Positions 1-64,000 of a stretch of DNA of 64,000 nucleotides are shown piece by piece. This DNA comes from Raineya sp. (GTDB lineage: Bacteria; Bacteroidota; Bacteroidia; Cytophagales; Thermonemataceae), in assembly GCA_025454915.1 (NCBI GenBank), contig JALONN010000010.1, positions 12,339 to 76,338 of the forward strand. Reading direction: 5' to 3'. Numbering within the stretch: position 1 is the stretch's first letter; each line of letters opens with the position of its first letter. Under the pieces are notes generated by a model. That model was not told the origin of the DNA, did not search any database, and was given only the letters and a program-made list of their open reading frames with translations. A program made the translations under genes and the position numbers.

Positions 1-492
1 AATCTGAATACCTCCTGTTCCACAAACACTACAAGCTATCTGAGGACGAATACCATTTACATTCTGTAAAGCATCAAAAAAATTGGGGGCAGGGTTTTTC
101 TGTAAAAAACGCTCATTATACACTTCTACCAAAATAGGACTTTTACTGATTTCTGTTTCTTTCAGTGTTCCAGACACCACAATCCCCTCTAGTTCGTCTG
201 TAACTTTAGCAATTAACTCTAAAGAAGCATTGATTTCAGTAACTGTAATTTTTTTTGCTAGAGGTTCAATGCCTATCCCATTGACAAACAGGGTATAATC
301 TCCTTGAGCAATATCTGTGATTTTAAAAAAACCAAGACTGTCCGTTACAGCTCCTAAAGAAGTTTTATCCAATCGGAGGGTAATGCCAGCCAATCCTTTT
401 TTGTCTTTATCTTTTACATAACCCTCAAGAGTATTTTGCCCTTGTAGAGTGTAACTAACTAATAAAAAGATAGTTATAATAAGTCTAATCAT
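1..492 (-). CDS. TonB-dependent receptor, N-terminal fragment (signal peptide, CarboxypepD_reg-like domain, start of plug); gene continues left of the window
   Basis: Own translation of the reverse strand from ATG (490-492): MIRLIITIFLLVSYTLQGQNTLEGYVKDKDKKGLAGITLRLDKTSLGAVTDSLGFFKITDIAQGDYTLFVNG...GIVVSGTLKETEISKSPILVEVYNERFLQKNPAPNFFDALQNVNGIRPQIACSVCGTGGIQI. It is open to base 1. It is not in the ORF track because the window edge cuts it. Confidence 0.75.
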   Translation of the reverse strand, partial: MIRLIITIFLLVSYTLQGQNTLEGYVKDKDKKGLAGITLRLDKTSLGAVTDSLGFFKITDIAQGDYTLFVNGIGIEPLAKKITVTEINASLELIAKVTDELEGIVVSGTLKETEISKSPILVEVYNERFLQKNPAPNFFDALQNVNGIRPQIACSVCGTGGIQI

Positions 493-855
493 AAGGTTAA
501 AAAAATGTTATACTCTGATAACGTTTATAAATGCAACATTGTTGCATTTATTGAAATTTTATTTTTAATATTTTTTATACAAATATATATAAAAAATATT
601 TTAGGTTAGTCTAAATTTTATAAATATATTTATCAAAATATTAAAATAGGCTCACAGTAAGGATTGTAGAGAAAAATAACAGAAAGTTAATATTAGAAAA
701 ATACAATTAAAACTTAGAAAAAGTAGAATTTTATGTTATTACATACAAAATTCTTTATAACTTATTAAAGATTTTACTAAAACAGAATTTGTTTGGCAGT
801 ATCTTTGCGACACAAAGATTTTATCACTAAGTTTTTTATCTTTTTACAGTTTTCT

Positions 856-1455
856 ATGATAAGAACTTTACAATATATTCAGACTCCTTGGGGGTATTTT
901 GAGTTAGAGGCTCATTCGGATTTGGAAGTGAAAATTATGGAAGATATGGCTTGGCAAGAAGGGCTCTTCTATGGTAAACCCCGTTATGGACATCCAGAGG
1001 GTAAAATTATCAATCATATTCATGAAGTACTTGAAAATGTCGAAAACCTGCGTTTTAGAGTATCTTTAGAAATGTACGAAAAACTACGCCTCATTACACT
1101 TATCCACGATACGTTCAAGCATAAAGTAAACGAATCTGTTGCCAAAATTGGAAAAAATCATCATGCTTTTATTGCTAGAGAATTTGCAGAGCAATATATT
1201 GCAGATAATTCCGTTTTGGAAGTGATAGAACTACACGATGAAGCCTATCATGCATGGCGTAGAATACGCTATGAACAAAACCATGTAAAAGCAGAGAAAA
1301 AACTCCAAGAACTCATCACTCGATTGGGAAATAATATGGAACTCTTTTATTTGTTCTTTGTATGTGATACTCAAACAGGTGATAAAACCCAAGATCCTTT
1401 GCGTTGGTTTGAAGATAAAACAGGCATGACTCGTGTAGATGTTAGAGAATTCTAA
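856..1455 (+). CDS. hypothetical protein, possible HD-type metal-dependent phosphohydrolase fold
   Basis: ORF 793-1455 starts at a TTG. The first ATG is at 856 (MIRTLQYIQ...). The His/Asp pattern GHPEGKIINHIHEV, LIHDTFKH, LHDEAYH suggests an HD-type fold. I did not recognise the family with certainty. Confidence 0.45.
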   Translation: MIRTLQYIQTPWGYFELEAHSDLEVKIMEDMAWQEGLFYGKPRYGHPEGKIINHIHEVLENVENLRFRVSLEMYEKLRLITLIHDTFKHKVNESVAKIGKNHHAFIAREFAEQYIADNSVLEVIELHDEAYHAWRRIRYEQNHVKAEKKLQELITRLGNNMELFYLFFVCDTQTGDKTQDPLRWFEDKTGMTRVDVREF

Positions 1456-1475
1456 AATCTAAATCTTTAATTCGC

Positions 1476-2138
1476 TTGAAAAAGATACTATTTGCATTCT
1501 TGTTTGTGTGCCTTCAGGGAAATATATTTGCTCAAAGGGCAGGCACTATCAAAATAGCTAAGCTCAAATATAATGGTGGTGGTGACTGGTATGCCAATAA
1601 AACAGCCTTACCAAACCTGATAGATTTTTGTCGTAAAAATCTGAGAATGAACTTGAAAGTAGAGGAAGATGTCGTAGAAGTGGGTAGTCCAGAGATATTC
1701 TCTTATCCCTATGTGTACATGACAGGGCATGGAAATGTAAATTTTTCTACTCAAGAAGCTCAAAATTTACGTCGTTACTTGATAGCAGGAGGTTTTCTAC
1801 ATATTGATGATAACTACGGCTTGGATAAGTACATTCGTGCAGAAATGAAAAAAGTATTTCCTGAATTAAGTTTTGTAGAGCTGCCTTTTAATCATCCTAT
1901 TTATAATATAAAATACCCATTTTCAAAGGGTTTACCTAAGATACACGAACACGATGGCAAACCATCTCAAGGCTTTGGAATAATCTATGAAGGGCGTTTG
2001 GTTTGCTTTTATAGTTATGAATGTGATTTAGGAAATGGTTGGGAAGATCAGTCTGTTCATAACGATCCTGAGGAAGTCAGACAGCAGGCTTTGCGTATGG
2101 GAGCGAATATTTTGTTTTACGCTTTTACCAATTATTAA
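1476..2138 (+). CDS. DUF4159 domain-containing protein (secreted)
   Basis: Signal peptide MKKILFAFLFVCLQGNIFAQ. Family hallmarks: KLKYNGGGDWYANKTALPNL, YVYMTGHGNVNFSTQEAQNLRRYLIAGGFLHIDDNYGLD, GLPKIHEHDGKPSQGFG, DLGNGWED. Confidence 0.8.
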   Translation: MKKILFAFLFVCLQGNIFAQRAGTIKIAKLKYNGGGDWYANKTALPNLIDFCRKNLRMNLKVEEDVVEVGSPEIFSYPYVYMTGHGNVNFSTQEAQNLRRYLIAGGFLHIDDNYGLDKYIRAEMKKVFPELSFVELPFNHPIYNIKYPFSKGLPKIHEHDGKPSQGFGIIYEGRLVCFYSYECDLGNGWEDQSVHNDPEEVRQQALRMGANILFYAFTNY

Positions 2139-2152
2139 TCAAAAGCAATAAA

Positions 2153-2182
2153 AAAGGGATTTCTAATTCAAGAAATCCCTTT
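2153..2182. terminator. bidirectional rho-independent terminator hairpin between convergent genes
   Basis: aaagggatttct / aattca loop / agaaatcccttt, a perfect 12-bp stem flanked by A- and T-runs. Confidence 0.7.
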
Positions 2183-2188
2183 TAGTTT

Positions 2189-2905
2189 TTATCTGTTTTT
2201 TTTGAGTTTCGATGGAATAATCTTTTTATTTTGAGTAGGCTTTTTCTCCTCTATAATTTCAGGTCTGGTATTTGTTGTATTCGTGTTATCTTTTGTATTG
2301 AGTTTAGCTACATAATCCTCCAAATCTGGGATGCTATAGGCTACAGCTCCATTATTATCAATAACGGGCATTGTAATTGAACCATTAGCTCCACCATTTT
2401 TACTTAATAAATCCCACATTTCCTGATTATTTTTATCGTCTTTTGTGGTATTAAGTTCCGTAAACGGAATTTTATTTTCTTTAAGGTAGCTTATAGTCCA
2501 ACTGCATCTTCCACAACCATCCATCGTATAAACCTTAATACCAGACTTGACATTAGTATTGATATTAATATTAGTATTACCTTTTGTGTTAAGTTTGGCT
2601 ACATAATCCTCCAAATCAGGAATACTATAGGCTACAGCTCCATTATTATCAATAACAGGCATCGTGATAGAAGCCCCTCCACCACCATTTTTACTCAATA
2701 AATCCCACATTTCCTGATTGTTTTTATCACTTTTTGTTGTATTGAGTTCGGTAAACGGAATTTTGTTCTCTTTGAGATAGTTTACAGTCCAACTGCATCT
2801 TCCACAACCATTCATGGTATAAACCTTAATTTGCCCCCAAGAAGTAAAGGACAAAAAAAGCAGTGCTATGCACAACGGAAATATTTTTGTCTGATTCTTT
2901 TTCAT
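2189..2905 (-). CDS. secreted protein with two tandem glutaredoxin/thioredoxin-fold domains (CGRC active sites) and a basic C-terminal tail
   Basis: Signal peptide MKKNQTKIFPLCIALLFLSFTSWG. The unit IKVYTM(N/D)GCGRCSWT..YLKENKIPFTELNTTK.DKNNQEMWDLLSKNGG..ITMPVIDNNGAVAYSIPDLEDYVAKLNTK occurs twice. Confidence 0.6.
   Translation of the reverse strand: MKKNQTKIFPLCIALLFLSFTSWGQIKVYTMNGCGRCSWTVNYLKENKIPFTELNTTKSDKNNQEMWDLLSKNGGGGASITMPVIDNNGAVAYSIPDLEDYVAKLNTKGNTNININTNVKSGIKVYTMDGCGRCSWTISYLKENKIPFTELNTTKDDKNNQEMWDLLSKNGGANGSITMPVIDNNGAVAYSIPDLEDYVAKLNTKDNTNTTNTRPEIIEEKKPTQNKKIIPSKLKKNR
2291..2830 (-). repeat. intragenic in-frame tandem duplication, two units offset by 291 bp (about 2291-2538 and 2582-2830)
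   Basis: Direct comparison of the two stretches shows long runs of identical bases, for example ctacataatcctccaaatc.gg.at.ctataggctacagctccattattatcaataac.ggcat in both. Confidence 0.9.
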
Positions 2906-3100
2906 GTTTTTAGAGAGTTAATTTTTGTTTTAAATGAGAAATAAATTTTACTATCTAATATCTATTGAAAGTAGCTAGTTTGTTAAAAATAAGATAATTA
3001 TGCCATAAGTAAATTTAAATAATTTGTTGAAAAAAAGAAATTTAATTTTATATTTCTACTCCTTTGGATGTAGAAAATGTTAAAAAACTCAAATTAAAGT

Positions 3101-3562
3101 ATGTTTATACTTTTGGATATTGATGGTGTACTTGTTACAACTCCTTCTTGGAAAAGTGTAGAGTTGTTGGCAGATGGATTTATGAAATTTAATGAAAAGG
3201 CTACAAACAACTTAAATTTATTTTGTCAGAAAAGAGAAGTAGAAGTCGTTTTAACATCCACACATAGAATTAGTTATGATGAGAATGTTTGGAAAGAAAT
3301 ATTTGCTTTCAGAGGACTATATTTTAATCAAATTTCAAAAATCAACAAAGCCTCAACAATTGAAAATCTGAAATCCAGAATCATAGAAGTAGAAAATTGG
3401 GTTGCTCAACAAGATATATCTGCATCGTATATTATCATTGATGATGATATTTCTTTGCATGGGTTGCCTCAAAGTATCAAAGAACGCTGGATATGTACAA
3501 AACCTTTACTAGGTTTTGATGAAAAAGTCCTCCAAGAAGCATTAAAATTACTGGAAGATTAA
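3101..3562 (+). CDS. HAD-superfamily protein (stand-alone HAD domain of the type seen in 'Swiss-army-knife' RNA-repair proteins)
   Basis: N-terminal motif I FILLDIDGVLVT, then VVLTSTHR and IIIDDD. The subfamily assignment comes from memory of the pattern. Confidence 0.55.
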   Translation: MFILLDIDGVLVTTPSWKSVELLADGFMKFNEKATNNLNLFCQKREVEVVLTSTHRISYDENVWKEIFAFRGLYFNQISKINKASTIENLKSRIIEVENWVAQQDISASYIIIDDDISLHGLPQSIKERWICTKPLLGFDEKVLQEALKLLED

Positions 3563-3599
3563 TCAAATAAGATAAATTCTTTTATCTACTTGGAAAAGT

Positions 3600-4379
3600 T
3601 TGAGCATAAATGCAATATTGCAACCCGAAAGAATAAATAGACAGAGCATGGAGGTTTCTAATCATATCAAACAAGCATATAAGGAGCAATATGATGCTTC
3701 AATGACTGAATGGCGTAATATTGGAGCAAAGTACAAAGCAAAAAATATTGTTGATTTAGCCAAGAGTATTACATTCAAAAATGTACTAGAGGTGGGTGCA
3801 GGAGAAGGAAGTATCTTAAACTGGCTCTCAGAATGGGGATTTTCAGAAAATTTGTATGGAGTGGAAATCTCTGAAAGTGGAATAGAAAAAATCCAGTCAA
3901 AAAATATTAAAAATCTTAAAGAGATATTATTGTTTGATGGTTATAAAATTCCTTACCCAGATAATCATTTCGATTTGGTGATATGCTCACACGTAATGGA
4001 GCATGTAGAACATGAAAGAGTACTTTTACGAGAAATTAAACGTGTTTCAAAACATCAGATATTTGAAGTTCCTATTGATTTTTCTTTTTATGTAGATAAA
4101 AAGTTCAAACATTTCTTGTCTTATGGACACATCAATATCTACACACCTGCATTATTCAGGTTTCTACTACTTTCTGAAGGCTTCAAAACTTTAAAAGATA
4201 ATTGTCATTTATACCACTCCGATGTGCTTAAAATGACTTATAAAAACAACTCTTTGGGGTTGCTTGTTACTAAAATTAAACATTTCCTTCTTAGGTTATT
4301 TCCTTATTTTAGAGGTATTAAACCTAGTTCATATGCCATTCTGACTTCCAAAAATGACCAAGAAGTGAGAATATTCTAA
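3600..4379 (+). CDS. class I SAM-dependent methyltransferase
   Basis: Motif I VLEVGAGEGSILNWL and post-I/motif II DLVICSHVMEHVEHE. The start is uncertain: TTG at 3600 or ATG at 3648 (MEVSNH...). Confidence 0.75.
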   Translation: MSINAILQPERINRQSMEVSNHIKQAYKEQYDASMTEWRNIGAKYKAKNIVDLAKSITFKNVLEVGAGEGSILNWLSEWGFSENLYGVEISESGIEKIQSKNIKNLKEILLFDGYKIPYPDNHFDLVICSHVMEHVEHERVLLREIKRVSKHQIFEVPIDFSFYVDKKFKHFLSYGHINIYTPALFRFLLLSEGFKTLKDNCHLYHSDVLKMTYKNNSLGLLVTKIKHFLLRLFPYFRGIKPSSYAILTSKNDQEVRIF

Positions 4380-4431
4380 ACATACAACAAAAATTATAGA
4401 CATAAACCTATCAGGTTATTATACAGTTTTT

Positions 4432-4457
4432 AGCCAAAATAATATTTTGGCTTTTTT
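4432..4457 (+). terminator. rho-independent terminator after the methyltransferase gene
   Basis: agccaaaat-aat-attttggct followed by tttttctg. Confidence 0.6.
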
Positions 4458-4666
4458 CTGTTCTTTGTATCAAAAAAAGTGAAAACCTGCATAAAATAAT
4501 AATTCTTTGTTATATGCTAGAAATATGTAGTAAATGTTAAAATAATTCATATTATTACCAAGCTTGTGTAACTCATTTTCAAGCATATTTAGATTTTTTA
4601 CTATACTCTTATGCTTCTAATAATGCCAGAAGCAATGTATATGTTCATTTTATCAAGAAAAGAGAT

Positions 4667-5341
4667 ATGAATTACAAACAAAGGCTTCAAGAAATGATTA
4701 TGAGCCTTCAAAAAAATCCTAATGTGGATATTTTGGAAGTAAAAATAAATGAAGGTATTGATGAGGAAAAGCTACAAAATCTTCTTGCAAATCATCAAAA
4801 AAAGCATAAAATAGATTTGCCACAAAGTTTTATAAACCTTTACAGACAAATCAATGGGTTCAAATTGGAGTGGAAACCTAAAAAAGAAATGCTTGTAGAA
4901 ATGGATGGAGAGCCAGAAAAGTGGAATTTAGATACTTGCTACACAGAATTTTTTCCATTGCAAAATGTATTGATTGATACCAAAGATGAAGTTTACTGGG
5001 ATGATGAGGAAACTGAATTAAAAATGGCTTTCCAATTTTACATTGATTATGAAATGGAAATGCAAGGAACTTGGCTTTTAGGTACAGGTAAAAAATTATA
5101 TTTGTATTATATTGATAATCAAGGAGAGGATGTGAGGGAAATTAAACTTGATTTTGAGATTTTTTTTGAATTATACTTGGCTTCAAGAGGCTTTTTTTGT
5201 TGGCAAGAAGCAATACTCCCTAAAATAGAAACCCTACAAGATATTAATTATGAGGTCTTTCACGCTTGGATGCCAGCTTTATTTACCGATTTTAAACCTG
5301 AATTATTTAAAAGACCAAAAACATCTTTATCCAAATTTTAA
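4667..5341 (+). CDS. SUKH (SMI1/KNR4)-like protein, immunity-protein type
   Basis: IDLPQSFINLYRQINGFKLEW is the typical SUKH 'LP..y..f....NG' signature. It is acidic, has no signal peptide, and carries C-terminal IKLDFEIFFELYLAS. Confidence 0.45.
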   Translation: MNYKQRLQEMIMSLQKNPNVDILEVKINEGIDEEKLQNLLANHQKKHKIDLPQSFINLYRQINGFKLEWKPKKEMLVEMDGEPEKWNLDTCYTEFFPLQNVLIDTKDEVYWDDEETELKMAFQFYIDYEMEMQGTWLLGTGKKLYLYYIDNQGEDVREIKLDFEIFFELYLASRGFFCWQEAILPKIETLQDINYEVFHAWMPALFTDFKPELFKRPKTSLSKF

Positions 5342-5398
5342 ACCAGCTTTGATAGAAGAATTATTTTATAATCAGATTGATTTTAAGTTTTTAGACAA

Positions 5399-5860
5399 AT
5401 GAAAAAATATACACCCAAACATACCACCAATGTAGAAGTGGAAAGTTGTGTTTGTTTTATGATAGATGGTGTTGAAATAGCTATTTATGAAGATTATACT
5501 AAAAGCCAGATACATATTATATCAGGTTGGGTCAATCAAATAATGTATGCTCCTATTTTTGAGTTCAGAATGCAAGCATATTGTGATTATGCAGAATTTT
5601 ACATTGAACAAAAGGATTGGCAAACGATGCTGATTACCACACAATTTTATGATGGTTCGGATAAAGTAGAAGCTTTTTGTGATGCAAAAACAGTTTATGA
5701 GAAGATAATTGTTTTAATGGAGCATTATTTTTTAGAAGTAGAAAAAAATCCTGATTTTTTTAACTCCTTTCCTACTCATCGTAAACCAAACATTCAAAAG
5801 CATAAAGAGGATTTTCATATCATTAAAAAATTTTATCAACAACATTATCAAAACGTCTAA
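5399..5860 (+). CDS. hypothetical protein (member of the orphan small-gene array)
   Basis: 153-aa ORF on the same strand and with the same spacing as its neighbours. No motif recognised. Confidence 0.45.
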   Translation: MKKYTPKHTTNVEVESCVCFMIDGVEIAIYEDYTKSQIHIISGWVNQIMYAPIFEFRMQAYCDYAEFYIEQKDWQTMLITTQFYDGSDKVEAFCDAKTVYEKIIVLMEHYFLEVEKNPDFFNSFPTHRKPNIQKHKEDFHIIKKFYQQHYQNV

Positions 5861-6218
5861 ACACCTATCTACACGATTATGAGGAAATAAAAGTTTTTTT
5901 TGAACAACAGCCTTTTGAAATACTTGGTGAAGTAAATGGCGGATTTACTTTACCAAAAAAACAGATATATATGCAATAGAACACTAGGAGATAATATTTA
6001 TATTCTTCCTGTGGCTATAAGCCTTTGGTGTGATATTCAAAATTCTTCCTGTGGCTATAAGCCTTTGGTGTGATATTCAAACAGAAACAAATATTAAAGA
6101 CAAAACACTAGCACTTGAAATTCTGGATAATTTTAATAAAATTAATCCTGATATAAGCAGCGAATTTTGGGAAATACACTGTTTTACACGTTTAAATATG
6201 GGTTTTTCTTTAGATTAA
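5860..6218 (+). pseudogene. decaying SUKH-like gene: N-terminal remnant without a start, a frame change near an A7 run, and a frame-breaking 40-bp tandem duplication
   Basis: One frame reads ..YEEIKVFFEQQPFEILGEVNGGFTLPKKQIYMQ*. A second frame, from ATG 5936, reads MADLLYQKNRYICNRTLGDNIYILPVAISLWCDIQ and then runs into the duplicated 40-mer and a TGA. Deleting one 40-mer joins it in frame to track ORF 6030-6218 (..ILPVAISLWCDIQTETNIKDKTLALEILDNF..). Confidence 0.55.
6002..6081 (+). repeat. perfect 40-bp tandem duplication (6002-6041 and 6042-6081)
   Basis: attcttcctgtggctataagcctttggtgtgatattcaaa occurs twice back to back. Confidence 0.97.
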
Positions 6219-6235
6219 TTAAAATACTGAAAATT

Positions 6236-7465
6236 ATGTCAAATACTCCTTTATTAGATGATTTTTTAGAATTTGCAAATGTTGCAAAACTATCTTTTTT
6301 TACTCCTAAAGCAGATTATTCTGTTTCAGCACTTAATTATTTACCTAACAATCCCCGTATCAAAAAAGAAGATTTTGTATTGCTGGGCTTTAAGGAAGAG
6401 AATTTCTATAATGAAGAATACAAAAGATTGCGTTATACTTATTTTATTTGGAAAATTAATCCAAATGAAAATCTCGAAAATCAGCCTGTTGTAATGGCTT
6501 TAGAAAGCAATTTTACACCAATTGGTGTGATTGCTCGCAATTTTCGTACATTTTTGTCTATGCTTATTTACCCAAAATCTATGGATTCTGGCTTGGTTAA
6601 GACGTATATTTACCATGATAAAATAACTCAAAAACAAGTTGCAGAACTCCCTACAGGAAAAATAGAATGGGAATTTGATGAATTACAAAATGAAGAAAAG
6701 AAAAATGGACAAAATACTGTTAATGAATTTCTTGGATTTTTAGAAAAACATCAAATTTTACTTTGTGAAGATATTTATAAAACGGTTTTTGAGGCAGTCA
6801 ACAGTTTTGAGCATTTGGATAGCAAATCTTTTATTCATCAACTCACCAAAAATTTTCCTGATATGCAAATGCCTGCTTTAATAAGGGATTTCTACGTTCT
6901 TATTGATAAACATAATATCTCCTTAACCGAATTTGAAGATGATAGAGGTAATCACATTTCTGAAAGTGGCATAATTCCATATTTTGTAAGAGCAGATTTG
7001 GCACATTATTTTATAAAACTTGGACTAACTGGCTCAGGCGGATATTATGCCATTTGGCTCATTTTTCCTGATAAAAAAGTAGAGGACAATCCCGTTTTAT
7101 TGTTAGATTCTGAGGCTTCACCTGTGGCTGTGGTTGCTCGAAATTTTCAGGAATATCTTTGCATTGCTCACACAAATATTTATGCTTTTATTTCTGATAT
7201 AGAAAGTGATGCAGAAGCAGGCAGAGAAATCGAAACGATGGATGATACCATCATACAAGAACACCTTGAATATTTCAAAGAAGAGAACAAAGCAGATGAA
7301 TATGAAAATTTGCCTGAAAAAGCAAGTTTATGGTTTGATTTTGTAGCAAAAAATACCCCTGATGTTGAAGAGAAAAATCCTTTTCAAATTATCAAAAATG
7401 CATATCTGACAATGCCAAATTTATTGGAATGGCTCAAAAAAGAAATGCCTGAAATGTGGAATTAG
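6236..7465 (+). CDS. hypothetical protein with two internal SUKH-like modules
   Basis: Track ORF 6167-7465. The likely start is ATG 6236 (MSNTPLLDDF...). Internal repeat: PVVMALESNFTPIGVIARNFRTFLSMLIYP versus PVLLLDSEASPVAVVARNFQEYLCIAHTNIY. Confidence 0.45.
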   Translation: MSNTPLLDDFLEFANVAKLSFFTPKADYSVSALNYLPNNPRIKKEDFVLLGFKEENFYNEEYKRLRYTYFIWKINPNENLENQPVVMALESNFTPIGVIARNFRTFLSMLIYPKSMDSGLVKTYIYHDKITQKQVAELPTGKIEWEFDELQNEEKKNGQNTVNEFLGFLEKHQILLCEDIYKTVFEAVNSFEHLDSKSFIHQLTKNFPDMQMPALIRDFYVLIDKHNISLTEFEDDRGNHISESGIIPYFVRADLAHYFIKLGLTGSGGYYAIWLIFPDKKVEDNPVLLLDSEASPVAVVARNFQEYLCIAHTNIYAFISDIESDAEAGREIETMDDTIIQEHLEYFKEENKADEYENLPEKASLWFDFVAKNTPDVEEKNPFQIIKNAYLTMPNLLEWLKKEMPEMWN

Positions 7466-7518
7466 TTTTTAATGTGAATTTTTATTTATATAAATTTTAA
7501 ACAGTTTTACTAAACAGC

Positions 7519-8379
7519 ATGAAAATAGAACATTCTATCTCTGATTATCAGGGAGAAATTCTTTCAAAAGACGCAGGCAAAGCAGTACTAAAATTTGATA
7601 AAAATTATTTCAATAATTACAAAAATGAAGATTTTAATGAGCATTTTGTGGTACAGGCTTTACTAGCATTCAACTTGTTGGAAAAATTAAGTATAGGGCA
7701 TTATTCAGTTTACAAAAGTATTTACTTGTACGATAAAGCCATTTGCCAACCTGCTATTGCTATCACAGGTGAAGATGTGGATATATACACACATCTGTGT
7801 ATGCTCGAAGAAAAGCTTAAATTGTATAACAGAACATCTGCCACACCCGACGAAATAGCGTGGATAATGAAAGAACTGGAAAAATATTATCCTGCTGAAA
7901 AAATTGCAGAAACTAAAGCAAACCCACAAGAAATAAGTACCTTAATTTATCATAAAAAATCTCCCATTTGGCAATCTTTTCAGAAAAAGACTGCTCCCAA
8001 TCCTATACGTACTTTTGAATGGAAACGCAAAAAAGATGCACAAAACAGGGAAGTATTTGATTATTCCTTGCCTGCTACACTGTTTTTGAATACTGTAACT
8101 TTTGATGAAAAAGAATATAAAAAGTTAGATGATGTGGTCAAGCATATTTTGCTAAAGTATGAAATTAACCACCAAACAGATAGTTTGACTATTTCGGTAG
8201 AATTTCAGAACATTCAGCCTAAACCCAAGAAAACAAAAATTCCACCAATGGATTTTGAGAGTTTGAAAGGCAAAAAAATAGATGCATATCATTATTTTAA
8301 TACGCTTACAGAACTTTTTGGTTGGAAGTATGATAAAGAAGAATCAGACCTTTTTTGTAAACTTTCTAAGACTTTTTGA
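7519..8379 (+). CDS. hypothetical protein (orphan array)
   Basis: 286-aa ORF on the same strand as its neighbours. No motif recognised. Confidence 0.45.
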   Translation: MKIEHSISDYQGEILSKDAGKAVLKFDKNYFNNYKNEDFNEHFVVQALLAFNLLEKLSIGHYSVYKSIYLYDKAICQPAIAITGEDVDIYTHLCMLEEKLKLYNRTSATPDEIAWIMKELEKYYPAEKIAETKANPQEISTLIYHKKSPIWQSFQKKTAPNPIRTFEWKRKKDAQNREVFDYSLPATLFLNTVTFDEKEYKKLDDVVKHILLKYEINHQTDSLTISVEFQNIQPKPKKTKIPPMDFESLKGKKIDAYHYFNTLTELFGWKYDKEESDLFCKLSKTF

Positions 8380-8450
8380 TATGAAGGCATTGTTTTGGAA
8401 TTTGAATAAGTTAATCAAAATAAATTATTATTTAAAATAGCTAAAAGTTT

Positions 8451-9164
8451 ATGTCATCACCACTTTCAAATATCCATTTTTGGAAAATAGACAACAAAAC
8501 TTGCAAAATTGAATGTTCTTTAGCATCACAATTTTCGCAAACAGGATATATACATGAGGAAAATTTGCCTTCTACTGCGTTAGTCATGCTTTGCGAATTG
8601 ATAGACAGAAGTTCTACCAAAGTAAATTCTAAATTATTAGAATTGCTTGAAAATGATTTGAATATTACAGAAGAAAGCAAAACTAATAAAAATGAATATG
8701 TTTCTAATTATTTTATTCCACCAAGTATTGCCATGAAATACATTGAAAAATGCGAACAGATAGAAAAAAATCAAGAATTATTATTTGTTGATACGATAGA
8801 ATCTCTTAATCTTCCGACTGAAAGAGAGGACGCATTTTGGGCGGATATTTTTAAAAATGCAGAACATGATTTTTATAAACCTACAAGAAAAGAAGTAGAA
8901 GATTTGTGGGGAGAAGAAGAAAGAGAGGAAATAGAATACTTTTTGAAACAACCTCATGGATATTTTGGAAATATGAATTTTCTGCAAAATTGGGAAATTT
9001 TAGAAAAGCATCTTACACCTAAAGAAATAAATAAAATTCACCCAAGACAAGTCTTTAAAATTACGTTCAAAGAGGATTATTTGGCAGATATTGAAGATTT
9101 GGAATCCCATCAATCTTGCTTAGATGCTAATATCTCGCACTGGTTAGAGGAAAAGAAGTTTTAG
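8451..9164 (+). CDS. hypothetical protein (orphan array)
   Basis: 237-aa acidic ORF. No motif recognised. Confidence 0.45.
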   Translation: MSSPLSNIHFWKIDNKTCKIECSLASQFSQTGYIHEENLPSTALVMLCELIDRSSTKVNSKLLELLENDLNITEESKTNKNEYVSNYFIPPSIAMKYIEKCEQIEKNQELLFVDTIESLNLPTEREDAFWADIFKNAEHDFYKPTRKEVEDLWGEEEREEIEYFLKQPHGYFGNMNFLQNWEILEKHLTPKEINKIHPRQVFKITFKEDYLADIEDLESHQSCLDANISHWLEEKKF

Positions 9165-9202
9165 TACAAAACATTCAATAATTTTCTTAAAATTTGGTCA
9201 TT

Positions 9203-9604
9203 ATGATATATATAGAAGCTTCAAAAAATAGCCCAAAAGTCTATATTGATTTTGAACAACTTCTTTTTGAAATAAGTGGTATCTCGGTTTTAGACGAACC
9301 ACTAGCTTTTTATCAAAAAATTTTTAAATACATAGAAAATGATTTTTATCTGGTAAAAAATGCCCTTTTTCAGAATGAGAAGAAGCCAAATTTGACTCTA
9401 CATTTTTATCTTCGTTATATAGGTGTGCAGGATAAAGAGATGTTGAGGCAAATAGACTGGTTATTTTTTCATATCAAAGAATTTACAACTTTTATTTATT
9501 GGTATTACAATCCTGAAGATGAAGACCAAGTTGAATTAGCAAATGATATTCAAAGTAAATTTTTAAATCAAGTAAGACTTATTCATCACTCTTATGGTAT
9601 GTAA
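9203..9604 (+). CDS. DUF1987 / SiaC-like small protein
   Basis: MIYIEASKNSPKVYIDFEQLLFEISGISVLDEPLAFYQKIFKYIE matches my recollection of the DUF1987 N-terminus (..tP.v.fd...g.l.i.G.S.pE....FY.p...wl). The ATG at 9203 is in frame with the track TTG at 9194. Confidence 0.45.
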   Translation: MIYIEASKNSPKVYIDFEQLLFEISGISVLDEPLAFYQKIFKYIENDFYLVKNALFQNEKKPNLTLHFYLRYIGVQDKEMLRQIDWLFFHIKEFTTFIYWYYNPEDEDQVELANDIQSKFLNQVRLIHHSYGM

Positions 9605-9896
9605 ATTATACATAATGATACTTACAACCAATGAGAAAAAGTTACTGTCTTTGTTAGTATTTTAGTAGTGTAACTACACCAACAAGGACGAAAAAAGATA
9701 GAATAAGTATTTGTACCTAATTAAATAACAGAAACCTTATAGGTTTTTAAAATGATTTTATTTGTTGATTAACAGATATTTACAAAAAAAAACTATAAGA
9801 ATTTAATTTATATTAAATTCTTATCTTTACTTATAAGGATAGTGGTCAGAGAAAAATATTTTGATGATGATTACAATGACGATTATATTAAAAAAC

Positions 9897-9925
9897 AAAA
9901 AACCACTTTTAAGAAGTGGTTTTTT
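9897..9925. terminator. bidirectional terminator hairpin overlapping the DUF1015 stop codon
   Basis: aaaaaaccactt-ttaag-aagtggtttttt. Confidence 0.65.
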
Positions 9926-11228
9926 GTTTTTCCTTAAAGAAATTATCCAACATCCCATCATTTTCTTGAGATTTGATGCTGGCAAATGTGAACCCACAAA
10001 TTACTTTGGGGTAAAAATAAGTAGATTTTTGAGGCATGGTATAGCCACTTTCACAAACTTGTTTCACTTCATCTATACTTACTTCTTGTGTGATGAGAGC
10101 TATTTGAGCTTCATTGTGTTCTACTTTTTCTAAACATTCATGCAAACTGCGTACAAACTGAATATGCTCTCCTTTAAGTTGTTCATCTTTACTGATGCCC
10201 AATACTTTTTGGATGACAAAATAATGCAAAACAGTTAAATCAAGCCTTTTTACTACATCAGGAAATTGCCAAGTCATTTGCTCAAAAACATCTTCTCTGA
10301 GTTTAATTTTACAAGATAGATTTTTGGTTACAAGCCCAAATGTCCATTTTTTTCCTGCAATAACATCTGGAAGGTTTTCAGCCTCAATAACAGGTTTGAT
10401 ATCAAAATAAGGATGTAGTTTATCAATCAGGGTTTGTTCATCAAAATGCTCTAATCCAATAATGAGTCTGTGGGTAGGTAGAATGCGTAAGTCATCACTT
10501 TCTGTATTGGTCAGATACATTAAATGATAATTGTAAGGTTCTTGTCCTGTATGTTGAGGATTTTGAGCCATTTGTTCTTTTCGGTATTCTAAAGAACCAG
10601 TATATCGATGGTGCCCATCTGCCAGAATTACTTTCGATTTACCCAAAACATCCATGAACTTCTGAATCACTTGAACATCATGAATTACACTTAATACATC
10701 TCTAACACCCTGATAATCTTCTGTTTCATAGATAGGGGCTTTCATACTTTCATCCATATATTGCTCCAATTCAAATTGAGAGTCTGTATATAGCCCATGT
10801 GTGGGAGCAATATTCATTTGAGTATGTCTGAGTAATTCTGTACGATCGTTTACAGAGTGAGGTAAAACATTTTCATGGCGTAAAACCTGATTTTCGTCCC
10901 AATTATAGGCTTTAATCATGGTAATAAAGCCTTTTCGACAATATTTTTTAGAACTTCCTGAAATGGAAAAGTACTGATAGTATACATAAATAGCTGGTAA
11001 TTTATCTTGTACCAAAATACCTCTATTTTTCCATTCTTCTTGTAAGTCAGCCATTTGCTGATAAGAAACTCCATAAGCAGGAACAGAAAGATGAATACTA
11101 TTGTACTCTTGAGCATACAAGGCTTTTATTTGTTTAGCAGAAACCACATCAAACAATGGAGAAGTCAGCTCATCAATATTGAGATGTTCAGCATAACGCC
11201 AAGCTCTAAAAGGTAGAATTTCAGCCAT
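9909..11228 (-). CDS. DUF1015 domain-containing protein
   Basis: MAEILPFRAWRYAE, ILADGHHRY and LPTHRL, with a length typical of the family. Confidence 0.85.
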   Translation of the reverse strand: MAEILPFRAWRYAEHLNIDELTSPLFDVVSAKQIKALYAQEYNSIHLSVPAYGVSYQQMADLQEEWKNRGILVQDKLPAIYVYYQYFSISGSSKKYCRKGFITMIKAYNWDENQVLRHENVLPHSVNDRTELLRHTQMNIAPTHGLYTDSQFELEQYMDESMKAPIYETEDYQGVRDVLSVIHDVQVIQKFMDVLGKSKVILADGHHRYTGSLEYRKEQMAQNPQHTGQEPYNYHLMYLTNTESDDLRILPTHRLIIGLEHFDEQTLIDKLHPYFDIKPVIEAENLPDVIAGKKWTFGLVTKNLSCKIKLREDVFEQMTWQFPDVVKRLDLTVLHYFVIQKVLGISKDEQLKGEHIQFVRSLHECLEKVEHNEAQIALITQEVSIDEVKQVCESGYTMPQKSTYFYPKVICGFTFASIKSQENDGMLDNFFKEKQKTTS

Positions 11229-11337
11229 TTATTTATCAGATTTTAGATATAAAAAGTTAGACTTGAGATATGAGAGATTAGACATGAGAAAAAATAAGAT
11301 AATCTTGAATCTCATGTCTAAAAATCTAGAATCTGTA

Positions 11338-12105
11338 TTAAGGATTGTAGGCTTTGATAATTTCAGTAAAGTCTCTTGATTTTAAAGAAGCACCTCCCAC
11401 AAGTCCGCCATCTACATCAGGGCATGCAAAAAGTTCTTTGGCATTGCCAGCATTTACACTTCCACCATACAAAATACTCGTATTTTGAGCTGTTTCAGTA
11501 CCAAATTTTTCTGATAAATATTTTCTGATTTCAGCATGCATTTCCTGAGCTTGCTCTGTTGAAGCAGTTTTGCCTGTACCAATAGCCCAAACAGGTTCGT
11601 AAGCAACCACTATATTTTTCATTTGTTCGTTGCTAAGATGAAATAAACTGCCTGCTAACTGCTTTTGTACAAACTCAATATGTTCATTTTTCTCTCTGAT
11701 TTCAATGGTTTCTCCACAACAGAAAATTACTTGTAGGTTTTCTTCTAAAGCTCTGTTAATTTTTTCAGCCAATTGCTGATGGGTTTCATTGTAATACAAA
11801 CGTCTTTCACTATGTCCGATAATAACATAACCAGCTCCAACAGAAGCAAGCATAGAAGCGGAAATCTCACCAGTATAAGCACCTTTGGTATGTTCAGAGC
11901 AGTTTTGAGCTGCTAAATATGTTCCAGATGTTTGCTCTACCAAATTACGAACAGCATGCAGATAAACAAAAGGTGTTGCAAATATCACTTTTGCATCATT
12001 TCTTTTTTCATCCTTTAGCATATTGGTAGTTTCTGAGATAAGAGTAAGACCTTCTTGTAATGAAAGGTTCATTTTCCAGTTTCCTGCTACTATTTTCTGA
12101 GCCAT
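11338..12105 (-). CDS. tpiA: triose-phosphate isomerase
   Basis: AGNWKMN, IIGHSERR, AYEPVWAIGTGKTAS, YGGSV. Confidence 0.95.
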   Translation of the reverse strand: MAQKIVAGNWKMNLSLQEGLTLISETTNMLKDEKRNDAKVIFATPFVYLHAVRNLVEQTSGTYLAAQNCSEHTKGAYTGEISASMLASVGAGYVIIGHSERRLYYNETHQQLAEKINRALEENLQVIFCCGETIEIREKNEHIEFVQKQLAGSLFHLSNEQMKNIVVAYEPVWAIGTGKTASTEQAQEMHAEIRKYLSEKFGTETAQNTSILYGGSVNAGNAKELFACPDVDGGLVGGASLKSRDFTEIIKAYNP

Positions 12106-12248
12106 ATAAATGAGTTTTAGACTAAAAAGTAAAAATTGATGGGCAAATTTATTAAAATTGCGTCAATACATAGAAATTTTTTAGCAAATTTGCAGAATTA
12201 GTGATTCATAATATTTTGAATAACTCCATAAAAGAATTGTAAGTAAAG

Positions 12249-13385
12249 ATGGATTTAACAATCAGACAAAAAGAAAACTCTATATTTAAAGGTGATCCCA
12301 TTATCTGGTACATCGTATTGGCTCTTTCTATTATCAGTATTTTGCTGGTATACAGTGCTACACAGAGTTTGGCATATCAAAGAAATCATGGAGATACAGT
12401 ATATTATCTTAAAAAGCATAGTTTTTTCCTGATTTTTGCCTTAGTGGTTATGTGGTTAGCCCATCGGATAGACTACCGATATTATGCAAAACTTTCTAAA
12501 TATGCACTACAATTATCTATACCTCTTTTAATTATTACAATGTTTTTTGGTGATCAGATTGGAAATGCCACACGTAGTTTAACCATTCCCATTATTGGAG
12601 CATCTTTTCGACCTTCAGATTTAGCAAAACTTGCTTTAATATCACATTTGGCAACAATGCTTTCCAAAAGGCAACAAAATATAGAAAATATTCAGGAATC
12701 CCTTATTCCTATGATGGGGTGGGTAGGAATCATATGTGGTTTGATAGCAATCAATAACTTTTCTACTTCTTTTGTTGTATTTGCTACAGCAATGCTTGTA
12801 ATGTTTATAGGAAGAGTACCAACAAGATACTTTGTAATATTAGCTGTAGGAGGAATGATTATTATTGCAGTTGCTTTGCGTATAGGATCTCGATGGGAAA
12901 CATTCAAGTCTCGTATCTCTTCGTATATAGAAATTATTCAGGAACCAGATAAAGCAGAGCATACTCAAATAGAACAATCTTTTATTGCTGTGGGTACAGG
13001 AGGTTTTTGGGGAAAAGGACCAGGACGAAGTAGTCAGCAAGAATTCCTCTCGCAGGCATACTCTGATTTTATGTTTGCAATTCTGGTAGAAGAATATGGT
13101 TTTTTGGGTGGGGCAATTGTCATTTTTTTGTATCTTGCTTTGCTATATCGAAGCATGATTATCATGTCTCGAACGAACAGAGCCTTTGGGGGCTTGCTGG
13201 CAGCAGGTTTGGCTTTTAGCTTGGTTATGCAGGCACTTGTGCATATTTGTGTAACACTCGGACTTGTACCTGTTACGGGTTTGCCATTGCCTTTATTAAG
13301 CATGGGAGGAACATCACTGCTTTTTACGGGCATTGCCATAGGCATTATTTTAAGTGTAAGTAGAGGAGATATTCAGGAAAATTAA
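12249..13385 (+). CDS. FtsW/RodA/SpoVE (SEDS) family peptidoglycan polymerase / cell-cycle protein
   Basis: Multi-TM protein. FKGDPIIWYIVLALSIISILLVYSATQ, SDFMFAILVEEYGFLG and GLPLPLLSMGGTSLL are SEDS hallmarks. It is not in a dcw or mrd context here. Confidence 0.85.
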   Translation: MDLTIRQKENSIFKGDPIIWYIVLALSIISILLVYSATQSLAYQRNHGDTVYYLKKHSFFLIFALVVMWLAHRIDYRYYAKLSKYALQLSIPLLIITMFFGDQIGNATRSLTIPIIGASFRPSDLAKLALISHLATMLSKRQQNIENIQESLIPMMGWVGIICGLIAINNFSTSFVVFATAMLVMFIGRVPTRYFVILAVGGMIIIAVALRIGSRWETFKSRISSYIEIIQEPDKAEHTQIEQSFIAVGTGGFWGKGPGRSSQQEFLSQAYSDFMFAILVEEYGFLGGAIVIFLYLALLYRSMIIMSRTNRAFGGLLAAGLAFSLVMQALVHICVTLGLVPVTGLPLPLLSMGGTSLLFTGIAIGIILSVSRGDIQEN

Positions 13386-13399
13386 CATCAAACAATAAT

Positions 13400-14335
13400 A
13401 TGGCAGAAAATACCAAACATACCGAAGATGCTTTCAGTAAGGTAAATGTATTTTTTGATATGTTTGAAGAGGTTTTACATAAACAAAACCAGCAAATAGA
13501 ACAAAGAATTACCCAAGAAATCAGAAATATTAAGGAGGCTCTCAGTCAAGAGGAAATCAAAATTCAGGAAAAATTAAACCCTGTTTTGGAAGAGAAAGTA
13601 GAAAGAGTAAAAGAAGAACTGGGTAAAATTAATAATATCAGTGTTATTATCAAAAAAGAGATTCGAGATTCACAGCCCGAAATGATAGACGCTTTGTACC
13701 CGATTATGGGTAAATTGGTGCAAAAGTTTATCAAAGTTGAATTAGAAAAATTAAACGAAAATATTAATAAACAACTGGATAATAGCTTTTCTTGGGAAGC
13801 CATTCGCAGAGAGTTTTTAGGGCTTTTAGGAATTAAGCAAGAAGATGTACTACTGGCACAAGCTTCACAAGCTACTATCAACGAATTTTTTGTGATTTAT
13901 CAAAATTCAGGTATATTGCAGGCTCATTATAGCAAAGAAGATGTGATTGATGATGACATGGTAGCAGGCATGCTAACGGCTATCAAATCATTTATTAATG
14001 ATGCTTTTAGGAATAGTGCAGACCTAGAAACAATAGAGTATGGTAATTCCAAAATACTGATATTTAGTGCAGTTCGTTTTTATTTAGTAGCTGTTGTTTC
14101 TGGAGTTGTTGACAAAGGATTTCAAGATCGTCTCCAAAGCTATATGCAACTATTTTATGAAACTCATTTGAGTAACTTTAGTGATGAAGAAATAGCAGAG
14201 AAAGATTTAACCAAAATTCTGAAAAAACACATAGAAGATTTCCCTAACTACAATCTGATAGCACAGAAAATCAATGACTACAGGCAAAACATTAAGCAAA
14301 AAGGTAATTTTAATTGGAAATTTTGGCGTTGGTAA
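13400..14335 (+). CDS. coiled-coil protein with a C-terminal roadblock/longin-like region (putative GTPase partner)
   Basis: The N-terminal ~130 aa are heptad-like and K/E-rich. The C-terminal part is FFVIYQNSGILQAHYS..MVAGMLTAIKSFINDAF..IEYGNSKILIFSAVRFYLVAVVSG. The fold assignment is an inference. Confidence 0.45.
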   Translation: MAENTKHTEDAFSKVNVFFDMFEEVLHKQNQQIEQRITQEIRNIKEALSQEEIKIQEKLNPVLEEKVERVKEELGKINNISVIIKKEIRDSQPEMIDALYPIMGKLVQKFIKVELEKLNENINKQLDNSFSWEAIRREFLGLLGIKQEDVLLAQASQATINEFFVIYQNSGILQAHYSKEDVIDDDMVAGMLTAIKSFINDAFRNSADLETIEYGNSKILIFSAVRFYLVAVVSGVVDKGFQDRLQSYMQLFYETHLSNFSDEEIAEKDLTKILKKHIEDFPNYNLIAQKINDYRQNIKQKGNFNWKFWRW

Positions 14336-14762
14336 AACCTCCCTTACTCGTCAATTTGTCTATCAAAAATTTTCCGATGAATATCTTACTACTCTAGGTG
14401 TAAAAATAGATAAAAAAGTAGTAGAAGTGGGTAATGACTTGGTGAATCTAATGATTTGGGATATTGCAGGAGAAGTAAGCCAAACACGTGTAAATACATC
14501 TTATTATTTAGGGTCTAATGGAATTATCTATGTTTTTGATCTTTCAAGACCATCTACTTACGAACATATGGAAGCTGATATTGAGTATGTTCAAAAATTA
14601 CTACCAGATGTTCCAATATTAAGAGTGGCTAATAAAGCTGATTTATTAACAGAAGAGCAAATTGCAAATATTTCCGTTCCTTACGATTTTTTAAGTAGTG
14701 CAAAAACATCCCAAAATGTAGAAGAAATGTTTTTGAAATTGACCAAAGCAATGCTCCAATAG
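14274..14762 (+). CDS. Ras-superfamily small GTPase (Rab/Rup-like)
   Basis: G1 GNFGVGKT, G3 WDIAGE, G4 NKAD, G5 SAK. Its ATG lies 62 nt inside the preceding ORF. Confidence 0.85.
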   Translation: MTTGKTLSKKVILIGNFGVGKTSLTRQFVYQKFSDEYLTTLGVKIDKKVVEVGNDLVNLMIWDIAGEVSQTRVNTSYYLGSNGIIYVFDLSRPSTYEHMEADIEYVQKLLPDVPILRVANKADLLTEEQIANISVPYDFLSSAKTSQNVEEMFLKLTKAMLQ

Positions 14763-14765
14763 TAA

Positions 14766-15173
14766 ATGGCAAAATCTTTATACATAGAATTATTTGAAAA
14801 AGCTCATCAGGACTTTGTACAAGAGGCATATCTCACCATTCTTTTGAGTGAGGATGCGGAGATTTTGTATAGCAACAATACACTTACAAATCTTGAACCT
14901 TTTTATGGACAATCTATTTATCCTGTTTTCCCATTTTTAGAGCATCTGTTACAACCCAATATTCCAGAATTGAGCATAAACTTACTAGAAGCTAGTCTCA
15001 ATCAGACAAATATTAAATATCGTTGTATTATTAAGTCTTTTGAAAAAGAAAGTGAAACCTTCTTCTTTGTCATTTTACAAAATGTAGAATGGCATTACCA
15101 AGAGCTATTCAGAATACAGCAGGAACGCAATGAAGCTGTTATCAGCAAAGAAATGGCTATTCTGAAGAAGTAA
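14766..15173 (+). CDS. hypothetical protein, third gene of the GTPase module
   Basis: 135-aa ORF starting 3 nt after the GTPase stop. No motif recognised. Confidence 0.45.
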   Translation: MAKSLYIELFEKAHQDFVQEAYLTILLSEDAEILYSNNTLTNLEPFYGQSIYPVFPFLEHLLQPNIPELSINLLEASLNQTNIKYRCIIKSFEKESETFFFVILQNVEWHYQELFRIQQERNEAVISKEMAILKK

Positions 15174-15762
15174 ACACTTTATGTAACGCCAATACCTGAG
15201 GTATAACGGCTTGTGTATCATCGTTATAAATAATATAATCTGCCAAACGTAATTTCTCTTCTTCTGGTAACTGCTTATCTATAATCGCCTTAATCTCAGT
15301 CTCGTTGCGTTGTGGGTCTCTTGCTTTTACTCTCTTAATGCGAATATACTCAGGAGCAAAAACAGTAATCAGTTTGTCTAAAAATTTATGAGAACCTGAC
15401 TCTATCATAAGAGCAGCCTCTCGGATTACATAAGGCTTATCAGCATGCTCTTGTACCCAAGCAATATAATCTTCAGCCACTTTGGGGTGTACTAAAGCAT
15501 TGATTTGTTTTACTTTCTGCTGATCATTAAATACCTGAGATGCTAAATAAGCTCTGTTTACAGAGCCATCTGCGTGATATGAATCTTTTCCAAAAGTTTC
15601 CTGAATAGATTTTTTGAGAGGTTCGTTGTGAGCCATGAGGTATTTGGCTCTACTATCTGCATCATAAATGGGAGCTCCCAATACAGCAAATATATGGGCT
15701 ACTATACTCTTTCCAGAACCAATACCACCTGTAATGCCTATTTCTAGGGGCTTTTTATTCAT
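15157..15762 (-). CDS. coaE: dephospho-CoA kinase
   Basis: IGITGGIGSGKS P-loop, with typical length and layout. Confidence 0.9.
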   Translation of the reverse strand: MNKKPLEIGITGGIGSGKSIVAHIFAVLGAPIYDADSRAKYLMAHNEPLKKSIQETFGKDSYHADGSVNRAYLASQVFNDQQKVKQINALVHPKVAEDYIAWVQEHADKPYVIREAALMIESGSHKFLDKLITVFAPEYIRIKRVKARDPQRNETEIKAIIDKQLPEEEKLRLADYIIYNDDTQAVIPQVLALHKVFTSSE

Positions 15763-16724
15763 TTCTTAGGGATTTTTATTTTTGTATGAGGGTTAATTAC
15801 TTTGGCATCTTCTACACCTTGCGGAATTCTTTCGAGTTGCAAGGTGATGGTAGAGTCTTCAGTATTAAATTTCGAATAATCAGCAATCACTTTAAAGTCT
15901 GTTAAATCAATTTCATTTTCCATTTGAGCTTTAAACACACACATAATTTCAGCTTGTTCAATAGGAAGTTCATAACCTTCAGGAAAATTGAGTCTTTCTA
16001 TATTGAATTTTACTTTTTTACTGAAAAACTGCTCTACATCAAAAGTTACTTTTACACTTTGTTGAGCTTTCAGGTTGGGACGTTCCAGATAAGAAAGACT
16101 AACAAGTTTATCAAATTTTTTACGAATACCTACTTCTCTGATATTGATGGCAATAGAGTCGGGCAACTGATTGATTTTCTCTACACTGCCTTCAAAAAAT
16201 ATTTGTTGAGGATTGACTTTGATAGGACCTGAGATACGGAAACCTTCTGCCAAAGCTACTTTATCCTTATCAACAACTACTTTGACAAGCTTTCTTACAT
16301 TACGATTGTTATTTACAAAAAAAGTATCTGTAAAAATTTCTGTAATGCGTAAATCTGAGTCTATTTTTTGAGCTAATAAACTTCTCAGAGAACCAGCAAT
16401 TACATAGTTTTGTTGCTGATTGATAGGCATTTTGTATATAACAGCTTTTTTTTCCTGATTGGCTAGGTATTCTTTTGCTATTTTCCAGCCTGTACCTGTT
16501 ACAGTAAAACGAACATCTCTTGTAATAGTATCAGCATTCATACCATTGGTATATTGTAATTTGACAGGCATAGCCAGTGTATAACTATGTTCTGCATTAA
16601 ATGCATTAAACAGCCAAAAAAGGGTTGCAAACAAAACACTCATTACCATAGCCCTGAAGTTGCTTTGTTCTTCACCTATAAGAAGCTCTTTGAGCCAATG
16701 TAATATGTTTCTAAAGAAATGCAA
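15759..16724 (-). CDS. YbbR-like domain-containing protein (membrane-anchored)
   Basis: N-terminal TM segment (MVMSVLFATLFWLFNAF), then repeated beta-rich modules. It overlaps coaE by 4 nt, an arrangement I recall as common in Bacteroidota. Confidence 0.45.
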   Translation of the reverse strand: MHFFRNILHWLKELLIGEEQSNFRAMVMSVLFATLFWLFNAFNAEHSYTLAMPVKLQYTNGMNADTITRDVRFTVTGTGWKIAKEYLANQEKKAVIYKMPINQQQNYVIAGSLRSLLAQKIDSDLRITEIFTDTFFVNNNRNVRKLVKVVVDKDKVALAEGFRISGPIKVNPQQIFFEGSVEKINQLPDSIAINIREVGIRKKFDKLVSLSYLERPNLKAQQSVKVTFDVEQFFSKKVKFNIERLNFPEGYELPIEQAEIMCVFKAQMENEIDLTDFKVIADYSKFNTEDSTITLQLERIPQGVEDAKVINPHTKIKIPKK

Positions 16725-16822
16725 ATCTGAGAGTCTAAGATTTTTGGATAATTTATTTTAGCCAATAACAAAAGAAACAATTTTTTTTTATTTTGCCAAA
16801 ACAATTTATAATCCAGAAAAAT

Positions 16823-17650
16823 ATGCAAATACATACAATAGATACAGGCTTATTTAAATTAGATGGTGGGGCTATGTTTGGGGTAGTTCCTAAAACTATT
16901 TGGCAAAAATTAGTCCCTCCAGACACCAACAATTTATGTACTTGGGCAATGCGTTGTCTTTTGATAGAGAATGGTAAAAAACTTATTTTGGTGGATTGTG
17001 GGATGGGGACCAAGCAAGATGCTAAATTCTTTGGCTATTATGAGCCTCATGGAGAAGGTGAGTTAATCACGTCTATTAAAAAAGCTGGATACAGCCCCGA
17101 AGATATAACAGACGTACTGCTTACGCACCTCCATTTTGACCACTGTGGAGGAGCTGTGTCTAAACAAAATGATAAATTAGTATTAACATTTCCCAATGCA
17201 ACTTATTGGTCTAATCAGGCTCATTGGGATTGGGCTACCATCAAACCTAATGCTCGAGAAAAGGCTTCTTTTTTGAAAGAAAATATTTTGCCATTGCAAG
17301 AAAGCGGACACCTGAAATTCATAGAAAATGCATCTCCTTTTGAAAATATTGAAATTATTCAGGTAGATGGGCATACAGAAAAAATGATGTTGCCATTAAT
17401 CAGTTATAAAAATACTAAAATTCTTTATTGTGCAGATTTAATACCCTCTTCAGCTCATATACCTATTCCGTATGTGATGGGTTATGATATGCGTCCACTG
17501 CAAACCATTGAAGAAAAAGAAAAAATACTAGCTCAAGCTGTTGCTGAAAATTGGCTGCTTGCTTTTGAGCATGATGCTCAGATAGAGGCTTGTAGCCTCC
17601 AAAATACAGAGAAAGGAATTAGAATGAAAGAGGCTATACAATTGAAATAA
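16823..17650 (+). CDS. MBL-fold metallo-hydrolase
   Basis: THLHFDHCGG motif. ATG at 16823 (MQIHTIDTGLFKLDGGAMFG). Confidence 0.8.
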   Translation: MQIHTIDTGLFKLDGGAMFGVVPKTIWQKLVPPDTNNLCTWAMRCLLIENGKKLILVDCGMGTKQDAKFFGYYEPHGEGELITSIKKAGYSPEDITDVLLTHLHFDHCGGAVSKQNDKLVLTFPNATYWSNQAHWDWATIKPNAREKASFLKENILPLQESGHLKFIENASPFENIEIIQVDGHTEKMMLPLISYKNTKILYCADLIPSSAHIPIPYVMGYDMRPLQTIEEKEKILAQAVAENWLLAFEHDAQIEACSLQNTEKGIRMKEAIQLK

Positions 17651-17741
17651 TGATAGTTTTTAGAAAATTTTTGAATAGTTTTTTGGAAAAAAAATAAATA
17701 AAGTCCAAATTTAACCGAATAAAACACAATATTGAAATCGA

Positions 17742-18728
17742 ATGAGCAACAGAATCATACAATTCAGAGAAGCTTTGCGTGAAGCAATGAGCGAAGAAAT
17801 GCGTAGAGACCCTCGTGTTTTCTTGATGGGTGAAGAAGTAGCACAATATGATGGAGCATACAAAGTGAGCCAAGGCATGCTTGCAGAGTTTGGAGCAGAA
17901 CGAGTAATTGATACACCCATTGCTGAACTTGGCTTTGCAGGAATAGGGGTAGGAGCAGCGATGAACGGCTTACGCCCTATCATTGAATTTATGACTTTCA
18001 ACTTTTCGCTAGTAGCAATAGATCAGGTAATCAATTCTGCTGCTAAAATGATGTCAATGTCTGGTGGGCAATATTCTGTACCAATTGTGTTCAGAGGTCC
18101 TACTGGAAATGCTGGTATGCTTAGCTCACAACACTCTCAAAACTTTGAGAATTGGTATGCCAATACACCAGGACTTAAAGTGGTTGTGCCATCTAATCCT
18201 TATGATGCAAAAGGCTTATTAAAGTCTTCTATCCGAGATGAAGATCCTGTTATTTTCATGGAATCTGAATTGATGTATGGAGATAAAGGTGAAGTGCCTG
18301 AAGAAGAATATCTAATCCCAATTGGTAGTGCAAAAGTAACACGTTCAGGAAATCAGGTGACTCTTGTGTCTTTTGGAAAAATGATGAAAGTTGCTCATAG
18401 TGCTGCTGAAGAAGCTGCTAAAGATGGTATTTCTGTTGAAGTGATAGACTTGCGTTCTGTACGTCCCATTGATTACAAAACAGTAATTGAATCTGTAAAG
18501 AAAACCAATCGTTTGGTAGTTTTAGAAGAGGCTTGGCCTTTAGCCGCCATTTCTTCTGAAATTGCTTATTATGTTCAGCGTCATGCTTTTGACTACTTGG
18601 ATGCTCCTGTGTATCGTGTCAATAGTATGGATGTGCCACTTCCTTATGCACCTACGCTGATTGATGCCATCTTGCCAAATGTAAAACGTACTTTGGATGC
18701 CATCAAAGCAGTAGCTTATAAGAAATAG
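17742..18728 (+). CDS. pdhB: pyruvate dehydrogenase (2-oxoacid dehydrogenase) E1 component, beta subunit
   Basis: REALREAMSEEMRRDPRVFLMGEEVAQYDGAYKVSQG, VIDTPIAELGFAGIGVGAAMNGLRP, EVIDLRSVRPID. Confidence 0.9.
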   Translation: MSNRIIQFREALREAMSEEMRRDPRVFLMGEEVAQYDGAYKVSQGMLAEFGAERVIDTPIAELGFAGIGVGAAMNGLRPIIEFMTFNFSLVAIDQVINSAAKMMSMSGGQYSVPIVFRGPTGNAGMLSSQHSQNFENWYANTPGLKVVVPSNPYDAKGLLKSSIRDEDPVIFMESELMYGDKGEVPEEEYLIPIGSAKVTRSGNQVTLVSFGKMMKVAHSAAEEAAKDGISVEVIDLRSVRPIDYKTVIESVKKTNRLVVLEEAWPLAAISSEIAYYVQRHAFDYLDAPVYRVNSMDVPLPYAPTLIDAILPNVKRTLDAIKAVAYKK

Positions 18729-18750
18729 TTGCTATAAAGATAAAACCATA

Positions 18751-18795
18751 AAACTACTACAAAAAGAACCTTTTTGCAGTAGTTTTTCTTTTATT
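18751..18795 (+). repeat. pdhB terminator hairpin; left copy of a ~45-bp direct repeat
   Basis: aaactactacaaaaag-aac-ctttttgcagtagttt followed by ttcttttatta. Compare with 19676-19722. Confidence 0.8.
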
Positions 18796-18843
18796 AGAAA
18801 GTAATTGAATATTTTGAATCTACAATCATTAAGAGGTTTCAAA

Positions 18844-19668
18844 ATGAAGAGACATGAGATTAGATCAATTGAACATTACCTATCCGTAAGGGAAAAGTTC
18901 TATGCAAGGATGTTGATAGGATTTCCTATACTGACCAAAGAACCTCAAGAATTGGCATCATATGCTAGAGAGGCACTTTCTAATTTTAATATAGCAGAAG
19001 CAGGAGGTTTAGAGCCTGAAACTTGTTTAAAAGATTTAGATTATTCTCAAAAATTTGCCATTGCACATTATCGTCTTGCATCAGGTTTATCTTCCTTAGA
19101 AACAATCTATCTAGAAGAAAAAGCCATTCAAATTCAAACTAAACCAATTAAGGCTTATTTGTCAATTCCACACTGGCTACCATTTTTTCGAGTGGCTTGT
19201 TTATTACGTTCTAAAAATATCATTCATGATTTTTTGCAAGCAGGTGAAATGCTATTCACTAAAGATTTAAGCACACCACGTAATTTTCTAAGTTTTGAGT
19301 TTTATAAAGAAATTTTTAAAAATAATTTTACTGAAGCACTCGAAAAATTAAAAGTACTCTTAGAAATAAAACCAGAGAAAACGAACATCACTTTTTATGA
19401 GGCTTTACAACTACCTGAGTTATTGATATGGAAAGCTATTTTGAGTAAAGAAATAAATCTTTATTCAATAGCTTTAGAAGATGCATTAATCAAACATAAA
19501 TCTTTTTGGACACAGCCTGATTCAATTGCAGGAAATCATGGTTGGGTATCCTTACCTTTAGCACATGTTTGTTCATTTGCTTATGATCAAGGGTTTATTT
19601 TGCCAATAAAAACAGATTATCTTCCATCTTGGTTGATAAGAGGTGAAAATATAACTGGAACTATTTAA
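18844..19668 (+). CDS. Imm49-like immunity-type protein (orphan)
   Basis: All-alpha-looking 274-aa protein ending ..GNHGWVSLPLAHVCSFAYDQGFILPIKTDYLPSWLIRGE. This matches my recollection of the Imm49 C-terminal signature (..G.i.l..la..c.A.d.G..i.ve.dYLP..Ll.g). Needs HMM confirmation. Confidence 0.4.
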   Translation: MKRHEIRSIEHYLSVREKFYARMLIGFPILTKEPQELASYAREALSNFNIAEAGGLEPETCLKDLDYSQKFAIAHYRLASGLSSLETIYLEEKAIQIQTKPIKAYLSIPHWLPFFRVACLLRSKNIIHDFLQAGEMLFTKDLSTPRNFLSFEFYKEIFKNNFTEALEKLKVLLEIKPEKTNITFYEALQLPELLIWKAILSKEINLYSIALEDALIKHKSFWTQPDSIAGNHGWVSLPLAHVCSFAYDQGFILPIKTDYLPSWLIRGENITGTI

Positions 19669-19675
19669 TATTAGT

Positions 19676-19722
19676 AAAACTACAATAAAAGAGAACCTTT
19701 TTTCAGTAGTTTTTCTTTTATA
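19676..19722 (+). repeat. right, slightly degenerate copy of the terminator-containing direct repeat
   Basis: aaaactacaataaaagagaaccttttttcagtagtttttcttttataataaa versus aaaactactacaaaaagaacctttttgcagtagtttttcttttattagaaa. Confidence 0.8.
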
Positions 19723-19740
19723 ATAAATTCAGATGAAATT

Positions 19741-20253
19741 ATGCTAGAAATAGAAGTAATTAAGGGAGATATTACAACAATGGAAGTAGATGCTATTGTT
19801 AATGCAGCCAATACATCACTTTTAGGGGGTGGAGGGGTTGATGGAGCTATTCATAGAAAAGGAGGAAAAAAAATCCTAGAAGAATGTGTAGCCATCCGTA
19901 ACAAACAAGGTGGTTGTGCAACTGGAGAAGCTGTTTTTACAACAGCAGGCGATTTATCTGCAAAATATGTAATTCATACAGTAGGACCTGTATGGCAAGA
20001 TGGTTCTAAAAATGAGCCAGCATTACTGAAAAGTTGTTATTTAAATGCTTTAAAAATAGCAGAAGAACTTAAAATAGAATCTATTGCATTCCCAAGCATA
20101 AGTACAGGTATTTACAAATATCCAAAACAAAAAGCAGCAGAAATAGCCATTGAAGTAGCTAAAAGTCATCAAACAAACACAATCAAAAAAATACAATTTG
20201 TCTGCTTTGATGATGAAAATTTTAAAATTTATGAGCAATTATTAAACGTATGA
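19741..20253 (+). CDS. macro-domain protein (O-acetyl-ADP-ribose deacetylase, YmdB-like)
   Basis: [44 protein letters not shown]. Confidence 0.85.
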
Positions 20254-20540
20254 AAAATTTACCACTCAATTTTACAGAAGAAGCCATTGCAGAAGTGAGG
20301 AATATCATGCAAAATAAAGGTATCCCTGCTGAATATGGCTTGCGTATAGGTGTACGAGGTGGAGGCTGTGGAGCTACTTTTATGCTTGGATTTGATAAAG
20401 AAAAAACAACAGATGAAGCATATATGTTTCAAAATGTACCTGTATATATTGATAAAAAACATTTGATGTATGTAATTGATATTCAGGTTGATTTTGAAGA
20501 AACTCAAGAAGGCAGAGGCTTCACATTTACCAAAGTTTAG
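20250..20540 (+). CDS. HesB/IscA-family iron-sulfur cluster assembly accessory protein (short form)
   Basis: [19 protein letters not shown], with an IscA-like layout. The C-terminal CGC motif is absent. Confidence 0.6.
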
Positions 20541-20546
20541 AAAAAC

Positions 20547-21023
20547 ATGGAAGTCTATGAGTTTGTACTTCGGTTGTTTGCTGCTCTTGTTGCTGGGGTG
20601 ATTATTGGTTTTGAAAGACAATGGCATCATAAATCGGCAGGTTTAAGAACCAATACTCTAGTAGCTATTGGTTCAGCTTTATTTGTACTGCTTTCATTTG
20701 AAGCAACAGATAAGGGTGGAGACCCGACTCGAATTATTGGGCAGGTAGTAACAGGAGTAGGTTTTCTGGGTGGTGGAATTATTTTTAGAGAGGGAACAAA
20801 TATACATGGACTTACATCGGCAGCTACGGTATGGTGTAGTGCTGCTATTGGTTGTTTGGCAGCAGGAGGCTATTTTATGGAAGCTTTTATTGGTACAGGA
20901 CTAATATTGTTTATCAATGCTATTTTAAGACCTGTAGATAAATGGCTCACAAAAAGAGGAGAAAGTTTGGATAAGAATAATGATGAAGTAGAAGCCAATG
21001 GAAATGCTGGAAAAACTTCTTAG
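20547..21023 (+). CDS. MgtC/SapB family membrane protein
   Basis: GFERQWHHKSAGLRTNTLVAIGSALF, VVTGVGFLGGGIIFREG. Confidence 0.8.
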   Translation: MEVYEFVLRLFAALVAGVIIGFERQWHHKSAGLRTNTLVAIGSALFVLLSFEATDKGGDPTRIIGQVVTGVGFLGGGIIFREGTNIHGLTSAATVWCSAAIGCLAAGGYFMEAFIGTGLILFINAILRPVDKWLTKRGESLDKNNDEVEANGNAGKTS

Positions 21024-22479
21024 CCATGATGGCAATGAAGTGATAGAGTTTTTAGAGAAAAATACACTCTTAGACACCAATGAAATCGGTTTGTGGGCTT
21101 GGGTCGCTAACAGGTGGATTTACTGGAATGAATCAGGCAGTTATCATCGTATTTGTACTTCCGCTACGTATTTTCAGTGTAATCAGCAGGGTTGGAGAAC
21201 ATTTACAAATAATACAGAGGAAATCAGGAATACAATCTTTCTCAAAATCAGAAAGCAAATAATGGAATATTTGTCTGAGGAAGAAACAGATAAACTTCTA
21301 TTGGCTGGAAAAATATTTAATATTGCATACCCCAGATGGGTTTCTGTAGGAAATGGAGATACGAAAGGTTATGATGAGAATGTTCCAATGCTTTGGGAAC
21401 ATTTTAAACCATATCAACATTATTTTAAAAAAATCTTAGAAAAGCATGAGTTATTTGATTATGAATGGATTACTACGGCTCAAGTAATGTGGGAGCATTA
21501 TCGTTGGGTAGGAGATAAGTATGAAGATTATTTCAGCCAAGAGGCTTCAGGGTATTTTTTAGAAAAATCAGTGCAATTAAACCCCAAACACCCCATCCAT
21601 TATATCAATTTAAGAGATAAAAGAGAAATACATCTAGAATATGATAAACCACCTGTCCAAAACAATGTATTTACTCATTTACAAAGTAATTTGGGCTTGA
21701 CATATTTATATTATGCTCAATGGCAGAATTTTCAAAAACAAAATTCAGATGAAGCTAAAAAATACTATCTGAAATTTATGGAAGGTGAACCCAATTTACT
21801 TCTTGATAATATTTTTAGATTCTATTGTGAATGTGCTTATGAACGGATGTACCCACCTTCTGTTCAAACTGCCTTGACAGAATTAGCAGAAATCTGTATC
21901 CATAATAATGATATCAGAGAAGCCGAAAAATATTTGTGGCAGGCTGTGTCTAAACAAAAAAATAACTTTCAAACTCCTTATCAGCTTTTAGCTGAATTAA
22001 AATATAAACAGGGTGATATCAGGGAGGCAATACATCTCCTTGAACAGAAAATAGAAACATGGGTCACACAATCAAAGAAAGTATATTTTGAAGTTTTTTA
22101 TGCACCTCAAAATCATCAATATTACTATTTAGAAGGAAATTCCTATACAAGAGTCCGAGTAGAATTTTTGCATGAACATTTAAATAAAATGGCTCATTTA
22201 TGTTGGGATATAGAAGAATATAAAGCAGCACAGAAAATTTATAAACAACTCAGACAACTTGTTAATAATCAGGAGTATGTATGGATGGTAAAACGTGTGG
22301 CAAACATTGATTTAAAAGATTTGAAAATAGAAATATTAGAAAAACAAATGGAATTAGCTTTTATACTGAAAGATTATTGGCAGGCTCTCAGTATTTTTGA
22401 GCAAATAGAACAAATCAAAATTCCAAACGAAAAACTCCTCTCTATCAAAGAACAGATTAAAAGTATTTTGAAACATTAA
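20998..22479 (+). CDS. hypothetical protein, alpha-helical / TPR-like C-terminal half
   Basis: 493-aa ORF overlapping mgtC by 26 nt. It has helical repeats (AEICIHNNDIREAEKYLWQAV, AELKYKQGDIREAIHLLEQ). Confidence 0.5.
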   Translation: MEMLEKLLSHDGNEVIEFLEKNTLLDTNEIGLWAWVANRWIYWNESGSYHRICTSATYFQCNQQGWRTFTNNTEEIRNTIFLKIRKQIMEYLSEEETDKLLLAGKIFNIAYPRWVSVGNGDTKGYDENVPMLWEHFKPYQHYFKKILEKHELFDYEWITTAQVMWEHYRWVGDKYEDYFSQEASGYFLEKSVQLNPKHPIHYINLRDKREIHLEYDKPPVQNNVFTHLQSNLGLTYLYYAQWQNFQKQNSDEAKKYYLKFMEGEPNLLLDNIFRFYCECAYERMYPPSVQTALTELAEICIHNNDIREAEKYLWQAVSKQKNNFQTPYQLLAELKYKQGDIREAIHLLEQKIETWVTQSKKVYFEVFYAPQNHQYYYLEGNSYTRVRVEFLHEHLNKMAHLCWDIEEYKAAQKIYKQLRQLVNNQEYVWMVKRVANIDLKDLKIEILEKQMELAFILKDYWQALSIFEQIEQIKIPNEKLLSIKEQIKSILKH

Positions 22480-22621
22480 TTCTGAGATAAAAATATTGAA
22501 GTTGCTGGATTAAAGATGGATATACATTTTATTTTCAAAATATATAATTATATTTATACTTAAGTTTTGGTATTCTTTTTGTTAAAAACAGTAAATACAT
22601 AACACTCTAAATTAATTTTTT

Positions 22622-24451
22622 ATGAAAAAAATACTACTATTTATTTTTTTGTCTGTCAATTATTTAAACCTTTTTGCCCAAGCTGTTGAAATTAAATCAG
22701 CAGGAAATGCTCTTTATAAAGGTTATTTTTTCAATGAAAATGCAGGATGGGCTTGTAATATGGATGGTTTTGTGATGCAAACACAAGATGGAGGTAAAAC
22801 ATGGACTTACAATTATCTTACAGAGGGAAAAAAGTATCTGTATGATATTAAGTTTTTTGATAATACTACTGGAGCTGTTTCATCATCTGGAGTAGTTTTT
22901 TTTACACAAGATGGTGGCTACAATTGGAGTAAAACACAGATAAGTAGTCAGGAACTTTATAGTGTAGCTTATCAGGATAAGAATAAACTTTGGACAGTAG
23001 GAGCTCAAGGAAATATTTTTGTAAGTCAGGATGGAGGTAAAACATGGACAGATAAAAGCTATCAGGATAAAGATGTGACTTTTTATGATATTAGATTTGT
23101 AAATAGCCAAATAGGGTATATTTCTGGAAGTAAAGGAACTGTATTACAAACCACTAATGGTGGACAAACTTGGATCAATAACTCTGTGGATGTAGCTAAA
23201 GAAGATTTTGGCAGAATGCCCTTAAAAAGTTTTTTAATTGGCTCATCGGGTATTGGTGTTTATACAAAATCAAATATTGCCATATCAAGCAATGGAGGTA
23301 AAAGTTGGATATATAGTAAAATTAATTTAGATGGAAATATTGCTGATATTCATTTTATAAATGATAAAATAGGTTTTTGTTTGAGTAGTGAAGGAGATTT
23401 GTTTAAAACAACGAATGGTGGTACTAATTGGGCTCAGGTACAAAATAGACCATATCAGGCATGGTATTATTCAGATTTACATGTTTTTAATGAGAGTAAT
23501 TTGATTGTAGTAGGAGAAAAAGGGATTGAAAAAACCCAGAATGGAGGAATAAATTGGATATATATGCGAGATTTGGGAGAAATACATACAGACATAGCTT
23601 TTACGGGTACTCAAAATGGTTGGATTGTAGGAGTAAATCGAGACAATAGTCCTCTTTTAAAAATATCTAAAGATGCAGGACAAACTTGGATAAATGTAAA
23701 GACTTGTGTAACAGCTAAATCAGGAAGTTTGAATGCTATGAGTGCTGTTAACGATAAAAATGTATGGGGTGTTGGAAATGGAGGTGTAATTACAAAATTT
23801 TCTTTGGGTGGGGTTCAGAAAACGGCTACAGGGAGTGATATAGCATGTCAGGTACAGAAAAGTGGTACAACAAAAGATTTGATGGATGTGTTTTTTGTAA
23901 ATGAAAAAGAAGGATGGGTAGTGGGCTATAATGGAACGGTACTTTATACCAATAATAGTGGGGTACTTTGGACACCCAAAAACGTAGGAGTATATGACAA
24001 AGCTATGAAAACAAATGATCATCTTTATGGGGTGTTCTTTTTAAATAAACTTGAAGGATGGATTATTGGAGGATATTTTCAATCATTTATTCTTAAAACA
24101 ACTGATGGAGGAAAGACATGGAAACGTACAGATTTAGGGGTAAATGCTGTTTTAAATAGTATATATTTTTCTGATGCAAAAAATGGTTACATTCTGGGTA
24201 TGGATAAAGTATTTACCACTTCAGATGGTGGACAAACTTGGACTCCTCAGGAAAAACCCAAAAACTTAGCAAGTGATTATGTTACTACACCTACACCCAA
24301 AAAGGCTACTGATGGTATTGGAGCAATAGAACCTTGGAATGCCAAAGATGATATACGTTTTCGTCACAAAGGGACTTTTCTGACAGCAAATAATCAGGTT
24401 TGGGTTGTTGGAGGGAGTTCAATTATTCAACTACTGTTAATGAAAAAATAA
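22622..24451 (+). CDS. secreted BNR/Asp-box repeat protein (Ycf48-like beta-propeller)
   Basis: Signal peptide plus about 11 copies of the S/T-x-D/N-G-G-x-T/N-W motif (TQDGGKTW, SQDGGKTW, TTNGGQTW, SSNGGKSW, TTDGGKTW, TSDGGQTW ...). Confidence 0.65.
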   Translation: MKKILLFIFLSVNYLNLFAQAVEIKSAGNALYKGYFFNENAGWACNMDGFVMQTQDGGKTWTYNYLTEGKKYLYDIKFFDNTTGAVSSSGVVFFTQDGGYNWSKTQISSQELYSVAYQDKNKLWTVGAQGNIFVSQDGGKTWTDKSYQDKDVTFYDIRFVNSQIGYISGSKGTVLQTTNGGQTWINNSVDVAKEDFGRMPLKSFLIGSSGIGVYTKSNIAISSNGGKSWIYSKINLDGNIADIHFINDKIGFCLSSEGDLFKTTNGGTNWAQVQNRPYQAWYYSDLHVFNESNLIVVGEKGIEKTQNGGINWIYMRDLGEIHTDIAFTGTQNGWIVGVNRDNSPLLKISKDAGQTWINVKTCVTAKSGSLNAMSAVNDKNVWGVGNGGVITKFSLGGVQKTATGSDIACQVQKSGTTKDLMDVFFVNEKEGWVVGYNGTVLYTNNSGVLWTPKNVGVYDKAMKTNDHLYGVFFLNKLEGWIIGGYFQSFILKTTDGGKTWKRTDLGVNAVLNSIYFSDAKNGYILGMDKVFTTSDGGQTWTPQEKPKNLASDYVTTPTPKKATDGIGAIEPWNAKDDIRFRHKGTFLTANNQVWVVGGSSIIQLLLMKK

Positions 24452-24475
24452 TACACACCACAAATATTTATTTCC

Positions 24476-25546
24476 ATGATTAAACGAATTTTAACAAGCT
24501 ATTTTGCATTATTTATGCTGGTAGCCCAAGCCCAAAGTGTAGAGGAAAAACTGATACCCAATGCTACAAAAAATGCTTTTCTATCTGAATTTGGAGCTAC
24601 TGTCAAAGCCAACTGGACATATGAAAACAATAGTGCTATTACAAATCTAGATAACAAAGATAAACGTATCTTGTATCAAGCATCATTTGCAGGAAACAAA
24701 GGTCAATTTTTGTCTGTTACTTATAATTATAAAGGTGAAGAAATTTATAGAGTAATTTCCTATTATCAAATAAAAGAAGCACCTCAAGAGGTTGTAAAAG
24801 CAATGCAGGAAAAATATGCTTCTATGCAGTTAAGCAAGATTAATGAAATTATAGGTAAAAAATATCAAGGGAAAGGCTACAATATATCATTTCTGGATAA
24901 AGGTAATTTAGTTTTGAAAACAACAGATGTCAATGGTATAGAAAATAATGCTAATCTACTCAGACAATTTTCTGACAAAGCATTTAGAGATGCAACCAAT
25001 TTTGAAAAAATAGAAAGTGGAAGTAGTCTTAATAACCCCAATATAACAACATTTTCTACAAATCCGAATGATTTTAGTAAACTTTCCAAAATAGAAGCAA
25101 ATAGTGTGCCTGCAAAAGCTGTAGAGCATTTTAAAACAATTATAGGACAAAATAAATTGACAGTAAAGTGGTATAAAGAGAGCTACCAGAACAAAAGTTT
25201 ATACAGAGGAGAGGTTGTTAATATTGGAAGAGCAAAGGTAAGTGTTACTTATAATGAAAAAGGAGAGGATGTTTATCAGATGAATGAGTTTTTTAATGTT
25301 GGACTTGCTCCAAAGGTTGCTCAAGAAGCTGTTCAGAAAACATACAAACTACAAGAAGTATCAAGTATTACTGTAACTTCTAGTAAAAAATATACTATTC
25401 AATATTGTACTCCAAAAGTAAGAGAAAAAGGAACACTTAAAACCTCTTTTGTGATACTTAACTTACAGGGAAATCTTGTTACTGAAAACCTTGCAGAAAC
25501 CCTTGCTAATAAAGTATTTACAGATGCTTCTAATTTTTCAAAGTAA
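24476..25546 (+). CDS. secreted hypothetical protein with two halves, possibly PepSY-like
   Basis: Signal peptide. The pattern repeats: IPNATKNAFLSEFGATVKANWTYE / VPAKAVEHFKTIIGQNKLTVKWYKE, each followed by ..VTYN.KGE..Y. Confidence 0.35.
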   Translation: MIKRILTSYFALFMLVAQAQSVEEKLIPNATKNAFLSEFGATVKANWTYENNSAITNLDNKDKRILYQASFAGNKGQFLSVTYNYKGEEIYRVISYYQIKEAPQEVVKAMQEKYASMQLSKINEIIGKKYQGKGYNISFLDKGNLVLKTTDVNGIENNANLLRQFSDKAFRDATNFEKIESGSSLNNPNITTFSTNPNDFSKLSKIEANSVPAKAVEHFKTIIGQNKLTVKWYKESYQNKSLYRGEVVNIGRAKVSVTYNEKGEDVYQMNEFFNVGLAPKVAQEAVQKTYKLQEVSSITVTSSKKYTIQYCTPKVREKGTLKTSFVILNLQGNLVTENLAETLANKVFTDASNFSK

Positions 25547-25558
25547 CACTTGATTTAT

Positions 25559-25596
25559 AAAAGCTCCATTTAGATAAACTCTAAATGGAGCTTTTT
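25559..25596 (+). terminator. rho-independent terminator
   Basis: aaaagctccatttag-ataaact-ctaaatggagctttt followed by tgtgtt. Confidence 0.75.
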
Positions 25597-25680
25597 GTGT
25601 TATTATCAACTCCTTACCTGACTAAAATCATCTTTATTTAGCTTTTTTAGGGTAATCTTTGTAGAAAGAACATTACAGCT

Positions 25681-27087
25681 ATGGTTACCCAAGAATCGCC
25701 CAAAGAGGGCTTCCGAGAACAACTCGGTGTATTAGATAAAAAAGGTGGAAGACAGTGGATGTATCCTAAACAGGTAAATGGTTTTTTTTATAAAGCTCGT
25801 ACTGTTTTTGGGATATTTTTACTTGTAATCCTCTTTGGAATGCCTTTGATAAAAGTCAATGGGCATCCTTTTATGTTATTTAATATCTTAGAAAGAAAAT
25901 TTATTGTTTTTGGAATACCATTTTTCCCTCAAGACTTTTTTATACTGGCTCTTAGTCTGATTTCCTTCATTGTATTCATTGCATTGTTTACGGTAGTTTT
26001 TGGCAGGCTTTTTTGTGGCTGGGCTTGTCCTCAAACTGTTTTTATGGAAATGGTTTTCAGGAGAATAGAGTACTGGATAGAAGGAGATGCCAATGCTCAA
26101 AAGAAGCTCAACGAAAGCCCATGGACAACAGAAAAAGTCATTAAAAAAACAGCTAAACATACCATATTCTTTTCTATTTCTTTTCTGATAGCTCACACGT
26201 TTTTATCGTACCTGATAGGTGTAGATGAAGTGAAAAAAGTCATTACAGAAGGAATCGTAGAAAACTGGAAAACATTTCTGGTACTCATACTTTTTACAGG
26301 AGCTTTTTACGCAGTTTTTGCTTTCATGAGAGAAATAGTATGTATTGTAGCATGCCCTTATGGCAGAATGCAAAGTGTATTACTCGATAGCAATTCGATT
26401 GTGGTGGCTTATGATACAGTAAGAGGTGAGCCTAGAGGAAAAATCAAAAAAGGAGATGAAACACCTAAAGGTGATTGTGTAGATTGTAAATTGTGTGTAC
26501 AGGTTTGCCCTACAGGAATAGATATTCGTAATGGTACACAACTCGAATGTATCAATTGTACAGCCTGTATTGATGTCTGTGATGATGTAATGGTGAAAAT
26601 TGGAAAGCCCAAGAAATTAATTCGTTACGACTCGGTAAATGGTATCAAATCAGGGAAAAAACTAAAACTTTCAGCTCGTATAATTGGGTATTCAACAGTT
26701 TTGGTGCTTTTATTAGTAATTATTGGGATAGCATTATTTACACGTACAGATGTACAGGCAAATGTGATGAGAACACCAGGAATGATGTACCAGCAAATAG
26801 ATGCCAATACAGTAGCTAATTTGTATAATATTTCTTTGGTGAATAAATCCTTTGACAGCAAAGAAATCACTTTAAAACTAGAAGATGGTCAGGTAGGTAA
26901 AATAAAACTACTTGGCAATCAGAATTCTATAAAATTAAAACCTCAGGAAATAACCAAAGCTACATTTTTTATAGAAATACCCAACAAAAGTATTTCGGAA
27001 AGCCACATGAAGCTAAAAATAAAAGTATTTAAAAACGGAGAATTTTTTACAGACATTAAAACCACGTTTTTAGCTCCAGCAGAATAG
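25681..27087 (+). CDS. ccoG: cytochrome c oxidase (cbb3) accessory protein CcoG, 4Fe-4S ferredoxin-type
   Basis: FCGWACPQT, ACPYGRMQS, CVDCKLCVQVCPTGIDIR, CINCTACIDVCD. Confidence 0.9.
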   Translation: MVTQESPKEGFREQLGVLDKKGGRQWMYPKQVNGFFYKARTVFGIFLLVILFGMPLIKVNGHPFMLFNILERKFIVFGIPFFPQDFFILALSLISFIVFIALFTVVFGRLFCGWACPQTVFMEMVFRRIEYWIEGDANAQKKLNESPWTTEKVIKKTAKHTIFFSISFLIAHTFLSYLIGVDEVKKVITEGIVENWKTFLVLILFTGAFYAVFAFMREIVCIVACPYGRMQSVLLDSNSIVVAYDTVRGEPRGKIKKGDETPKGDCVDCKLCVQVCPTGIDIRNGTQLECINCTACIDVCDDVMVKIGKPKKLIRYDSVNGIKSGKKLKLSARIIGYSTVLVLLLVIIGIALFTRTDVQANVMRTPGMMYQQIDANTVANLYNISLVNKSFDSKEITLKLEDGQVGKIKLLGNQNSIKLKPQEITKATFFIEIPNKSISESHMKLKIKVFKNGEFFTDIKTTFLAPAE

Positions 27088-27119
27088 TTTAATCATTCAC
27101 TTTTACACCTTTTACATAT

Positions 27120-27554
27120 ATGAATTGGGGAACAAAAATCGTAATTTCATTAGGAGTTTTCATAGCCTTTATTGCTTCATTGGGCATATTTATGATGATT
27201 TCTAATGATGAAAAAGTAGAAAAAGATTACTACGAAAGAGATTTGATGTATGAAAAAGAAATACAGGCTCAAAGAAATGCACAAAGCCTTTCAGCAGAAG
27301 TAGTTTTAGATATTACAGATATACATCTTATATTTTCTTTTCCAAAAGAAATAAAAGAATATCAGGGGAAAATATTATTTCTACGCCCTGATAATGCCCA
27401 AAAAGACCAAACCTTTGAAATGAAACTGGAAAAAAATCAGATGCAGAAAATAGAGGTTATGCCATTACAAAAAGGTCTTTGGAAAATACAAGCTCAATGG
27501 CAAATGAACGGGAAATTGTATCAGAGTAAGGTATTTGAATGGATAAAATATTAA
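27120..27554 (+). CDS. FixH family protein
   Basis: MNWGTKIVISLGVFIAFIASLGIFMM..EKDYYERDLMYEKEIQAQRNA, positioned directly after ccoG. Confidence 0.7.
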   Translation: MNWGTKIVISLGVFIAFIASLGIFMMISNDEKVEKDYYERDLMYEKEIQAQRNAQSLSAEVVLDITDIHLIFSFPKEIKEYQGKILFLRPDNAQKDQTFEMKLEKNQMQKIEVMPLQKGLWKIQAQWQMNGKLYQSKVFEWIKY

Positions 27555-27558
27555 AATA

Positions 27559-28254
27559 ATGAATCATCCTAAGAACTCTCAAAAACTCTGGCTTCAATGG
27601 ACATTTAATTGTGCTTTAGGCGAATTGTTAGGGATAGGTGTAGCAGGAGCTATTGCTTTTACAGTAAATCATCTTGTTGGAGAGCCTCAAAATATTTCTC
27701 AAAAATTACTGATTTTGAGCTGTATGATGGTGGCAGGACTCATAGAAGGAAGTTTTTTAGGTTTCTTTCAGTGGAAAGTATTATCAAAAAAATTTACTCT
27801 TATTCCTCAAAAGTCTTGGATGCTCTCAACTATCCTGATAGCTGTTTTGGGTTGGTTTTTAGGGATGTTGCCTTCTCTATTCCTGATTCCCACAGAATCA
27901 GTTTCTTCTGAGAGTTCCTTCAATTTTGAAAGTCTTTGGGTCATAGCTTTTTTGAGTATTGGAATGGGTTTGGTATTGGGAGCTATTTTTGGACTTTTTC
28001 AGTGGTTTGTATTCAGAAAATATGCTCTTAGAGCTACTCAATGGATTTGGGCAAATGCTTTGGGTTGGGCTGTAGGGCTTAGCTGGATTTATGTATTTGC
28101 TTCTATTCCTACAGAACATTCAAGTATATATTTCAATGTAGCGATGGGTGTTTTAGGAGGTTTGTTGGGTGGTTTGAGTGTAGGAGCTGTTACAGGCATA
28201 TATTTTCTGAAAATTAAACCTAAAAGTGAAATTCTGGTAAAACAAAGTATCTAA
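27559..28254 (+). CDS. integral membrane protein with an internal duplication
   Basis: GLIEGSFLGFFQWKVLSKKF...LGWFLGM versus GLVLGAIFGLFQWFVFRKYA...LGWAVGL. Confidence 0.5.
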   Translation: MNHPKNSQKLWLQWTFNCALGELLGIGVAGAIAFTVNHLVGEPQNISQKLLILSCMMVAGLIEGSFLGFFQWKVLSKKFTLIPQKSWMLSTILIAVLGWFLGMLPSLFLIPTESVSSESSFNFESLWVIAFLSIGMGLVLGAIFGLFQWFVFRKYALRATQWIWANALGWAVGLSWIYVFASIPTEHSSIYFNVAMGVLGGLLGGLSVGAVTGIYFLKIKPKSEILVKQSI

Positions 28255-28258
28255 TAGT

Positions 28259-28927
28259 ATGTGGTTAGCTCTTCTGACAGGTTTGTTTGGTAGTATGCAC
28301 TGTGTAGGTATGTGTGGGGCAATCGCTCTTACATTGCCCTCAAGAACGTTTCTAGGGAATTTATTATACAACACAGGCAGAATACTTTCTTATACTCTGA
28401 TAGGTTTCTTATTTGGGAGTTTTGGAAAAGGCTTAAACTTAATAGGCATACAACAATATATTTCTATTAGCTTGGGGCTAGTCATCATTGTAGCAGTTTT
28501 TATTCCTTATTTATTGAAGTTTTCTTTTTTAGATTCTTCATTTACAAAGTTTAAACAATTGTTTACACCTTTTTTCAAGAGAAAAAATCATTTTTCTTTA
28601 CTGATGATCGGTGTTCTAAACGGCTTCTTACCTTGTGGTCTGATTTACTTAGCAATTATTGGTTCGGTAGTGATGGCAGAACCCTTGGAGGGAGCTTTAT
28701 ATATGTTTTTATTTGGTGTGGGAACGCTTCCGATGATGCTAAGTCTTACAATTTATAAAAACCTGCTTACAGCAGAGTGGAGAAGGAAAATATTCAAGAT
28801 GATGCCCATGTTTGCAGTCATGGTAGGTATTTTGCTTATTTTTAGAGGCTTAAACTTAGGAATACCTTATATAAGTCCTTATATCGAACCTGCTTCTCAA
28901 ACTGTAGAATGTGGAGTAAAACACTAG
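28259..28927 (+). CDS. sulfite exporter TauE/SafE-like (DsbD_2-type) membrane protein of cco accessory clusters
   Basis: MWLALLTGLFGSMHCVGMCGAIAL, LNGFLPCGLIYLA. Confidence 0.65.
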   Translation: MWLALLTGLFGSMHCVGMCGAIALTLPSRTFLGNLLYNTGRILSYTLIGFLFGSFGKGLNLIGIQQYISISLGLVIIVAVFIPYLLKFSFLDSSFTKFKQLFTPFFKRKNHFSLLMIGVLNGFLPCGLIYLAIIGSVVMAEPLEGALYMFLFGVGTLPMMLSLTIYKNLLTAEWRRKIFKMMPMFAVMVGILLIFRGLNLGIPYISPYIEPASQTVECGVKH

Positions 28928-30675
28928 ATATATACTTTACAGCCATAGGGAATATACTGTTTAATATCTGTGAGACGGAGTCCTGTTTTACGCAATTTTA
29001 GCTTTTTCAGATTGGTCAGTTTCTTGATGCTTTCAGGAAATTTTTTCAGAATATTTCCATCTAATGTTAGTGTCTGTAGGTTCTCTAGTTCTCCAATACT
29101 TTCAGGCAAGGTTTCAAGTTTATTATGCGATAAGGCAAGCCTTCTTAGTTTTTTGAGTGTTCCAATACTTTCAGGAATATTTTCCAAAGCATTATGTTCT
29201 AAATTTAAAACTGTTAAATTCTGAAAATTAGAAATTCTTTCAGATAAAACACTTAGTAAATTATGATCCAAATGGAGTTCTGTTAGTCTCTGTAATTCAA
29301 AAAAGTTTTCAGGAAGACTAGAAATTTGATTTTGAATAATATTAAAAACTGCTAAATTATGCAGTCTGCCAATACTTTCAGGTAAGAATTCCAGCTTGTT
29401 ATGTGCTAATGCAAGAAAAGATAAATCTTTGATGTCTAAAAGAAAATTAAAATCTTCAATCTGATTTTGGCTTAAATCGAGTTTCCTTAAAGCCTTCAAA
29501 TCTTGAAACGAAGTAGGTAATTTCTGTATTTGATTGTTCTTTAAGTTTAAAAAATTCAAAGACTTGAGATTGCCAAAATTATCGGGTAATGTTTGTAGTT
29601 TGTTGTTGGAAGCATCCAAGTGTTTGAGTTTTTCAAGCTCTCCAAAATGCTCAGAAAGAGTTGTTAACTGGTTGTTTTGCAATTCTATTTTATCAAGAGC
29701 CAATGTATTACCAAAAATCTTTTTCCCAAATGTTTTAGGTAATGTTTCCAATTGATTATTGACTAAGTTTAGGTCAATGAGTTTATAGAGATTTCCAAAA
29801 CTCTCAGGAAGAGCATTTAATTTATTATCTTCTAAATTTAGAGTGATTAAATTAGTGAGGTTTCCAAAGTTTTCGGGCAAATATGTGATTTGGTTATTTT
29901 TTAAGTTTAAAATCTGTAAATTTTGTAGTTGTCCAAAGTTTTCAGGCAATACCTTCAATAAATTCTGTCTTAAGTCCAAGTTTTTAAGAGAAATTAAACC
30001 TTTTAGAATTTGTGGTAGCTCTGTTAACTGATTGTAGCTTAGATTTAAAACATTGAGCTTTTTTAAATTTTCCAAATTTGATAGATGTTCCAGAGCATTT
30101 CCTGATAAATTCAAATTTTCAAGATTCTCTAAAAAAACAAATAAATTTGGGTTATTTTGAAACTCTTGATTCCAAAGAATGCCTAAATTCTTTAAGTTCT
30201 TTAGATGACTGATGCTTTCGGGTAAAGTTTCTAATTGAGAAGAAGATATTTGTAACGTTTCTAACTGTTTGAGTTTTCCAATATTTTCAGGGAGAGCTTT
30301 TATATCACACTGAATTAAACTTAAAGTAACTAAACCAGATAAATTCCCGATACTTTCAGGTAAATATTCAATAGGGCAATAGCTAAACTGGGCGGTCACT
30401 ACATTAGAAAGTATTCCTATGGCTTCTGGAATAGCTGTAATATTCCTTGAGGTAATACCAATATACTGAACTTTCTTTAATTTTTTGCCATAACGAGGGT
30501 AATTATGAGTATCTAAAAACTCAACTAGTTCTTTATATTGCTCTACGGTATGCCCAAAATGAGCTTTAAACTCTTCTTGGTGGTTTTCTGCCAAAAGAAG
30601 AGCCAACTCAATATTGCTTTCATCATCACTGTCCAGAAGCTCTAAAAGATTCTGAAATTCTTTTGAGTTTTGCAT
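28924..30675 (-). CDS. leucine-rich repeat (LRR) protein, about 20 repeats of 23 aa, no signal peptide
   Basis: Repeats of the type L..L..L.L..N.L..LPE.IG.L, for example LKHLDASNNKLQTLPDNFGNLKSLNFLNLKNNQIQKLPTSF. The polar helical N-terminus is MQNSKEFQNLLELLDSDDESNIELALLL. Confidence 0.85.
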   Translation of the reverse strand: MQNSKEFQNLLELLDSDDESNIELALLLAENHQEEFKAHFGHTVEQYKELVEFLDTHNYPRYGKKLKKVQYIGITSRNITAIPEAIGILSNVVTAQFSYCPIEYLPESIGNLSGLVTLSLIQCDIKALPENIGKLKQLETLQISSSQLETLPESISHLKNLKNLGILWNQEFQNNPNLFVFLENLENLNLSGNALEHLSNLENLKKLNVLNLSYNQLTELPQILKGLISLKNLDLRQNLLKVLPENFGQLQNLQILNLKNNQITYLPENFGNLTNLITLNLEDNKLNALPESFGNLYKLIDLNLVNNQLETLPKTFGKKIFGNTLALDKIELQNNQLTTLSEHFGELEKLKHLDASNNKLQTLPDNFGNLKSLNFLNLKNNQIQKLPTSFQDLKALRKLDLSQNQIEDFNFLLDIKDLSFLALAHNKLEFLPESIGRLHNLAVFNIIQNQISSLPENFFELQRLTELHLDHNLLSVLSERISNFQNLTVLNLEHNALENIPESIGTLKKLRRLALSHNKLETLPESIGELENLQTLTLDGNILKKFPESIKKLTNLKKLKLRKTGLRLTDIKQYIPYGCKVYI

Positions 30676-30678
30676 AAA

Positions 30679-31220
30679 TTACTCTAAGTCAAGTCCTAAA
30701 CGATTTCTTAAATCATCTAATAAAGCATGTTTTTGAGCTAAAAACTGCCATTTTTCTGTATTTGTATAAGGGACGGCTTTGCGTTCTTCTATTTTGAGTA
30801 ATTCAGTTTCAATTTGAATCGAAAAGCCATTTTGAAGTTGTTTTTGTAAGAACAATACCCAAGCCCCTTTATTTTTCTGAACGTGTTCTTGTTGAATAGG
30901 ATTGTCTAATTTCAGATAAATAACAGGACTTTTCCACTCAAAAGCTCTGTCTAAAATAGTTACTTCAAGCCACTCAGCCATTTGGCGTTTATGTTCCAAA
31001 AGACTATGCCAAGCTGTCTGCAATTCTTCTAAAGAAATATCTCGAACACCAAATACAACATTTTGTTCCAAGCTATCCTTTTTTTCCACTACAGATTGGT
31101 GTTTGGCTTGTTCAACCAGTTTATTTTGGAGAGTAGAGGTACTTGGGATAGTGAAGGTACTTTTAAAATCTTCTTTTTTAGCTTGAATATTAGGGTTTAA
31201 TTGCTCAGGACTTTTTTTTT
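30679..31220 (-). CDS. dnaX: dnaX continuation in the -1 frame (tau-specific C-terminal region); track ORF 30679-31089 is its distal part
   Basis: Own translation of the -1 frame from the A-run: (K)SPEQLNPNIQAKKEDFKSTFTIPSTSTLQNKLVEQAKHQSVVEKKDSLEQNVVFG...AVPYTNTEKWQFLAQKHALLDDLRNRLGLDLE*, with no stop. The C-terminal motif resembles Bacteroidota DnaX tails as I recall them. Confidence 0.7.
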
Positions 31221-32363
31221 TACATCCTCCGATATAGCCTGTGGAGGAATTTTGGCTAATTCAATAGCTTGTTGTAAATGAGCAATCTTCATCAGACTGA
31301 TTTCTACAAGCAATTTGGGGTTTTTACTATTTTTATACTGAATATCAACTTGTTGAAGGCTGTTCATGGCAGAAATAAGCCAAGAAAGCGATACTTTGGA
31401 GGCTTGTTCAGCATAACGTCTTTTCACTTCATCAGCAGTTTCAAGGAGTTGAAGGGTAATGGTATCTTTGCTTACAAGCAGATTTCTCCAGTGTTCGCTA
31501 AGCCCAACCACAAACAAATGTCCATCAAAGCCTTTTTTTAGAATTTCATCAAATAAAAGTAACGACTGACTTAAATTGCTATTAATGAGCTCATCTGTGA
31601 TCTTAAAATAATAGTCATAATCTAAAATATGCAGATTTTCAATCGTTTTTTGATAATTGATTGTATTATCTGAAGAAAAAGTCACAATCAAATCAAACAT
31701 GGAAAGAGCATCACGCAAGCCTCCGTCAGCTTTTTGAGCAATCAGATGCAAGGCTTGGGGTTCAGCCTTGATGTTCTCTTTCTGGGCAATTCCTGCCAGA
31801 TGTCCTGCAATATCCTGAATACGAATTCTATTGAAGTCAAAAATCTGACAACGAGAAAGAATTGTAGGGATAATTTTATGTTTTTCGGTCGTTGCTAAAA
31901 TGAAAATAGCATATTTGGGAGGTTCTTCAAGCGTTTTTAAGAATGCATTGAAAGCTGCATTTGAAAGCATGTGAACCTCATCTATGATATAGATTTTATA
32001 TTTTCCGTTTTGAGGAGGATAACGAACCTGCTCCACCAAATTGCGAATATCATCCACAGAGTTGTTGGAGGCAGCGTCCAATTCATGAATATTGAAAGAA
32101 GCATTATTTTGAAATGCTACACACGACTCACATTTTCCGCAGGCTTCACCTTCGGAAGTAAGATCTTGACAGTTAATGGTTTTAGCTAAAATTCTGGCAC
32201 AAGTAGTTTTACCAACACCTCTGGGTCCACAAAATAAAAAAGCTTGTGCTAAATGATTATTCTGAATAGCATTTTTTAGGGTAGTTGTAATATGCTCTTG
32301 CCCTACAACAGTGTCAAAGGTTGCAGGTCTGTATTTACGAGCCGATACTATGAAATTATCCAT
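31197..32363 (-). CDS. dnaX: DNA polymerase III subunit gamma/tau, zero-frame product (clamp-loader ATPase domains)
   Basis: GPRGVGKTT Walker A, CGKCESCVAF zinc module, IYIIDEVHMLS Walker B, ILSRCQIFDF SRC motif. Confidence 0.92.
   Translation of the reverse strand: MDNFIVSARKYRPATFDTVVGQEHITTTLKNAIQNNHLAQAFLFCGPRGVGKTTCARILAKTINCQDLTSEGEACGKCESCVAFQNNASFNIHELDAASNNSVDDIRNLVEQVRYPPQNGKYKIYIIDEVHMLSNAAFNAFLKTLEEPPKYAIFILATTEKHKIIPTILSRCQIFDFNRIRIQDIAGHLAGIAQKENIKAEPQALHLIAQKADGGLRDALSMFDLIVTFSSDNTINYQKTIENLHILDYDYYFKITDELINSNLSQSLLLFDEILKKGFDGHLFVVGLSEHWRNLLVSKDTITLQLLETADEVKRRYAEQASKVSLSWLISAMNSLQQVDIQYKNSKNPKLLVEISLMKIAHLQQAIELAKIPPQAISEDVKKKVLSN
31212..31221 (-). promoter_or_regulatory. 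A10 homopolymer (coding strand): candidate slippery site for -1 ribosomal frameshift or transcriptional slippage in dnaX
   Basis: The coding strand reads GAT GTA AAA AAA AAA GTC CTG AGC AAT TAA. The -1 frame is open from here to 30679. Confidence 0.5.
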
Positions 32364-32367
32364 ATTT

Positions 32368-32751
32368 TTAAGGCAACATTTCTACTGCTTTCAGTAATTT
32401 TTCTTTTGAAAAAGGTTTAACAACATAATCTAAAACTTCTGTATATTTTTTGGCTTTATCAAAATCAGCTTGATTAATAGAAGATGAAAGCATAAATATA
32501 TAAGTATGATTTTTTCTTATAGGCAGAAATCTTTCCAAAAACTCCCAACCATCCATTTCTGGCATATTGATGTCCAAGAAGATAATATCAGGATGGTTAT
32601 TGTTTCCACTTGAAAGATAGTTAAGAGCTTCTTCTGCTCTTAAAAATGACATTACATGGTTACTTTCCTGAACTTTTTTAATAACAGATTCGCAGACTAA
32701 GTTATTGATTTTGTCATCGTCTATAACTAAATAAAAGTAGCTCTTACTCAT
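32368..32751 (-). CDS. stand-alone response regulator receiver (CheY-like)
   Basis: LVIDDD, FLDINMPEMDG, VVKPF. Confidence 0.8.
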   Translation of the reverse strand: MSKSYFYLVIDDDKINNLVCESVIKKVQESNHVMSFLRAEEALNYLSSGNNNHPDIIFLDINMPEMDGWEFLERFLPIRKNHTYIFMLSSSINQADFDKAKKYTEVLDYVVKPFSKEKLLKAVEMLP

Positions 32752-32819
32752 TAGGTGCTGAAGTTGATTTATTTAAAACATCATAAAATAAATAAAGTTG
32801 AGAGATTAAAATGCTATGA

Positions 32820-33533
32820 TTATGATTTTTTTAAAGCTATTTCATATTGAGAGCTTACTTCCTGCCAATTAATCACATTCCAAAATGCTTGTATGTAGTC
32901 AGCTCTTTTATTTTGATATTTAAGATAATAGGCATGTTCCCATATATCTAAGCCCAAAATAGGGGTTGCTGATATTTTATAAAAATTTTTCATGAGCAAA
33001 TTATCTTGATTCGGTGTATTTTCCAAGAATAAGCCCTTTTTTTTATTAAAACTTAGCCATGTCCAGCCTGAGCCAAATAAAGATTTTGCTTTCTCTGTAA
33101 AAGTTTCTTTAAACTTCTCAAAACTACCAAATTGTTGATTAATACTTTCAGCAAGTTTTCCTGAGGGTTTTCCTTCTGACTGTGGACTGAGGGTTTTCCA
33201 AAAAAGACTATGGTTGTAATGACCACCAGCATTATTACGTATTTTTGCGTCTTTAAGACTTACTTTTTCTAAAATTTGCTCTAAACTCAACTTCTCAAAG
33301 GGTGTTCCTACAATAGCCTCATTAAGATTTTTTACATATGCAACATGGTGCTTTCCATGATGAATCTGCATGGTTTGGGTATCAAAATGTGGTTCTAAAG
33401 CTGCAAAATCGTAGGGTAAAGGAGGAAGTTCAAAAGCGAGAAATGGCTGGGATTTTGCCCATATAAAATCGGGCTGAATAGCCAATACAGATGCTAAAAT
33501 AGCACTTTTTTCAATAAAATCACGGCGTTTCAT
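32820..33533 (-). CDS. Fe/Mn superoxide dismutase with a Tat-type signal peptide
   Basis: MKRRDFIEKSAILASVLAIQPDFIWA leader (ATG at 33533, 10 codons inside the track ORF). Then LPPLPYDFAALEPHFDTQTMQIHHGKHH and DIWEHAYYLKYQN. Confidence 0.9.
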   Translation of the reverse strand: MKRRDFIEKSAILASVLAIQPDFIWAKSQPFLAFELPPLPYDFAALEPHFDTQTMQIHHGKHHVAYVKNLNEAIVGTPFEKLSLEQILEKVSLKDAKIRNNAGGHYNHSLFWKTLSPQSEGKPSGKLAESINQQFGSFEKFKETFTEKAKSLFGSGWTWLSFNKKKGLFLENTPNQDNLLMKNFYKISATPILGLDIWEHAYYLKYQNKRADYIQAFWNVINWQEVSSQYEIALKKS

Positions 33534-33687
33534 ACAAACTGGTTTTGTAGTAATAAAACTCAAAATAACGATTTTTCAGATATTACACCAATAAAAATGA
33601 GAAAAATATTCTAAAACACTAATATTCCAAAAGTTTTAAACCTCTTGGAATATTGTATGATAAACTTGGAGAGTAAAATTAGAGTAA

Positions 33688-34152
33688 TTATTGCATCTGT
33701 CTTAAATAAGCTGATAAATCTTCCCATTCTGCAATCTTAAGCCATCGGTTTGTTATATCATCCTCATGACACCATAAATACAATAGAATAGAGGGATTTT
33801 CTAAATTTTCTCTGTAATCTAAGGCAAGTGGAGTATCTGAACCCCATCCAAAATCTGCAAATAAAAGGCATTTTTCATAATCAATATCAACAGGAGGCAT
33901 GATATCTGTTGGAAAACTTATAATATGATCATTCCATCTTGGTATGGCAAGTGTTTCTCTTTCAGCTAATTGTAAGTCATAAAAATCAATATCTTCTATT
34001 TCTGGAAAAGAATAAATATCTCCAAAAATGGAATAAAAGCGTGTTATTTTCTCACTTAAAAATTGAACAATTTCTTTGTGATAAACATCTTTAATACTAA
34101 AAAGATACTGTACTTTTTGCTTGATTGAAATCTCCACCATAACATTATGCAA
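33688..34152 (-). CDS. hypothetical protein, SUKH/immunity-like
   Basis: [47 protein letters not shown] resembles SUKH-type C-terminal halves. It overlaps the mnmA stop by 8 nt. Confidence 0.35.
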
Positions 34153-35320
34153 TCACACCAGAACCTACCAATTCCTCACCATCGTACCAAGCTACAAATT
34201 GCCCAGGGGTTACACTTTGCTGTTTTTCATTAAAAATAACATACAGTCCTTCTGGTTCTTGGTGTAAAGTTACTTTACTAAGGGGCTGACGATAACGAAT
34301 ACGAGCCTTGTATTCACGTTTTTCACCAATGCTGAGTTTTAAATCTTCCCTAATCCAATGTACATCAGTGTTTGCCACAAAAAGCCCTTTTCTGTTGAGT
34401 CCTGGGTGGTCATTACCTTGTCCTACATAAATAACATTTTTTTCAACATCAGTAGCAATCACAAACAAAGGTTTGGGTTTACCACCTACCTGTAAGCCTT
34501 TTCGTTGCCCAATGGTATAAAAATGAGAGCCAATGTGTTCACCTACAATTTTTCCATACTCAGGCTCATAACGATAGGGAGCTGTGAGGCTTTCAAGGGT
34601 ATCTTGTGTATTCTGCTCAGAAAAAACAAAGCTATCTGCATTAATTTCAATGATTTTCCCTGTTTTGGGAGATAATTGTTGTTGTAAAAATTCGGGCAGG
34701 CGAATTTTACCCACAAAACAAAGTCCTTGAGAATCTTTCTTTTCGGCTGTAATGAGGTCTAATTTTTTAGCTATTGCCCTTACCTCTGGTTTGAGTAAGC
34801 CACCAATCGGGAAGAGAGCCTTAGAAAGTTGTTCTTGTGTAAGCTGACATAAAAAATAGCTTTGGTCTTTGTTGGGGTCTTTGCCTGCAAGCAAACGATG
34901 AATCACTTTCCCATCTTTTTCAATGGTATCTTTTTGGCAATAATGCCCCGTAGCTACATAATCAGCACCTAATTGCATGGCTGCTTTCAAAAATACATCA
35001 AACTTGATTTCTCTATTACAAAGCACATCAGGGTTGGGTGTTCTGCCTGCTTCGTATTCTGCAAACATATAATCTACAATACGTTGTTTGTATTCTTTAC
35101 TCAAATCCAGTACACGAAACGGAATACCAAGTTTTTCAGCAACAATCAAAGCATCATTACTATCTTCTATCCAAGGACATTCGTTATTAATCACCACTGT
35201 TTCGTCGTGCCAGTTTTTCATGAAAATCCCAATTACCTCATAGCCTTGTTCTTGGAGCAAATAGGCTGAAACACTAGAATCAACACCACCAGAAAGCCCT
35301 ACAACAACTCTTTTTGACAT
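34145..35320 (-). CDS. mnmA: tRNA 2-thiouridine(34) synthase
   Basis: [15 protein letters not shown]-loop, [19 protein letters not shown]. Confidence 0.95.
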
Positions 35321-35422
35321 ATTTTTGTATTTTAATTATAAAAATCTAAATTACTTCAATATTTTGAAGTGTTATAATCAACCAACAATTTTCTTTTTTT
35401 CATAGTTCAAAACTCTACAAAC

Positions 35423-36175
35423 TTGGAAAATAAACGTATTGGACTAAGCCTTTCTGGGGGTGGTGCAAGGGCTTTTGCTCATTTGGGTGTGCTGAAGGTA
35501 TTGGAAGAACAAAAAATAGAAATTTCCTGTATTTCAGGAACAAGCATGGGTGCAATTATTGGGGCATTTTGGGCAAAAGGGTATCCATCAGAAGAAATTT
35601 TACAGATTTTAAAAAAGATAAGATTTCGAAAATTCTTGCAATGGAACTGGAGTAAAGGAATTTTGAGTAGCCAGAAAATCTATAATTTCCTTAAACAATA
35701 CTTTCCTGAAAACTCTTTTAAAAGCCTGAAAATGCCTTTGTACGTGAGTTGTACAGATATGAAAGAATCTAAAACAGTTTGTTTCTCTAGCGGAAAACTC
35801 ATAGAACCTTTGGTAGGAAGTATCAGTGTACCGGGACTGATGATGCCTTTTAACCTGAAACATTACCAGCTTGCAGATGGAGGAATGTTGGAAAACCTTC
35901 CATCTGGTGTGCTGAAAGGAAAATGCGATTATCTAATAGGTGTACACAGCAATCCAGCCAATAAGAAAAATATCAAAACCTTAAGACAAAGCCTTGAAAA
36001 AGCATTTTTGATAACAATAGCCAATAACACTCACCATTCTAAGGAAATTTGTGATTTGCTCATCGAACCTCCAAAACTCTCACATTATCGTTTTTCCGAT
36101 TTTAAAAAAGCAACACAATTGTATGAAGAAGGCTATCTTTATAGTAAAAAGCTATTAAATAACTTTGTTTTATAA
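35423..36175 (+). CDS. patatin-like phospholipase
   Basis: GLSLSGGGARAFAHLGVLKVLEE, GTSMGA (GxSxG), ADGGMLENLP (Asp of the dyad). TTG start. Confidence 0.8.
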   Translation: MENKRIGLSLSGGGARAFAHLGVLKVLEEQKIEISCISGTSMGAIIGAFWAKGYPSEEILQILKKIRFRKFLQWNWSKGILSSQKIYNFLKQYFPENSFKSLKMPLYVSCTDMKESKTVCFSSGKLIEPLVGSISVPGLMMPFNLKHYQLADGGMLENLPSGVLKGKCDYLIGVHSNPANKKNIKTLRQSLEKAFLITIANNTHHSKEICDLLIEPPKLSHYRFSDFKKATQLYEEGYLYSKKLLNNFVL

Positions 36176-36339
36176 AGTATATGGAATCATTTAGTAATGA
36201 AAGAGATAATGTTTTAAAAATAATTGTTGGATTTTAACACAATTTACGGTTTAACCTACTTTTTGAATTACATTTTTGTAAAAAATAATGGTTACTGAAC
36301 AAAAAAATAACAATATTACTTTTTTAATATCTTTAAAAT

Positions 36340-37590
36340 ATGAATGAATCAGGCGATTCCTTAGAGGGCAGAAAATTTGAAAAAGACTTTATGGTTTTTG
36401 GTGCTATAATCTCAATATTAATAGGGATTATAGTTTTAATATATTTTATCAATGAAGTATCTAAATTCTACTCTATGCCTACCAAAGATAAGCCATTGGA
36501 TTTAAGTCGTTCGGGTGCATTTGGAGACTATATTGGTGGAGTTGTAGGCACTTTTTTTTCATTAGCAGGATTTTTTTTACTTTATCTAACATTAAAAGCA
36601 CAAAGAGATAATTTTCATAAAGAAAGACTCGAAAGTAAATACTTCGAAATGATAAAATTTCATAGAGAAAATGTTAATGAGATAGAATACGTATTCTACA
36701 ACAATAACAAAGACAAGTTTAATATTAGAAAACGGAAAGTCTTCAAAACTGTTTTTACTCAGTTTAAGGATGCATGGAGAGAACTTAATCATCTTTTTCT
36801 AAACAAACCAGATGAACACATTTACCAAAAATCTTACCTCCAGAAGCTTAAAAAAAATCCAACATTAAAAAAAAGAAATATAAACTTAAAGAATCTAGCT
36901 CAAATTGATATAACATACTTAATTATATTTTTTGGACTCAACAAGGAAGATAAACAAACTATTAAAACCCTTTGTGTTAATAGATATAATCATGATTTTA
37001 TTGATAAAATACTTGACTTTGCTAGTTTAAAGCCTGTAGGAGAGTCTGACTATTGGAACAAATGGGTAATGATAAATGGATTAGATGACAGAACTAAAAT
37101 TTTTGATGACATTCTTAATTTTCGAAAAAATCCCAATAGTGAAAAGAAACTTAACCCATTTTGGATTCAAAATGGAAATCTCTATCATAATATAGATCCT
37201 CATTACCCTGATAATTATAAAAAATATTATGGTGGACATCAATTTCGATTAGGACACTACTATAGGCATATTTTTCAAACTGTGAAATTCATTGATAAAG
37301 AAATATATTTATCAGATAAAGAGAAGTATGATTATATTAAAATTCTGAGGGGGCAGTTATCGAACTATGAGCAAATTGTTTTTTTCCTAAATAGCCTTTC
37401 TGAAATTGGACGAGCTTGGGAAATGATGAATAAAAGCAATCCAGAAGATGAAATAAAAAAAGATAAACAATTAATTACAAAATATAACTTTATAAAAAAT
37501 ATTCCTATTAGATATTTAGTTGACGAGATTGATGTATTTGAATATTATCCAGATATTAACTTCGAAGCTATAACGAAAGAAAAAAATTAA
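36340..37590 (+). CDS. putative phage abortive-infection protein (putAbiC-like), two N-terminal TM helices
   Basis: TM1 FMVFGAIISILIGIIVLIYFI, TM2 YIGGVVGTFFSLAGFFLLYLTL. Then ERLESKYFEMIKFHRENVNEI, YYGGHQFRLGHYYRHIFQTVKFID, YIKILRGQLSNYEQIVFFLNSLS. The family call comes from remembered motif patterns. Confidence 0.55.
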   Translation: MNESGDSLEGRKFEKDFMVFGAIISILIGIIVLIYFINEVSKFYSMPTKDKPLDLSRSGAFGDYIGGVVGTFFSLAGFFLLYLTLKAQRDNFHKERLESKYFEMIKFHRENVNEIEYVFYNNNKDKFNIRKRKVFKTVFTQFKDAWRELNHLFLNKPDEHIYQKSYLQKLKKNPTLKKRNINLKNLAQIDITYLIIFFGLNKEDKQTIKTLCVNRYNHDFIDKILDFASLKPVGESDYWNKWVMINGLDDRTKIFDDILNFRKNPNSEKKLNPFWIQNGNLYHNIDPHYPDNYKKYYGGHQFRLGHYYRHIFQTVKFIDKEIYLSDKEKYDYIKILRGQLSNYEQIVFFLNSLSEIGRAWEMMNKSNPEDEIKKDKQLITKYNFIKNIPIRYLVDEIDVFEYYPDINFEAITKEKN

Positions 37591-37739
37591 GTAACAGTTA
37601 TTTTTTTAGTTTATTAGAATTTTAAAAGTCAGAATAGGCATAGAATTTGTTTAGGGAAATGGCATGTTTAAATCTCAAACAATTTCCTAATCTGCTTATG
37701 AAAAAACCTTTACGATTTTTATAAAATCCATCAAGGTTT

Positions 37740-38684
37740 ATGATTTCAAACTTCCAAAAAATTATTAGAAATTATTTTGGCTTTTCTCAAAAAGAAACAA
37801 ATGGTGTCATTGTGCTTTTTGGTGTAATGGGCTTGTGTATTGTTGCTCCTTGGGTACAAAGTATGATGCCTATCAAGGCTATTTCTAATACTGAAGACAT
37901 TGCCAAACAAGATAGCTTGGTGGCTATTTTAGAAAAAGTAAAAGCTCCTGAAAAAACTACTTTTCCAGATATTGAGTTTCAGGCTTTTGACCCTAACAAA
38001 CTTTCTAAGCAAGAATGGCTTGCTTTCGGCTTGAATGATAAAATTGCGGGCAGAATCGAAAATTACCTGAAAAAAGGAGGGAAGTTTCGTAAAAAAGAAG
38101 ATTTAAAAAGAATCTATGATTTCCCAGAAGATTTGTATGAAGCTTTGGAAGAATACATAGTAATCGAAAATACTCAATTCAAGCCTTACAGAAAATATGA
38201 TTCAAAAAGAAAAGAATATGCTTCTAGTCAGTATAAATTTGACTCTACCAAAAAATACACGTCAAAGAAAAAAGAATATACAAGAGTTATTACATTTGAC
38301 TTGAATCAGGCAGATACCTCTGAATTTAAAAAACTCAAAGGTATTGGAGAAAAGCGAGCCATGACGATTATCAAATACCGAGAGCGTTTAGGCGGTTTTG
38401 CAAGCCTGAATCAGATAGATGAGATTTTTGGTTTGGATAGTGTAGCAAAAAACAGCTTGAAACAATATACTTTTATTCAAACAGGTTCTTGGAAAAAAAT
38501 AAACATTAACACTGCTAATTTAGAGGAGTTGAAAGCACATATTTATATAGGCTATAAACTGGCTCCTATTATCATCAATTACAGACAACAACATGGTAAA
38601 TTTCAATCCGAAGAAGACTTGAAGAAAATAAAAGTATTGGATACAGAAAAAATAGAAAAATTAAAGCCTTATATCATTTATTAA
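37740..38684 (+). CDS. ComEA-like helix-hairpin-helix DNA-binding protein (membrane-anchored, two HhH modules)
   Basis: DLNQADTSEFKKLKGIGEKRAMTIIKYRERLGGF and NINTANLEELKAHIYIGYKLAPIIINYRQQHGKF. Confidence 0.7.
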   Translation: MISNFQKIIRNYFGFSQKETNGVIVLFGVMGLCIVAPWVQSMMPIKAISNTEDIAKQDSLVAILEKVKAPEKTTFPDIEFQAFDPNKLSKQEWLAFGLNDKIAGRIENYLKKGGKFRKKEDLKRIYDFPEDLYEALEEYIVIENTQFKPYRKYDSKRKEYASSQYKFDSTKKYTSKKKEYTRVITFDLNQADTSEFKKLKGIGEKRAMTIIKYRERLGGFASLNQIDEIFGLDSVAKNSLKQYTFIQTGSWKKININTANLEELKAHIYIGYKLAPIIINYRQQHGKFQSEEDLKKIKVLDTEKIEKLKPYIIY

Positions 38685-40942
38685 ACATCTTTTTGTAGGC
38701 GAATTCCTAACACCATAATGTCATCAATTTGTTCTTCTGTACGTTGCCAGTCTTTAAGCATATTATCAAGATACTCTTTTTGACTTTGTAAATTTAGATT
38801 GTTTATAAGCTTAAAAGCTTCGTACAAACGTTTTCTACCTAATTTTTTTCTGCTTATGTAGCTGAATTGGTCTGCATAACCATCAGAAAACATATAAAGC
38901 ATGGTATCTGGTGTAATTTGTTTTTCTATTTCTGTAAATGTTTTTGCTGCATGGTCATATCGAGAGTTATCTCCACCTACGTTGTATCGGTTGGTGATGA
39001 GTTCTTCTAATTCTCCATTTTGAATTAAGACAACAAAACTTTTTGCCCCAGCAATTTTTAAAGTATTTTGGTTTCTGTCCCACACACAAATAGAAATATC
39101 CATACCATCTTGGGTCTCACTTTCTTCTTGGTGTAAAGCCTGAATAATTCCTCTGTCAAGCAATTCTATAATTTTAGCAGGAGTATGAATCCCTTTTTCT
39201 TGAATGATATTATCCAGTAAAATCACGCCCAACATACTCATCAAAGCACCTGGCACACCATGACCAGTGCAATCTGCTGTTACGATAAAAATAAGGTCTT
39301 TTTTCTCTATGATATAATAAAAATCTCCACTTACCACATTTTTGGGTTTATAGAGGACAAAGTAATGATGTAAAAACTTATTAATTCTTTTTGGATAAGG
39401 TAAAAAGGCTTTCTGAATACGTTCTGCATACAAAATACTATCCATAATATCCCGATGTTGGGTTTCCAGCATTTCGTTCATGAGGGCTACCTCTTCATTT
39501 TTCTTTTTTAATAAAAGCCCCTGACGCTGAATTTTATGACGATTCCCTAATATGAGAGCTACTAAAATCAGGCTCAAAGCTGTGGTAATGAGTGAAGCCA
39601 GAATAATGGTTTCTTTTTGTTTAATATTATTTTCTAAACCTCTTTTTTCATAATTTTCTTGCTTGATATTCAGGTCAGTAGAAAGTATTTCAAGTTGTTG
39701 GGCATTGACTATTTTTATCAGAGAGTCGTTAAGATTGATAAAAAGATTTTGATATAAAACAGCTTCTTCAAATTTCTTTTCACGTTGTTTAAGATTACTT
39801 AAAGCCTGATAAATATTTTTTTGTGAATGAATGGATAGAGTAGGATTGTATAAATTAATTTTTTGCTTATATGTGTTTAAAGTGTTTTGAGCTGTATCCA
39901 AATGAGCTTGGGCTTTTCCAAACTGCTTCACTTCAATAAAATAACTAGCTATTTTTGTGTGCCCTGCTACCACAATTCCCCAGTCGTTGTATATGTAAGC
40001 ATATTTCAGATAATCTTTATAAAGAGTATAAGCTGAATCTAATAAGTTTCTTTTGAGTAGAATATCGCCGATATTTCCTTTAGGCAAATTGATCCAAAAA
40101 GCATCATTTGTCTTTTGGGCATGTATAATAGCTTTTTGATAATAGATTAAAGCCTTATCATAGTTTCCTTGATTTCTATAAACAAGCCCAATATTATTGA
40201 GTAAACGAGAAGCAGGTTGTTTATCTTGATAATTGACAAACTTTAGCAGACTATCCACTCTTAACCAATATATTAAAGACTTATCATAATTTCCTGCTTT
40301 ATAAAATAAAGACCCCATAGAATTATAAACTTCTATTTTAACAGTATTATCACAAGGGTGTTTTTCAAGAATATTGATGGCTTTAAATAAGTATTCAAGT
40401 GTTTTTTTATAATTATTTTGCCTTTCTCCGAAATAGAGTCCTCTTTGATATTCTATACGAGCCATTATGTCATAGCATTTTTCTTTTTCAGCTCTTTTAT
40501 AAATATCAGAAAGGGTATTTTGAGCAAGTGAAATATCTTGATTATTTTGGGTTAGCTGGTCTGCAAAACCAAGCCAAATATCTAATGCTTCACAATGAAG
40601 GTCATATTTTTTTAAATATTTTTCAGCTTTTTTATGATACTCAGAAGCTGTTACGAGATCTTTATAATCTCGTAAGTAATAATATTGACCAAATTTAGCA
40701 TATAAGGTACCATGTACATAGGCTAAAGGCTCATTGTTTTTTGTTTTTTCTAAAAGATATGTAAATAATTCTTGGCTTTTGCTATGATTAGAAGTATAAC
40801 GGTCAAGATGATACGCTAAATCCTTTTTTCTTGGAGCATTATGAATTATATCCAGTAAAGAGTCGGCGGAGGCTTTTTGCCATGTTTGGGCATAGTTTGA
40901 TAGAGAAAGAATATATAAACAAACGAATAAGCAAAATCGCAT
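38681..40942 (-). CDS. TPR-repeat sensor / transmembrane / PP2C (SpoIIE-type) serine phosphatase
   Basis: Signal peptide, about 400 aa of TPR-like repeats, TM segment (IILASLITTALSLILVALILG). The phosphatase carries VSGDFYY, DCTGHGVPGALMSM and SDGYADQF. Confidence 0.8.
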   Translation of the reverse strand: MRFCLFVCLYILSLSNYAQTWQKASADSLLDIIHNAPRKKDLAYHLDRYTSNHSKSQELFTYLLEKTKNNEPLAYVHGTLYAKFGQYYYLRDYKDLVTASEYHKKAEKYLKKYDLHCEALDIWLGFADQLTQNNQDISLAQNTLSDIYKRAEKEKCYDIMARIEYQRGLYFGERQNNYKKTLEYLFKAINILEKHPCDNTVKIEVYNSMGSLFYKAGNYDKSLIYWLRVDSLLKFVNYQDKQPASRLLNNIGLVYRNQGNYDKALIYYQKAIIHAQKTNDAFWINLPKGNIGDILLKRNLLDSAYTLYKDYLKYAYIYNDWGIVVAGHTKIASYFIEVKQFGKAQAHLDTAQNTLNTYKQKINLYNPTLSIHSQKNIYQALSNLKQREKKFEEAVLYQNLFINLNDSLIKIVNAQQLEILSTDLNIKQENYEKRGLENNIKQKETIILASLITTALSLILVALILGNRHKIQRQGLLLKKKNEEVALMNEMLETQHRDIMDSILYAERIQKAFLPYPKRINKFLHHYFVLYKPKNVVSGDFYYIIEKKDLIFIVTADCTGHGVPGALMSMLGVILLDNIIQEKGIHTPAKIIELLDRGIIQALHQEESETQDGMDISICVWDRNQNTLKIAGAKSFVVLIQNGELEELITNRYNVGGDNSRYDHAAKTFTEIEKQITPDTMLYMFSDGYADQFSYISRKKLGRKRLYEAFKLINNLNLQSQKEYLDNMLKDWQRTEEQIDDIMVLGIRLQKDV

Positions 40943-41014
40943 AATGTTAGATAATACTTTTATATTGCCTAAACTACAATTTTTTAAAACTAAAAAAAAA
41001 TATTGAATAAAATA

Positions 41015-41063
41015 AAAATCACCAACTCCTTAAAGTTTTGAATTACAAAGAGTTGGTGATTTT
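41015..41063. terminator. hairpin between two minus-strand genes (terminator of the TlpA gene)
   Basis: aaaatcaccaactc ... gagttggtgatttt, a 14-bp stem with a 21-nt loop. Confidence 0.5.
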
Positions 41064-41082
41064 GTAATAAAGTATTACAATG

Positions 41083-41643
41083 TTATTTAGAGGATTTGGT
41101 AAGTTCAACCATTGCTTCTAGCTCTAGAGCTGTGTTTTCTGTTTTGCCATTAAAGCCTGATGATATAAAACGAACATTTCCATTACCATCAATGATAAAT
41201 TTCATAGGGATGCTATTTACACCAAAAGCTTGGGAAGCTGCATCATTATCGTCAATAAGGATATTGAAGCCATATTTTTTCTTTTCATTAAACTTTTTAA
41301 GCCTTAATTCTCTATCAACGGGGTCTTCAGATGTTGCTACAAACAAAAACACAACATTTTTGTCTTGAGCATATTTATCTACAGTTTTTTTCACACCAGG
41401 AAATGACTGTATGCAGGGTCCACACCAAGTAGCCCAAAAATCTACAACAACTACTTTACCTTTCAGGTCAGAAAGTTTTACAGTCTTTCCTTCTAAGTTT
41501 TTTAAACTAAATTCAGGAGCTTTTTGTGTAATCATTTTTGAAGCCAGTTCTTTTTTTAGGCTTTCAAGCTTTTGAGCTTGAGAAGGTGTGTAAATGCCTA
41601 AACAAATTGCTAATACAATGATTGGAATAAATACTTTTTTCAT
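41083..41643 (-). CDS. TlpA-family thiol:disulfide oxidoreductase
   Basis: Signal peptide. VVVDFWATWCGPC. Confidence 0.85.
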   Translation of the reverse strand: MKKVFIPIIVLAICLGIYTPSQAQKLESLKKELASKMITQKAPEFSLKNLEGKTVKLSDLKGKVVVVDFWATWCGPCIQSFPGVKKTVDKYAQDKNVVFLFVATSEDPVDRELRLKKFNEKKKYGFNILIDDNDAASQAFGVNSIPMKFIIDGNGNVRFISSGFNGKTENTALELEAMVELTKSSK

Positions 41644-41768
41644 AATGCTATTTTATTTTCCAAATATAAGGACAAAAATGAGACCATTATTGAAAACTAT
41701 AATAATTTATTGGCTGTTGTAAGGATATTTGTATTTTTACGTTGTTTAAATTTTATTTTATCCTTTTT

Positions 41769-43502
41769 ATGCGAGTTCTATACTTTATTTTCATGGTGTT
41801 TTGTTATTCACAAATAATGTTTGCTCAAGACTTTAAAACACCTTTTGAGCTTTCTAATGGTTTAGAGACAGCCACTTACGAACAAGGCATTGCTTTCTAC
41901 GAAAAACTTGATGCTCAATATGAAGAAATTAAACTTTTTACTTATGGAAGTACAGATATAGGCAAACCCCTACATCTGGCAGTATTTTCAGCAGATAAAG
42001 ATTTTGACCCGAAATCTTTAAAAGCCAAAGGTAAAAGCGTTTTTCTGGTAATTAATGCAATCCATGCTGGAGAGCCTGATGGGGTAGATGCGTCTATGAT
42101 GCTCCTAAGAGATATTGTTCAACAAGAAAAATTAAAAAAAATATGTAAGAATACTGTTTTTGCTGTAATTCCTTTTTATAGTGTAGGAGGGGTTTTAAAC
42201 AGAAACTCTTATAGCAGAGCTAACCAAAATGGACCTAAATCATATGGTTTCAGAGGGAATGGCAAAAATTATGACTTGAACAGAGATTTTATCAAAATGG
42301 ATTCTGAAAATGCAAAAACTTTTGTTCAAATCTTTCATCTGTGGCAGCCTGATATTCAAATAGATAACCATGTAACCAATGGTGCAGACTATCAGTATTT
42401 TATGACAAATATTTTAGCAAACCCAGCTTTGTATGCCCCTGAAATGGCTGATTACTTCAAAAAAGAATTCAGACCTGATTTGCTCAATAAAATGAAAAAG
42501 AAAAACCTTGAAATGAGTCCTTATGTAGAAATGAGAAGCAATACTCCTGATAGTGGTCTTGTTCAGAATGTTCGCTCTTCACGCTTCTCACATACATATG
42601 CAACACAGTTCAATACTATTGCAATGGTAGCTGAAACACATATGCTCAAGCCCTTTAAGCAACGTACAGAAGCCACTTATCAACTCATGTTGAGCCTTTT
42701 AGAAATATTAGAAAAAGATGGTGTTAAAATTCAGAAAAACAGAAAGAAATCTTTTGAGTATTTCCAAAAACAAAAAACTTATGTATTGGATTGGAAAATT
42801 AATGATAAAAAATTTGAAATGATTGATTTTAAAGGCTATGCAGCCGAACAAATTCCCAGTAAAGTAACAGGGCAACTAAGAACATTTTACAACAAATCAA
42901 AACCATATACAAAAAAAATCCCCTATTATAATGTCCATGAGGCTAAAACGACTATTGAAAAACCCAAAATGTATATTATACCCAAAGTATATGGAAATAT
43001 TGTAAAAATGCTTGAAATGAATAATGTTGTGGTAACACGTTTGGAGAAAGCAGAAACTTTTAAAGGAGTTTATTACTTTATCAAAGATTATAAAACGGTT
43101 GCCAAACCATTTGAAGGACATTATCTACACTCTGATGTGGTTGTTGAAAAAAAGAAAGCAGAGTATGCACTTCAGGAAGGAGATTGGGTAGTGCTGACTA
43201 ATCAGCCCAATATTAATTTCATAATGAATGTTTTAGAGCCACAAGCTCCTGACAGCTATTTTTGCTGGAATTATTTTGACATTATTCTGCAACAAAAAGA
43301 ATATTATTCTGACTATGTGTTTGAAGATATTGCAGAAAAATTATTGAACGAAAATGCAGACCTGAAAAAACGATTTGAAGCAAAAAAACAACAAGAACCT
43401 GAATTTGCAAAAAATGCTAAAGCTCAATTAGATTTCATTTATTACAACTCCCCACATTATGAGCCCAATCATTTGAGATACCCCATATTTAGAGTAGAAT
43501 AA
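41769..43502 (+). CDS. M14-family zinc carboxypeptidase-like protein
   Basis: INAIHAGEPDG (HxxE), YDLNRDF. Signal-like N-terminus from ATG 41769 (MRVLYFIFMVFCYSQIMFAQ). Confidence 0.75.
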   Translation: MRVLYFIFMVFCYSQIMFAQDFKTPFELSNGLETATYEQGIAFYEKLDAQYEEIKLFTYGSTDIGKPLHLAVFSADKDFDPKSLKAKGKSVFLVINAIHAGEPDGVDASMMLLRDIVQQEKLKKICKNTVFAVIPFYSVGGVLNRNSYSRANQNGPKSYGFRGNGKNYDLNRDFIKMDSENAKTFVQIFHLWQPDIQIDNHVTNGADYQYFMTNILANPALYAPEMADYFKKEFRPDLLNKMKKKNLEMSPYVEMRSNTPDSGLVQNVRSSRFSHTYATQFNTIAMVAETHMLKPFKQRTEATYQLMLSLLEILEKDGVKIQKNRKKSFEYFQKQKTYVLDWKINDKKFEMIDFKGYAAEQIPSKVTGQLRTFYNKSKPYTKKIPYYNVHEAKTTIEKPKMYIIPKVYGNIVKMLEMNNVVVTRLEKAETFKGVYYFIKDYKTVAKPFEGHYLHSDVVVEKKKAEYALQEGDWVVLTNQPNINFIMNVLEPQAPDSYFCWNYFDIILQQKEYYSDYVFEDIAEKLLNENADLKKRFEAKKQQEPEFAKNAKAQLDFIYYNSPHYEPNHLRYPIFRVE

Positions 43503-43532
43503 AAAAAGAGGAAGCATGCTTCCTCTTTTTTT
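43502..43532. terminator. bidirectional terminator (perfect palindrome) between convergent genes
   Basis: aaaaaagaggaagca|tgcttcctctttttt. Confidence 0.8.
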
Positions 43533-43556
43533 ATTCTTATTTTGAATAGAAAACTA

Positions 43557-44660
43557 TTAAGGACTAACAATATTCAAGCTTACATTGATGTAAACAGGGA
43601 AACCAATTTTCGTTTCTAACAAAAACTTATCATTGAAAAGACCACCACTCTCAACACCATTTTCCTCTGAAAGATTGAATTTGTAGTTATATCTCACACC
43701 TGCCTGAGCCGAAATCCACATAAAGTTTTTCAAAGAACGCTCATAAATAGCTCTGATTTTGAATTCAGAACGGCGTAATTGTAGAGCATCGTAAGGAGCT
43801 AAATCTGAATTGACATTTTCTTGATTTTGAATAAAATAAGAGTTTCCTACAATTTCATAACCGAATTGTAATAAAGACTTGGCAGAGAAGTTTCTACGGA
43901 AATGTACTCTGGCAGGAAATAAAATTTCTGTACCCCAACGGTCATTAAATGTTCTATTATAATACCATACAGGGATAACCAAAGATTCACCACCTCTGTA
44001 AGTTCGGGTTACACCCAATCCCCACATCAAATCATCACTTTTTTTCCAACCATAAATCACAGCTCCACTCACCGTCATGCCTGTTCCAAAAGCATCTCCT
44101 AACTGACTAGAAGAAAAATTGCCATTGACATCTGCCTGAGCTTGGAATATCATGAAACGCTTTTCGTTAAGAGGTTTAAAAACTGTTAGTCCTACCCCCC
44201 CTGTACGTAAACCTTTGTCATTAAGATTTCTGTATAAGCTGTAATTTTTAGGGTCATCTACAATGAAACGGCTTTCGGCATATTGAGCCATTAAGCTAAT
44301 AATAACACTCGACTTAGAAATAATAGGATAATTGATACCTAATTGTAAACCATGAACAGCTTTTACTTTTACATCTGAAGGGCTATCAGAAAGATTCGGA
44401 AAATTTCCATTCTTGTAAGGCTCGCCTACTATAGAGGACATATTGAATGGACCTTGTACTTCATAACCAATTGAATAGAGTTTGGTTGGAGTAAGATTTC
44501 TTACTTTTTGTGTACAAAAACGTTTGGTTGCTTGTGCATCCCCATAACCATCAAGGTTCTCAAGTGGAGGTGCATCCACATCTGTGGAATCTTGGGCAAA
44601 TAAAACACCCATAGATAGCAAAAATGTAGCAATAGATAGAAATAGCTTCTTCATAAGCAT
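43557..44660 (-). CDS. putative outer-membrane beta-barrel protein
   Basis: Signal peptide (MKKLFLSIATFLLSMGVLFAQ), alternating beta-strand pattern, aromatic-rich C-terminal strands. Confidence 0.45.
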   Translation of the reverse strand: MLMKKLFLSIATFLLSMGVLFAQDSTDVDAPPLENLDGYGDAQATKRFCTQKVRNLTPTKLYSIGYEVQGPFNMSSIVGEPYKNGNFPNLSDSPSDVKVKAVHGLQLGINYPIISKSSVIISLMAQYAESRFIVDDPKNYSLYRNLNDKGLRTGGVGLTVFKPLNEKRFMIFQAQADVNGNFSSSQLGDAFGTGMTVSGAVIYGWKKSDDLMWGLGVTRTYRGGESLVIPVWYYNRTFNDRWGTEILFPARVHFRRNFSAKSLLQFGYEIVGNSYFIQNQENVNSDLAPYDALQLRRSEFKIRAIYERSLKNFMWISAQAGVRYNYKFNLSEENGVESGGLFNDKFLLETKIGFPVYINVSLNIVSP

Positions 44661-44798
44661 GAATAGATTGTGATTACAACAGTTTAAAATTTTTGTGTTT
44701 TTATAAAAGTAAGACTTTTACAAACAAAAAGTCAATCAAATTGTAAAAAAAATGTTTCTTTAGTATGAAATATTCTTAAAAAAATAGAATACTTAAGA

Positions 44799-46097
44799 TT
44801 AAAAATCTGATAACCAGAATTTTACATACAAACCCTTTGCATCATATTTTTTTGCTTGACTTTCGATATTGAAATACCTGTTTTCACGTGGGTCGTTGCC
44901 TACTCCAGCAATATACATCCAGTTACACCAATTACTACAAGGATCATAGTCTATCAATTTACTTTCAAAATACATAGCCCCCCATATCCAACTGATTTGT
45001 AAATCTTTCACTAAAAAACTGGCAACATTTTGCCTTCCTCGATTACTCATAAATCCCGTCTGATTCAATTCTCGCATGTTGGCATCTATAAAATCTACAC
45101 CTGTTTCTCCTTTTATCCATTTTTTAAATAAATAAATATCATTTTTGAATTGAAGAGAATTTTGTTTGATACCAAATTCCTGAAAAATCTGATTACCATA
45201 TTTTTTAGCCACAAATCTAAAATAATCTCTCCAAATGAGTTCAAAAATAAGCCAATATGTAGAATCGTTTTTGATACGTTCTTTCTCATACTTTTTTACT
45301 TCTTGATAGATATATCTAGGAGATAAACAGCCCAGAGAAAGCCATGCTGAAAATTTAGATGAATAGTTTGCTCCAAGCAACGAATCCCTAGTTTCTTTAT
45401 AAGTCTTGAGACTGTCTGTTTCCCAAAAATATTCTTGTAAACGTAAAATACCCTCTTTTTCACCACCTTTAAAATGAAGAACTTGTTTGTTTGAAATAGA
45501 TACATCTTGGAAGCCTAAATCTGTAAGACTGGGAATTTCGCCCACCAAAAAATCGTGAGATATAGGATTAAAATGCTGAACAGTAGGCAAAACCGATCTG
45601 AGAGTAGCATCTTTTTCAACACACTTTCTAAATTCTGTGAAAATATTTGGTAGTTTTTGAATAGGAAAGGGTAAATCATCTAAGTGATAAAGTGTATAAT
45701 TCCAAAATAGTTCTAATCTTACCTTTTTATTTTCAAGATGCTTCTCTAAAATAAACTCTATTAAAGTTTCTTCATTGGTTGTTTCTTTAGATGCAAATAC
45801 TGCTTGTACTTGGAGCATTTCAGCTACTTTTGCAACTTCTATTTCGGGTTTACCTACTCTAATAATCAAGTCACTACCTTTTTTTCGTAATGCCATTCGC
45901 AAAGAAGCAAGTGATTCTAATAAAAATTTTGTTCTGAATATATCTGTTTTCTTGAACCCCAGATGAGTTTCTTCAAACCACCTTGTATCAATACAATATA
46001 TAAAATATATTTTTTCAGCTTTCAATGAAGCTTGATAAAGTGGAAGATTGTCGTGTAAACGCAAATCATTTCTAAACCAGACCAATATATTTTTCAT
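44799..46097 (-). CDS. cryptochrome DASH / photolyase family protein
   Basis: ILVWFRNDLRLHDN, WRDYFRF, MSNRGRQNVASFL, GNDPRENRYFN. Confidence 0.85.
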   Translation of the reverse strand: MKNILVWFRNDLRLHDNLPLYQASLKAEKIYFIYCIDTRWFEETHLGFKKTDIFRTKFLLESLASLRMALRKKGSDLIIRVGKPEIEVAKVAEMLQVQAVFASKETTNEETLIEFILEKHLENKKVRLELFWNYTLYHLDDLPFPIQKLPNIFTEFRKCVEKDATLRSVLPTVQHFNPISHDFLVGEIPSLTDLGFQDVSISNKQVLHFKGGEKEGILRLQEYFWETDSLKTYKETRDSLLGANYSSKFSAWLSLGCLSPRYIYQEVKKYEKERIKNDSTYWLIFELIWRDYFRFVAKKYGNQIFQEFGIKQNSLQFKNDIYLFKKWIKGETGVDFIDANMRELNQTGFMSNRGRQNVASFLVKDLQISWIWGAMYFESKLIDYDPCSNWCNWMYIAGVGNDPRENRYFNIESQAKKYDAKGLYVKFWLSDF

Positions 46098-46562
46098 AGG
46101 ACAATGAATTTTCTGATTTAACTATTTGTATGAAATTTAGGTTTTATCTTTGTCTATAATTTTGTTAATATTAAAATATAAGAATCATGATTATTAGAAC
46201 ATTTTGGATGATTTGTATTAGAATTATTGGCTTTTAGATTCTTTTGGAATGGGTAATGATGCTACCTACTTTTGTACTGCCCTTGTTTTTATAAAATATA
46301 TAGAATGTTTTTTAGTCCTAATAGGCTGTTATATAGGGCTAATCCAATTGCTTGGGAGTTCTTGGAGGTTATCTGCCTGCCCAAAAAATGGCTCAAAGAT
46401 AGAAAAGATAGAGAACTCAGCTACGAGGACATTCTCCACTATCAAAAAATCATTGTAGCTCTCACCCAAACAGATAGACTCATGAAAGAAATTGATAAAA
46501 TAGAGCTGTAAGGAATGTTTTTTGCTTTGGTGTGTATTAATATTTACAAAAATTAAGATAGA

Positions 46563-46868
46563 ATGGATACAGAAGCCCCAAAACAACAACAAACGAATTA
46601 TGGCAAAGAAGTTTTCACAACTCTTATATCTATTGGACTAATTATCATTTTTTTTGCCACTAAAAATATTAAACCTGAAGGGAATGTTGTCAGAGGAGCA
46701 TTTGGTATGATAGGTTTCTTTTTTTTACAAATTATGGCAACAGGCATACAGTTGTCCTTAACAATCTTTAGTTGGATGAGTAAAAATGAAAAAGCTAAAA
46801 CTATCTATATGATTATTTCTATTGTGATAATAGTTTTCATATTGTTTATTTTAGCATCAATAAAATAA
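46563..46868 (+). CDS. small membrane protein, hypothetical
   Basis: 101 aa with three hydrophobic segments. Confidence 0.4.
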   Translation: MDTEAPKQQQTNYGKEVFTTLISIGLIIIFFATKNIKPEGNVVRGAFGMIGFFFLQIMATGIQLSLTIFSWMSKNEKAKTIYMIISIVIIVFILFILASIK

Positions 46869-46920
46869 CTGGTTTACAGATTATTATATTTCAACCTGAA
46901 AATCTTAACTTATTCGTTTT

Positions 46921-47364
46921 ATGAAAAAAATATTAATTGTTATTTTATTATTCTTCTGCTTTGAAATAAAAGCTCAAGTTTATATTGGGTCACATGTATT
47001 TGATAATTATTATGGAGAAATAGGGTATTATCGTTTTAATACCAAATCAGAAAGGAAATATCTAAAAGAAAAAGGACAATTTCCATTTATAGGTGCTGTG
47101 TATGGTATAGGGTCAGAGTTCACACTACGGAAAGACTTTGTTTTTGCTCCCAAGATAAGTGCATCTGCATATTTTTTACTTCCATGTGTTAAAATGGATT
47201 TAATATATTATATGAGTAATAATGGTAATACACTTGCCATTAGACCACAAGTAGGTATCCCTTTTTTAATGTATGGTTATAACATACCTTTCAATAACTC
47301 ATTAGGTAATAGAATTAATAGACACTGCATCTCCTTCTATCTTCCTATTTTGTTTAAACAATAA
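46921..47364 (+). CDS. small secreted hypothetical protein
   Basis: Signal peptide MKKILIVILLFFCFEIKAQ. Aromatic-rich. Confidence 0.45.
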   Translation: MKKILIVILLFFCFEIKAQVYIGSHVFDNYYGEIGYYRFNTKSERKYLKEKGQFPFIGAVYGIGSEFTLRKDFVFAPKISASAYFLLPCVKMDLIYYMSNNGNTLAIRPQVGIPFLMYGYNIPFNNSLGNRINRHCISFYLPILFKQ

Positions 47365-47648
47365 AGAGCAAATAACTTATGGAACGAATTATCAAAAAAA
47401 CTCTTCTTACTATAACGGAATAACACTATCTCCTACATTCTATTGTACAGATAAAGATACTTTAAGCCTAAGTATATTTGATAGAGATATGAATGGTTAT
47501 GACGGATTAATATCTAAAAGTGGCACCATCAGAAGCTTTAGCAAAGACCCTAAAAACCCTGATACTTTAAAAAATGAATATATTGATAACGCCTTAGTTT
47601 GGCTCAAATGGTTAGATTAATGATAATTACAACAAAACATAAAGTAAT

Positions 47649-47766
47649 ATGAAAAAGCTATTTTATTGGTTCATTTATATATTAATGGTATTTCCTTTGC
47701 TTCTTTGTTGGGCAAGTGAAAAACAAACCAAAAATATTTTATAACATAGTTTTAAAGAAAAGTTTT
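47649..47766 (+). pseudogene. frameshifted remnant of an ancestral signal-peptide N-terminus of the ankyrin-like paralog family
   Basis: ATG 47649 encodes MKKLFYWFIYILMVFPLLLCWASEKQTKNIL*. gggcaagtgaaaaacaaaccaaaaa (47709-) matches gggcaagtgaaaaacaagaccaaaa of the paralog at 50265-. The homologous VKNK(P/T)K frame continues into the next gene. Confidence 0.45.
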
Positions 47767-50091
47767 ATGAAAAAAATCTGCTTGTTGTTAATTTCTATGC
47801 TTATATGTATGTGTGCATATACACAAGATGCCTTATTGGATAGTGCTCAGTTGGCAAAATTTAGCGAAAATAGCTTTCGTAGCTATTCTGGTCTTAAATT
47901 AATTGATAATTGCTGTCCTGCTGGAGTGACTGGGCTATACATGAGTAGTGGAGATCAGGGAGAATTAAAATTTGAAAAAATACATCTATTCACAAAATTA
48001 CAAGTATTACATATTTCAGGATATTATAAATTGGATATTTCTATACCCAAGGAGATAGGGTTGCTGAAAAACTTACAAGTATTGAAAATAGAAAATAATA
48101 AATCTATTTCTTTACCAAAAGAAATAGAAGCACTCCAAAACTTAAGATTACTGGATTTATCTCACAACAAACTCACTTCTTTACCTAACGGAATAGAAAC
48201 GTTGGGAAATTTGGAAATATTAAATCTATCTAATAACAAACTCACATCTCTGCCTAAAGAAATAGGAAAACTAAAAAAACTGAAAGTATTAAAATTATCT
48301 AATAATATGCTCAATTCCTTACCAGAAGAAATCATGGAATTAGAAAATTTAGAGGTATTAGAGTTAGGAAGAAATCTTTTTATAAAAGTACCAGAAGGCA
48401 TATGGAAGTTAAAGAAAATTAGGGTGATAGATTTATCTGGAAACAATAATCTTGCTTTGACAGACAACTTTGGTAAGCTAAAAACCCTCCAAGAACTATA
48501 TTTCTATGCAATTTATGACGACTTCGCAAATACCCCTCGTCCCATAAAGATACCCAAATCAATAGGTGATTTAGATAATTTGAAAATATTGGGTATCTCC
48601 CACAATAACTTGACCATAGTTCCTAAAGAAATATGGTCATTGAAGAATTTAAAAAAATTATATCTAAATGATAATAAACTTACTTCAATACCCAAAGAAA
48701 TAGCAAATTTAAAAAATTTAGAGAATTTAGATATAAGTAATAATAAAATTAAATTTTTACCCAAAGAAATAGAAACCTTGCCAAAAATAAAAGTAATAGA
48801 AACTGAGGGTAATTTATTTAAAAAGAAATTTCTCGCACATGACGAATTACGTTCAGCTCTTTATGATGGTAGATACAAAGATGCTCTTAAATATATCTCG
48901 CAAGGGGCGGATATACGGAAAGCTCGTGATACAATGGAAAGCGTGAGTGTGAACAGAATAGGGAAAACAGTACCCAATTATGTTAGAGAAAATTCTGGTT
49001 CAAGTCCAAGAGTGGGAGCATTTATTGGCTTCCTTTTGCCTTTTGTGGCAGCAGCTGAAGGGCTTTCCCAAAAAAGTGGTAGTAATAATAGTCCTGTAAA
49101 TTGTAAAATTGTGGATATAGCTCTCAACGATGCCTTAGGAGATACCATCAAAAGCCCTGAAAGGCTAAAAGTTATGGAATATGCTCTGCAAAAAGGAGCA
49201 ACTCCTGATGACCTTCGTTTATATTTGGCTGTAGAAAATAGAGATGTAGAGGCAACACGCTTACTGATGCAATACAAAGCTGAAGCAGATAGTGATTGGT
49301 TTTGGAAATGGACATTACCCACTTGTCAATGCTTAGACTCCACAGATAAAAATAAATATAATCCTGAACGTTTCGCTTCTTTTAAACAAGTAGTAGGAGT
49401 AGTTTTAAAAAACAAGCCTAAGTTAAGTGATGTAACCTTAGAACGCTTTTACACAAGTCCAGTTCTAACAAAGATGTTATTGGAGTTTTATACCCCAGAA
49501 GAACTCCACACCATACATAACCCTCTTTATACAGCTTGTGGATATTTTGACTTGGAGTTATTTAAAGAATATGAAGCATTGGGTTTTAGTAAATTTGATA
49601 TTTATAAGAATGAAAAGTTTTATAAATATCTTGGAGGCAATAGCAGATGGGCAAAAATTTATGAATACATCTATCCAAAAGGTTTTGATGTGAATTTTAA
49701 AATCCCTCCTTATAACCAATTCGAGCGTGAAAAAACATTTTTTTGTCGTATTATAGAGTATTCTACCATAGATGTAGATGTAATGAAAACACTTTTAACC
49801 ATGAAACCTGATTTCTGTGTACCTTGTAATCCTTTGGGGGTGCTACAAAAGAGAATAGCATGGTGTAAAAGACTTCTGGATTCAGAAAAAAATAGTAAAT
49901 ATTATAATGAAGACCTCAATCGTTATAAGAAATCACTTGCCATTGAGCCTCTTTTAGAAGAGTATTATAAGACTTTGCCAAAGGAGCAAAAGAAAATCAT
50001 TCTTAAAAGCCTAAAAAAATATCAGACCTCTGAATATGACCTTTCAGTTTTCCTAAAAAAGACTTATATTAAGAAACTCAAAAAACTATAA
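47767..50091 (+). CDS. secreted LRR + ankyrin-like fusion protein (paralog 1)
   Basis: Signal peptide MKKICLLLISMLICMCAYTQ, then about 12 LRRs (LRLLDLSHNKLTSLPNGIETLGNLEILNLSNNKLTSLPKEIGKLKKLKVL..). From HDELRSALYDGRYKDALKYISQGADIRK to the end it is homologous to 50096-51538. Ankyrin-like: YLAVENRDVEATRLLMQYKAEAD. Confidence 0.8.
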   Translation: MKKICLLLISMLICMCAYTQDALLDSAQLAKFSENSFRSYSGLKLIDNCCPAGVTGLYMSSGDQGELKFEKIHLFTKLQVLHISGYYKLDISIPKEIGLLKNLQVLKIENNKSISLPKEIEALQNLRLLDLSHNKLTSLPNGIETLGNLEILNLSNNKLTSLPKEIGKLKKLKVLKLSNNMLNSLPEEIMELENLEVLELGRNLFIKVPEGIWKLKKIRVIDLSGNNNLALTDNFGKLKTLQELYFYAIYDDFANTPRPIKIPKSIGDLDNLKILGISHNNLTIVPKEIWSLKNLKKLYLNDNKLTSIPKEIANLKNLENLDISNNKIKFLPKEIETLPKIKVIETEGNLFKKKFLAHDELRSALYDGRYKDALKYISQGADIRKARDTMESVSVNRIGKTVPNYVRENSGSSPRVGAFIGFLLPFVAAAEGLSQKSGSNNSPVNCKIVDIALNDALGDTIKSPERLKVMEYALQKGATPDDLRLYLAVENRDVEATRLLMQYKAEADSDWFWKWTLPTCQCLDSTDKNKYNPERFASFKQVVGVVLKNKPKLSDVTLERFYTSPVLTKMLLEFYTPEELHTIHNPLYTACGYFDLELFKEYEALGFSKFDIYKNEKFYKYLGGNSRWAKIYEYIYPKGFDVNFKIPPYNQFEREKTFFCRIIEYSTIDVDVMKTLLTMKPDFCVPCNPLGVLQKRIAWCKRLLDSEKNSKYYNEDLNRYKKSLAIEPLLEEYYKTLPKEQKKIILKSLKKYQTSEYDLSVFLKKTYIKKLKKL

Positions 50092-50165
50092 CTGTATGCT
50101 TCACATTCATCGAACTACTGAAAATAAAACGCAACAAGAACAAACCAATTTCTATGCTCAAAGCA
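48836..50165 (+). repeat. segmental tandem duplication, unit 1 (C-terminal 1.25 kb of paralog 1, a 4-nt spacer, and a copy of the giant-gene leader)
   Basis: Near-identical blocks at both ends when compared with 50303-51609, for example ctttatgatggtagatacaaagatgctcttaaatatatctcgcaagggg and tcagttttcctaaaaaagacttatat.aagaaactcaaaaaactataactgtatgcttcacattcat. Confidence 0.85.
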
Positions 50166-51538
50166 GGGAAAAACATGTTTTTTCTCTTGTTGTTCTTTCG
50201 ATAAGTATGAAAATAGCATTATGTGTTATTTTGCTATTCCCTTTTCTTGTATTAGGGCAAGTGAAAAACAAGACCAAAACACAAACAAGGCCCAAAGAAC
50301 CACCTCATGAGGAGCTACGTTCTGCCCTTTATGATGGTAGATACAAAGATGCTCTTAAATATATCTCGCAAGGGGCAGATATACGTAAAACAGATACCTT
50401 AGAAACACTAAGAGTTTCCAGAGAAAAGCAGGGAACATTGGATTATCCCGAAACTTCAAGTCCAAGAGCAGGAGCATTTATTGGCATCATTTTGCCTTTT
50501 GTGGCTGCTGCCGAAGGGCTTGCCCAAAAAAGTAGCAGTAGCAGTTCTTTTTCTGTTACCTGCAAAATTGTAGATATAGCTCTCAATGATGCCTTAGAAG
50601 ATACCATCAAAAGCCCTGAAAGATTAAAAATTATAGAGTACTGTTTGCAAAAAGGAGCAGACCCTGATGGGGCATACAAGTATATACCCTTATATTTGAG
50701 TATTACACAGAGAGATATAGAAATAACCAAACTACTTCTTCAATACAAAGCAAAACCTGATGTTTCTGCCCTTTGGACATATATTCTTAGAGGTTGTCCA
50801 TGTGTAGATACATCAGCTAATAGCCAAGATACTAAAAAAGTAGAATCTTTCAAAAATGTGGTGGGTTTACTTTTAGAAAAGAAACCCAAATTGGAGATGA
50901 GTACACTTGGGAAATTTTATAAAAAACCAGAATGGACAAAATGGCTCTTGAAGTATTATACCTTAGAAGAGTTAAATAAAATGAATAATCCCATTTACAC
51001 AGCTTGTTATTATGCTGATTTGAAATTATTTAAAGAATATGAGACTATGGGTTTTGGTAAATCTGATATTTATAAAAATGATAAACTTTATGATACTATT
51101 GCACTATATAATGCTAAGTTTTATGAATACATCTATCCAAAAGGTTTTGATGTGAATTATGAACATAAATTTGGTGATAAACTAACCTTTTTTTGTCGTG
51201 TTATTGAGTATTCTACAGATGTAGATTTTATAAGAATACTTTTAACTATGAAACCTGATTTTTGTGTACCTTGTAATCCTCTGGGATTGTTACAAGAAAA
51301 AATTATTCGATATAAAAATAATTTAGAAAAATCTAAAGATGACAAAGATTATAATAAATATCTTACTCGTTACAACAAATTACTTACTATTGAGCCTCTG
51401 TTAGAAGATTACTACAAGACTTTACCCAAAGAGCAAAAAAAAATCATTCTTGAAAGTCTAAAAAAATATAAAACCTATAGATATGAACTTTCAGTTTTCC
51501 TAAAAAAGACTTATATCAAGAAACTCAAAAAACTATAA
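50096..51538 (+). CDS. ankyrin-like protein (paralog 2). Annotated from the duplicated leader ATG; the alternative start at 50207 gives a classical signal peptide
   Basis: MLHIHRTTENKTQQEQTNFYAQ (copy of the giant-gene N-terminus), then SREKHVFSLVVLSIS, then MKIALCVILLFPFLVLGQVKNKTKTQ.., then EELRSALYDGRYKDALKYISQGADIRK. All of it is in one open frame. Confidence 0.75.
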   Translation: MLHIHRTTENKTQQEQTNFYAQSREKHVFSLVVLSISMKIALCVILLFPFLVLGQVKNKTKTQTRPKEPPHEELRSALYDGRYKDALKYISQGADIRKTDTLETLRVSREKQGTLDYPETSSPRAGAFIGIILPFVAAAEGLAQKSSSSSSFSVTCKIVDIALNDALEDTIKSPERLKIIEYCLQKGADPDGAYKYIPLYLSITQRDIEITKLLLQYKAKPDVSALWTYILRGCPCVDTSANSQDTKKVESFKNVVGLLLEKKPKLEMSTLGKFYKKPEWTKWLLKYYTLEELNKMNNPIYTACYYADLKLFKEYETMGFGKSDIYKNDKLYDTIALYNAKFYEYIYPKGFDVNYEHKFGDKLTFFCRVIEYSTDVDFIRILLTMKPDFCVPCNPLGLLQEKIIRYKNNLEKSKDDKDYNKYLTRYNKLLTIEPLLEDYYKTLPKEQKKIILESLKKYKTYRYELSVFLKKTYIKKLKKL

Positions 51539-51609
51539 CTGTATGCTTCACATTCATAGAACTACTGAAAATAAAACACAAGAACAAACCAATTTCTATG
51601 CCCAAAACA
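50303..51609 (+). repeat. segmental tandem duplication, unit 2
   Basis: See unit 1. The ends are nearly identical and the middle is more diverged (SPRVGAFIGFLLPFVAAAEGLSQKSGSNNSPVNCKIVDIALNDALGD versus SPRAGAFIGIILPFVAAAEGLAQKSSSSSSFSVTCKIVDIALNDALED). Confidence 0.85.
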
Positions 51610-54600
51610 TAGAAACTAAAAATACTGCTTTCCAAAATCAAAATAACTTTAAACCCTTAGGAGGTGACCCTCCTGATAAAGAAGCTATTGATGAAATGAT
51701 GAAAATCTTAAAAGAAGGGAAATTGACTAAAACAAAAGCAGAAGAAATTTTTGGAAAGTATGCAGAATTAAAAGAAGATGCTAAAGCAGAAAAAGATGAA
51801 TCTGGAAATCCAAATCCTTTATATATTAAAGGCGTAGATTTTGAGAAAGGCATATTTCCTGTTCCTCAACAAGAGCATTATAAGAATGAAAAAAAAGAAG
51901 ATGACAAAGAAGCATACGAAAAAGCTATGATTCACCATAAGAATCGTCTCAAATTATACAGAATATATGTTGGTTACGATTATTATGGTAAAGTTCTTCC
52001 TATTCTGCGTAGGATACTGAGGAAACAGATTTGGTTCAATGCTGTGAAATCTTGGGAAGCAATAGAGGCTTACCATATTCTAGATGATATGCAACCTGAA
52101 TACAGAGAGATTTTTGCTAACGAAGAGCCAATTCTTAACGATCGTATTTTTGGTGAACTTCCAATAGAATTTAGAACACAACAAAAATCTGCTCTACAAA
52201 AAGGAATTGCTTCCAAAGACCATGAGAGGCTTACAAAAGACCTTGAAAAAGCTATAAAGACAAACAATATTCTTCTTATTAAACTTTTGATAGCAATTGC
52301 TATAGAAGCTGGCTTAGAGAAAACCCTACCTGAAACCATCCAACAAAATGAAATTGTAAAGGGAGAAATAGCAAAGCTAGGTCGAAAAACAACAGGAGAG
52401 GCAGCCCAGGATATTCAACAAAAGAGAAAAGGCAGACATGCTATTTATAGACGCAACCTTGATAAAATTTATCAAAAAAACGCATTTAAAGATCCACGTG
52501 AAGCTCAAGAAGCTCCTGATCAGGTAGACAAAGATGCTGTGATAAGAGGGAAAGAAGCAGGAGGTATTGGTAAAATGACTTTGGGTTTTTTAGGAGAAAG
52601 ATTATCATTTTATGGAGATACGTTAAGTGGCTTGAATGCTGATGATGATCCGTCAATAGTATTAAAAAAAGCTTTAAAACTATCTGTTCAAATAGGTAAA
52701 GATTTCTTAGGTAAAACTAATACGCTTGAGAGTTTTGATTTAGAAAGATTTCAGGGAAGCATGGGAGGCTCACTGATGGGGCTGGAAGTAAGTAAAACGA
52801 ATAATCATCAAAAAGATACCCTTTTTAAAGATGATGAGAAAAAGGTGAGTGAAGAAGATAAACAGGACATGAAAAACTTAGAAAATGGAAATTTATCAGC
52901 ATGGATTGATTTTAGAAATGGAGAAATAAAAGTAATAGCAAATGCAATACCTTTCAAAAGTTTGAACTATTTGGCAGGAGATATGGCTTTTAAAGCTACT
53001 GAAGGAGCTTTTAATCAGATTTTCATGAAAATGAAATGGAACCCAAAAGTGAAAAAAGAAGAAGAAGTCGTTGCAGATATTGACTTGGTTGCAGGAGGTG
53101 TAGTGCTTGAGGGGATGCGAATGATTACAGATGAAGAAACCTATGGAATAGGTAAGATATTAGCCAAGGGATTACAAATTTCCATGAAACAAACCATTGG
53201 AATAGGGAAAGATCTTAAAGGATGGAAGAAACCAATTAACTTATTATTCAATACAATAGGAGCCATGAATAATATGATATTCCTTCTTATTAATTCTGCA
53301 ATGGTTACTTATCAGAGACTTGCCAATGTAGAAAACAAGCAAGATGAGTTTTCAATGGCTCAAGCCGATTTTACGAAAGCCTTGGGGGCTTCTCAGAATA
53401 ATTTCTTTGATTTAAAATATATGAAAGTAGCAGATATTGTGCTACAAAACTTTTATAGCACTTCTATGGGTAGAATAGGTGAAATAGGTTTGGGAGGTAA
53501 TAATATTAAGTTACAATCTGATGAAGCATCCTTTTCTCAGGATGAAAAAGCTACACTTTTTAAAAAGAAAAAAGAATTAAAGAAACTTCAAGGAAAGTTG
53601 GAAGAGGTATTAGATAGAAGGGCTAATATGAAGAGAAAAAAACAAGTAGAAAGATTTACAAAAAAACCCAAGTTAACAAAAAAACAGGAAGATATAGAGA
53701 AGCTAGAAGTTGAAATAGCCCAACTAGAGAAAAAACATAATCTCAAATTAGGATTTGAGACTAGCCATTTGGAACTTAAAGAGGCAGATATGATACAAGA
53801 AATGATGGCTAAAATGCTTAAAGAGAGCTTCAAAGAGAGTGGCATGGAAATGGAAGGTGTACAGGGCTTAGATGGTTTTGAGTTGCCTCAAGGTTTAAAA
53901 TTGGGAACATTTGTAAAGGATAAAAATAATACAGAAAAGAATACACAAATATCCCCAGAACAAATTAAAGACTTGAGTATTGATGTTCCCAAGATTGTAT
54001 TTTTAAATCCTGTTACAGCCTCAAAACTTACTTATACAGGTAAAAAAGACCTCATAGATAAACAAACCAATCAGCCTATCAAAGAAAAAGGGAAAACGAA
54101 GAAGGAAGACACCATGCAAGTGATAGGTACTGATGTTGTATTCACAAAACTTGAATTGGGGTTGAAAATAGATTTTGCAGATTATGATAAATCAAAACCT
54201 CCGAAAGAAGAGGATAGTCTTATTGAAAATATGGAAATCAAGGGGTTGAAAGCAGAAACAGCCAGTTTTGGAACTTTTCAGTTCAAACTGCCAAACCCAT
54301 TTGATCCTATTAAAAAGGTGAGAAAGGAGGGAACAAAGGATGAAACAAAGGATGAAACAAATTTTTATGATGTATTAGACTTCAAAGATCAAGTTACTTT
54401 TCATGATTTTGATTTTAGTTTTCTTGAAAAAGCTGAGGACCCAATTACTTTAAAAATCGGAAAAATTGAACAAACCAAAAAAACACCTACTAATGTGAAC
54501 GGTATGCAATACAATTATAGGTATAAAAAGACCGAAAAAAATGAGAAAGGTGAAGATGTAGAAACAAATATTAAAGTAAATGGGAGCTTTAGTATGTTAA

Positions 54601-57587
54601 ATAAAATTGATCCTAAAGAAAAAAAACTCAATCCTGAAGCAAAAGGTGAGCCTAGCCTATCAGGGTTAACTTTTACAAGAGAAAACAAAAATGACGGAAA
54701 AAAAGACATTGATAAAATATTACTGGGTAAGTTATTTTTTCAGAATAACAAATTAGAAAACTTCTATTTTAAACAAGGAGATCTAGAGGTAAAAGGGAAT
54801 AATGCAATAATGGAGCATATAGATTTAGAAGGTTTAGTATTTGAAATGCAAACTGAATACGACTCTAAAGATAAGAAAAATGTAATCAGTAGCAGTGAAT
54901 ATTTACGATCTCTTCAAAACCTTTTTATAAATAGGATTCATTTTGGAAGTAACTTTATAATTACGAAAGCAGGTAAAGAGTATAAATTAGGTAGTGGAAG
55001 TATAGACAAGCTGAATGCAAAAAACTTGGAGTTGGATTTTCAGGGTAAAGATAAATTTGAAATGTTTAAAAAGGGAGAGATATCTTTTGCTCATTTTAAT
55101 TTGAGTAATCTTGCTTTGGATAGTTTGAGTAAATTGAATTATTTTAATCTCAAGGATTTTAGTATAGAAAGGGTTAAAGATGCAAAAGAGGATGTTATCA
55201 AATTTAAGGGTGAGCAAAGTATCGGATATCACAAAAACAATAATACATCTTCTTTGAATGTAGGGGCTTATAGCAAATTGTCAGGAATATATGATAAAAA
55301 GGAAATTATGACCAAAGATGAAAACGAGAAATGGATAGGTACTGGAACGTATACATACTCTTTCAAGACAGATTTAGATGATTTCGGGAGCAATATCGCA
55401 CTATCAGATGATAAAAAAGATGTCAAAACTGAAATAGGTGCCCCTAAAATAAGTATCAAGACAGATTTTGAAACATACGCAGACATAGATTTTGGAGATT
55501 ATATATCAATGAAAAGCCTGAATTACGAATCCAAAGATGGGATGTATATTAGAGGGTCTAATTATGATAATGGTTTGATAAGATTAGAAAACCCATCAGC
55601 AAAATTGAAATTAGTAAAAGATAAAAAAACAGATAAATTCACAAACATAGAAATAGAACAATTCCATCTCAAGAAAATAGTAGCCTCCAAACTGGACTTT
55701 GGACAATATCATAAAGTTACAGAAGAAGATAAAAAAAGTGACCTTGAGAACAAAACAGAGAAATATAAAAATTATTCCATAGGAAGTATTGATAAACGAG
55801 CGGGGTATGAAGATGCAACATTTGCATTAAAAAATGGAAAAACGGCTAGTCTTACAGATGTGTATTTATCAGGGAATTTTAGGTTGTCAGATGGAGCTCT
55901 CGCTCTAAAAGGTGGAGCTAAAGAAGTGAATTTAGAAGAATTAAAAGCAGTTCTTTCACAAAGTGCTGTATTTTTAAATCCTTATTTGAAAGCAGATAAT
56001 CTCACTTTTAGTAGAGAATATAATGGAGATATGGATGCAAAAGTAAATAATTTTAGGACTGGCTTGAGGGATAATGAAATAACAATGCAACCTAATAATA
56101 TGGGAATGATTAAATTGGAACAATCAGCAAATAATAAAGATACTCCTGTTTTACAATCACATACACTTACTTATAATTATAATAAAAAAGAAGATAAAAC
56201 AGAGGTCATCATAAAAGACCCAAAATTGGGAGCGATTGTACTTGAAGGGCATTTTCGTGGATACAATGGAACTTCAGGTATAGCTCTCCAAAAAATGATT
56301 ATGCAAGGAGAAATGAAGGGAGATTTCAAACTTACAGATACTCCAACAGAAACGATTTTAGATGGAAAAGATTTTATATTCCAAATTCCAGAAGCTTATT
56401 TTGTAGCCAATAGCATGTCAGACCTTTTCAGCCTTACCAAACCAGAAGAAAAGAAAGAGCAAAATAATAGCAATACTAATTTCACTACTGAAGAAGATAA
56501 TAGCCGATTCAAACAACTTGAAAGGCGAGAATATGCAAAGCTTGATACTAATCCTGATTTGGTAAAAAATTATGTTAAGAATCAAGCTCGTGAGAGGCTC
56601 CATAATGAAAAAAAACAAGAAGAGTTTAATAAATTATCACAAGATTTTGCATTTATGAATCTATTTACAGATAGTAGTATTGTCTTTAATGCTTTTGGAG
56701 AGGAATTTATTTTACAACCAGAACCTATTTATGCAACAAGCCTCAGAGCACGCCGAGCGGATGCCCACATAGATGTATTTTCGTTTTTAAAATCTATTGC
56801 AGATTTAACAGCTAATAGACTAATAGAACTTTACAGCGTTTCATTTCAAATTCCTGCAAATAATGAAGCAAAAGGATTTATACAAATACTGGAATATATA
56901 AGCAAGTGGGTTGCTAAAAATGGTTCTTCGGCTATTTTACAAAGTTTTGAAAACTTTGTGGAAGAAAGGTGTGGTAATATTTTTAAAGAAGTAGGAGATA
57001 AAAAATACATTCAGATGTCTGAGTTTGCTGCATTGTGTAGTATGTTAGGGGATATGCAAGAAGATTTGATAGAAAGAATTATGGAAGTACCCATCATTGA
57101 TTTTGGAAAAGGGATATATGATTTTTTTTCTGAACCAAGTTCAGAACCTGTAGACCCTGAACAATTAATACCTTCTTTCGTTGAAATGGTTGTTTCAATG
57201 ATGCAACCACGATTTACATTACATGCTAAAGGTTCAGGATTCAAAGACTACAATAAAGGTATGCTAAAACCATATATGGAAAGTGATTTCACAAAGCAAG
57301 CTTTTTCAAGTGAAGGATTTCTAACATTTCAGTTAGCAAATAATAGAAATCCTCTAATTAGTCTTCAAAATTGGAACTTTGAAGGTTTTAGTTTGCCAAT
57401 TTCTAAAGGAAAAGGTAAATTATCTACCAAATCAATGGGTATATCACAATTAACATTTTTTAAACAGAATGGACTAAAGAAATCAGGATTAGTAAACTTA
57501 GATGCAAAAAATGTGTACTTGAAAGGGCTATACATGATAATAAATAAGACCAAAGATACTGATAAAGAAAAGAAAACTGGAAAATAA
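51543..57587 (+). CDS. giant (2014-aa) K/E/D/N-rich orphan protein with no signal peptide; candidate CIS cargo/effector or accessory component
   Basis: A single uninterrupted 6-kb ORF in AT-rich DNA. The polar N-terminus is MLHIHRTTENKTQEQTNFYAQNIETKN. I see only two Cys (ERCGNIF, AALCSML). No HExxH, P-loop or other catalytic motif recognised. Confidence 0.8.
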   Translation: MLHIHRTTENKTQEQTNFYAQNIETKNTAFQNQNNFKPLGGDPPDKEAIDEMMKILKEGKLTKTKAEEIFGKYAELKEDAKAEKDESGNPNPLYIKGVDFEKGIFPVPQQEHYKNEKKEDDKEAYEKAMIHHKNRLKLYRIYVGYDYYGKVLPILRRILRKQIWFNAVKSWEAIEAYHILDDMQPEYREIFANEEPILNDRIFGELPIEFRTQQKSALQKGIASKDHERLTKDLEKAIKTNNILLIKLLIAIAIEAGLEKTLPETIQQNEIVKGEIAKLGRKTTGEAAQDIQQKRKGRHAIYRRNLDKIYQKNAFKDPREAQEAPDQVDKDAVIRGKEAGGIGKMTLGFLGERLSFYGDTLSGLNADDDPSIVLKKALKLSVQIGKDFLGKTNTLESFDLERFQGSMGGSLMGLEVSKTNNHQKDTLFKDDEKKVSEEDKQDMKNLENGNLSAWIDFRNGEIKVIANAIPFKSLNYLAGDMAFKATEGAFNQIFMKMKWNPKVKKEEEVVADIDLVAGGVVLEGMRMITDEETYGIGKILAKGLQISMKQTIGIGKDLKGWKKPINLLFNTIGAMNNMIFLLINSAMVTYQRLANVENKQDEFSMAQADFTKALGASQNNFFDLKYMKVADIVLQNFYSTSMGRIGEIGLGGNNIKLQSDEASFSQDEKATLFKKKKELKKLQGKLEEVLDRRANMKRKKQVERFTKKPKLTKKQEDIEKLEVEIAQLEKKHNLKLGFETSHLELKEADMIQEMMAKMLKESFKESGMEMEGVQGLDGFELPQGLKLGTFVKDKNNTEKNTQISPEQIKDLSIDVPKIVFLNPVTASKLTYTGKKDLIDKQTNQPIKEKGKTKKEDTMQVIGTDVVFTKLELGLKIDFADYDKSKPPKEEDSLIENMEIKGLKAETASFGTFQFKLPNPFDPIKKVRKEGTKDETKDETNFYDVLDFKDQVTFHDFDFSFLEKAEDPITLKIGKIEQTKKTPTNVNGMQYNYRYKKTEKNEKGEDVETNIKVNGSFSMLNKIDPKEKKLNPEAKGEPSLSGLTFTRENKNDGKKDIDKILLGKLFFQNNKLENFYFKQGDLEVKGNNAIMEHIDLEGLVFEMQTEYDSKDKKNVISSSEYLRSLQNLFINRIHFGSNFIITKAGKEYKLGSGSIDKLNAKNLELDFQGKDKFEMFKKGEISFAHFNLSNLALDSLSKLNYFNLKDFSIERVKDAKEDVIKFKGEQSIGYHKNNNTSSLNVGAYSKLSGIYDKKEIMTKDENEKWIGTGTYTYSFKTDLDDFGSNIALSDDKKDVKTEIGAPKISIKTDFETYADIDFGDYISMKSLNYESKDGMYIRGSNYDNGLIRLENPSAKLKLVKDKKTDKFTNIEIEQFHLKKIVASKLDFGQYHKVTEEDKKSDLENKTEKYKNYSIGSIDKRAGYEDATFALKNGKTASLTDVYLSGNFRLSDGALALKGGAKEVNLEELKAVLSQSAVFLNPYLKADNLTFSREYNGDMDAKVNNFRTGLRDNEITMQPNNMGMIKLEQSANNKDTPVLQSHTLTYNYNKKEDKTEVIIKDPKLGAIVLEGHFRGYNGTSGIALQKMIMQGEMKGDFKLTDTPTETILDGKDFIFQIPEAYFVANSMSDLFSLTKPEEKKEQNNSNTNFTTEEDNSRFKQLERREYAKLDTNPDLVKNYVKNQARERLHNEKKQEEFNKLSQDFAFMNLFTDSSIVFNAFGEEFILQPEPIYATSLRARRADAHIDVFSFLKSIADLTANRLIELYSVSFQIPANNEAKGFIQILEYISKWVAKNGSSAILQSFENFVEERCGNIFKEVGDKKYIQMSEFAALCSMLGDMQEDLIERIMEVPIIDFGKGIYDFFSEPSSEPVDPEQLIPSFVEMVVSMMQPRFTLHAKGSGFKDYNKGMLKPYMESDFTKQAFSSEGFLTFQLANNRNPLISLQNWNFEGFSLPISKGKGKLSTKSMGISQLTFFKQNGLKKSGLVNLDAKNVYLKGLYMIINKTKDTDKEKKTGK

Positions 57588-57600
57588 ACAAATAGTCTAT

Positions 57601-57634
57601 ATTAGTGAGGTTAGTTTAAACTAACCTCACTAAT
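57601..57634. terminator. perfect 34-nt palindrome; bidirectional terminator between the giant gene and the AAA+ gene
   Basis: attagtgaggttagttt|aaactaacctcactaat. Confidence 0.8.
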
Positions 57635-57650
57635 ATTATATTCCTTATTT

Positions 57651-59003
57651 CTACATAATAATATCCTTCCACATAGGAAGGTTTAATTCTTTACACATAG
57701 CTGTAATATCATGGTATCCTTTTCCTTGAACAATATAGAAGTTTCTTAAAGTCCTAAAAAATTTCTCCCTGTCAAAAACATAAGCATTCTCTGAGCTATC
57801 TTCTAAAGCTTGAACTTTACAAAAACGGGCAAAACTCTTGATCCAAGCTCCATTCATATCTTTGAGTTTATCTGCCACATATTCAATAGGTACATTGTTG
57901 AAAAAAAACTCTTCAAAAGCCTTCGCCCATATTTCATAACGAATAGTGGGGTAAGGCTGACTAAACTCAAATCTCAACTGAAAACGTCTCTTGAAAGCCT
58001 CATCCAAATTGTCTTTTTTGTTGGTACAAAGAAATAAAATTCCATCAAAATCCTCCATTCTTTGAAGTAGATAGGCTATTTCCTGATTTCCATATCTATC
58101 ATTGGCAGATTTGTTGTCTGTTCTTTTACCCAGCAAAGCATCTCCTTCATCAAAAAAGAGAATCCAGTCTTTATTTTGAGCCAAATCGAAGACATATTTA
58201 AGGTTTTTCTCAGTTTCACCCACATATTTGGAAACAATCTGAGAGAGGTCAATTCTGTACACATCTCTGCCTACTTCTTTTCCCAAAATACCTACACTGA
58301 CAGTTTTACCAGTACCAGATTCACCCCAAAACAAAGCTTTGAAACCCTTTGAACCTTTGTACTGAGGATTATTATTGAGTTCAGGATAATGTTTCATCCA
58401 AGCTTTTACATCCATCAAACAATCTCTTACAGAAGGATTTAAGACCAAATCATCCCAAGTTTCGTCTGTTTGGTATAAACTGGCAGGAAATGAGGAACTG
58501 TAAGTATAATAATACTTTCTATTCATCACCACTCTAAAATAAAATTCAGGAGAAATTTCTAAAGCACAATCCTCCATTGCAGGATTTTTAGAAAAAGGCT
58601 TTAGAATGTTGTTTTTAAACAAAGGACTCTCTTTTTGTAGAAAGTTATTAATAATCTGAATTCTTTCTAAATGTTGCTTTCCTGCAAGTAAAAACAAAGC
58701 TGTACGAACAGTAGGAGAAAAAGTGCCATCTTCTTGATTAATGCCTCCATGTAAAGAAGGTTCAGGACTACTTTTTTCTATACTTTTGAATCTATCAAAA
58801 ATAGAGGGATTAAAAGCATAAGCCAAAGCTAAAAGAGCTATTATAATTTCTTCTGGTTCTGAAATACCTTCTTTTTGCCATTCTTCAAGGTCTTCAATAT
58901 AAATAGATTGTGGAATTTCTACATAATTAATAATCTCCTCTAATTTATCAACTTTACTTTTTAAAAGTTCCTCAAGCCACAACAACTGTTTTATTATATT
59001 CAT
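57651..59003 (-). CDS. AAA+ ATPase of the Afp15/Pvc15 (contractile-injection-system-associated) type
   Basis: Single AAA module at the C-terminus: FWGESGTGKT (Walker A), SKYVGETEKNLKYVFDLA, ILFFDEGDALLGKRTDNKSANDRYGNQEIAYLLQRMEDFDGILFLCTN (Walker B and sensor region), FKRRF. The unique N-terminal domain is about 220 aa. Confidence 0.75.
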   Translation of the reverse strand: MNIIKQLLWLEELLKSKVDKLEEIINYVEIPQSIYIEDLEEWQKEGISEPEEIIIALLALAYAFNPSIFDRFKSIEKSSPEPSLHGGINQEDGTFSPTVRTALFLLAGKQHLERIQIINNFLQKESPLFKNNILKPFSKNPAMEDCALEISPEFYFRVVMNRKYYYTYSSSFPASLYQTDETWDDLVLNPSVRDCLMDVKAWMKHYPELNNNPQYKGSKGFKALFWGESGTGKTVSVGILGKEVGRDVYRIDLSQIVSKYVGETEKNLKYVFDLAQNKDWILFFDEGDALLGKRTDNKSANDRYGNQEIAYLLQRMEDFDGILFLCTNKKDNLDEAFKRRFQLRFEFSQPYPTIRYEIWAKAFEEFFFNNVPIEYVADKLKDMNGAWIKSFARFCKVQALEDSSENAYVFDREKFFRTLRNFYIVQGKGYHDITAMCKELNLPMWKDIIM

Positions 59004-59083
59004 AAAATCTCTTATTTTTGGTAAAAATACTTAAACATTGGAATATTTTTTGAAAAATCTCTACTACTTACAAATGAGAAGCC

Positions 59084-60892
59084 ATGAATAGTGACCCTAC
59101 TAAAATTTATGATGATAAAATGTATGCATTTCCAGAGCAGGATAGTTCTAAACAACAACAGGAACGATTTGGCAACAGATGGGATGATAGGTTTCAAAGT
59201 AGATGGGGTGTTCAGTTTACAGAAGCCCAAGAAACAACTGTAAATTCTATTCCCTCTTATGGAATTACCAATAAAAAAACAACTGTAATCATAGGAGCTA
59301 AAAAAAATAAAAAAGAAACCCTTGAAGCAGACACTGAAATAAAGATTATATCCAATCAGGGTGAAAGCTATGAAGTAGAAGCTACCATTGGGGAAAAGAA
59401 AATTATTGGTTTAGTATTAAAAAGTGATATAGATACTTTTGCTAATAAAATGGCAGATTTGCCTGAAGAGCAAAAGAAAAAAATAGATATGGATACGACT
59501 ACTATGATGCCACTTATAGAATATCCTAGCTATGAGTTTAGTAATCATAATTATTTTATCCAAATTAATGGAACACCTGATGTTTTTAGAAGTCTTTTCA
59601 AAAATGTTATTGGTAGCTATTTAATCAGATATAATTTAAATCAAGCTAATAGAACTATTAAAATAGCAATTCCCTTTACTGGTCTTCCTACGGATTTTAT
59701 CAAAGATGAAAGTATCAAAAAGAAATACAACAACAATACTTTTGCTTTCAGATTTACAAGATTAGAAGATAGAAATGGAAGAGAAATGTTTTTGATAGAA
59801 GAATTAGGGCAAGTAAAAGCACCTGCACCAATGGATATTCAGAATAAAGAGTTAAAATTTCATAAATATGGCTTTACTTTTTACGAACCATCTGCTGGAG
59901 AGGTACAAAATGCTAATGATTTAAAAACTGAAATAGAGAGTAATGGAGTAACAGAGAGAGCTAAAGAGCTTTATCCGAAGGCTTTCTTAACACTTTCTGC
60001 TCAAGAAAAAGAGGTTATTATCAGGGCTGTTGAAAAAATGCCCACAAATACTTTAGAAACCATTAAAAATGTAGTTTTCAATAAGAAAAATTATCAAATT
60101 GAAGATGGAGCAGTAAAACCTATGACAGCTGCATTTTATAACAGCCAAAATCATACTGTAACAGTTATAAAAGATATTATCGAACAAAGAGCTAATACTT
60201 TTGGTGATAATGAAACTGAAGGATTTTCTAATAGTGCAGAGTTTACCATTATACATGAATTGGGGCATGCTGTCGACTTTGCCCCTTATAAAGAAAAACA
60301 CACAGTTTTAGATGCAAAAAGAAGTGTATATGATGCAGAAATAAAACTGTATAATCAGGCTATTGATACTCAAAAGCAAGCTTATGAAACATTTTTAAAT
60401 GAACGAACAGCTCTTATAAAAACATATAAAAATCAAATTACTTTTACCAATATACAAGAAAATGAAAAAGGGCAGATTACGAATTTTCGTTATTCTGGTA
60501 CACCACCTCACTTTGAGGCATTTCAGAGTGGCTTGAAAAAAATAGAAAAAAAATATGATGCTGTTAAAGCTACTAGTGCAAGTGCAAAAACACGATTTGA
60601 ATCTGTTAAAACAGATTATGAAAATACGAGAACAGCAGCTTCCCAAAGTAGAAATTTATCAGGTTATGGACAAGTATATAATACAACTACTCAAAAATGG
60701 GATGTAGTAGATGATAAAACAGCTTTTGATGAAGCTGTAGAAAAAGACAGCCCAAGAACTACAATCTATGCAAATACCAATGACAAAGAATCTTTTGCAG
60801 AGGCATTTGCTTTGTATGTAACAGAACCCGAAACTTTGAAAACCCTTAGCCCCAATGTGTATGCTTATTTTCTTCAGAAGTTTCCTCGTTAG
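59084..60892 (+). CDS. zincin metalloprotease-like protein of the anthrax lethal factor / PPEP (M34, ATLF-like) type with a large insertion; no signal peptide
   Basis: AEFTIIHELGHAVDF (HExxH at 60254-60268) and KESFAEAFALYVTEPETLKTLSPNVYAYFLQKF (60788-), which resembles the LF/PPEP 'E-F-F-A-E-A-F' third-ligand helix. I count about 173 residues between the two motifs. Confidence 0.6.
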   Translation: MNSDPTKIYDDKMYAFPEQDSSKQQQERFGNRWDDRFQSRWGVQFTEAQETTVNSIPSYGITNKKTTVIIGAKKNKKETLEADTEIKIISNQGESYEVEATIGEKKIIGLVLKSDIDTFANKMADLPEEQKKKIDMDTTTMMPLIEYPSYEFSNHNYFIQINGTPDVFRSLFKNVIGSYLIRYNLNQANRTIKIAIPFTGLPTDFIKDESIKKKYNNNTFAFRFTRLEDRNGREMFLIEELGQVKAPAPMDIQNKELKFHKYGFTFYEPSAGEVQNANDLKTEIESNGVTERAKELYPKAFLTLSAQEKEVIIRAVEKMPTNTLETIKNVVFNKKNYQIEDGAVKPMTAAFYNSQNHTVTVIKDIIEQRANTFGDNETEGFSNSAEFTIIHELGHAVDFAPYKEKHTVLDAKRSVYDAEIKLYNQAIDTQKQAYETFLNERTALIKTYKNQITFTNIQENEKGQITNFRYSGTPPHFEAFQSGLKKIEKKYDAVKATSASAKTRFESVKTDYENTRTAASQSRNLSGYGQVYNTTTQKWDVVDDKTAFDEAVEKDSPRTTIYANTNDKESFAEAFALYVTEPETLKTLSPNVYAYFLQKFPR

Positions 60893-62219
60893 TATATTGT
60901 TTTTATATATCGGGATAACTCATGCCCAACTCATAGCTGTTGCCAAAAAAAAAGATAAATATGGTGTAATAGACTCCACAGGGAAATGGATTGTAGAACC
61001 TCGTAACAAAGCACTCAAAAACTGTTTAGAAGGAGAATATATGATGCGATTAGTTTATATGCCTCTAGCCTCTGTGATAGAAACACATTCTGATGAAATT
61101 CCAGAAGAAAAATTTAGTGAAACATTACTTTTCGATATTTTAAGATTTAAAAATAAAAACGTAAAATATATCAAATTAGAAGATGGTACATTTTTTAGTA
61201 ATATCAGAAATGGATATTTTTTAAGAGATATAGAGGATAGTCTTTATAAAAAAATTTATATAACCACTTTTAATATTCAAGATAAGCCTTTGCATCAAAA
61301 AGTACCTCAAAAAAAAACTTTTAATTATTATCTCCTTCCAAAAGAAGAACTTATTACAGTTGGTCAAACTAAAAATTGGGGACTTGGATTTGGAGCAAAT
61401 ATGTCATGGTTTTTTGATATTCCCTTCTACAATGATAACAATGAGTTTTTGTGGGAGAGAAGGGATTATTTTTCTCATAGACCTTATTTGTATGGAAAAG
61501 TAGATGACTCTATCCAAAATCATTTAAACTCAATCAGGGACACTTTTCGTATCAAAAAATGGGGGGCAATAGATACGAATCATAAAGTTATTATCTCGCC
61601 TCAATATTCATATCCTTTTGAGTTTTCTCAAGGAAAAGCTTTGATAGGAGTGAAAAAAGGTAAAAACTATCAATTCTTTTTTATCAACAAACAAAATAAA
61701 CGCTTACATAAGAAAAACTTCGCTTTTGCTCGAAGCTTTCAGGAGAATTTAGCTTTGTGTAAAGATGAAAAATCATGGTTCTTTGTAGATACGAGTATGC
61801 AAAAAGTGTTTTCTATGCCTCCAGAAACGATGTATACAGACTCATTTTTTGAAGGAATGGCTGTGATAGCTTTTGAACGTCAGGGAAGAGTTTTGTATGG
61901 TTATATAGATAAAACAGGAAAAGTCGTCATTAATCCTCAATATAAACAAGTAGGGCATTTTTCAGAAGGTTTGGCTGTGGCAATGGATAATTCAGGCAAA
62001 TATGGTTATATCAATAAACAAGGTATTTGGGTAATATCACCTCAATATACTTTAACATCATTTTTAGATAAAAATTCTGAAACACTTAATTTTCATCAAG
62101 GTAGAGTTGTTTTTTATGATGATAAAACTCAAAAATATGGTTTTTTAGACAAGACTGGAAATGTAGTTCTTTCTGCTCAATTTGATGAACTTCAACCTTT
62201 TTATAGTATTAAGAAATAG
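60855..62219 (+). CDS. secreted WG-repeat (KWG) protein
   Basis: Signal peptide. Repeats: KYGVIDSTGKWIVEPRNK, KWGAIDTNHKVIISPQY, YGYIDKTGKVVINPQYKQVGHFSEGLAVA, KYGYINKQGIWVISPQY, KYGFLDKTGNVVLSAQF. Confidence 0.8.
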   Translation: MCMLIFFRSFLVSILFLYIGITHAQLIAVAKKKDKYGVIDSTGKWIVEPRNKALKNCLEGEYMMRLVYMPLASVIETHSDEIPEEKFSETLLFDILRFKNKNVKYIKLEDGTFFSNIRNGYFLRDIEDSLYKKIYITTFNIQDKPLHQKVPQKKTFNYYLLPKEELITVGQTKNWGLGFGANMSWFFDIPFYNDNNEFLWERRDYFSHRPYLYGKVDDSIQNHLNSIRDTFRIKKWGAIDTNHKVIISPQYSYPFEFSQGKALIGVKKGKNYQFFFINKQNKRLHKKNFAFARSFQENLALCKDEKSWFFVDTSMQKVFSMPPETMYTDSFFEGMAVIAFERQGRVLYGYIDKTGKVVINPQYKQVGHFSEGLAVAMDNSGKYGYINKQGIWVISPQYTLTSFLDKNSETLNFHQGRVVFYDDKTQKYGFLDKTGNVVLSAQFDELQPFYSIKK

Positions 62220-62306
62220 TAAGATATAAGGTGTTTCTTAAATTTTGTAAATTAAGGAAGTATGATGAAGCTGTTTGCTGTCTCTGATTTGTCCCATTTC
62301 ATAAAA

Positions 62307-62336
62307 AAACCTTTTAATCGTTAAATTAAAAGGTTT
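62307..62336. terminator. bidirectional terminator between the WG-repeat gene and the convergent fibre-like gene
   Basis: aaaccttttaat-cgttaa-attaaaaggttt. Confidence 0.75.
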
Positions 62337-62475
62337 AGTGGAGAATATCGGAGTCGGATATAAGGGATTTTTGAAAACAATGTTTTGAATCTGAAATATT
62401 ATGAATGTTTTTGATAAAAGTAAAAAACATTAAAACACATCTTAAAAGAATCTCATTTCGGTAATATTTCAGTAA

Positions 62476-63519
62476 TTAAAATTCATCTACTTTCCAATAA
62501 ATAATCTTGGTATCTACAAATTGCCCTGAAAGTAAAAACACTCTTATAGATGCATCTGTATTGGTTAGTTTTTTCGTATCAGATGTTAAATTTGATGGCA
62601 ATGTTTTTTGAAATACATTTGTCAAATCATCGGTAGGGTTTTCAATAGTTACTTCTCCACTAGATGGAGCTAACCTAATAATCATATTGATTTTTTGCCC
62701 GATGAATGTATTGCTAAACTTATAAGTTCTAGTACCTATTGCTGTTAAGAATGGATTAGGGCTTACTAAGTTTTCATGCCTTCCCAATAAATCAATTGTA
62801 GAGTTTGCTGTTGGGCTGTAATTGACATTATTAGATTTTACCTGATTATAAGGAGCAATAAAGTTTTCAGAAGAAAGTAAATTTGCTGTAGTTTGGGCGT
62901 TTGTTGATTTAATTCCAGTTGTATCAAATGAAATCATCAAGGAATTATCAAAATAAAACCCTATCGTGTTTTTCCTTAAAAGAATATCAATCTTTTTATT
63001 CGTTACAGTATTGCCTTCTTGCTCAAAATTCTGATCTATACTTATTTTAACATAAGGGTATTGACCATCATAACCATTTTCAATGGTGGCTTTATTTGTC
63101 CTGATAGATGCCGATAAATACTTTTTAATCTCAAACTCTTTTTTGGAACTTGTTTCTCCAAAAAGAATACTGGCTAGCGATTGCTGTAATTGTCCCTCAG
63201 TAGTAGATTCAGAACCATTTTTACTTACCTTTCTTGATACTTCCGCATTTTGGGTACTTTCTAGGTACACCCTGCCTCTTTTCGTATATCCTGCTGCCAC
63301 ATTATCGGCATTCAATGTTATGATTGAATCCGTTTTATTAACATGAGTATTTAGAACTGGTGGATTAAGATCAGTGCTTTTATCATTGCCAAGTAAAAAT
63401 ACTCCATTTATTATTTGAACAAGAGCGGTTCCAACTCTTGTGGCTGTATTTTCTCCATCTTCGATTGCATCTCTGATTTCTTCCAACAGTGGAAGAATAT
63501 CATTATATTCTGGCTTCAT
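62476..63519 (-). CDS. putative tail-fibre / distal baseplate protein of a phage-tail-like apparatus
   Basis: 347 aa, S/T/N-rich and beta-looking. Its start codon is 1 nt downstream of the upstream stop, so the two genes appear translationally coupled. No family motif recognised; the call rests on position and composition. Confidence 0.35.
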   Translation of the reverse strand: MKPEYNDILPLLEEIRDAIEDGENTATRVGTALVQIINGVFLLGNDKSTDLNPPVLNTHVNKTDSIITLNADNVAAGYTKRGRVYLESTQNAEVSRKVSKNGSESTTEGQLQQSLASILFGETSSKKEFEIKKYLSASIRTNKATIENGYDGQYPYVKISIDQNFEQEGNTVTNKKIDILLRKNTIGFYFDNSLMISFDTTGIKSTNAQTTANLLSSENFIAPYNQVKSNNVNYSPTANSTIDLLGRHENLVSPNPFLTAIGTRTYKFSNTFIGQKINMIIRLAPSSGEVTIENPTDDLTNVFQKTLPSNLTSDTKKLTNTDASIRVFLLSGQFVDTKIIYWKVDEF

Positions 63520-63520
63520 A

Positions 63521-64000
63521 TTATATACCTCCTATTATGTTTGCTTCAATGTTATCACTTGATAAAATTGGAAGGCTTGGCTCTTCCAAAACTAAGTTGC
63601 CATTATATTTATAAATTTTAAACTCCCAAGAATCCCCAAGAACATAAGAACCCGCATTGATTTTAAGAGAAATCTCGTTGGTATTGACTTGTTGAGTTAC
63701 ATTATAATTGCCAAAAAAAGCGTTGTTTCTGATTAGCTGATACTCTGTTGAAGAGGAGAAGATAATTTTCCAACTTACTGTATTTTGAGAACCTTCAAGA
63801 ATATCTACTTCCCAGTCCAATACCTTATTCGTAAGAGGTTTTGCGTATGGAATAGGATAAATTTTAATTAAATCGGAATAATCCACACCTTCAGCAGTTT
63901 CAATAGCTTGGTAAATATCTCCAATAGCTATTTTACCCTTTACCTTTACCTTTACCTTATTTTTATTTGAACCTAATGCTACTATGTTATTGATAGCATT
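63521..64000 (-). CDS. C-terminal part of a baseplate-wedge-like (gpJ/gp6-type) protein; gene continues right of the window
   Basis: The reverse strand is open from base 64000: NAINNIVALGSNKNKVKVKVKGKIAIGDIYQAIETAEGVDYSDLIKIYPIPY... The track shows only the part from an internal GTG (63886). '..IYQAIETAEGVDY..' and the ending '..EEPSLPILSSDNIEANIIGGI' resemble baseplate J-like C-termini (weak). Confidence 0.35.
   Translation of the reverse strand, partial: NAINNIVALGSNKNKVKVKVKGKIAIGDIYQAIETAEGVDYSDLIKIYPIPYAKPLTNKVLDWEVDILEGSQNTVSWKIIFSSSTEYQLIRNNAFFGNYNVTQQVNTNEISLKINAGSYVLGDSWEFKIYKYNGNLVLEEPSLPILSSDNIEANIIGGI

Follow-up and report, generated by a model that had tools for sequence, protein, structure and literature searches.

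Closest described systems

The cargo-loading modules that most resemble the locus analyzed here are those of eCIS, namely AlgoCIS of Algoriphagus (Alg15 with Cgo1 and Cgo2) and the Photorhabdus PVC (Pvc15 with Pdp1 and Pnf). Published eCIS cargo has a system-specific disordered N-terminal domain, an optional DUF4157 and a variable C-terminal domain, and its loading depends on Alg15 or Pvc15 (preprint 10.64898/2026.05.27.728243; PMC9054023; PMC11495950). We analyzed a 64-kb stretch of a Raineya sp. genome (hereafter the window; 64,000 nucleotides), in which the segment at 47.7-62.2 kb shares three features with these modules: a classic AAA+ ATPase with full-length homology to eCIS-locus ATPases, neighboring cytoplasmic proteins whose N-terminal leaders are polar and whose C-terminal domains vary, and a leader that is common to putative cargos with unrelated C-terminal domains. 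A giant cargo also has precedent among eCIS modules, and relatives of the giant protein in the window carry DUF4157. Unlike the Alg15 and Pvc15 modules, the segment lies neither inside nor beside a structural operon, which is on another contig, and its cargo candidates lack DUF4157 and are each paired with a Sec-exported repeat protein.

Two other kinds of system are comparable. The orphan vgrG/hcp-effector-immunity islands of T6SS likewise encode effectors, accessory proteins and putative immunity proteins at a distance from the main structural cluster and swap variable cassettes at a conserved chromosomal site (as in our loci L014 vs. L074), but the segment has no spike or tube gene, a loader ATPase takes the place of VgrG, Hcp or PAAR as the conserved anchor, and the system is of the eCIS type, not T6SS i-iii. 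Polymorphic toxins with PVC-type trafficking (Zhang et al. 2012, PMC3482391) share a conserved N-terminal trafficking region with interchangeable C-terminal domains, and adjacent LRR and ANK repeat proteins, which are known immunity classes; in contrast to them, the window proteins lack the PVC-metallopeptidase (DUF4157), and toxicity and immunity are only putative here. All sequences that we compared are MAGs or metagenomes.

We favor, with moderate confidence, the reading that the segment is a chromosomal satellite island of an eCIS loader and its cargo, acting in trans for an eCIS encoded elsewhere.

Gene content of the segment

An earlier note on this DNA, made from the sequence alone, had described the segment as a candidate cargo arm of a contractile injection system. 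Its open reading frames and strands were all confirmed (Table 1), and the 4-nt spacers that it reported in the plus-strand three-gene unit are real, TAA-CTGT-ATG being identical at both junctions. Both terminator-like structures that it proposed, the palindrome and the minus-strand hairpin near the tail-like genes, are also present. The protease and WG genes had been called a convergent pair; they are co-directional. The window contains no tRNA, in agreement with the absence of border markers in the earlier note, but one border does have an integrase, about 48 kb rightwards and outside the window. The eukaryote-like repeats held for LRR, whereas ANK was weak (19.5 bits vs. a Pfam cut-off of 27.3). 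The protease and the giant indeed lack any export signal, but the Sec-type signal peptides of the LRR-X, X and WG proteins had gone unremarked.

Table 1. Features of the window from 47.7 kb to its right end
Feature	Position	Strand	Evidence or remark
LRR-X fusion, 791 aa	47716..50091	+	Pfam LRR_14/LRR_8, E~1e-35
X paralog, ORF of 480 aa	50096..51538	+	61% aa identity over 410 aa to the X domain of LRR-X
Near-identical DNA patch	copy 1, 50048..50161; copy 2, 51495-51608	+	pairwise alignment
Giant, 2014 aa	51543..57587	+	without Pfam match; homologs collinear in L013, L014
17-bp perfect palindrome, bidirectional terminator-like	57599..57636		between convergent giant and ATPase genes
eCIS-type (Afp15/Cis15/Alg15-like) AAA+ ATPase, 450 aa	57651..59003	-	Pfam AAA, E 1.9e-24
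Gluzincin-like metalloprotease, 602 aa, candidate cargo	59084..60892	+	HELGH
WG-repeat beta-propeller-like protein	60855..62219	+	Pfam WG_beta_rep, E 3.8e-35
Myovirus prophage, left end	62231..64000	-	L074 homology ends at 62230
Prophage hairpin followed by U7, terminator	62303-62335	-	fold
Prophage fibre-like protein, 347 aa	62476-63519	-	
Prophage Baseplate_J gene, C-terminal end, cut by window edge	63521-64000	-	

An ATPase of the eCIS family

The Afp15-type assignment of the ATPase proved sound. Along its full length the protein shares 38-52% identity with ATPases encoded in eCIS loci (Afp15/Alg15 type), including 41-44% over residues ~1 to ~400 with those of the loci L016, L017 and L018. 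The eCIS loci with homologous ATPases carry CIS_TMP, eCIS_core and Pvc16_N; among 80 genomic loci with an ATPase homolog, CIS_TMP was found in 51 and eCIS_core in 57. It is a single-domain classic AAA+ protein, with Walker A (GESGTGKT) at residue 227, Walker B (ILFFDE) at residue 281 and a family-specific N-terminal domain of ~195 aa, and its nearest solved structures are the p97/Cdc48 unfoldases. At least three paralogs seem to be present in the genome, one in an eCIS locus and two in satellite islands, a further difference from the Alg15 and Pvc15 modules.

Cargo candidates and their leaders

The protease has HELGH at residue 391 and an ESFAEAF motif downstream. It had been called LF-like; the HExxH motif is there, but the ATLF match is below threshold (19.8 bits vs. 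27.4), and the matches to M90 and DUF4344 are also weak. It begins with a leader of ~50 aa (59084-59248) that shares 67% identity with the N-terminus of an unrelated protein, L073_548, and 56% with that of another, L015_535. Both are encoded beside orthologous ATPases and have a glycine-zipper-like hydrophobic segment instead of HExxH. The leader is therefore modular, which bears out the earlier idea of a leader common to different payloads, with unrelated C-terminal domains attached to it. A homolog of the protease, P0126, bears a different leader, and the similarity of the ATPase N-terminal domains does not track leader type cleanly (only 36% for L015, which has the same leader class). With its polar N-terminus and no signal peptide, the protease looks like eCIS-style cargo, as had been proposed, and we regard it as a candidate. 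The WG gene, which is predicted to be co-transcribed with the protease gene, encodes a Sec signal peptide, and its product may be an immunity or accessory partner of the protease.

The giant has the same cargo-like character, a polar N-terminus without signal peptide, although this N-terminus fails to match the profile of the protease leader. We found no Pfam match for the protein, no similarity to CIS_TMP, and no PDB match for an AF2 model of its core. An exhaustive HMMER search showed that the family is rare and unannotated, with 22 representatives, of which five carry an N-terminal eCIS_core/DUF4157 module (best E 1.1e-32) that the giant of the window lacks. Collinear homologs of 2091 aa (L013) and 2000 aa (L014) are encoded directly upstream of ATPases that are 80% and 70% identical, respectively, to the window ATPase. 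These homologies suggest that the giant, too, is a candidate eCIS cargo.

Sec-exported repeat proteins and the copied leader

The LRR-X protein probably starts at Met18 (47767), which gives the Sec signal peptide MKKICLLLISMLICMCAYTQ, followed by LRRs at residues ~70-370 and the weakly ANK-like X domain at ~375-791; stand-alone LRR proteins with a signal peptide adjoin the orthologous ATPases in L073 and L015. The X paralog, whose ANK matches are below the Pfam cut-offs, probably starts at Met38 (50207) with the Sec signal peptide MKIALCVILLFPFLVLGQ, and its orthologs L013_X399 and L014_X394 begin directly at the signal peptide. Because the LRR-X, X and WG proteins carry Sec signals, they are unlikely to be cargo of the tube lumen, and the LRR and ANK-like proteins are thus poor candidates for the injected payload that they had been taken for. 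A role as cognate immunity or accessory proteins is more likely than one as injected effectors, and Imm-LRR and Imm-Ank immunity proteins have been documented (PMC3482391). All three may be immunity proteins.

The leader that had been reported as copied between two members is real: the X paralog ORF opens with 22 codons copied from the 5' end of the giant gene, and a 45-nt pattern of the leader has exactly two matches (0 expected by chance). The copied leader is the tail of a 98%-identical patch that also spans the 3' end of the upstream X domain, the stop codon and the CTGT spacer, and in the 480-aa ORF it precedes the probable true start, from which the signal peptide begins. Windows of 60 nt in the patch are 98% and 87% identical, compared with 55-80% in the rest of the paralogs, and two further patches between the X paralogs reach 90-95%. 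This leader is best explained as a gene-conversion or duplication tract.

A proposed satellite island or a module without a particle

The core of the proposed satellite island would be the eCIS-type AAA+ unfoldase or loader, with a cargo cassette on either side: the leader-bearing protease with its Sec-exported WG partner, and the giant with Sec-exported partners of ANK-like type, one of which is an LRR fusion. Taking Pvc15 and Alg15 as analogs, we infer that the ATPase would bind the cytoplasmic proteins at their disordered N-terminal leaders, unfold them and feed them into the tube of an eCIS particle. The structural genes of the particle would sit on contig Ga0392395_0000004, which probably belongs to the same Raineya sp. 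MAG; this assignment is based on accession series (MCU0438933, MCU0439297, MCU0440269) and composition, and bins can be chimeric. This genuine eCIS locus of the same metagenome (L018) carries two gp19 genes, DUF5908, CIS_tube, VgrG, PAAR, gp25, Pvc16_N and an ATPase paralog that is 44% identical to the window ATPase. No sheath gene was found in its readable part.

We found no eCIS structural gene in the window, none in the 10 kb to either side of the ATPase in L013-L015, and none in the 3-5-kb flanks on the short contigs of L073 and L074. Therefore, the link to a particle would be purely in trans and is putative. Several lineages share the module, with cassettes of different cargo at a conserved chromosomal site (L014 vs. 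L074). MAGs of Cytophagales and Chitinophagales repeatedly contain an orphan ATPase gene paired with one for a DUF4157 protein, with a gene for a signal-peptide protein or lipoprotein after the pair.

A stand-alone, ATPase-centered toxin/immunity or conflict module that uses no contractile particle is possible, but we consider it distinctly less probable. The AAA+ unfoldase would then activate, disaggregate or export the giant and the leader-bearing toxins, or the module would be a defence system of the IetA-plus-protease type. Six loci with close ATPase homologs (66-86% identical in the five fully read) have no structural genes within 3-10 kb flanks, and some adjoin defence genes, McrBC and nSTAND in L015 and type III R-M in L073. 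The ATPase matches IetA models at 109 bits, and its divergent partner in the window is a protease. However, the IetA match is confined to the AAA domain and is far under the NCBIfam cut-off (97 vs. 510 bits); since bona fide eCIS-locus ATPases score equally or higher (107-128 bits), it does not discriminate. Moreover, the protease partner is not conserved, L073_548 and L015_535 having no HExxH, and the ATPase and giant families are both associated with eCIS markers.

It is improbable that the segment is a decaying remnant of a former eCIS locus that lost its structural genes and has no current function. Its detachment from structural genes, the inversion of the ATPase gene relative to L013 and L014, and the duplication scar at the 5' end of the X gene would fit decay, but every ORF is intact, including that of 2014 aa. 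The cargo genes diverge, but the AAA domain retains 96% identity between the two paralogs in the MAG and 82-88% identity among relatives, and the module is found in several lineages with differing cassettes at a conserved site.

A temperate myovirus at the right border

The structural operon that the earlier note placed beside the segment, of which only ~1.5 kb is within the window, belongs to something else. Extension rightwards beyond the window met a complete prophage of about 50 kb (at least 49.6 kb), not an eCIS structural operon. It carries gp25, gpV, endolysin, SSB, helicase, TerL, portal, protease, MCP, sheath, tube, TMP, gpD, repressor and integrase genes, with PHROGs matches among the evidence; an IMG/VR provirus begins at the stop codon of J. 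The tail-like genes at 62.5-64 kb are the baseplate and fibre end of this temperate myovirus. Its insertion is polymorphic: L074, which lacks the prophage and keeps the WG gene downstream of the protease gene, aligns with the window at 84% from 57842 to 62230. Homology breaks off there, 11 nt past the WG stop codon, and L074 continues with a 163-aa gene and a PKD_6 gene. The prophage is unrelated to the island; it integrated just downstream of the WG gene, and the adjacency is accidental.

It is accordingly most improbable that these minus-strand genes build an injection system with the segment as its distal arm for cargo and ATPase, a reading that the gene content already refutes. The right-hand neighbors are indeed Baseplate_J, gp25-like and gpV-like genes, within 4 kb of an eCIS-type ATPase, but they come from a complete phage that also has genes for capsid, portal, terminase, lysis, replication, repressor and integrase, Cis15-type ATPases are absent from phages (PMC12210884), and in relatives the X-giant-ATPase trio (L013, L014) and ATPase-protease-WG (L074) stand between housekeeping flanks, without tail genes in the 4-10 kb covered on each side. 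The earlier note had itself named conservation of the segment in CIS-less relatives as refuting evidence, and at the scale of these flanks this is what we observed. We give hardly any credence, either, to morons or lysogenic-conversion cargo carried at the prophage end: the segment abuts the fibre and baseplate genes and the ATPase matches phrog_3757 (E 1e-52), but a scan of viral contigs with the ATPase found no relative, paralogous and orthologous modules occur in non-phage contexts, and L074 has ATPase-protease-WG without the phage.

The prophage resembles P2/Mu-like temperate myoviruses in its gpV-gpW(gp25)-gpJ baseplate module, sheath, tube, TMP and gpD/gpX-like genes, HK97-type head genes, terminase, cI/LexA-like repressor and tyrosine integrase. 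It differs from them in that the tape-measure gene runs opposite to the rest of the tail operon and in that the replication and head modules separate the baseplate module from the sheath and tube genes.

Gene content of the island and its left flank

The DNA of the window has a GC content of about 32%, and the NCBI records of its proteins assign them to a MAG of Raineya sp., Bacteroidota. The ORFs that the earlier note had named were all present, with strands and sizes as it described, and so were its palindromic terminator, a 17-bp palindrome, and its second terminator, a minus-strand hairpin followed by U7; no tRNA was found in the window. The features are listed in the table. Chromosomal genes of an ordinary kind make up the left flank, up to 46.1 kb (MnmA, patatin, ComEA-like, SpoIIE/TPR, thioredoxin, M14 peptidase and photolyase). 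A 416-aa protein (window 36340-37590), some 10 kb left of the island, bears a putAbiC (abortive infection) domain at its C-terminus.

Features of the island and of its right flank (window coordinates)
Feature	Position	Strand	Remarks
LRR-X	47716-50091	+	791 aa; strong LRR matches
X paralog	50096-51538	+	480 aa; 61% identity to the "X" half of the 791-aa protein
Giant	51543-57587	+	2014 aa; zero Pfam matches even at E=10
Palindrome	57599-57636		17 bp
ATPase	57651-59003	-	450-aa AAA ATPase
Zincin	59084-60892	+	602 aa; HELGH; weak ATLF match
WG	60855-62219	+	WG_beta_rep protein
Hairpin followed by U7	62303-62335	-	
Fibre-like protein	62476-63519	-	347 aa
Baseplate_J, 3' part	from 63521	-	last 121 codons of a 550-aa gene, continuing past the window edge

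The ATPase is of the eCIS type

The ATPase has a single classic AAA domain (PF00004, E 1.9e-24) with intact Walker A (GESGTGKT, residue 227) and Walker B (ILFFDE, residue 281) motifs, and its nearest PDB relatives are p97/Cdc48 unfoldases. Homologs at 38-52% identity sit inside loci with eCIS hallmarks. In the locus of Algoriphagus persicinus the order is CIS_TMP, ATPase and an eCIS_core protein; in Bacterium 336/3, CIS_TMP lies close to the ATPase; and on a JGI contig the ATPase is found with eCIS_core, LysM and Pvc16_N. The window ATPase is 41-44% identical to the ATPases of the eCIS loci L016, L017 and L018 over residues ~1-400, and its alignments to eCIS-locus homologs begin at residues 1-5, showing that the N-terminal domain is covered as well. 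A scan of GTDB species representatives gave 80 ATPase-homolog loci. With markers drawn from real eCIS loci and profiles rebuilt once, a CIS_TMP homolog was present in 51 of them, an eCIS_core homolog in 57 and the large baseplate protein in 38. Full-length homology and these counts indicate that the ATPase is of the Afp15/Pvc15/Alg15 (Cis15) type, as the earlier note had proposed. The gene does not lie within an eCIS operon: it is flanked by genes of a cargo-like kind, by housekeeping genes and by a prophage, and searches with Pfam and with a CIS_TMP profile found no CIS-type tape measure (PF19268) beside it. A scan of viral contigs found no phage relative of the ATPase.

We rejected the possibility that the ATPase belongs to an IetAS anti-phage system. 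It scored 109 bits on the PADLOC IetA models, with the AAA domain alone covered, and 97 bits on the NCBIfam IetA equivalog model against a cut-off of 510. In a control scan, four ATPases of bona fide eCIS loci scored 107-128 bits on the same PADLOC models; the similarity to IetA is therefore the common signal of the AAA domain and is uninformative on defence. Furthermore, the partners of these ATPases are the zincin or non-protease proteins and not an IetS serine protease.

Two satellite ATPases are assigned to one MAG, that of the window and a paralog at L013:10001-11353, and they are 96% identical in the AAA domain versus 59% in the N-domain. This difference suggests that the motor has been homogenised, or else that a domain for specificity has diversified. 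In classic AAA+ unfoldases it is usually the N-domain that selects the substrate or adaptor, and the divergent N-domains would thus fit paralog-specific recognition of cargo. The correlation is imperfect, because the N-domain of the L015 ATPase is only 36% identical to that of the window even though both ATPases go with one class of leader. ATPase-dependent loading of leader-bearing cargo into the tube lumen has been published for Pvc15 and Alg15 only (PMC9054023, PMC11495950, preprint 10.64898/2026.05.27.728243).

The baseplate genes on the right belong to a temperate prophage

By matching exact window proteins to JGI contig Ga0392395_0000027, we could read beyond the right edge of the window. 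There, the minus strand continues with Baseplate_J and with genes resembling gp25 and gpV, and next, in divergent orientation, come an Amidase_2 endolysin, small membrane proteins, fibre-like ORFs, SSB and Sipho_Gp157. IMG/VR lists a provirus of 48,309 bp (IMGVR_UViG_3300037462_000908), whose first base falls in the stop codon of the J gene and which we read in five hops. It encodes a UvrD-type helicase, methyltransferases, ParB-like proteins and a PAPS-reductase-like protein; head and packaging genes (large terminase, portal, head protease, major head protein and connector proteins); tail genes (a 512-aa sheath, a 156-aa tube, a 734-aa tape measure, and gpD-like and gpX-like proteins); and a cI/LexA-type repressor and a tyrosine integrase. 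The PHROGs E-values were 1e-28 for the sheath, 1e-15 for the tube, 8e-63 for the tape measure, 1e-68 for the portal, 2e-33 for the major head protein, 7e-19 for the large terminase and 2e-29 for the integrase. With head, packaging, contractile-tail, lysis, replication, repressor and integrase genes, the full set of a temperate myovirus was found, and the element from 62231 rightwards is a complete temperate myovirus and not an eCIS.

The tail-like operon that the earlier note had taken for the structural part of an injection system, and had proposed to follow rightwards, thus turned out to be phage: its baseplate genes are part of a prophage with MCP, portal, TerL, lysis genes, repressor and integrase. 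We found no non-phage sheath, tube, spike or baseplate genes clustered with the island, such as an eCIS/Afp/PVC/T6SS-iv cluster would have, and no homologs of the L018 or L016 eCIS markers in the window. Because the baseplate is that of the prophage, this locus cautions that an Afp15-type ATPase adjoining baseplate genes is not by itself sufficient to call an eCIS.

The left junction of the prophage was located by comparison with L074, a Logan contig that carries, in order, an ATPase gene cut by the contig end, a zincin 82% identical to that of the window, WG, a 163-aa protein and a 740-aa PKD_6 protein, and has no phage genes. Its DNA aligned to window 57842-62230 at 84% identity, and homology ended 11 nt past the WG stop codon; L074 is therefore an empty site in a relative, and the prophage an insertion polymorphism. 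The two genes flanking X-giant-ATPase in L014 have their orthologs in the 163-aa and PKD_6 genes of L074, at 59% and 74% identity. Taken together, the end of the alignment and these flanking orthologs place the left junction at ~62231, make the 347-aa protein phage-borne and probably a fibre, and assign the zincin and WG genes to the ATPase.

Three minor points on the prophage were observed. The IMG/VR boundary at the J stop codon omits the 347-aa fibre-like gene and the terminator (window 62231-63520), both of which the empty-site comparison puts inside the prophage. The tape-measure gene (L012:12772-14976) is on the strand opposite to the preceding sheath and tube genes and the following gpD-like and gpX-like genes, an unusual inversion in a contractile-tail operon. 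A lone 166-aa minus-strand ORF among the replication genes (L005:14917-15417) resembles, by eye, tail-tube or tube-initiator proteins.

A modular leader on the zincin and a recombination scar in the X genes

In the zincin, HELGH and a downstream ESFAEAF motif, with a candidate Glu ligand, are present and conserved. Its match to ATLF (PF07737) reached 19.8 bits against a gathering score of 27.4, LF in the PDB was matched at E=0.12, and an AF2 model from a 3-sequence alignment (pLDDT 49.5) was too poor to use. The first ~50-55 residues (MNSDPTKIYDDKMYAFPE...RWDDRF) match the N-terminus of a 548-aa protein in L073 at 67% identity and that of a 535-aa protein in L015 at 56%. Past this leader, the two proteins are unrelated to the zincin, lack HExxH and have a glycine-zipper-like hydrophobic segment; both are encoded beside orthologous ATPases. 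An HMM of the leader matched only these three proteins among all loci fetched, and neither the N-termini of the giants nor proteins beside the eCIS-locus ATPase were matched. P0126, a zincin homolog that comes from a different MAG and is 33% identical, has a quite different N-terminus.

In published eCIS cargo, a disordered loading sequence that is specific to the system stands at the N-terminus, DUF4157 is optional and the C-terminal domain varies; such cargo is loaded by Alg15 or Pvc15 (preprint 10.64898/2026.05.27.728243; PMC9054023, PMC11495950). The modularity of the zincin leader matches this layout, in that one leader is common to unrelated C-terminal domains, which is not so for the giant. 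The zincin leader thus looks functional and is a candidate loading sequence. In the 548-aa (L073:173-1819) and 535-aa (L015:7342-8949) proteins, neither of which has a Pfam match, the glycine-rich hydrophobic segment (LGFCLLGVGITLASGGVGALIG...) is reminiscent of glycine-zipper membrane-disrupting toxins.

The earlier note had pointed to a different leader, copied between two members of the island, as a possible loading code. The copy (MLHIHRTTENKTQ...) is real. In the DNA it forms the last part of a 98%-identical patch, which starts within the 3' end of the X domain upstream and takes in the stop codon and the CTGT spacer. Elsewhere, the DNA of the two X paralogs is 55-80% identical, except for two further patches of 90-95%. 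Duplication and subsequent gene conversion produce mosaics of this kind, and we therefore read the copied leader as a recombination scar and not as a loading code. In orthologs, the 480-aa gene begins directly with the Sec signal peptide, at the equivalent of Met38 of the window ORF, suggesting that the copied leader is probably untranslated in this gene, or a harmless extension. A modular leader does exist in the island, but it is that of the zincin. The two patches of 90-95% (window 48863-48922 versus 50331-50390, and 49100-49160 versus 50559-50618) look like gene-conversion tracts between the X copies.

The repeat proteins are predicted to be exported

LRR-X (from Met18), X (from Met38) and WG each start with a typical Sec signal peptide, and so do their relatives in L013, L014, L015 and L073. 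Cargo of the tube lumen must be cytoplasmic, and these proteins are thus unlikely to be injected. The X domain scored 19.5 bits against 27.3 on Ank_2, over a single stretch (residues 177-223), and does not qualify as an ankyrin repeat; its orthologs gave "faint" Ank matches only. Each has a cytoplasmic partner that is giant or bears a leader: the giant for X, the 535/548-aa protein for LRR, and the zincin for WG. Because polymorphic toxin systems are recognised to have immunity proteins of the LRR and ankyrin classes (PMC3482391), we infer that LRR-X, X and WG are putative immunity or accessory proteins.

The giant belongs to a small family with ties to eCIS cargo

Word-based searches with the giant and with the zincin returned almost no homologs, and the giant family was recovered by exhaustive HMMER alone. 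With residues 101-1000 as the query against 1.84 billion representatives, the family amounted to only 22 proteins, nearly all of 1.6-2.4 thousand residues; members with a source name are each a "hypothetical protein" of Cytophagales-like organisms, e.g. Thermonemataceae and Microscilla. This family of ~2000-aa proteins was previously undescribed. The homologs in L013 and L014 are collinear with the window giant at only ~25% identity. Five of the 22 proteins carry an N-terminal eCIS_core/DUF4157 (best E 1.1e-32), with HExxH at residues ~180-440 and the usual "EQEAD" stretch before it, which ties the family to the architecture of eCIS cargo. The module (PF13699) is absent from both the giant and the zincin of the window. 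An AF2 model of the giant core (residues 150-780; pLDDT 64.8, pTM 0.60) has a helical N-domain and long beta-hairpins, and Foldseek found no PDB neighbour with E below 3.

The place of the giant upstream of the ATPase in L013 and L014 suggested a tape measure. We rejected this candidate, since a CIS_TMP profile built from 52 homologs scored <4 bits on the giant family versus 445 bits on the positive control, and relatives of the giant carry DUF4157.

Proposed satellite islands and an eCIS locus on another contig

Close homologs of the ATPase were compared in four loci. In L013 (same MAG; ATPase 80% identical) and L014 (70%), a signal-peptide X protein, a giant of 2000-2100 aa and the ATPase are co-directional, with housekeeping flanks and no tail genes within 10 kb. 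In L073 (86%) and L015 (66%), the ATPase is divergent from a signal-peptide LRR protein, followed by the 548-aa or the 535-aa protein, and the flanks hold type III R-M genes in L073 and McrBC with other defence genes in L015. The window combines both arrangements, with its ATPase inverted relative to L013 and L014. Among the loci compared, giant and ATPase are adjacent in three. Three more distant loci (L076, L078 and L079) each have an orphan ATPase divergent from a 730-860-aa protein, with no structural genes in 12-16 kb of contig sequence per locus; the 730-860-aa protein carries eCIS_core in L076 and L078, and is followed by a signal-peptide or lipoprotein gene in L076 and L079. Two chromosomal neighbours, a ~160-aa lipoprotein-like gene and a PKD_6 protein, are common to L014 and L074; they border X-giant-ATPase in the former (L014:1-3973) and WG-zincin-ATPase in the latter (L074:3025-7190), indicating from gene order that cargo cassettes are exchanged at one chromosomal site among relatives.

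An ATPase paralog that is 44% identical, P0015, is encoded on contig Ga0392395_0000004 of the same metagenome (locus L018). It diverges from an operon with two gp19-type tube genes, DUF5908, CIS_tube, a 602-aa VgrG-like spike, PAAR, gp25, a 1256-aa baseplate protein and Pvc16_N; the readable stretch stops before any sheath gene. Judged by its gene content, this locus is a genuine eCIS. The NCBI accessions of three ATPases (MCU0438933, MCU0439297 and MCU0440269) belong to one series, all labelled "MAG: Raineya sp.", and GC and tetranucleotide usage of the contigs agree, which is compatible with one organism though without power to discriminate. From these data we infer that the eCIS locus (contig 0000004) and two satellite islands with an ATPase (contigs 0000027 and 0000207) probably belong to one MAG.

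On balance, we favour the reading of a satellite island whose loader and cargo serve an eCIS at another locus. The cargo arm described in the earlier note, largely accurate as an observation, was half right as an interpretation: the Afp15-type ATPase, the cargo-like neighbours and a modular leader stand, but the neighbouring operon is a prophage, the leader it noticed is a scar and the eukaryote-like repeat proteins are Sec-exported. The main rival is a module of ATPase and toxin that works independently of any particle. We consider this rival rather unlikely.

If the island does serve a distant eCIS, effector catalogues limited to genes within eCIS operons would miss cargo, and the uncharacterised giant family would join the list of candidate cargo. 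eCIS are under engineering as protein-delivery devices, and cargo choice and loading are the current bottleneck; the islands, each joining a dedicated loader paralog to interchangeable cargo with leader tags away from structural genes, would offer matched pairs of ATPase N-domain and leader for studies of recognition. A bolder and tentative proposal is that several ATPase paralogs act in trans as loaders of the Raineya eCIS, each encoded in a separate satellite island and each specifying a different class of leader-bearing cargo, as a distributed "loading code", in which the ~2000-aa family would be one class and the Sec-exported ANK-like, LRR and WG proteins the matching immunity set. Were these proteins an immunity set, the particle would target bacteria.

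The distant zincin homolog P0126 (locus L075) and the giant-family fragments P0148 and P0149 bear locus tags of one NCBI MAG (AAF734_...), and the pairing of zincin and giant may thus recur outside Raineya.

What the first reader, a model, noticed from the sequence alone, without database searches (positions are those of the whole stretch)
50096..51609. The first 21-22 codons of the giant gene are duplicated in frame onto the upstream paralog: a portable N-terminal leader?
Seen in the sequence:
- ...aaactcaaaaaactataactgtATGcttcacattcat.gaactactgaaaataaaac.caa(caa)gaacaaaccaatttctatgc.caaa occurs at both 50074-50165 and 51521-51609.
- Paralog 2 can therefore start MLHIHRTTENKTQQEQTNFYAQ. The giant protein starts MLHIHRTTENKTQEQTNFYAQ.
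- In paralog 2 the copy stays open for 37 codons until it reaches the native signal-peptide ATG (50207). The protein could thus be made either with the polar leader or with a Sec signal.

Established knowledge: PVC/eCIS cargos are recruited through N-terminal leader regions with help from the AAA+ ATPase.

Recollection, to be verified: the leader weakly resembles the '..LHLQRTIGNQAVQ..' N-termini that I recall on DUF4157/eCIS-associated proteins.

Inference: dual targeting through alternative starts would be novel.
Basis: partly seen in the sequence, partly recalled or inferred. Interest (0 to 1): 0.6.

Follow-up and report, generated by a model that had tools for sequence, protein, structure and literature searches.

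The report
Duplicated start region fused onto paralog
A tandem gene duplication copied the start site and first 22 codons of a giant injection-system-associated gene onto the front of a neighbouring ankyrin-like gene, most likely giving that gene a new start codon rather than a shared cargo-loading tag.

Summary
The stop codon, a 4-nt spacer, the ATG and 21-22 codons occur twice (50089-50165 and 51536-51609). In paralog 2 the copy runs in frame for 37 codons into the signal-peptide ATG at 50207.

It is the right-hand end of a 1.45-kb tandem duplication whose breakpoint lies about 25 codons inside the 2014-aa gene. The copy is not a decaying scar. A 122-nt tract (50041-50162) is 97.5% identical, against about 75% for the rest of the unit, and its few changes leave the leader peptide unaltered apart from one Q. 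This fits gene conversion and/or selection on the start region.

By this genome's own start-site features, 50096 looks like a strong start and 50207 like an internal Met. The long form is therefore probably the main product, and the extension would be removed with the signal peptide.

The giant belongs to a family whose other members carry DUF4157/eCIS_core, and it lies next to an Afp15-type ATPase paralog, so a loading role for its N-terminus is plausible. Portability is not supported:
- no third copy in this genome, or in the two public contig collections scanned;
- a second ANK-giant-ATPase module on contig C5 has a different N-terminus;
- the likeness to the LQRTIGNQAV motif is weak.

Earlier scan notes on this window already described the duplication. 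This is an ordinary duplication chimera of modest interest.

The parts
47650..47750 (+). Relic of the ancestral signal-peptide start of paralog 1. It is now frameshifted. Its 3' half (..VGQVKNKPK) is in frame with paralog 1.
   Evidence: Read. It is 88% identical over 25 nt to the end of paralog 2's signal peptide (family D15).
47767..50091 (+). Paralog 1: own signal peptide, LRR domain, then an ankyrin-like C-domain (homologous part 48838-50088).
   Evidence: Pfam LRR hits; alignment to paralog 2.
50041..50162 (+). High-identity tract, copy A: last 17 codons of paralog 1, TAA, 'ctgt', ATG and 22 leader codons.
   Evidence: 97.5% identical to 51488-51606, against about 75% for the rest of the unit. 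Sharp left edge at 50040.
50096..50165 (+). Leader copy on paralog 2 (MLHIHRTTENKTQQEQTNFYAQ) and predicted main start codon of paralog 2.
   Evidence: MFE over -40..+40 is -1.0 kcal/mol. Start score +6.1.
50166..50206 (+). Junction segment, probably the former 5' leader of the ankyrin-like gene, now codons 24-37 of the long form (SREKHVFSLVVLSIS).
   Evidence: No counterpart in the giant gene. It is open in frame.
50181..50237 (+). Two predicted RNA hairpins flanking the ATG at 50207.
   Evidence: Fold of 50170-50250: -12.3 kcal/mol, z = -3.1, 3 of 200 shuffles fold as well.
50207..50257 (+). Family-typical Sec signal peptide of paralog 2 (MKIALCVILLFPFLVLG), with Q at +1 (50258).
   Evidence: The single-copy C5 paralog starts the same way (MKLLFYLCLCLPLGIFA|QVKK). 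Q-rule: PMC5837995. No signal-peptide predictor was run.
50096..51538 (+). Paralog 2, long ORF (480 aa): ankyrin-like protein.
   Evidence: Weak Pfam Ank hits. Atlas features match ankyrin clusters at 0.95.
51488..51606 (+). High-identity tract, copy B: last 17 codons of paralog 2, TAA, 'ctgt', ATG and 21 leader codons.
51543..57587 (+). Giant 2014-aa protein, a member of a rare family of eCIS-associated giant proteins (candidate cargo).
   Evidence: 22 homologues among 1.8 billion representatives. Three of them carry PF13699. A paralogue sits in the C5 module.
57651..59003 (-). Afp15-type AAA+ ATPase paralog, convergent with the giant gene.
   Evidence: Pfam AAA. 44% identical to the ATPase in the C10 eCIS locus. 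80% identical to the C5 module ATPase.

Best explanation
The repeat is a by-product of one tandem segmental duplication (unit about 1.45 kb) of an exported ankyrin-like gene.

The ancestral layout was [signal peptide-ANK gene]-TAA-4 nt-[giant gene]. This two-gene arrangement is still seen once, undisturbed, on contig C5. The right breakpoint fell about 25 codons inside the giant gene. The new downstream copy (paralog 2) therefore inherited the intercistronic junction, the giant's start codon and its first 22 codons. These happened to be in frame with its own 5' leader and signal peptide.

The copied piece is the giant's complete translation start region. It sits 4 nt after the upstream stop and is A-rich, G-poor and essentially unstructured. 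Ribosomes should therefore start at 50096 about as well as at 51543. The old ATG at 50207 now lies between hairpins in a poor context.

Paralog 2 is thus most likely made as a 480-aa precursor. Its 37-residue extension lengthens the n-region of a Sec signal peptide and is discarded at the LG|Q cleavage site, so the mature protein is unchanged.

The 122-nt tract is kept nearly identical in the two places by gene conversion, by selection for an accessible start region, or by both. It is not shown to be a cargo-loading tag.

Shown: the duplication, the identity pattern, the start-site features and the family links. Inferred: which start is used, cleavage of the extension, and the cause of the homogeneity.
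For: Duplication architecture and breakpoints:
- Shown: - A conserved module SP-ANK -> giant (3-4 nt apart) -> Afp15-type ATPase exists a second time on C5. There the ANK gene starts directly at its signal peptide.

The copy is not a neutral scar:
- The C-domains have dS 0.76-0.81 and dN 0.26.
- The 21 aligned leader codons have 0 non-synonymous differences, where about 16 are expected under drift (P about 5e-9).
- Synonymous divergence across the tract is 3-4 differences in 23 sites, against pS 0.495 elsewhere (P 0.0003-0.0015).
- Low synonymous divergence also covers the last 17 codons of the upstream gene. That tail is not conserved in the C5 paralog. This points to homogenisation at nucleotide level.
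- Gene conversion is active in these modules. The two module ATPases are 50-70% identical in the 5' 500 nt and mostly 96-98% in the 3' 800 nt.

Start-site features:
- MFE over -40..+40 is -1.0 (50096) and -0.8 (51543) kcal/mol. That is the least structured 1% of 1348 start windows (median -6.9).
- 50207 gives -13.7, more structured than 96% of starts and typical of internal ATGs (median -12.6).
- A start-versus-internal weight matrix trained on this genome scores 50096 and 51543 at +6.1 (72nd percentile of starts) and 50207 at -0.4 (11th percentile).
- The C5 paralog's signal-peptide ATG has a start-like window of -3.8.
- In Bacteroidota, initiation is tuned by mRNA structure rather than Shine-Dalgarno pairing (PMC6847099).

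Other:
- Q at +1 after the h-region fits the Bacteroidetes Q-rule (PMC5837995).
- No third copy of the leader was found.
Against: - No expression, start-mapping or proteomic data exist. No RNA run was listed.
- 50207 keeps A at -3 and -6, which favour initiation in Bacteroidota (PMC6847099), so some short form cannot be excluded.
- Whether a signal peptide with a 38-residue n-region and an extra hydrophobic stretch (VFSLVVLSIS) is still exported and cleaved was not tested. No signal-peptide predictor was available.
- All 2-3 substitutions in the leader are synonymous and the indel is in phase (P about 0.03-0.1 if one copy were free). This leaves room for selection on the peptide itself.
- In a related metagenomic fragment (P0016), residues 1-22 are better conserved (19 of 21) than residues 23-45 (15 of 23). 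This also hints that the first 22 residues, or their codons, matter in the giant.
Confidence: 0.6

Rival explanations
1. Shared eCIS loading leader. Residues 1-22 are recognised by the adjacent Afp15-type ATPase. The duplication put that tag on the ankyrin-like protein, so the long form is loaded into particles while a short form made from 50207 is exported by Sec (dual targeting).
For: - The giant is cargo-like. It lies next to an eCIS-type ATPase paralog. Homologues carry DUF4157 behind a polar N-terminal region, which is the architecture of AlgoCIS cargos.
- The N-terminal region of AlgoCIS cargos is required for Alg15-dependent loading, and cargos of one system share similar N-terminal regions (bioRxiv 10.64898/2026.05.27.728243).
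- The leader has no non-synonymous change between the copies.
- It resembles the LQRTIGNQAV motif better than all but about 0.1% of N-termini in this genome, and 2-4 of 1000 shuffles reach its score.
- The two module ATPases differ mainly in their N-domains, as expected if these read different leaders.
Against: - The leader is found only in the two copies made by one duplication.
- Giant-2, the 602-aa protease and the C10 candidates share no N-terminal similarity with it.
- Only 22 residues are shared, whereas known loading regions are about 50 residues or longer.
- The long form keeps a complete Sec signal peptide right behind the tag.
- 50207 looks like a poor start, so two isoforms are not predicted.
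- Low synonymous divergence extends into the upstream gene, which peptide selection does not explain.
- A strict profile of the motif scores the leader at -20 bits.
Confidence: 0.12
2. Passive scar, recently homogenised. The copy has no role. Paralog 2 is expressed from 50207. The near-identity reflects a recent gene-conversion tract, and the upstream start gives at most a minor, harmless isoform.
For: - 50207 is the family-typical start and keeps A at -3 and -6.
- The tract has sharp edges and includes synonymous sites of the upstream gene.
- Gene conversion is evident between the module ATPases.
- An in-frame, open junction has about 0.11 probability by chance.
- Two to three synonymous-only changes are only marginally unlikely (0.03-0.1).
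Against: - The start region at 50096 is the same as that of the 2014-aa gene, and both score as strong starts. If the giant is translated, so is the long form.
- Ribosomes reading from 50096 pass through 50207.
- 50207 is flanked by hairpins (z = -3.1) and scores in the 11th percentile of true starts.
Confidence: 0.25
3. Assembly artefact: the repeat was mis-joined in a metagenome-assembled genome.
For: The genome is in 33 contigs and the best-holding run is a wetland metagenome. Unitigs break at the 40-nt identical core.
Against: - A source-run unitig spans 50081-50356 with no differences. It links the paralog-2-specific leader variants to the unique signal-peptide region.
- Depth is even, at about 32x.
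Confidence: 0.02

Closest known systems
Chimeric gene starts created by tandem segmental duplication (a duplication junction fusing the 5' end of one gene to another)
   Same: There is a direct repeat with a unit of about 1.45 kb. One breakpoint lies inside the downstream gene. The downstream gene's start codon and first codons are fused in frame to the duplicated gene. Later mosaic gene conversion acted between the copies.
   Different: Here the captured piece is the whole intercistronic junction of a tightly coupled operon. It sits in front of a Sec signal peptide, so the mature protein may be unchanged.
N-terminal loading sequences of eCIS cargos (PVC Pdp1/Pnf packaging domain; AlgoCIS Cgo1/Cgo2 N-terminal region), read with the help of the Pvc15/Alg15 AAA+ ATPase
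   Same: The leader is a polar N-terminus on a large protein encoded beside an Afp15-type ATPase. Relatives of that protein carry DUF4157. Two neighbouring proteins share the N-terminal sequence.
   Different: - Only 22 residues are shared.
- The sharing is explained by one local duplication.
- No other candidate cargo has the leader.
- The second bearer has a Sec signal peptide.
- No loading data exist.
The LQRTIGNQAV(Q)RLL motif in the N-terminal regions of DUF4157/eCIS_core proteins
   Same: The leader matches the motif in register at L, H, [IL], [HQ], R, T and N. A natural variant, LSLHRTVGNQAAGRLL, exists in a Bacteroidota DUF4157 protein (L050/L124).
   Different: - The invariant G, QA[AV] and the hydrophobic RLL are absent.
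- The motif normally lies about 41 residues from the first Met and often precedes IGxPxDxxEQEAD and DUF4157. None of this holds here.
- PF13699 was not found in this genome.
Extended signal peptides with long n-regions (for example the ESPR of autotransporters; from my own knowledge)
   Same: If the long form is exported, it is a Sec signal peptide preceded by a polar extension of about 37 residues.
   Different: There is no sequence relation, and the extension here is a recent accident of duplication.

Membership tests
Tandem segmental duplication chimera | Collinear direct repeat whose unit spans a gene boundary | tested here: met
   48838-50165 versus 50306-51609, spacing 1444-1468 nt, collinear blocks D1-D7 and D9.
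Tandem segmental duplication chimera | Junction fuses foreign 5' codons in frame to the duplicated gene | tested here: met
   37 open codons from 50096 to 50207. The junction is confirmed in a source-run unitig.
eCIS cargo loading sequence (PVC/AlgoCIS type) | Borne by a protein genetically linked to an eCIS and its AAA+ ATPase | tested here: met
   - The giant is convergent with an ATPase that is 44% identical to the C10 eCIS ATPase.
- Family members carry PF13699.
- The structural eCIS locus lies on another contig.
- The V-W-J genes to the right lie beside phage-like genes.
eCIS cargo loading sequence (PVC/AlgoCIS type) | Similar N-terminal regions on several cargos of the same system | tested here: not met
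   Only the two copies created by the duplication share it. There is no significant similarity among the N-terminal 70 residues of giant-1, giant-2, the 602-aa protease and the C10 candidates.
eCIS cargo loading sequence (PVC/AlgoCIS type) | Necessary and sufficient for ATPase-dependent loading into the tube | not testable with these tools
   This needs particle purification with mass spectrometry or reporter fusions.
DUF4157/eCIS_core N-terminal motif LQRTIGNQAV | Motif core L[HQ]RT[IV]GNQA[AV] followed by xRLL | tested here: not met
   - The leader has LHIHRTTENKTQ.
- A profile built from 110 natural motifs scores it at -20 bits, rank 1005 of 3618.
- Only the BLOSUM62 ungapped score is unusual: rank 4 of 3618, reached by 2-4 of 1000 shuffles.
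DUF4157/eCIS_core N-terminal motif LQRTIGNQAV | Position about 40 residues from the N-terminus, upstream of IGxPxDxxEQEAD and a DUF4157 domain | tested here: not met
   - In 114 natural cases the median distance from the first Met is 41 residues. The leader starts at residue 2.
- PF13699 gave no hit in this genome, and the giant has no Pfam hit.
Sec/SPI signal peptide obeying the Bacteroidetes Q-rule (paralog 2, 50207-50257) | Short basic n-region, hydrophobic h-region, small residues at -3/-1, Q at +1 | tested here: inconclusive
   MK-IALCVILLFPFLVLG|QV was read directly. The C5 paralog has the same layout. Q-rule: PMC5837995. No predictor was run, and the effect of the 37-residue extension is unknown.
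Alternative-start isoforms (dual targeting) | Two in-frame starts that both have start-site features | tested here: inconclusive
   50096 is strongly start-like. 50207 is weak by structure (-13.7 kcal/mol) and by weight matrix (11th percentile), but keeps A at -3 and -6.

The most novel reading that the evidence does not exclude
The 22-residue N-terminus is a minimal recognition tag for the module's own Afp15-type ATPase. Tandem duplication has transplanted it onto a Sec-exported ankyrin-like protein. One gene then feeds two routes, or the tag diverts the precursor from export into an injection particle. This would be a natural example of cargo repertoires growing by copying a leader.
Probability: 0.1. 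Interest if true: 0.65.

Novelty: new member of a known kind. Interest (0 to 1): 0.3.

Why it matters
As it stands, this is a clear example of how a tandem duplication that cuts into the next gene can hand a complete start region and N-terminal codons to a paralog. It also shows how such a piece stays homogeneous, and it bears on where paralog 2 should be annotated to start.

It would matter more if the 22 residues proved to be a loading tag. Loading signals of contractile injection systems are poorly defined and system-specific. A natural transplant onto a second protein would give a minimal tag to test.

The wider context may be the more useful lead. The genome has two satellite modules (exported ankyrin-like protein, about 2000-aa protein, own Afp15-type ATPase with a diverged N-domain) that lie apart from the structural eCIS locus.

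Tried and rejected
The 2-kb contig encoding P0016, the only outside sequence with this leader, could not be fetched.
- A word-based homologue search with residues 1-500 of the giant found only the protein itself.
- A degenerate DNA pattern for LH[IV]HRTTENKT gave 0 matches in genome contigs and in metagenome contigs. P0016's own contig is evidently not in the metagenome collection, so these blanks do not show absence everywhere.
- tblastn and regular-expression scans of the whole genome found no third copy.
- No RNA holder was listed for the stretch. Laid contigs of two other metagenomes gave only short, low-depth pieces that do not inform on the junction.
- A strict profile of the LQRTIGNQAV motif does not recognise the leader. 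That profile was built from pattern-selected sequences and is over-strict, so a BLOSUM62 test was added.
- Pairwise comparison of N-terminal regions of candidate cargos gave nothing significant after 36 comparisons.
- The Atlas search gave no usable hit for the giant.
- The sigma-70 promoter and terminator scan and the Bacteroidota -7 motif count were at chance level. No TAnnTTTG lies on the + strand between 49597 and 50691. This is weak support for co-transcription only.
- The shared HRTT with one G007 giant (YVHRTT), and HR near the start of a C10 protein, were judged too short to count.
Full report
**1. The observation**

The window lies at G000:C20:12339-76338 in a 4.9-Mb genome with 33% G+C and 33 contigs. 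Three co-oriented ORFs lie 4 nt apart:
- paralog 1, 47767-50091: signal peptide, LRR domain and an ankyrin-like C-domain;
- paralog 2, 50096 or 50207 to 51538;
- a 2014-aa ORF, 51543-57587.

The text TAA-ctgt-ATG plus 21-22 codons is present at both gene junctions. From 50096 the frame is open for 37 codons up to the ATG at 50207, which begins MKIALCVILLFPFLVLG|QVKNK.

A unitig of the probable source run covers 50081-50356 without any difference. It links the paralog-2 variant of the leader to the unique signal-peptide region. The fusion is therefore not an assembly error.

**2. What produced it**

The repeat is the right-hand end of a tandem duplication with a unit of about 1.45 kb: 48838-50165 versus 50306-51609.
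- The C-domains are 62% identical in protein, with dS 0.76-0.81 and dN 0.26. The duplication is therefore not recent, and both copies are under purifying selection.
- Homology ends about 25 codons into the giant gene.
- The next 41 nt (50166-50206) have no counterpart there. They are probably the old 5' leader of the ankyrin-like gene.
- A frameshifted relic of the ancestral signal peptide lies upstream of paralog 1 (47650-47750). This agrees with an LRR module having been inserted into that copy later.

The undisturbed arrangement exists elsewhere in the same genome. On contig C5, a 399-aa signal-peptide-ankyrin-like gene is followed after 3 nt by a second giant gene and then by a 450-aa AAA+ ATPase. 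The second giant is 2091 aa and 25% identical to the first. The family-typical start of the ankyrin-like gene is therefore its signal peptide. The leader on paralog 2 is an addition.

**3. The copy is not decaying**

The tract 50041-50162 covers the last 17 codons of the upstream gene, the stop, the spacer and 22 codons. Across it the two copies differ by three substitutions and one 3-nt indel (97.5% identity). The preceding 36 nt carry eight differences, and the unit as a whole is about 75% identical.

- The leader has no non-synonymous difference. About 16 are expected if paralog 2's copy had drifted since the duplication (P about 5e-9).
- Synonymous divergence in the tract is 3-4 differences in 23 sites, against 0.495 per site elsewhere (P 0.0003-0.0015).
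- This deficit includes the tail of the upstream gene. That tail is not conserved in the C5 paralog.

The homogeneity is therefore at nucleotide level. It reflects gene conversion, selection on an RNA feature, or both.

Gene conversion is visibly active between these modules. The C20 and C5 ATPase genes are 50-70% identical in their first 500 nt and mostly 96-98% in the next 800 nt.

Given a recent conversion, two or three synonymous-only changes have a probability of 0.03-0.1. This is a hint of peptide-level constraint, not a demonstration.

**4. Which start is used**

No RNA or ribosome data are available. I therefore calibrated start-site features on this genome, using 1348 well-defined start windows and 1324 internal in-frame ATGs.

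| ATG | MFE, -40..+40 (kcal/mol) | Weight-matrix score |
|---|---|---|
| 50096 | -1.0 | +6.1 |
| 51543 | -0.8 | +6.1 |
| 50207 | -13.7 | -0.4 |
| median of true starts | -6.9 | +4.2 |
| median of internal ATGs | -12.6 | -4.7 |

- 50096 and 51543 fall in the least structured 1% of true starts. Their weight-matrix score is at the 72nd percentile of true starts and above 99.8% of internal ATGs.
- 50207 is more structured than 96% of true starts. Its weight-matrix score is at the 11th percentile of true starts.
- Two hairpins flank 50207 (z = -3.1).
- The signal-peptide start of the C5 paralog has a start-like window of -3.8.

In Bacteroidota, initiation is tuned by mRNA structure and by A at -3 and other upstream positions, not by Shine-Dalgarno pairing (PMC6847099). 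50207 does retain A at -3 and -6, so a minor short form cannot be excluded.

The start region at 50096 is the same as the giant's. If the giant is translated, the long form of paralog 2 should be translated too. The h-region followed by LG|Q fits the Bacteroidetes Q-rule for signal peptidase I substrates (PMC5837995). The 37-residue extension would then be removed with the signal peptide. This last step is inferred.

**5. Is the leader an injection-system tag?**

Parts of the context support the idea:
- The adjacent ATPase (57651-59003, minus strand) is 44% identical to the ATPase of a complete eCIS locus on contig C10. That locus has a sheath, tube proteins, a spike/hub protein with Phage_base_V and GPD matches, and a baseplate J protein.
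- An exhaustive profile search found only 22 relatives of the giant among 1.8 billion representatives.
- Three of these relatives (P0013, P0019, P0021) carry PF13699 eCIS_core/DUF4157 near their N-termini.
- This matches the cargo architecture described for AlgoCIS. There the disordered N-terminal region is required for Alg15-dependent loading and is similar between cargos of one system (bioRxiv 10.64898/2026.05.27.728243).

The giant is thus a plausible cargo with its own ATPase.

The leader itself, however, is not portable on present evidence:
- tblastn and motif scans of the genome find only the two copies.
- A degenerate DNA pattern finds none in the two public contig collections scanned.
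- N-termini of the giant's homologues are all polar but unalike.
- Giant-2, the neighbouring 602-aa zinc protease and the C10 candidates share nothing significant with it.
- The only outside match is a 65-aa metagenomic fragment, P0016 (MLHVHRTTENKTQQEH..). It continues like the giant, so it is an orthologue.

**6. The recalled motif**

L[HQ]RT[IV]GNQA[AV] is real and common.
- A degenerate scan hit more than 118 loci across many phyla.
- The motif lies a median of 41 residues from the first Met.
- In about 40% of cases, ExEAD and HExxHxxQ follow downstream.
- A Bacteroidota DUF4157 protein has the variant LSLHRTVGNQAAGRLL.

The leader aligns in register at L, H, I/L, H/Q, R, T and N, but lacks the invariant G, QAV and RLL.
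- A strict profile rejects it at -20 bits.
- By BLOSUM62 it ranks 4th of 3618 N-termini. Two of those four are the leader copies themselves and the others are unrelated proteins. Two to four of 1000 shuffles reach its score.

This is a weak likeness at the wrong position. PF13699 itself was not found in this genome.

**7. Verdict**

The finding is a duplication chimera. A complete start region plus 22 codons of a cargo-like giant gene was copied in front of an exported ankyrin-like paralog. It most likely now serves as that gene's start and is kept uniform by gene conversion and/or selection for an open start region. Dual targeting by a portable leader remains possible at about 10%, but is not supported.

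Noticed in passing
L024 (G000:C5:72000-90680), minus strand: 17590-18258, 16333-17532, 10054-16329, 8676-10028: This is a second satellite module in the same genome. It holds a 222-aa ORF with no Pfam hit (hydrophobic, by eye membrane-spanning), a 399-aa signal-peptide-ankyrin-like protein, a 2091-aa giant and a 450-aa AAA+ ATPase. The ATPase is 80% identical to the window's. Both modules lie apart from the structural eCIS locus on contig C10.
   Followed up: partly
window 57651-59003 (-) versus L024 8676-10028 (-): The two module ATPase genes are mosaic: 50-70% nucleotide identity over the first 500 nt (N-domain) and mostly 96-98% over the next 800 nt. Either gene conversion spared the N-domain or the N-domain was swapped. 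The N-domains might match the different N-termini of the two giants.
   Followed up: partly
window 51543-57587; proteins P0013, P0019, P0021: The 2014-aa 'orphan' belongs to a rare family (22 hits among 1.8 billion representatives) with a conserved core at about residues 380-930. Some members carry eCIS_core/DUF4157 at the N-terminus. It is therefore a cargo-type protein of contractile injection systems that lacks the DUF4157 module here.
   Followed up: partly
L004 815-4428 (= window 62476 onward), L001, and L002 12903-19264: Right of the window lie a spike (Phage_base_V), a sheath initiator, a baseplate J protein and a 347-aa protein, all on the minus strand. They are followed by phage-like genes: amidase, Gp157, methylase, helicase, capsid, tail S and a T4 gp19-type tube. 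The 'tail-like operon' at the window's right edge may therefore belong to a prophage rather than to an eCIS.
   Followed up: partly
L009 (G000:C10:313724-333723): This is a complete eCIS-type locus at a contig end: 947-aa protein, sheath, three tube-like proteins, a spike/hub protein (Phage_base_V and GPD matches), a 140-aa ORF in the position of a gp25-like gene (not searched against Pfam), a 1256-aa baseplate J fusion, and an ATPase on the opposite strand. A 432-aa and a 360-aa protein follow; the 360-aa one has a polar N-terminus.
   Followed up: partly
window 47650-47750: A relic signal-peptide start lies upstream of paralog 1. Its first half is out of frame and its second half (..VGQVKNKPK) is in frame with the LRR gene. 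This is consistent with an LRR module carrying its own signal peptide having been inserted into the older copy.
   Followed up: partly
loci L056-L173 (public genomes of many phyla): The N-terminal motif hh-LQRTIGNQAV-x-RLL is very widespread. It sits about 41 residues after the first Met. It is often followed by LQAKLxIGQPGDxYEQEADRVAEQVM and a DUF4157 domain, in archaea (Methanoperedens) as well as bacteria.
   Followed up: partly
L025 (G007:C13:1-10559): A relative in the same family carries a unit of about 4.3 kb in two full copies plus part of a third (ORFs of about 497, 111, 491 and 203 aa). The 491-aa ORF (2220-3695 and 6538-8013) weakly matches the first 150 residues of the ankyrin-like C-domain.
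   Followed up: no
window 50213-50237: A hairpin with a 6-bp outer stem (AAUAGC / GCUAUU) lies directly after the ATG at 50207, inside the signal-peptide coding region. Together with an upstream hairpin it makes this ATG unusually structured for a start (z = -3.1).
   Followed up: partly

Follow-up and report, generated by a model that had tools for sequence, protein, structure and literature searches.

What does a bacterium do with a protein of 2,014 residues that resembles no known domain? The gene for such a protein, referred to here as the giant, is located at positions 51543–57587 on the forward strand of the window, which is the whole 64,000-nucleotide stretch of Raineya DNA that was analyzed. 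The gene starts with ATG, is not interrupted, and is a genuine coding gene, as the original prediction stated. The product is rich in lysine (12.7%), glutamate (8.6%), aspartate (6.8%), and asparagine (6.8%), and its two cysteines are C1810 and C1832, so that the composition estimated by eye agrees with the counts. Searches of Pfam, NCBIfam, PHROGs, and PADLOC returned no match, in line with the claimed lack of a recognizable domain, and neither did those of PDB sequences, phages, and plasmids. Neither DUF4157 nor a recognizable toxin domain was found. A motif scan detected no HExxH, and a Sec signal is likewise missing, both as anticipated; strongly hydrophobic segments are lacking as well. 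The claim that a P-loop is absent holds with a qualification: there is one Walker-A-like string, GKDFLGKT at residue 385, but it is not conserved among homologues and is therefore treated as a chance occurrence. The evidence described below suggests, with a probability of about 0.45, that the giant is a payload of an extracellular contractile injection system (eCIS), that it has a loader ATPase of its own, and that its body is directed at lipids or membranes.

The partner ATPase

The giant gene converges with a gene encoding a 450-residue AAA+ ATPase (57651–59003, reverse strand; PF00004), in which both Walker motifs are intact (GESGTGKT at residue 227 and ILFFDE). The two genes are separated by a perfect palindrome, which had been described as a 34-nt terminator but is 38 nt long (57599–57636). 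Its folding energy is −23.7 kcal/mol (z = −7.35), and a T-rich tail comes after it; the palindrome is probably a bidirectional intrinsic terminator.

The AAA domain of the ATPase is 45% identical to that of Serratia Afp15 (167 bits, compared to only 92 bits for p97), the gene of which is flanked by those of a CIS tape measure protein and a DUF4255 protein. Homologues with 43–52% identity are located in eCIS loci together with eCIS_core, Pvc16_N, CIS_TMP, and CIS_tube genes. Judged by these similarities, the ATPase belongs to the Afp15/Pvc15/Alg15 type, as had been proposed. The assembly of particles proceeds without Pvc15 and Alg15; they are needed for the loading of payloads, which depends on a disordered, system-specific N-terminal sequence, and payloads of 1,228 residues are loaded in an unfolded state (PMC11495950; bioRxiv 10.64898/2026.05.27.728243). 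The giant gene adjoins that of an ATPase from the class that fills phage-tail-like injection devices with toxins, and the giant is therefore most likely an unusually large payload.

As a classical AAA ATPase, the protein is also similar to the IetA models of IetAS-type defense (PADLOC IetA, E = 8.7e-32; NCBIfam IteA, 97 bits), and the island that encodes an ATPase 66% identical to it (P0006) also carries McrBC, nSTAND3, and Mrr genes. Together with the fast, mosaic evolution, this would fit an anti-phage or conflict system, unrelated to injection, in which the IetA-like ATPase works alongside the giant as effector and an exported protein as sensor or partner. However, the 97 bits for IteA fall far short of the curated cut-off of 510, a protease partner of the IetS type is absent, and PADLOC does not recognize the giant. 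Furthermore, the loci L005 and L020 of the giant family lie outside defense islands, and the closer relatives of the window ATPase are within bona fide eCIS operons. A role in defense is thus quite improbable.

The giant family and its genomic neighborhood

The label "orphan", which the giant had been given, is too strong. Nine loci, all from Cytophagales, encode colinear proteins of about 2,000 residues with 19–31% identity. The family is fast-evolving, restricted to this order, and very rare: 185,579 species genomes yielded three loci, and 1.84 billion representative proteins gave ten matches. An AAA+ ATPase adjoins the giant in eight of the nine loci (the window, L005, L006, L009, L010, L014, L020, and L021), which bears out the expected linkage to Afp15-like ATPases; the ninth, L013, shares its genome with L014 as a second copy. 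The ATPase gene is inverted in the window relative to the other loci; in L005, L006, L009, L020, and L021 the giant gene is directly upstream of it on the same strand. The ATPases following the giants of L005, L006, and L020 are 70–80% identical to that of the window.

The same gene order is found for Afp14 and Afp15 in Serratia, and the original prediction included a particle-associated scaffold among its candidates. The giant could accordingly be an oversized tape measure protein or assembly scaffold in the afp14 position. Features such as Gly-rich stretches, hydrophobic segments, and a coiled coil would fit, since many tape measure proteins have them. Nevertheless, about 900 of its residues are predicted to form long beta strands instead of helices, PF19268 (CIS_TMP) matches no member of the family, and profile searches detected no similarity either to the CIS_TMP protein of L008 or to the genes that make up the Raineya eCIS locus. 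The modules are not adjacent to tube, sheath, or baseplate genes, and there are two copies of the giant per genome but one eCIS operon. It is therefore very improbable that the giant is a structural component.

A gene for a Sec-exported ankyrin-repeat protein is located upstream of the giant in five of the nine loci. In the window, the ATG of the giant gene lies 4 nt past the stop of a 480-codon ORF (50096–51538, forward strand) encoding this conserved partner. The orthologues in L005, L006, and L020 open with the signal peptide, and their alignment to the ORF begins at its residue 38; the true start of the ORF is probably M38 (50207), which would yield the signal peptide MKIALCVILLFPFLVLGQ. 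Further upstream, a 791-codon ORF (47716–50091, forward strand; probable start M18 at 47767, N-terminus MKKICLLLISMLICMCAYTQ) encodes a protein with a Sec signal, leucine-rich repeats that match Pfam models, and a C-terminal ankyrin-like domain of 400 residues. Residues 375–779 of this protein are 61% identical to the 480-codon ORF. The giant is thus co-oriented with ankyrin paralogues, as had been noted, although the ankyrin signal of these paralogues is weak in the window (E = 0.0015, compared to Ank_4 E = 9.5e-11 for the L005 orthologue). L009 also has two copies of ankyrin homologues upstream of its giant. A segment at 50096–50171 (forward strand) duplicates the initial 72 nt of the giant gene (24–25 residues at 88% identity), and the direct repeats D1 and D8 are spaced 1444–1447 nt apart. 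The segment is a scar that was carried along when the ankyrin gene was duplicated in tandem over a length of about 1.45 kb.

Comparison of the orthologous loci L005 and L020 reveals how the giant diverges. The flanking housekeeping genes are 94.6–98.7% identical, the ATPases 86.7%, the ankyrin proteins 74.2%, and the giants 62.3%. Residues 450–960 of the giant retain 85–95% identity and the remaining protein 20–74%, with 20–45% towards the C-terminus, both in the last 500 residues and in the C-terminal third. Identity so far below that of the neighboring genes is suggestive of an arms-race style of evolution. Conserved N-terminal and central parts combined with a C-terminus that is hypervariable between otherwise near-identical loci are reminiscent of polymorphic toxins of the Rhs, CDI, and MAF type. 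So are the adjoining fast-evolving exported repeat protein in tandem copies and the second-rank Foldseek matches to the teneurin YD shell, which are of low probability. Unlike those of polymorphic toxins, however, the C-termini of the giants are homologous throughout the family, and the whole protein is colinear, with no exchange of unrelated toxin modules between members. The candidate immunity gene is located upstream, and a comparison of three loci detected no co-variation between its product and the C-terminus. Rhs/YD and PAAR domains are absent, as are known toxin domains.

In none of the other loci with enough flank (L005, L006, L009, L013, and L014) does a CIS structural gene lie less than 10 kb away from the giant, and linkage to such genes is not conserved. 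The window itself contains no CIS locus but the edge of a phage-like baseplate fragment (62476–64000, reverse strand), composed of a 347-residue protein in the gpI position (62476–63519) and the start of a Baseplate_J gene. The fragment continues past the window end with gp25-like and gpV genes, four genes in total. The region 5–15 kb downstream of the giant thus holds gpV, gp25, gpJ, and gpI-like baseplate genes, and also genes for an amidase, SSB, and Sipho_Gp157. Given these genes and the match of the ATPase to phrog_3757 (E = 1.1e-52), the giant might be regarded as a virion or tail-associated protein of a prophage-like region starting at the window end. Such an origin is extremely improbable: the other eight loci have no phage genes nearby, tblastn of the giant over 50,697 phage records gave zero matches, PHROGs contain no match to it, and a phage search with the ATPase produced just two weak ones.

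Predicted architecture and fold

The AlphaFold model of the giant is of medium confidence (mean pLDDT 66, alignment of 10 sequences), and its secondary structure recovers the order of segments proposed originally: a helical N-terminal part of about 350 residues, a central coiled coil, about 1000 residues of beta structure, and a distinct C-terminal part of about 350 residues. All segments are given by their positions on the forward strand. Residues 1–45 (51543–51677) form a polar segment, predicted to be disordered (pLDDT below 50), in which 18 of the 45 residues are S, T, N, or Q and nine are charged; it is the candidate loading sequence. The N-termini of other giants are also polar, with no demonstrable likeness of the leaders across the family. 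Residues 46–320 (51678–52502) are predicted to be a helical domain, which contains the invariant motif IxxEAGxE (residues 252–259) among its invariant columns. It is followed by a low-confidence Gly-rich linker (residues 321–440; 52503–52862). In the matching stretch, the giants of L005 and L006 have one or two strongly hydrophobic transmembrane-like segments, which form hairpins at about residues 355–395. The most conserved core of the family, residues 450–960 (52890–54422), provides the best BLAST segments to all homologues and includes long beta hairpins, a hydrophobic helix (563–617), the coiled coil (666–731; 53538–53735), and the first strands of the rod.

The beta-rich rod itself is predicted to span residues 734–1630 (53742–56432) and consists of very long antiparallel strands of up to 27 residues, with a pLDDT of 70–93 in the part from about 1200 to 1630. 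The separate C-terminal alpha/beta domain (residues 1650–2014; 56490–57584), which is the part that is hypervariable between orthologous loci, has strongly amphipathic helices, a Lys-rich tail, and a terminal strand whose motif is conserved (..GKLSTK..KG[FL]x[LMI]).

The best Foldseek match of the rod is LPD-3 (E = 9.7e-6, probability 0.92), and that in a second, independent library is a mimivirus chorein-N protein (E = 9.1e-7, probability 0.99), with TM-scores of about 0.1. Further matches are the lipid-binding beta sheets of ApoB100, OrfX/P47, and vitellogenin. The matches to bridge-like proteins are the only informative ones. The predicted rod thus resembles the RBG, or bridge-like lipid-transfer, proteins (eukaryotic BLTP1/LPD-3, VPS13, and ATG2, and their bacterial AsmA-like relatives TamB and YhdP) in its length of about 900 residues and its very long antiparallel strands. 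In VPS13 and ATG2, amphipathic helices follow the rod at the C-terminus, as in the giant. Unlike RBG proteins, however, the giant has a helical and coiled-coil N-terminal part of 730 residues and no N-terminal membrane anchor, and chorein_N and AsmA-clan models gave no sequence match to six family members. Its family is extremely narrow and fast-evolving, and a hydrophobic groove in its rod is putative. The original suggestion of an AsmA/TamB-like bridge is supported at the level of fold, but membership of the AsmA family is not supported, as sequence match and anchor are missing.

The fold matches are compatible with an envelope system that is independent of any CIS, in which the giant would be an RBG-type rod, analogous to AsmA/TamB, that binds or moves lipids in the envelope of its producer. 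A co-opted Afp15-type unfoldase would insert, export, or recycle the giant, and the Sec-exported ankyrin protein would be its periplasmic docking partner. The transmembrane-like hairpins of L005 and L006 and the conservation of the exported partner fit such a system, as does the position of modules, free of CIS genes, amid housekeeping genes with stable synteny (an S41 protease and L28 gene in both L005 and L020; parA/parB near L014). However, the window giant has neither a signal nor an anchor at its N-terminus, and no evident route across the inner membrane. Its extreme rarity and its divergence (62% compared to 95–99% in neighboring genes) would be odd for a housekeeping lipid transporter. 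The absence of AsmA-clan matches and the high charge of the protein also count against this reading, and the hydrophobic groove is not confirmed (strand-face hydrophobicity 0.55 compared to 0.33). A resident envelope function is the main rival of the payload reading but rather unlikely.

The giant as a candidate eCIS payload

The payload reading draws on the genome as a whole. The same Raineya MAG (MCU04389xx to MCU04402xx) contains a canonical complete eCIS operon elsewhere, with its own ATPase, in addition to two giant modules. Within the window, the ATPase gene is divergent from one encoding a 602-residue protein (59084–60892, forward strand) with HELGH at residue 391 and weak matches to ATLF and DUF4344. 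The 34-residue polar leader of this protein is 56% identical to that of an otherwise unrelated 535-residue protein encoded next to an ATPase in L007. The 602-residue protein is probably another client of the window ATPase, or another cargo. Downstream is a gene for a WG-repeat protein (60897–62219, forward strand; WG_beta_rep, E = 3.8e-35) with a signal-like, Sec-type N-terminus; according to the annotation (L018), the pairing of WG-repeat proteins with such ATPases recurs on the Persicobacter plasmid pPP2. The combination of an ATPase, a signal-less protein with a polar leader, and a Sec-exported repeat protein is thus a recurring theme that involves unrelated enzyme-like proteins, such as the 602-residue and L007 proteins and the pPP2 modules with Peptidase_C39_2.

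This theme argues for a payload, as do the conserved ATPase linkage, the type of the ATPase and its established loading function, and the eCIS of the MAG. The missing Sec signal, disordered polar N-terminus, arms-race style of evolution, and bridge-like matches in two Foldseek libraries point in the same direction. The giant is similar to eCIS payloads (Afp18 of Serratia, Pnf and Pdp1 of PVC, Cgo1 and Cgo2 of AlgoCIS) in that it is cytoplasmic, lacks a signal, has a polar N-terminus predicted to be disordered, and adjoins an ATPase whose class has been shown to do the loading. Its size is like that of Afp18, of which more than 2,180 residues are encoded within L019, where the annotation ends; the two proteins have no sequence similarity. 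The giant comes from the same bacterial order as AlgoCIS.

By contrast, eCIS payload genes are normally at the end of the structural operon, whereas the giant module is apart from it and has an extra ATPase copy of its own. The lack of CIS structural genes in the five flanked loci, of DUF4157 or a toxin domain, of likeness among the leaders, and of swapped toxin modules counts against a payload. So do the medium-confidence model with low TM-scores and the hairpins of L005 and L006, which also fit a resident membrane protein. Cargo of eCIS is not known to have Sec-exported partners, and the three compared loci show no co-variation between the ankyrin protein and the C-terminus of the giant.

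We infer the following sequence of events for the payload reading. The giant would be made in the cytoplasm as a payload of the eCIS of the organism, and its N-terminal 45 or so residues would serve as the loading sequence. The adjacent ATPase paralogue may bind this sequence, unfold the giant, and thread it into the tube. After injection, the giant would refold into a long amphipathic beta-sheet rod like that of bridge-like lipid-transfer proteins. The rod, together with the hypervariable amphipathic C-terminal domain and its polybasic tail, may act on the membranes or lipids of the target. The exported ankyrin protein may be a partner that co-evolves with the giant and could serve in the periplasm for immunity or docking. 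Two of the three functions proposed originally, CIS cargo and lipid-transfer bridge, thus gain real but indirect support from the ATPase and eCIS evidence and from the fold matches, respectively. It is possible that both are true, and that the giant is a cargo with an RBG-like rod as its body.

The giant gene and its family

The giant protein of 2,014 amino acids is encoded by a large reading frame without breaks (window 51543-57587, plus strand). The original prediction had described the frame as uninterrupted and its product as cysteine-poor and rich in charged residues, and the composition agrees: lysine accounts for 12.7% of residues, glutamate for 8.6%, aspartate for 6.8%, and asparagine for 6.8%, with only two cysteines, at positions 1810 and 1832. 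The predicted absence of an HExxH motif and of a Sec or Tat signal was likewise upheld; the protein has neither an N-terminal signal nor a strong hydrophobic segment. The Walker-A-like string GKDFLGKT, which occurs once, at residue 385, is taken as a chance match, because homologues do not keep it. The giant starts 4 nt past the stop codon of the ankyrin-like frame ANK480 (480 codons, 50096-51538, plus strand), as had been claimed, and converges on the gene of a 450-residue AAA+ ATPase (57651-59003, minus strand) across a perfect palindrome. The palindrome is 38 nt long (57599-57636) rather than the predicted 34 nt; it folds with an energy of -23.7 kcal/mol (z = -7.35), and a T-rich tail follows it.

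The giant has no match in Pfam, NCBIfam, PHROGs, or PADLOC, and none of the six family members searched has a Pfam match at E <= 1. Comparison with PDB sequences by phmmer and profile searches returned only coiled-coil noise, and tblastn against phage genomes and plasmids, including the Afp18-bearing Serratia plasmids, gave no match. Internal repeats could not be detected in the beta region by self-BLAST or hhalign. The original prediction had called the protein an orphan; this does not hold, as nine loci encode giant homologues, all of them in Cytophagales. A word-indexed protein search returned the query alone, also when it was run with a three-sequence alignment holding members from JGI contigs. 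It missed the giants of loci L005 and L006, although both were in the query alignment and their contigs in the JGI source; its result of no homologues was misleading for this low-complexity, fast-evolving protein. The homologues were found through the neighborhoods of ATPase homologues and by an exhaustive search of representative proteins.

Locus L005 is on a different contig of the same MAG and encodes a 2,091-residue giant (L005:3700-9975), whereas L006, from a different sample, encodes one of 2,000 residues (L006:3977-9979), and L020, grouped with L021, one of 2,010 residues (L020:1423-7455). These giants are only about 25-27% identical to that of the window, and those of L020 and L021 group with those of L005 and L006 at 60-76% identity. 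In all four loci the giant gene is directly upstream of an ATPase gene on the same strand; the ATPase is 70% identical to that of the window in L006 and 78% in L020 and L021. An exported ankyrin-like protein of about 400 residues precedes the giant in L005, L006, and L020, while L021 starts inside the giant gene. The exhaustive search with residues 815-2014 against 1.84 billion representative proteins gave 10 matches, three of them near full length. Among the matches, P0122 from an uncultured Microscilla genome (L009) has two ankyrin-like genes before it and the gene of a 761-residue ATPase after it, and behind P0123 (L010, 69-6605) a homologous ATPase gene begins. In a scan covering 185,579 species genomes, three giant loci came up, L009, L013, and L014, the last two in one Cytophagales MAG. 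An ATPase gene lies directly upstream of the giant in L014 (9680-16255), and there is none within 10 kb in L013. A metagenome scan for further giants returned only duplicates of L013 and L014.

Seven aligned full-length giants are colinear from end to end, with pairwise identities of 19-31% and two closer pairs (59% and 46%). In the giants of L010 and L014, the beta rod is longer by a segment of about 190 residues (columns 1780-1990 of alignment A3). The extra segment resembles its neighbor: residues 1260-1439 of P0123 are 32% identical to residues ~1456-1640 in a comparison made via P0124. The rod can therefore lengthen by duplication of a unit.

The module evolves faster than its surroundings. 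Between L005 and L020, two flanking genes are 94.6% and 98.7% identical, the ATPase 86.7%, the ankyrin protein 74.2%, and the giant 62.3%; between the window and L005, the corresponding values are 80% for the ATPase, 31% for the ankyrin protein, and 27% for the giant. The giants of L005 and L020 are mosaic, with residues ~500-900 being 85-95% identical and the C-terminal 500 residues 20-45%. The giants of L006 and L020 have a similar type of C-terminus, which points to recombination of this region. The module is therefore an island that evolves fast and recombines within a conserved backbone, and the giant combines a conserved core with a hypervariable C-terminal domain. In this small sample there is no obvious sign that the ankyrin protein tracks the C-terminus of the giant.

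The two genes upstream of the giant in the window are related to each other. The 791-codon LRR gene (47716-50091, plus strand) encodes a protein with a Sec signal, leucine-rich repeats, and a 400-residue C-terminal domain that is 61% identical to ANK480. Ankyrin repeats are weak in the window copies and significant in the L005 orthologue (Ank_4, E 9.5e-11). The real start of ANK480 is probably M38 (50207), at a Sec signal peptide, because the orthologues begin at the signal peptide and align from residue 38. The first 25 codons of ANK480 copy the first 24 codons of the giant with 88% identity, since about 1.45 kb of the ankyrin-like gene was duplicated in tandem (48838-51615) together with the initial 72 nt of the giant gene, the copy of which occupies 50096-50171. 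This 24-residue identity was considered as a signal shared by the two proteins, but that reading was rejected and a duplication scar preferred: at the DNA level, the repeat extends across both the stop codon and the 4-nt spacer, and the orthologues begin at the signal peptide further downstream. An extra remnant of the signal-peptide region of ANK480 is present at 47710-47734, upstream of the LRR gene.

The ATPase and its ties to injection systems

The ATPase had been assigned to the Afp15 type, and the assignment is well founded: its AAA domain is 45% identical to that of Serratia entomophila Afp15, and it has homologues within operons that encode extracellular contractile injection systems (eCIS). 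It is a classical AAA protein (PF00004, E 1.9e-24; 167 bits against Afp15 versus 92 bits against p97) with an intact Walker A motif (GESGTGKT) and Walker B motif (ILFFDE). Homologues of 43-52% identity are encoded beside eCIS_core (DUF4157), Pvc16_N, CIS_TMP, and CIS_tube genes, and the Serratia afp15 gene lies between the genes annotated as CIS tape measure and DUF4255. Pvc15 and the Cytophagales Alg15 are dispensable for particle building but needed for loading of the payload into the tube lumen, which depends on a disordered, system-specific N-terminal sequence; the cargo is probably unfolded on entry, and AlgoCIS takes a cargo of 1,228 residues (PMC11495950; bioRxiv 10.64898/2026.05.27.728243).

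The original prediction had looked to two kinds of linkage among homologues. Linkage to the ATPase stands, with an ATPase gene adjacent in eight of the nine loci, but linkage to CIS structural genes does not, as none of these lies within 10 kb of the giant in the five other loci that have sufficient flanking sequence, L005, L006, L009, L013, and L014. The ATPase gene is downstream of the giant on the same strand in L005, L006, L009, L010, L020, and L021, and the window copy is inverted relative to these loci. The orthologous loci L005 and L020 are embedded in housekeeping genes for an S41 protease, ribosomal protein L28, and an aminotransferase. The giant gene of the window lies neither inside an eCIS structural operon nor directly downstream of one; the canonical operon of the Raineya MAG (L015) is on another contig. 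This operon encodes a gp19-type tube protein, CIS_tube, a VgrG-like spike, PAAR, gp25, a 1,256-residue protein, and a Pvc16 cap, and carries a paralogue 44% identical to the window ATPase. The near-consecutive protein accessions support the origin of the giant loci and the eCIS operon from a single MAG.

Positions 1-44 kb of the window hold ordinary chromosomal genes and no CIS structural genes. The end of the window enters a fragment on the minus strand (62476-64000, continuing into L001:20934-24541 and L003:1-8015) that encodes a 347-residue protein, Baseplate_J (550 residues), a gp25-like protein (112 residues), and gpV (192 residues). This fragment and the MAG's canonical eCIS operon are two different loci. 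No sheath or tube gene was found within reach of the fragment, and beyond gpV the contig continues with an amidase gene, small reading frames, an SSB gene, and a Sipho_Gp157 gene. The four-gene baseplate set looks like a phage-derived fragment, which could suggest that the giant belongs to a prophage. However, the fragment is not a conserved companion of the giant, because the five other flanked loci have no CIS structural genes, and the prophage reading is less likely. A tRNA-flanked island was ruled out, as there are no tRNA genes in the window. An immunity-like protein of the Imm49 family beside a Macro-domain protein (18805-20253), a SUKH-1 (SMI1/KNR4) protein (4667-5341), and a second LRR protein of 583 residues (28924-30675) are also encoded in the window; their presence in one window suggests that the Raineya genome is rich in genes of conflict and immunity types.

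The same class of ATPase also pairs with other signal-less proteins that have polar leaders, each with a Sec-exported repeat protein near it. On its other side, the window ATPase gene forms a divergent pair with the gene of a 602-residue protein (59084-60892, plus strand) that has a HELGH zincin motif at residue 391 and is followed by the gene of an exported WG-repeat protein. The leader of the 602-residue protein is MNSDPTKIYDDKMYAFPEQ. Over the first 34 residues, the 602-residue protein shares 56% identity with the N-terminus of a 535-residue protein from another metagenome (L007:7342-8949); the two are otherwise unrelated, and the gene of the 535-residue protein adjoins those of a 66%-identical ATPase and an exported LRR protein. 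The common leader may be a tag recognized by the ATPase. The plasmid pPP2 of Persicobacter psychrovividus (L018, 184608-215642) carries three tandem modules, each with genes for an exported 425-residue protein and a ~700-residue Peptidase_C39_2 protein on one strand and a divergent gene of an Afp15-type ATPase. One of the plasmid ATPases is apparently split into frames of 332 and 101 residues, and repeated WG-repeat and LRR genes and an IS21 element come after the modules. Partners with polar leaders across the ATPase loci are what would be expected if every copy of the ATPase acted on particular clients by way of their N-termini.

Predicted structure of the giant

Structure models were calculated from alignments of four to ten homologues. 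The AlphaFold model of the N-terminal half is poor, with a mean pLDDT of 45.5, and its fold search was meaningless. It contains predicted helices up to residue ~320 and a low-confidence glycine-rich stretch at 320-440. Residues 450-560 are predicted as long beta hairpins, residues 563-617 as a hydrophobic helix, and residues 666-731 as a coiled coil, after which strands follow. Residues 1-45, a candidate for a disordered loading sequence, are polar with pLDDT below 50, in a half in which the whole model is poor and the leaders cannot be aligned across the family. The giants of L005 and L006 have strongly hydrophobic, transmembrane-like segments (residues 357-396 and 352-370, respectively), whereas that of the window has only a glycine-rich, weakly hydrophobic stretch at the same position.

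The C-terminal half was modeled with a mean pLDDT of 66.3 and a pTM of 0.53, and pLDDT reaches 70-93 at residues ~1200-1630. The model has antiparallel strands of up to 27 residues, amphipathic helices at 1649-1887, a terminal beta unit, and a lysine-rich tail. In the PDB, Foldseek places the LPD-3 (BLTP1) complex first (E 9.7e-6, probability 0.92) and ranks teneurin, ApoB100, outer-membrane barrels, OrfX/P47, and vitellogenin after it; among viral models, a mimivirus chorein-N (VPS13-like) protein comes first (E 9.1e-7, probability 0.99). These matches have TM-scores of only ~0.1 and start from a model with a mean pLDDT of 66. Low TM-scores are common for long curved rods. A simple strand-parity count on the rod gave hydrophobic fractions of 0.55 versus 0.33 and did not confirm a hydrophobic concave face. 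A fold like that of the bridge-like lipid-transfer rods (RBG) is the best available reading of the predicted rod, at roughly even odds. Sequence models of AsmA-like and RBG proteins do not recognize the family, as six members have no chorein_N or AsmA-clan match in Pfam at E <= 1. The window giant lacks the N-terminal hydrophobic segment by which bacterial AsmA-like proteins are anchored; the giants of L005 and L006 have instead internal hairpins at residues ~355-395.

Reading of the giant as the tape measure of an injection system, the gene of which neighbors afp15 in Serratia, is less likely. The CIS tape-measure family (PF19268) was rejected, since there is no CIS_TMP match and about 900 residues are predicted to form strands, so that the protein is not predicted to be mainly helical. 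Neither tape-measure nor split-gene homology was found between the giant and the neighbors of the ATPases in L007, L008 (a CIS_TMP protein), and L015.

A candidate cargo with its own putative loader

The most economical reading is that the giant would be a payload of the eCIS of the organism, encoded next to a loader ATPase copy of its own. In favor of this reading, the linkage to the ATPase is conserved, ATPases of this class are known to load payloads, the same genome holds an eCIS, the N-terminus lacks a signal and may be disordered, and evolution is of the arms-race kind. Against it stand the lack of physical linkage to CIS structural genes, the presence of an exported partner protein, and the membrane hairpins of some giants. 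The main rival is an envelope bridge that would work independently of any CIS and be handled by a co-opted unfoldase. Membership in the IetAS defense system is less likely, as the IteA model gives 97 bits where the cut-off is 510, a protease partner is missing, and the giant is without a PADLOC match. Polymorphic toxins end in a toxin domain of a known family and have an immunity gene directly downstream; by contrast, the C-terminus of the giant is hypervariable without a known toxin domain, the gene downstream encodes the ATPase, and the exported ankyrin gene is upstream.

If the giant is a payload, the modeled fold together with the amphipathic, polybasic C-terminus points to membranes or lipids as its target, and a partner role in immunity or docking is possible for the exported ankyrin protein. 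A more detailed scheme, the 'rogue lipid bridge', is unlikely, at about one chance in five. According to it, a cytoplasmic RBG-type rod would be unfolded by a private Alg15-type ATPase, delivered by a CIS, and refolded in the target, which it would kill or reprogram by bridging or stripping membranes, while the exported ankyrin protein would guard the envelope of the producer. If true, the giant would be the first RBG-like effector, and the ATPases the first cargo-specific loaders encoded apart from the operon of the injection system. A limited literature search found no paper connecting RBG-like proteins with injected effectors or CIS. A cargo served by an Afp15-type loader is of a known kind; four things are new, namely the detachment of the three-gene module, the additional ATPase copies, the protein's size, and the fold predicted for it.

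To our knowledge, little is known about eCIS cargo and its selection beyond three or four model systems. In either reading, the giants form a family found in no domain library searched and offer a clean target both for solving structures and for engineering loading sequences. If the giant acts independently of CIS, an injection-system unfoldase would have been recruited for a giant membrane-bridge protein, and this would be an envelope machine of a new kind. If, however, the modules are units of cargo and loader, payload genes could be found genome-wide through paralogues of the loader ATPase, not just near structural operons. Lipid-bridge-like payloads of 2,000 residues would then exist as a new mode of action for injected effectors, and a single type of particle could carry several payloads specified by their ATPases.
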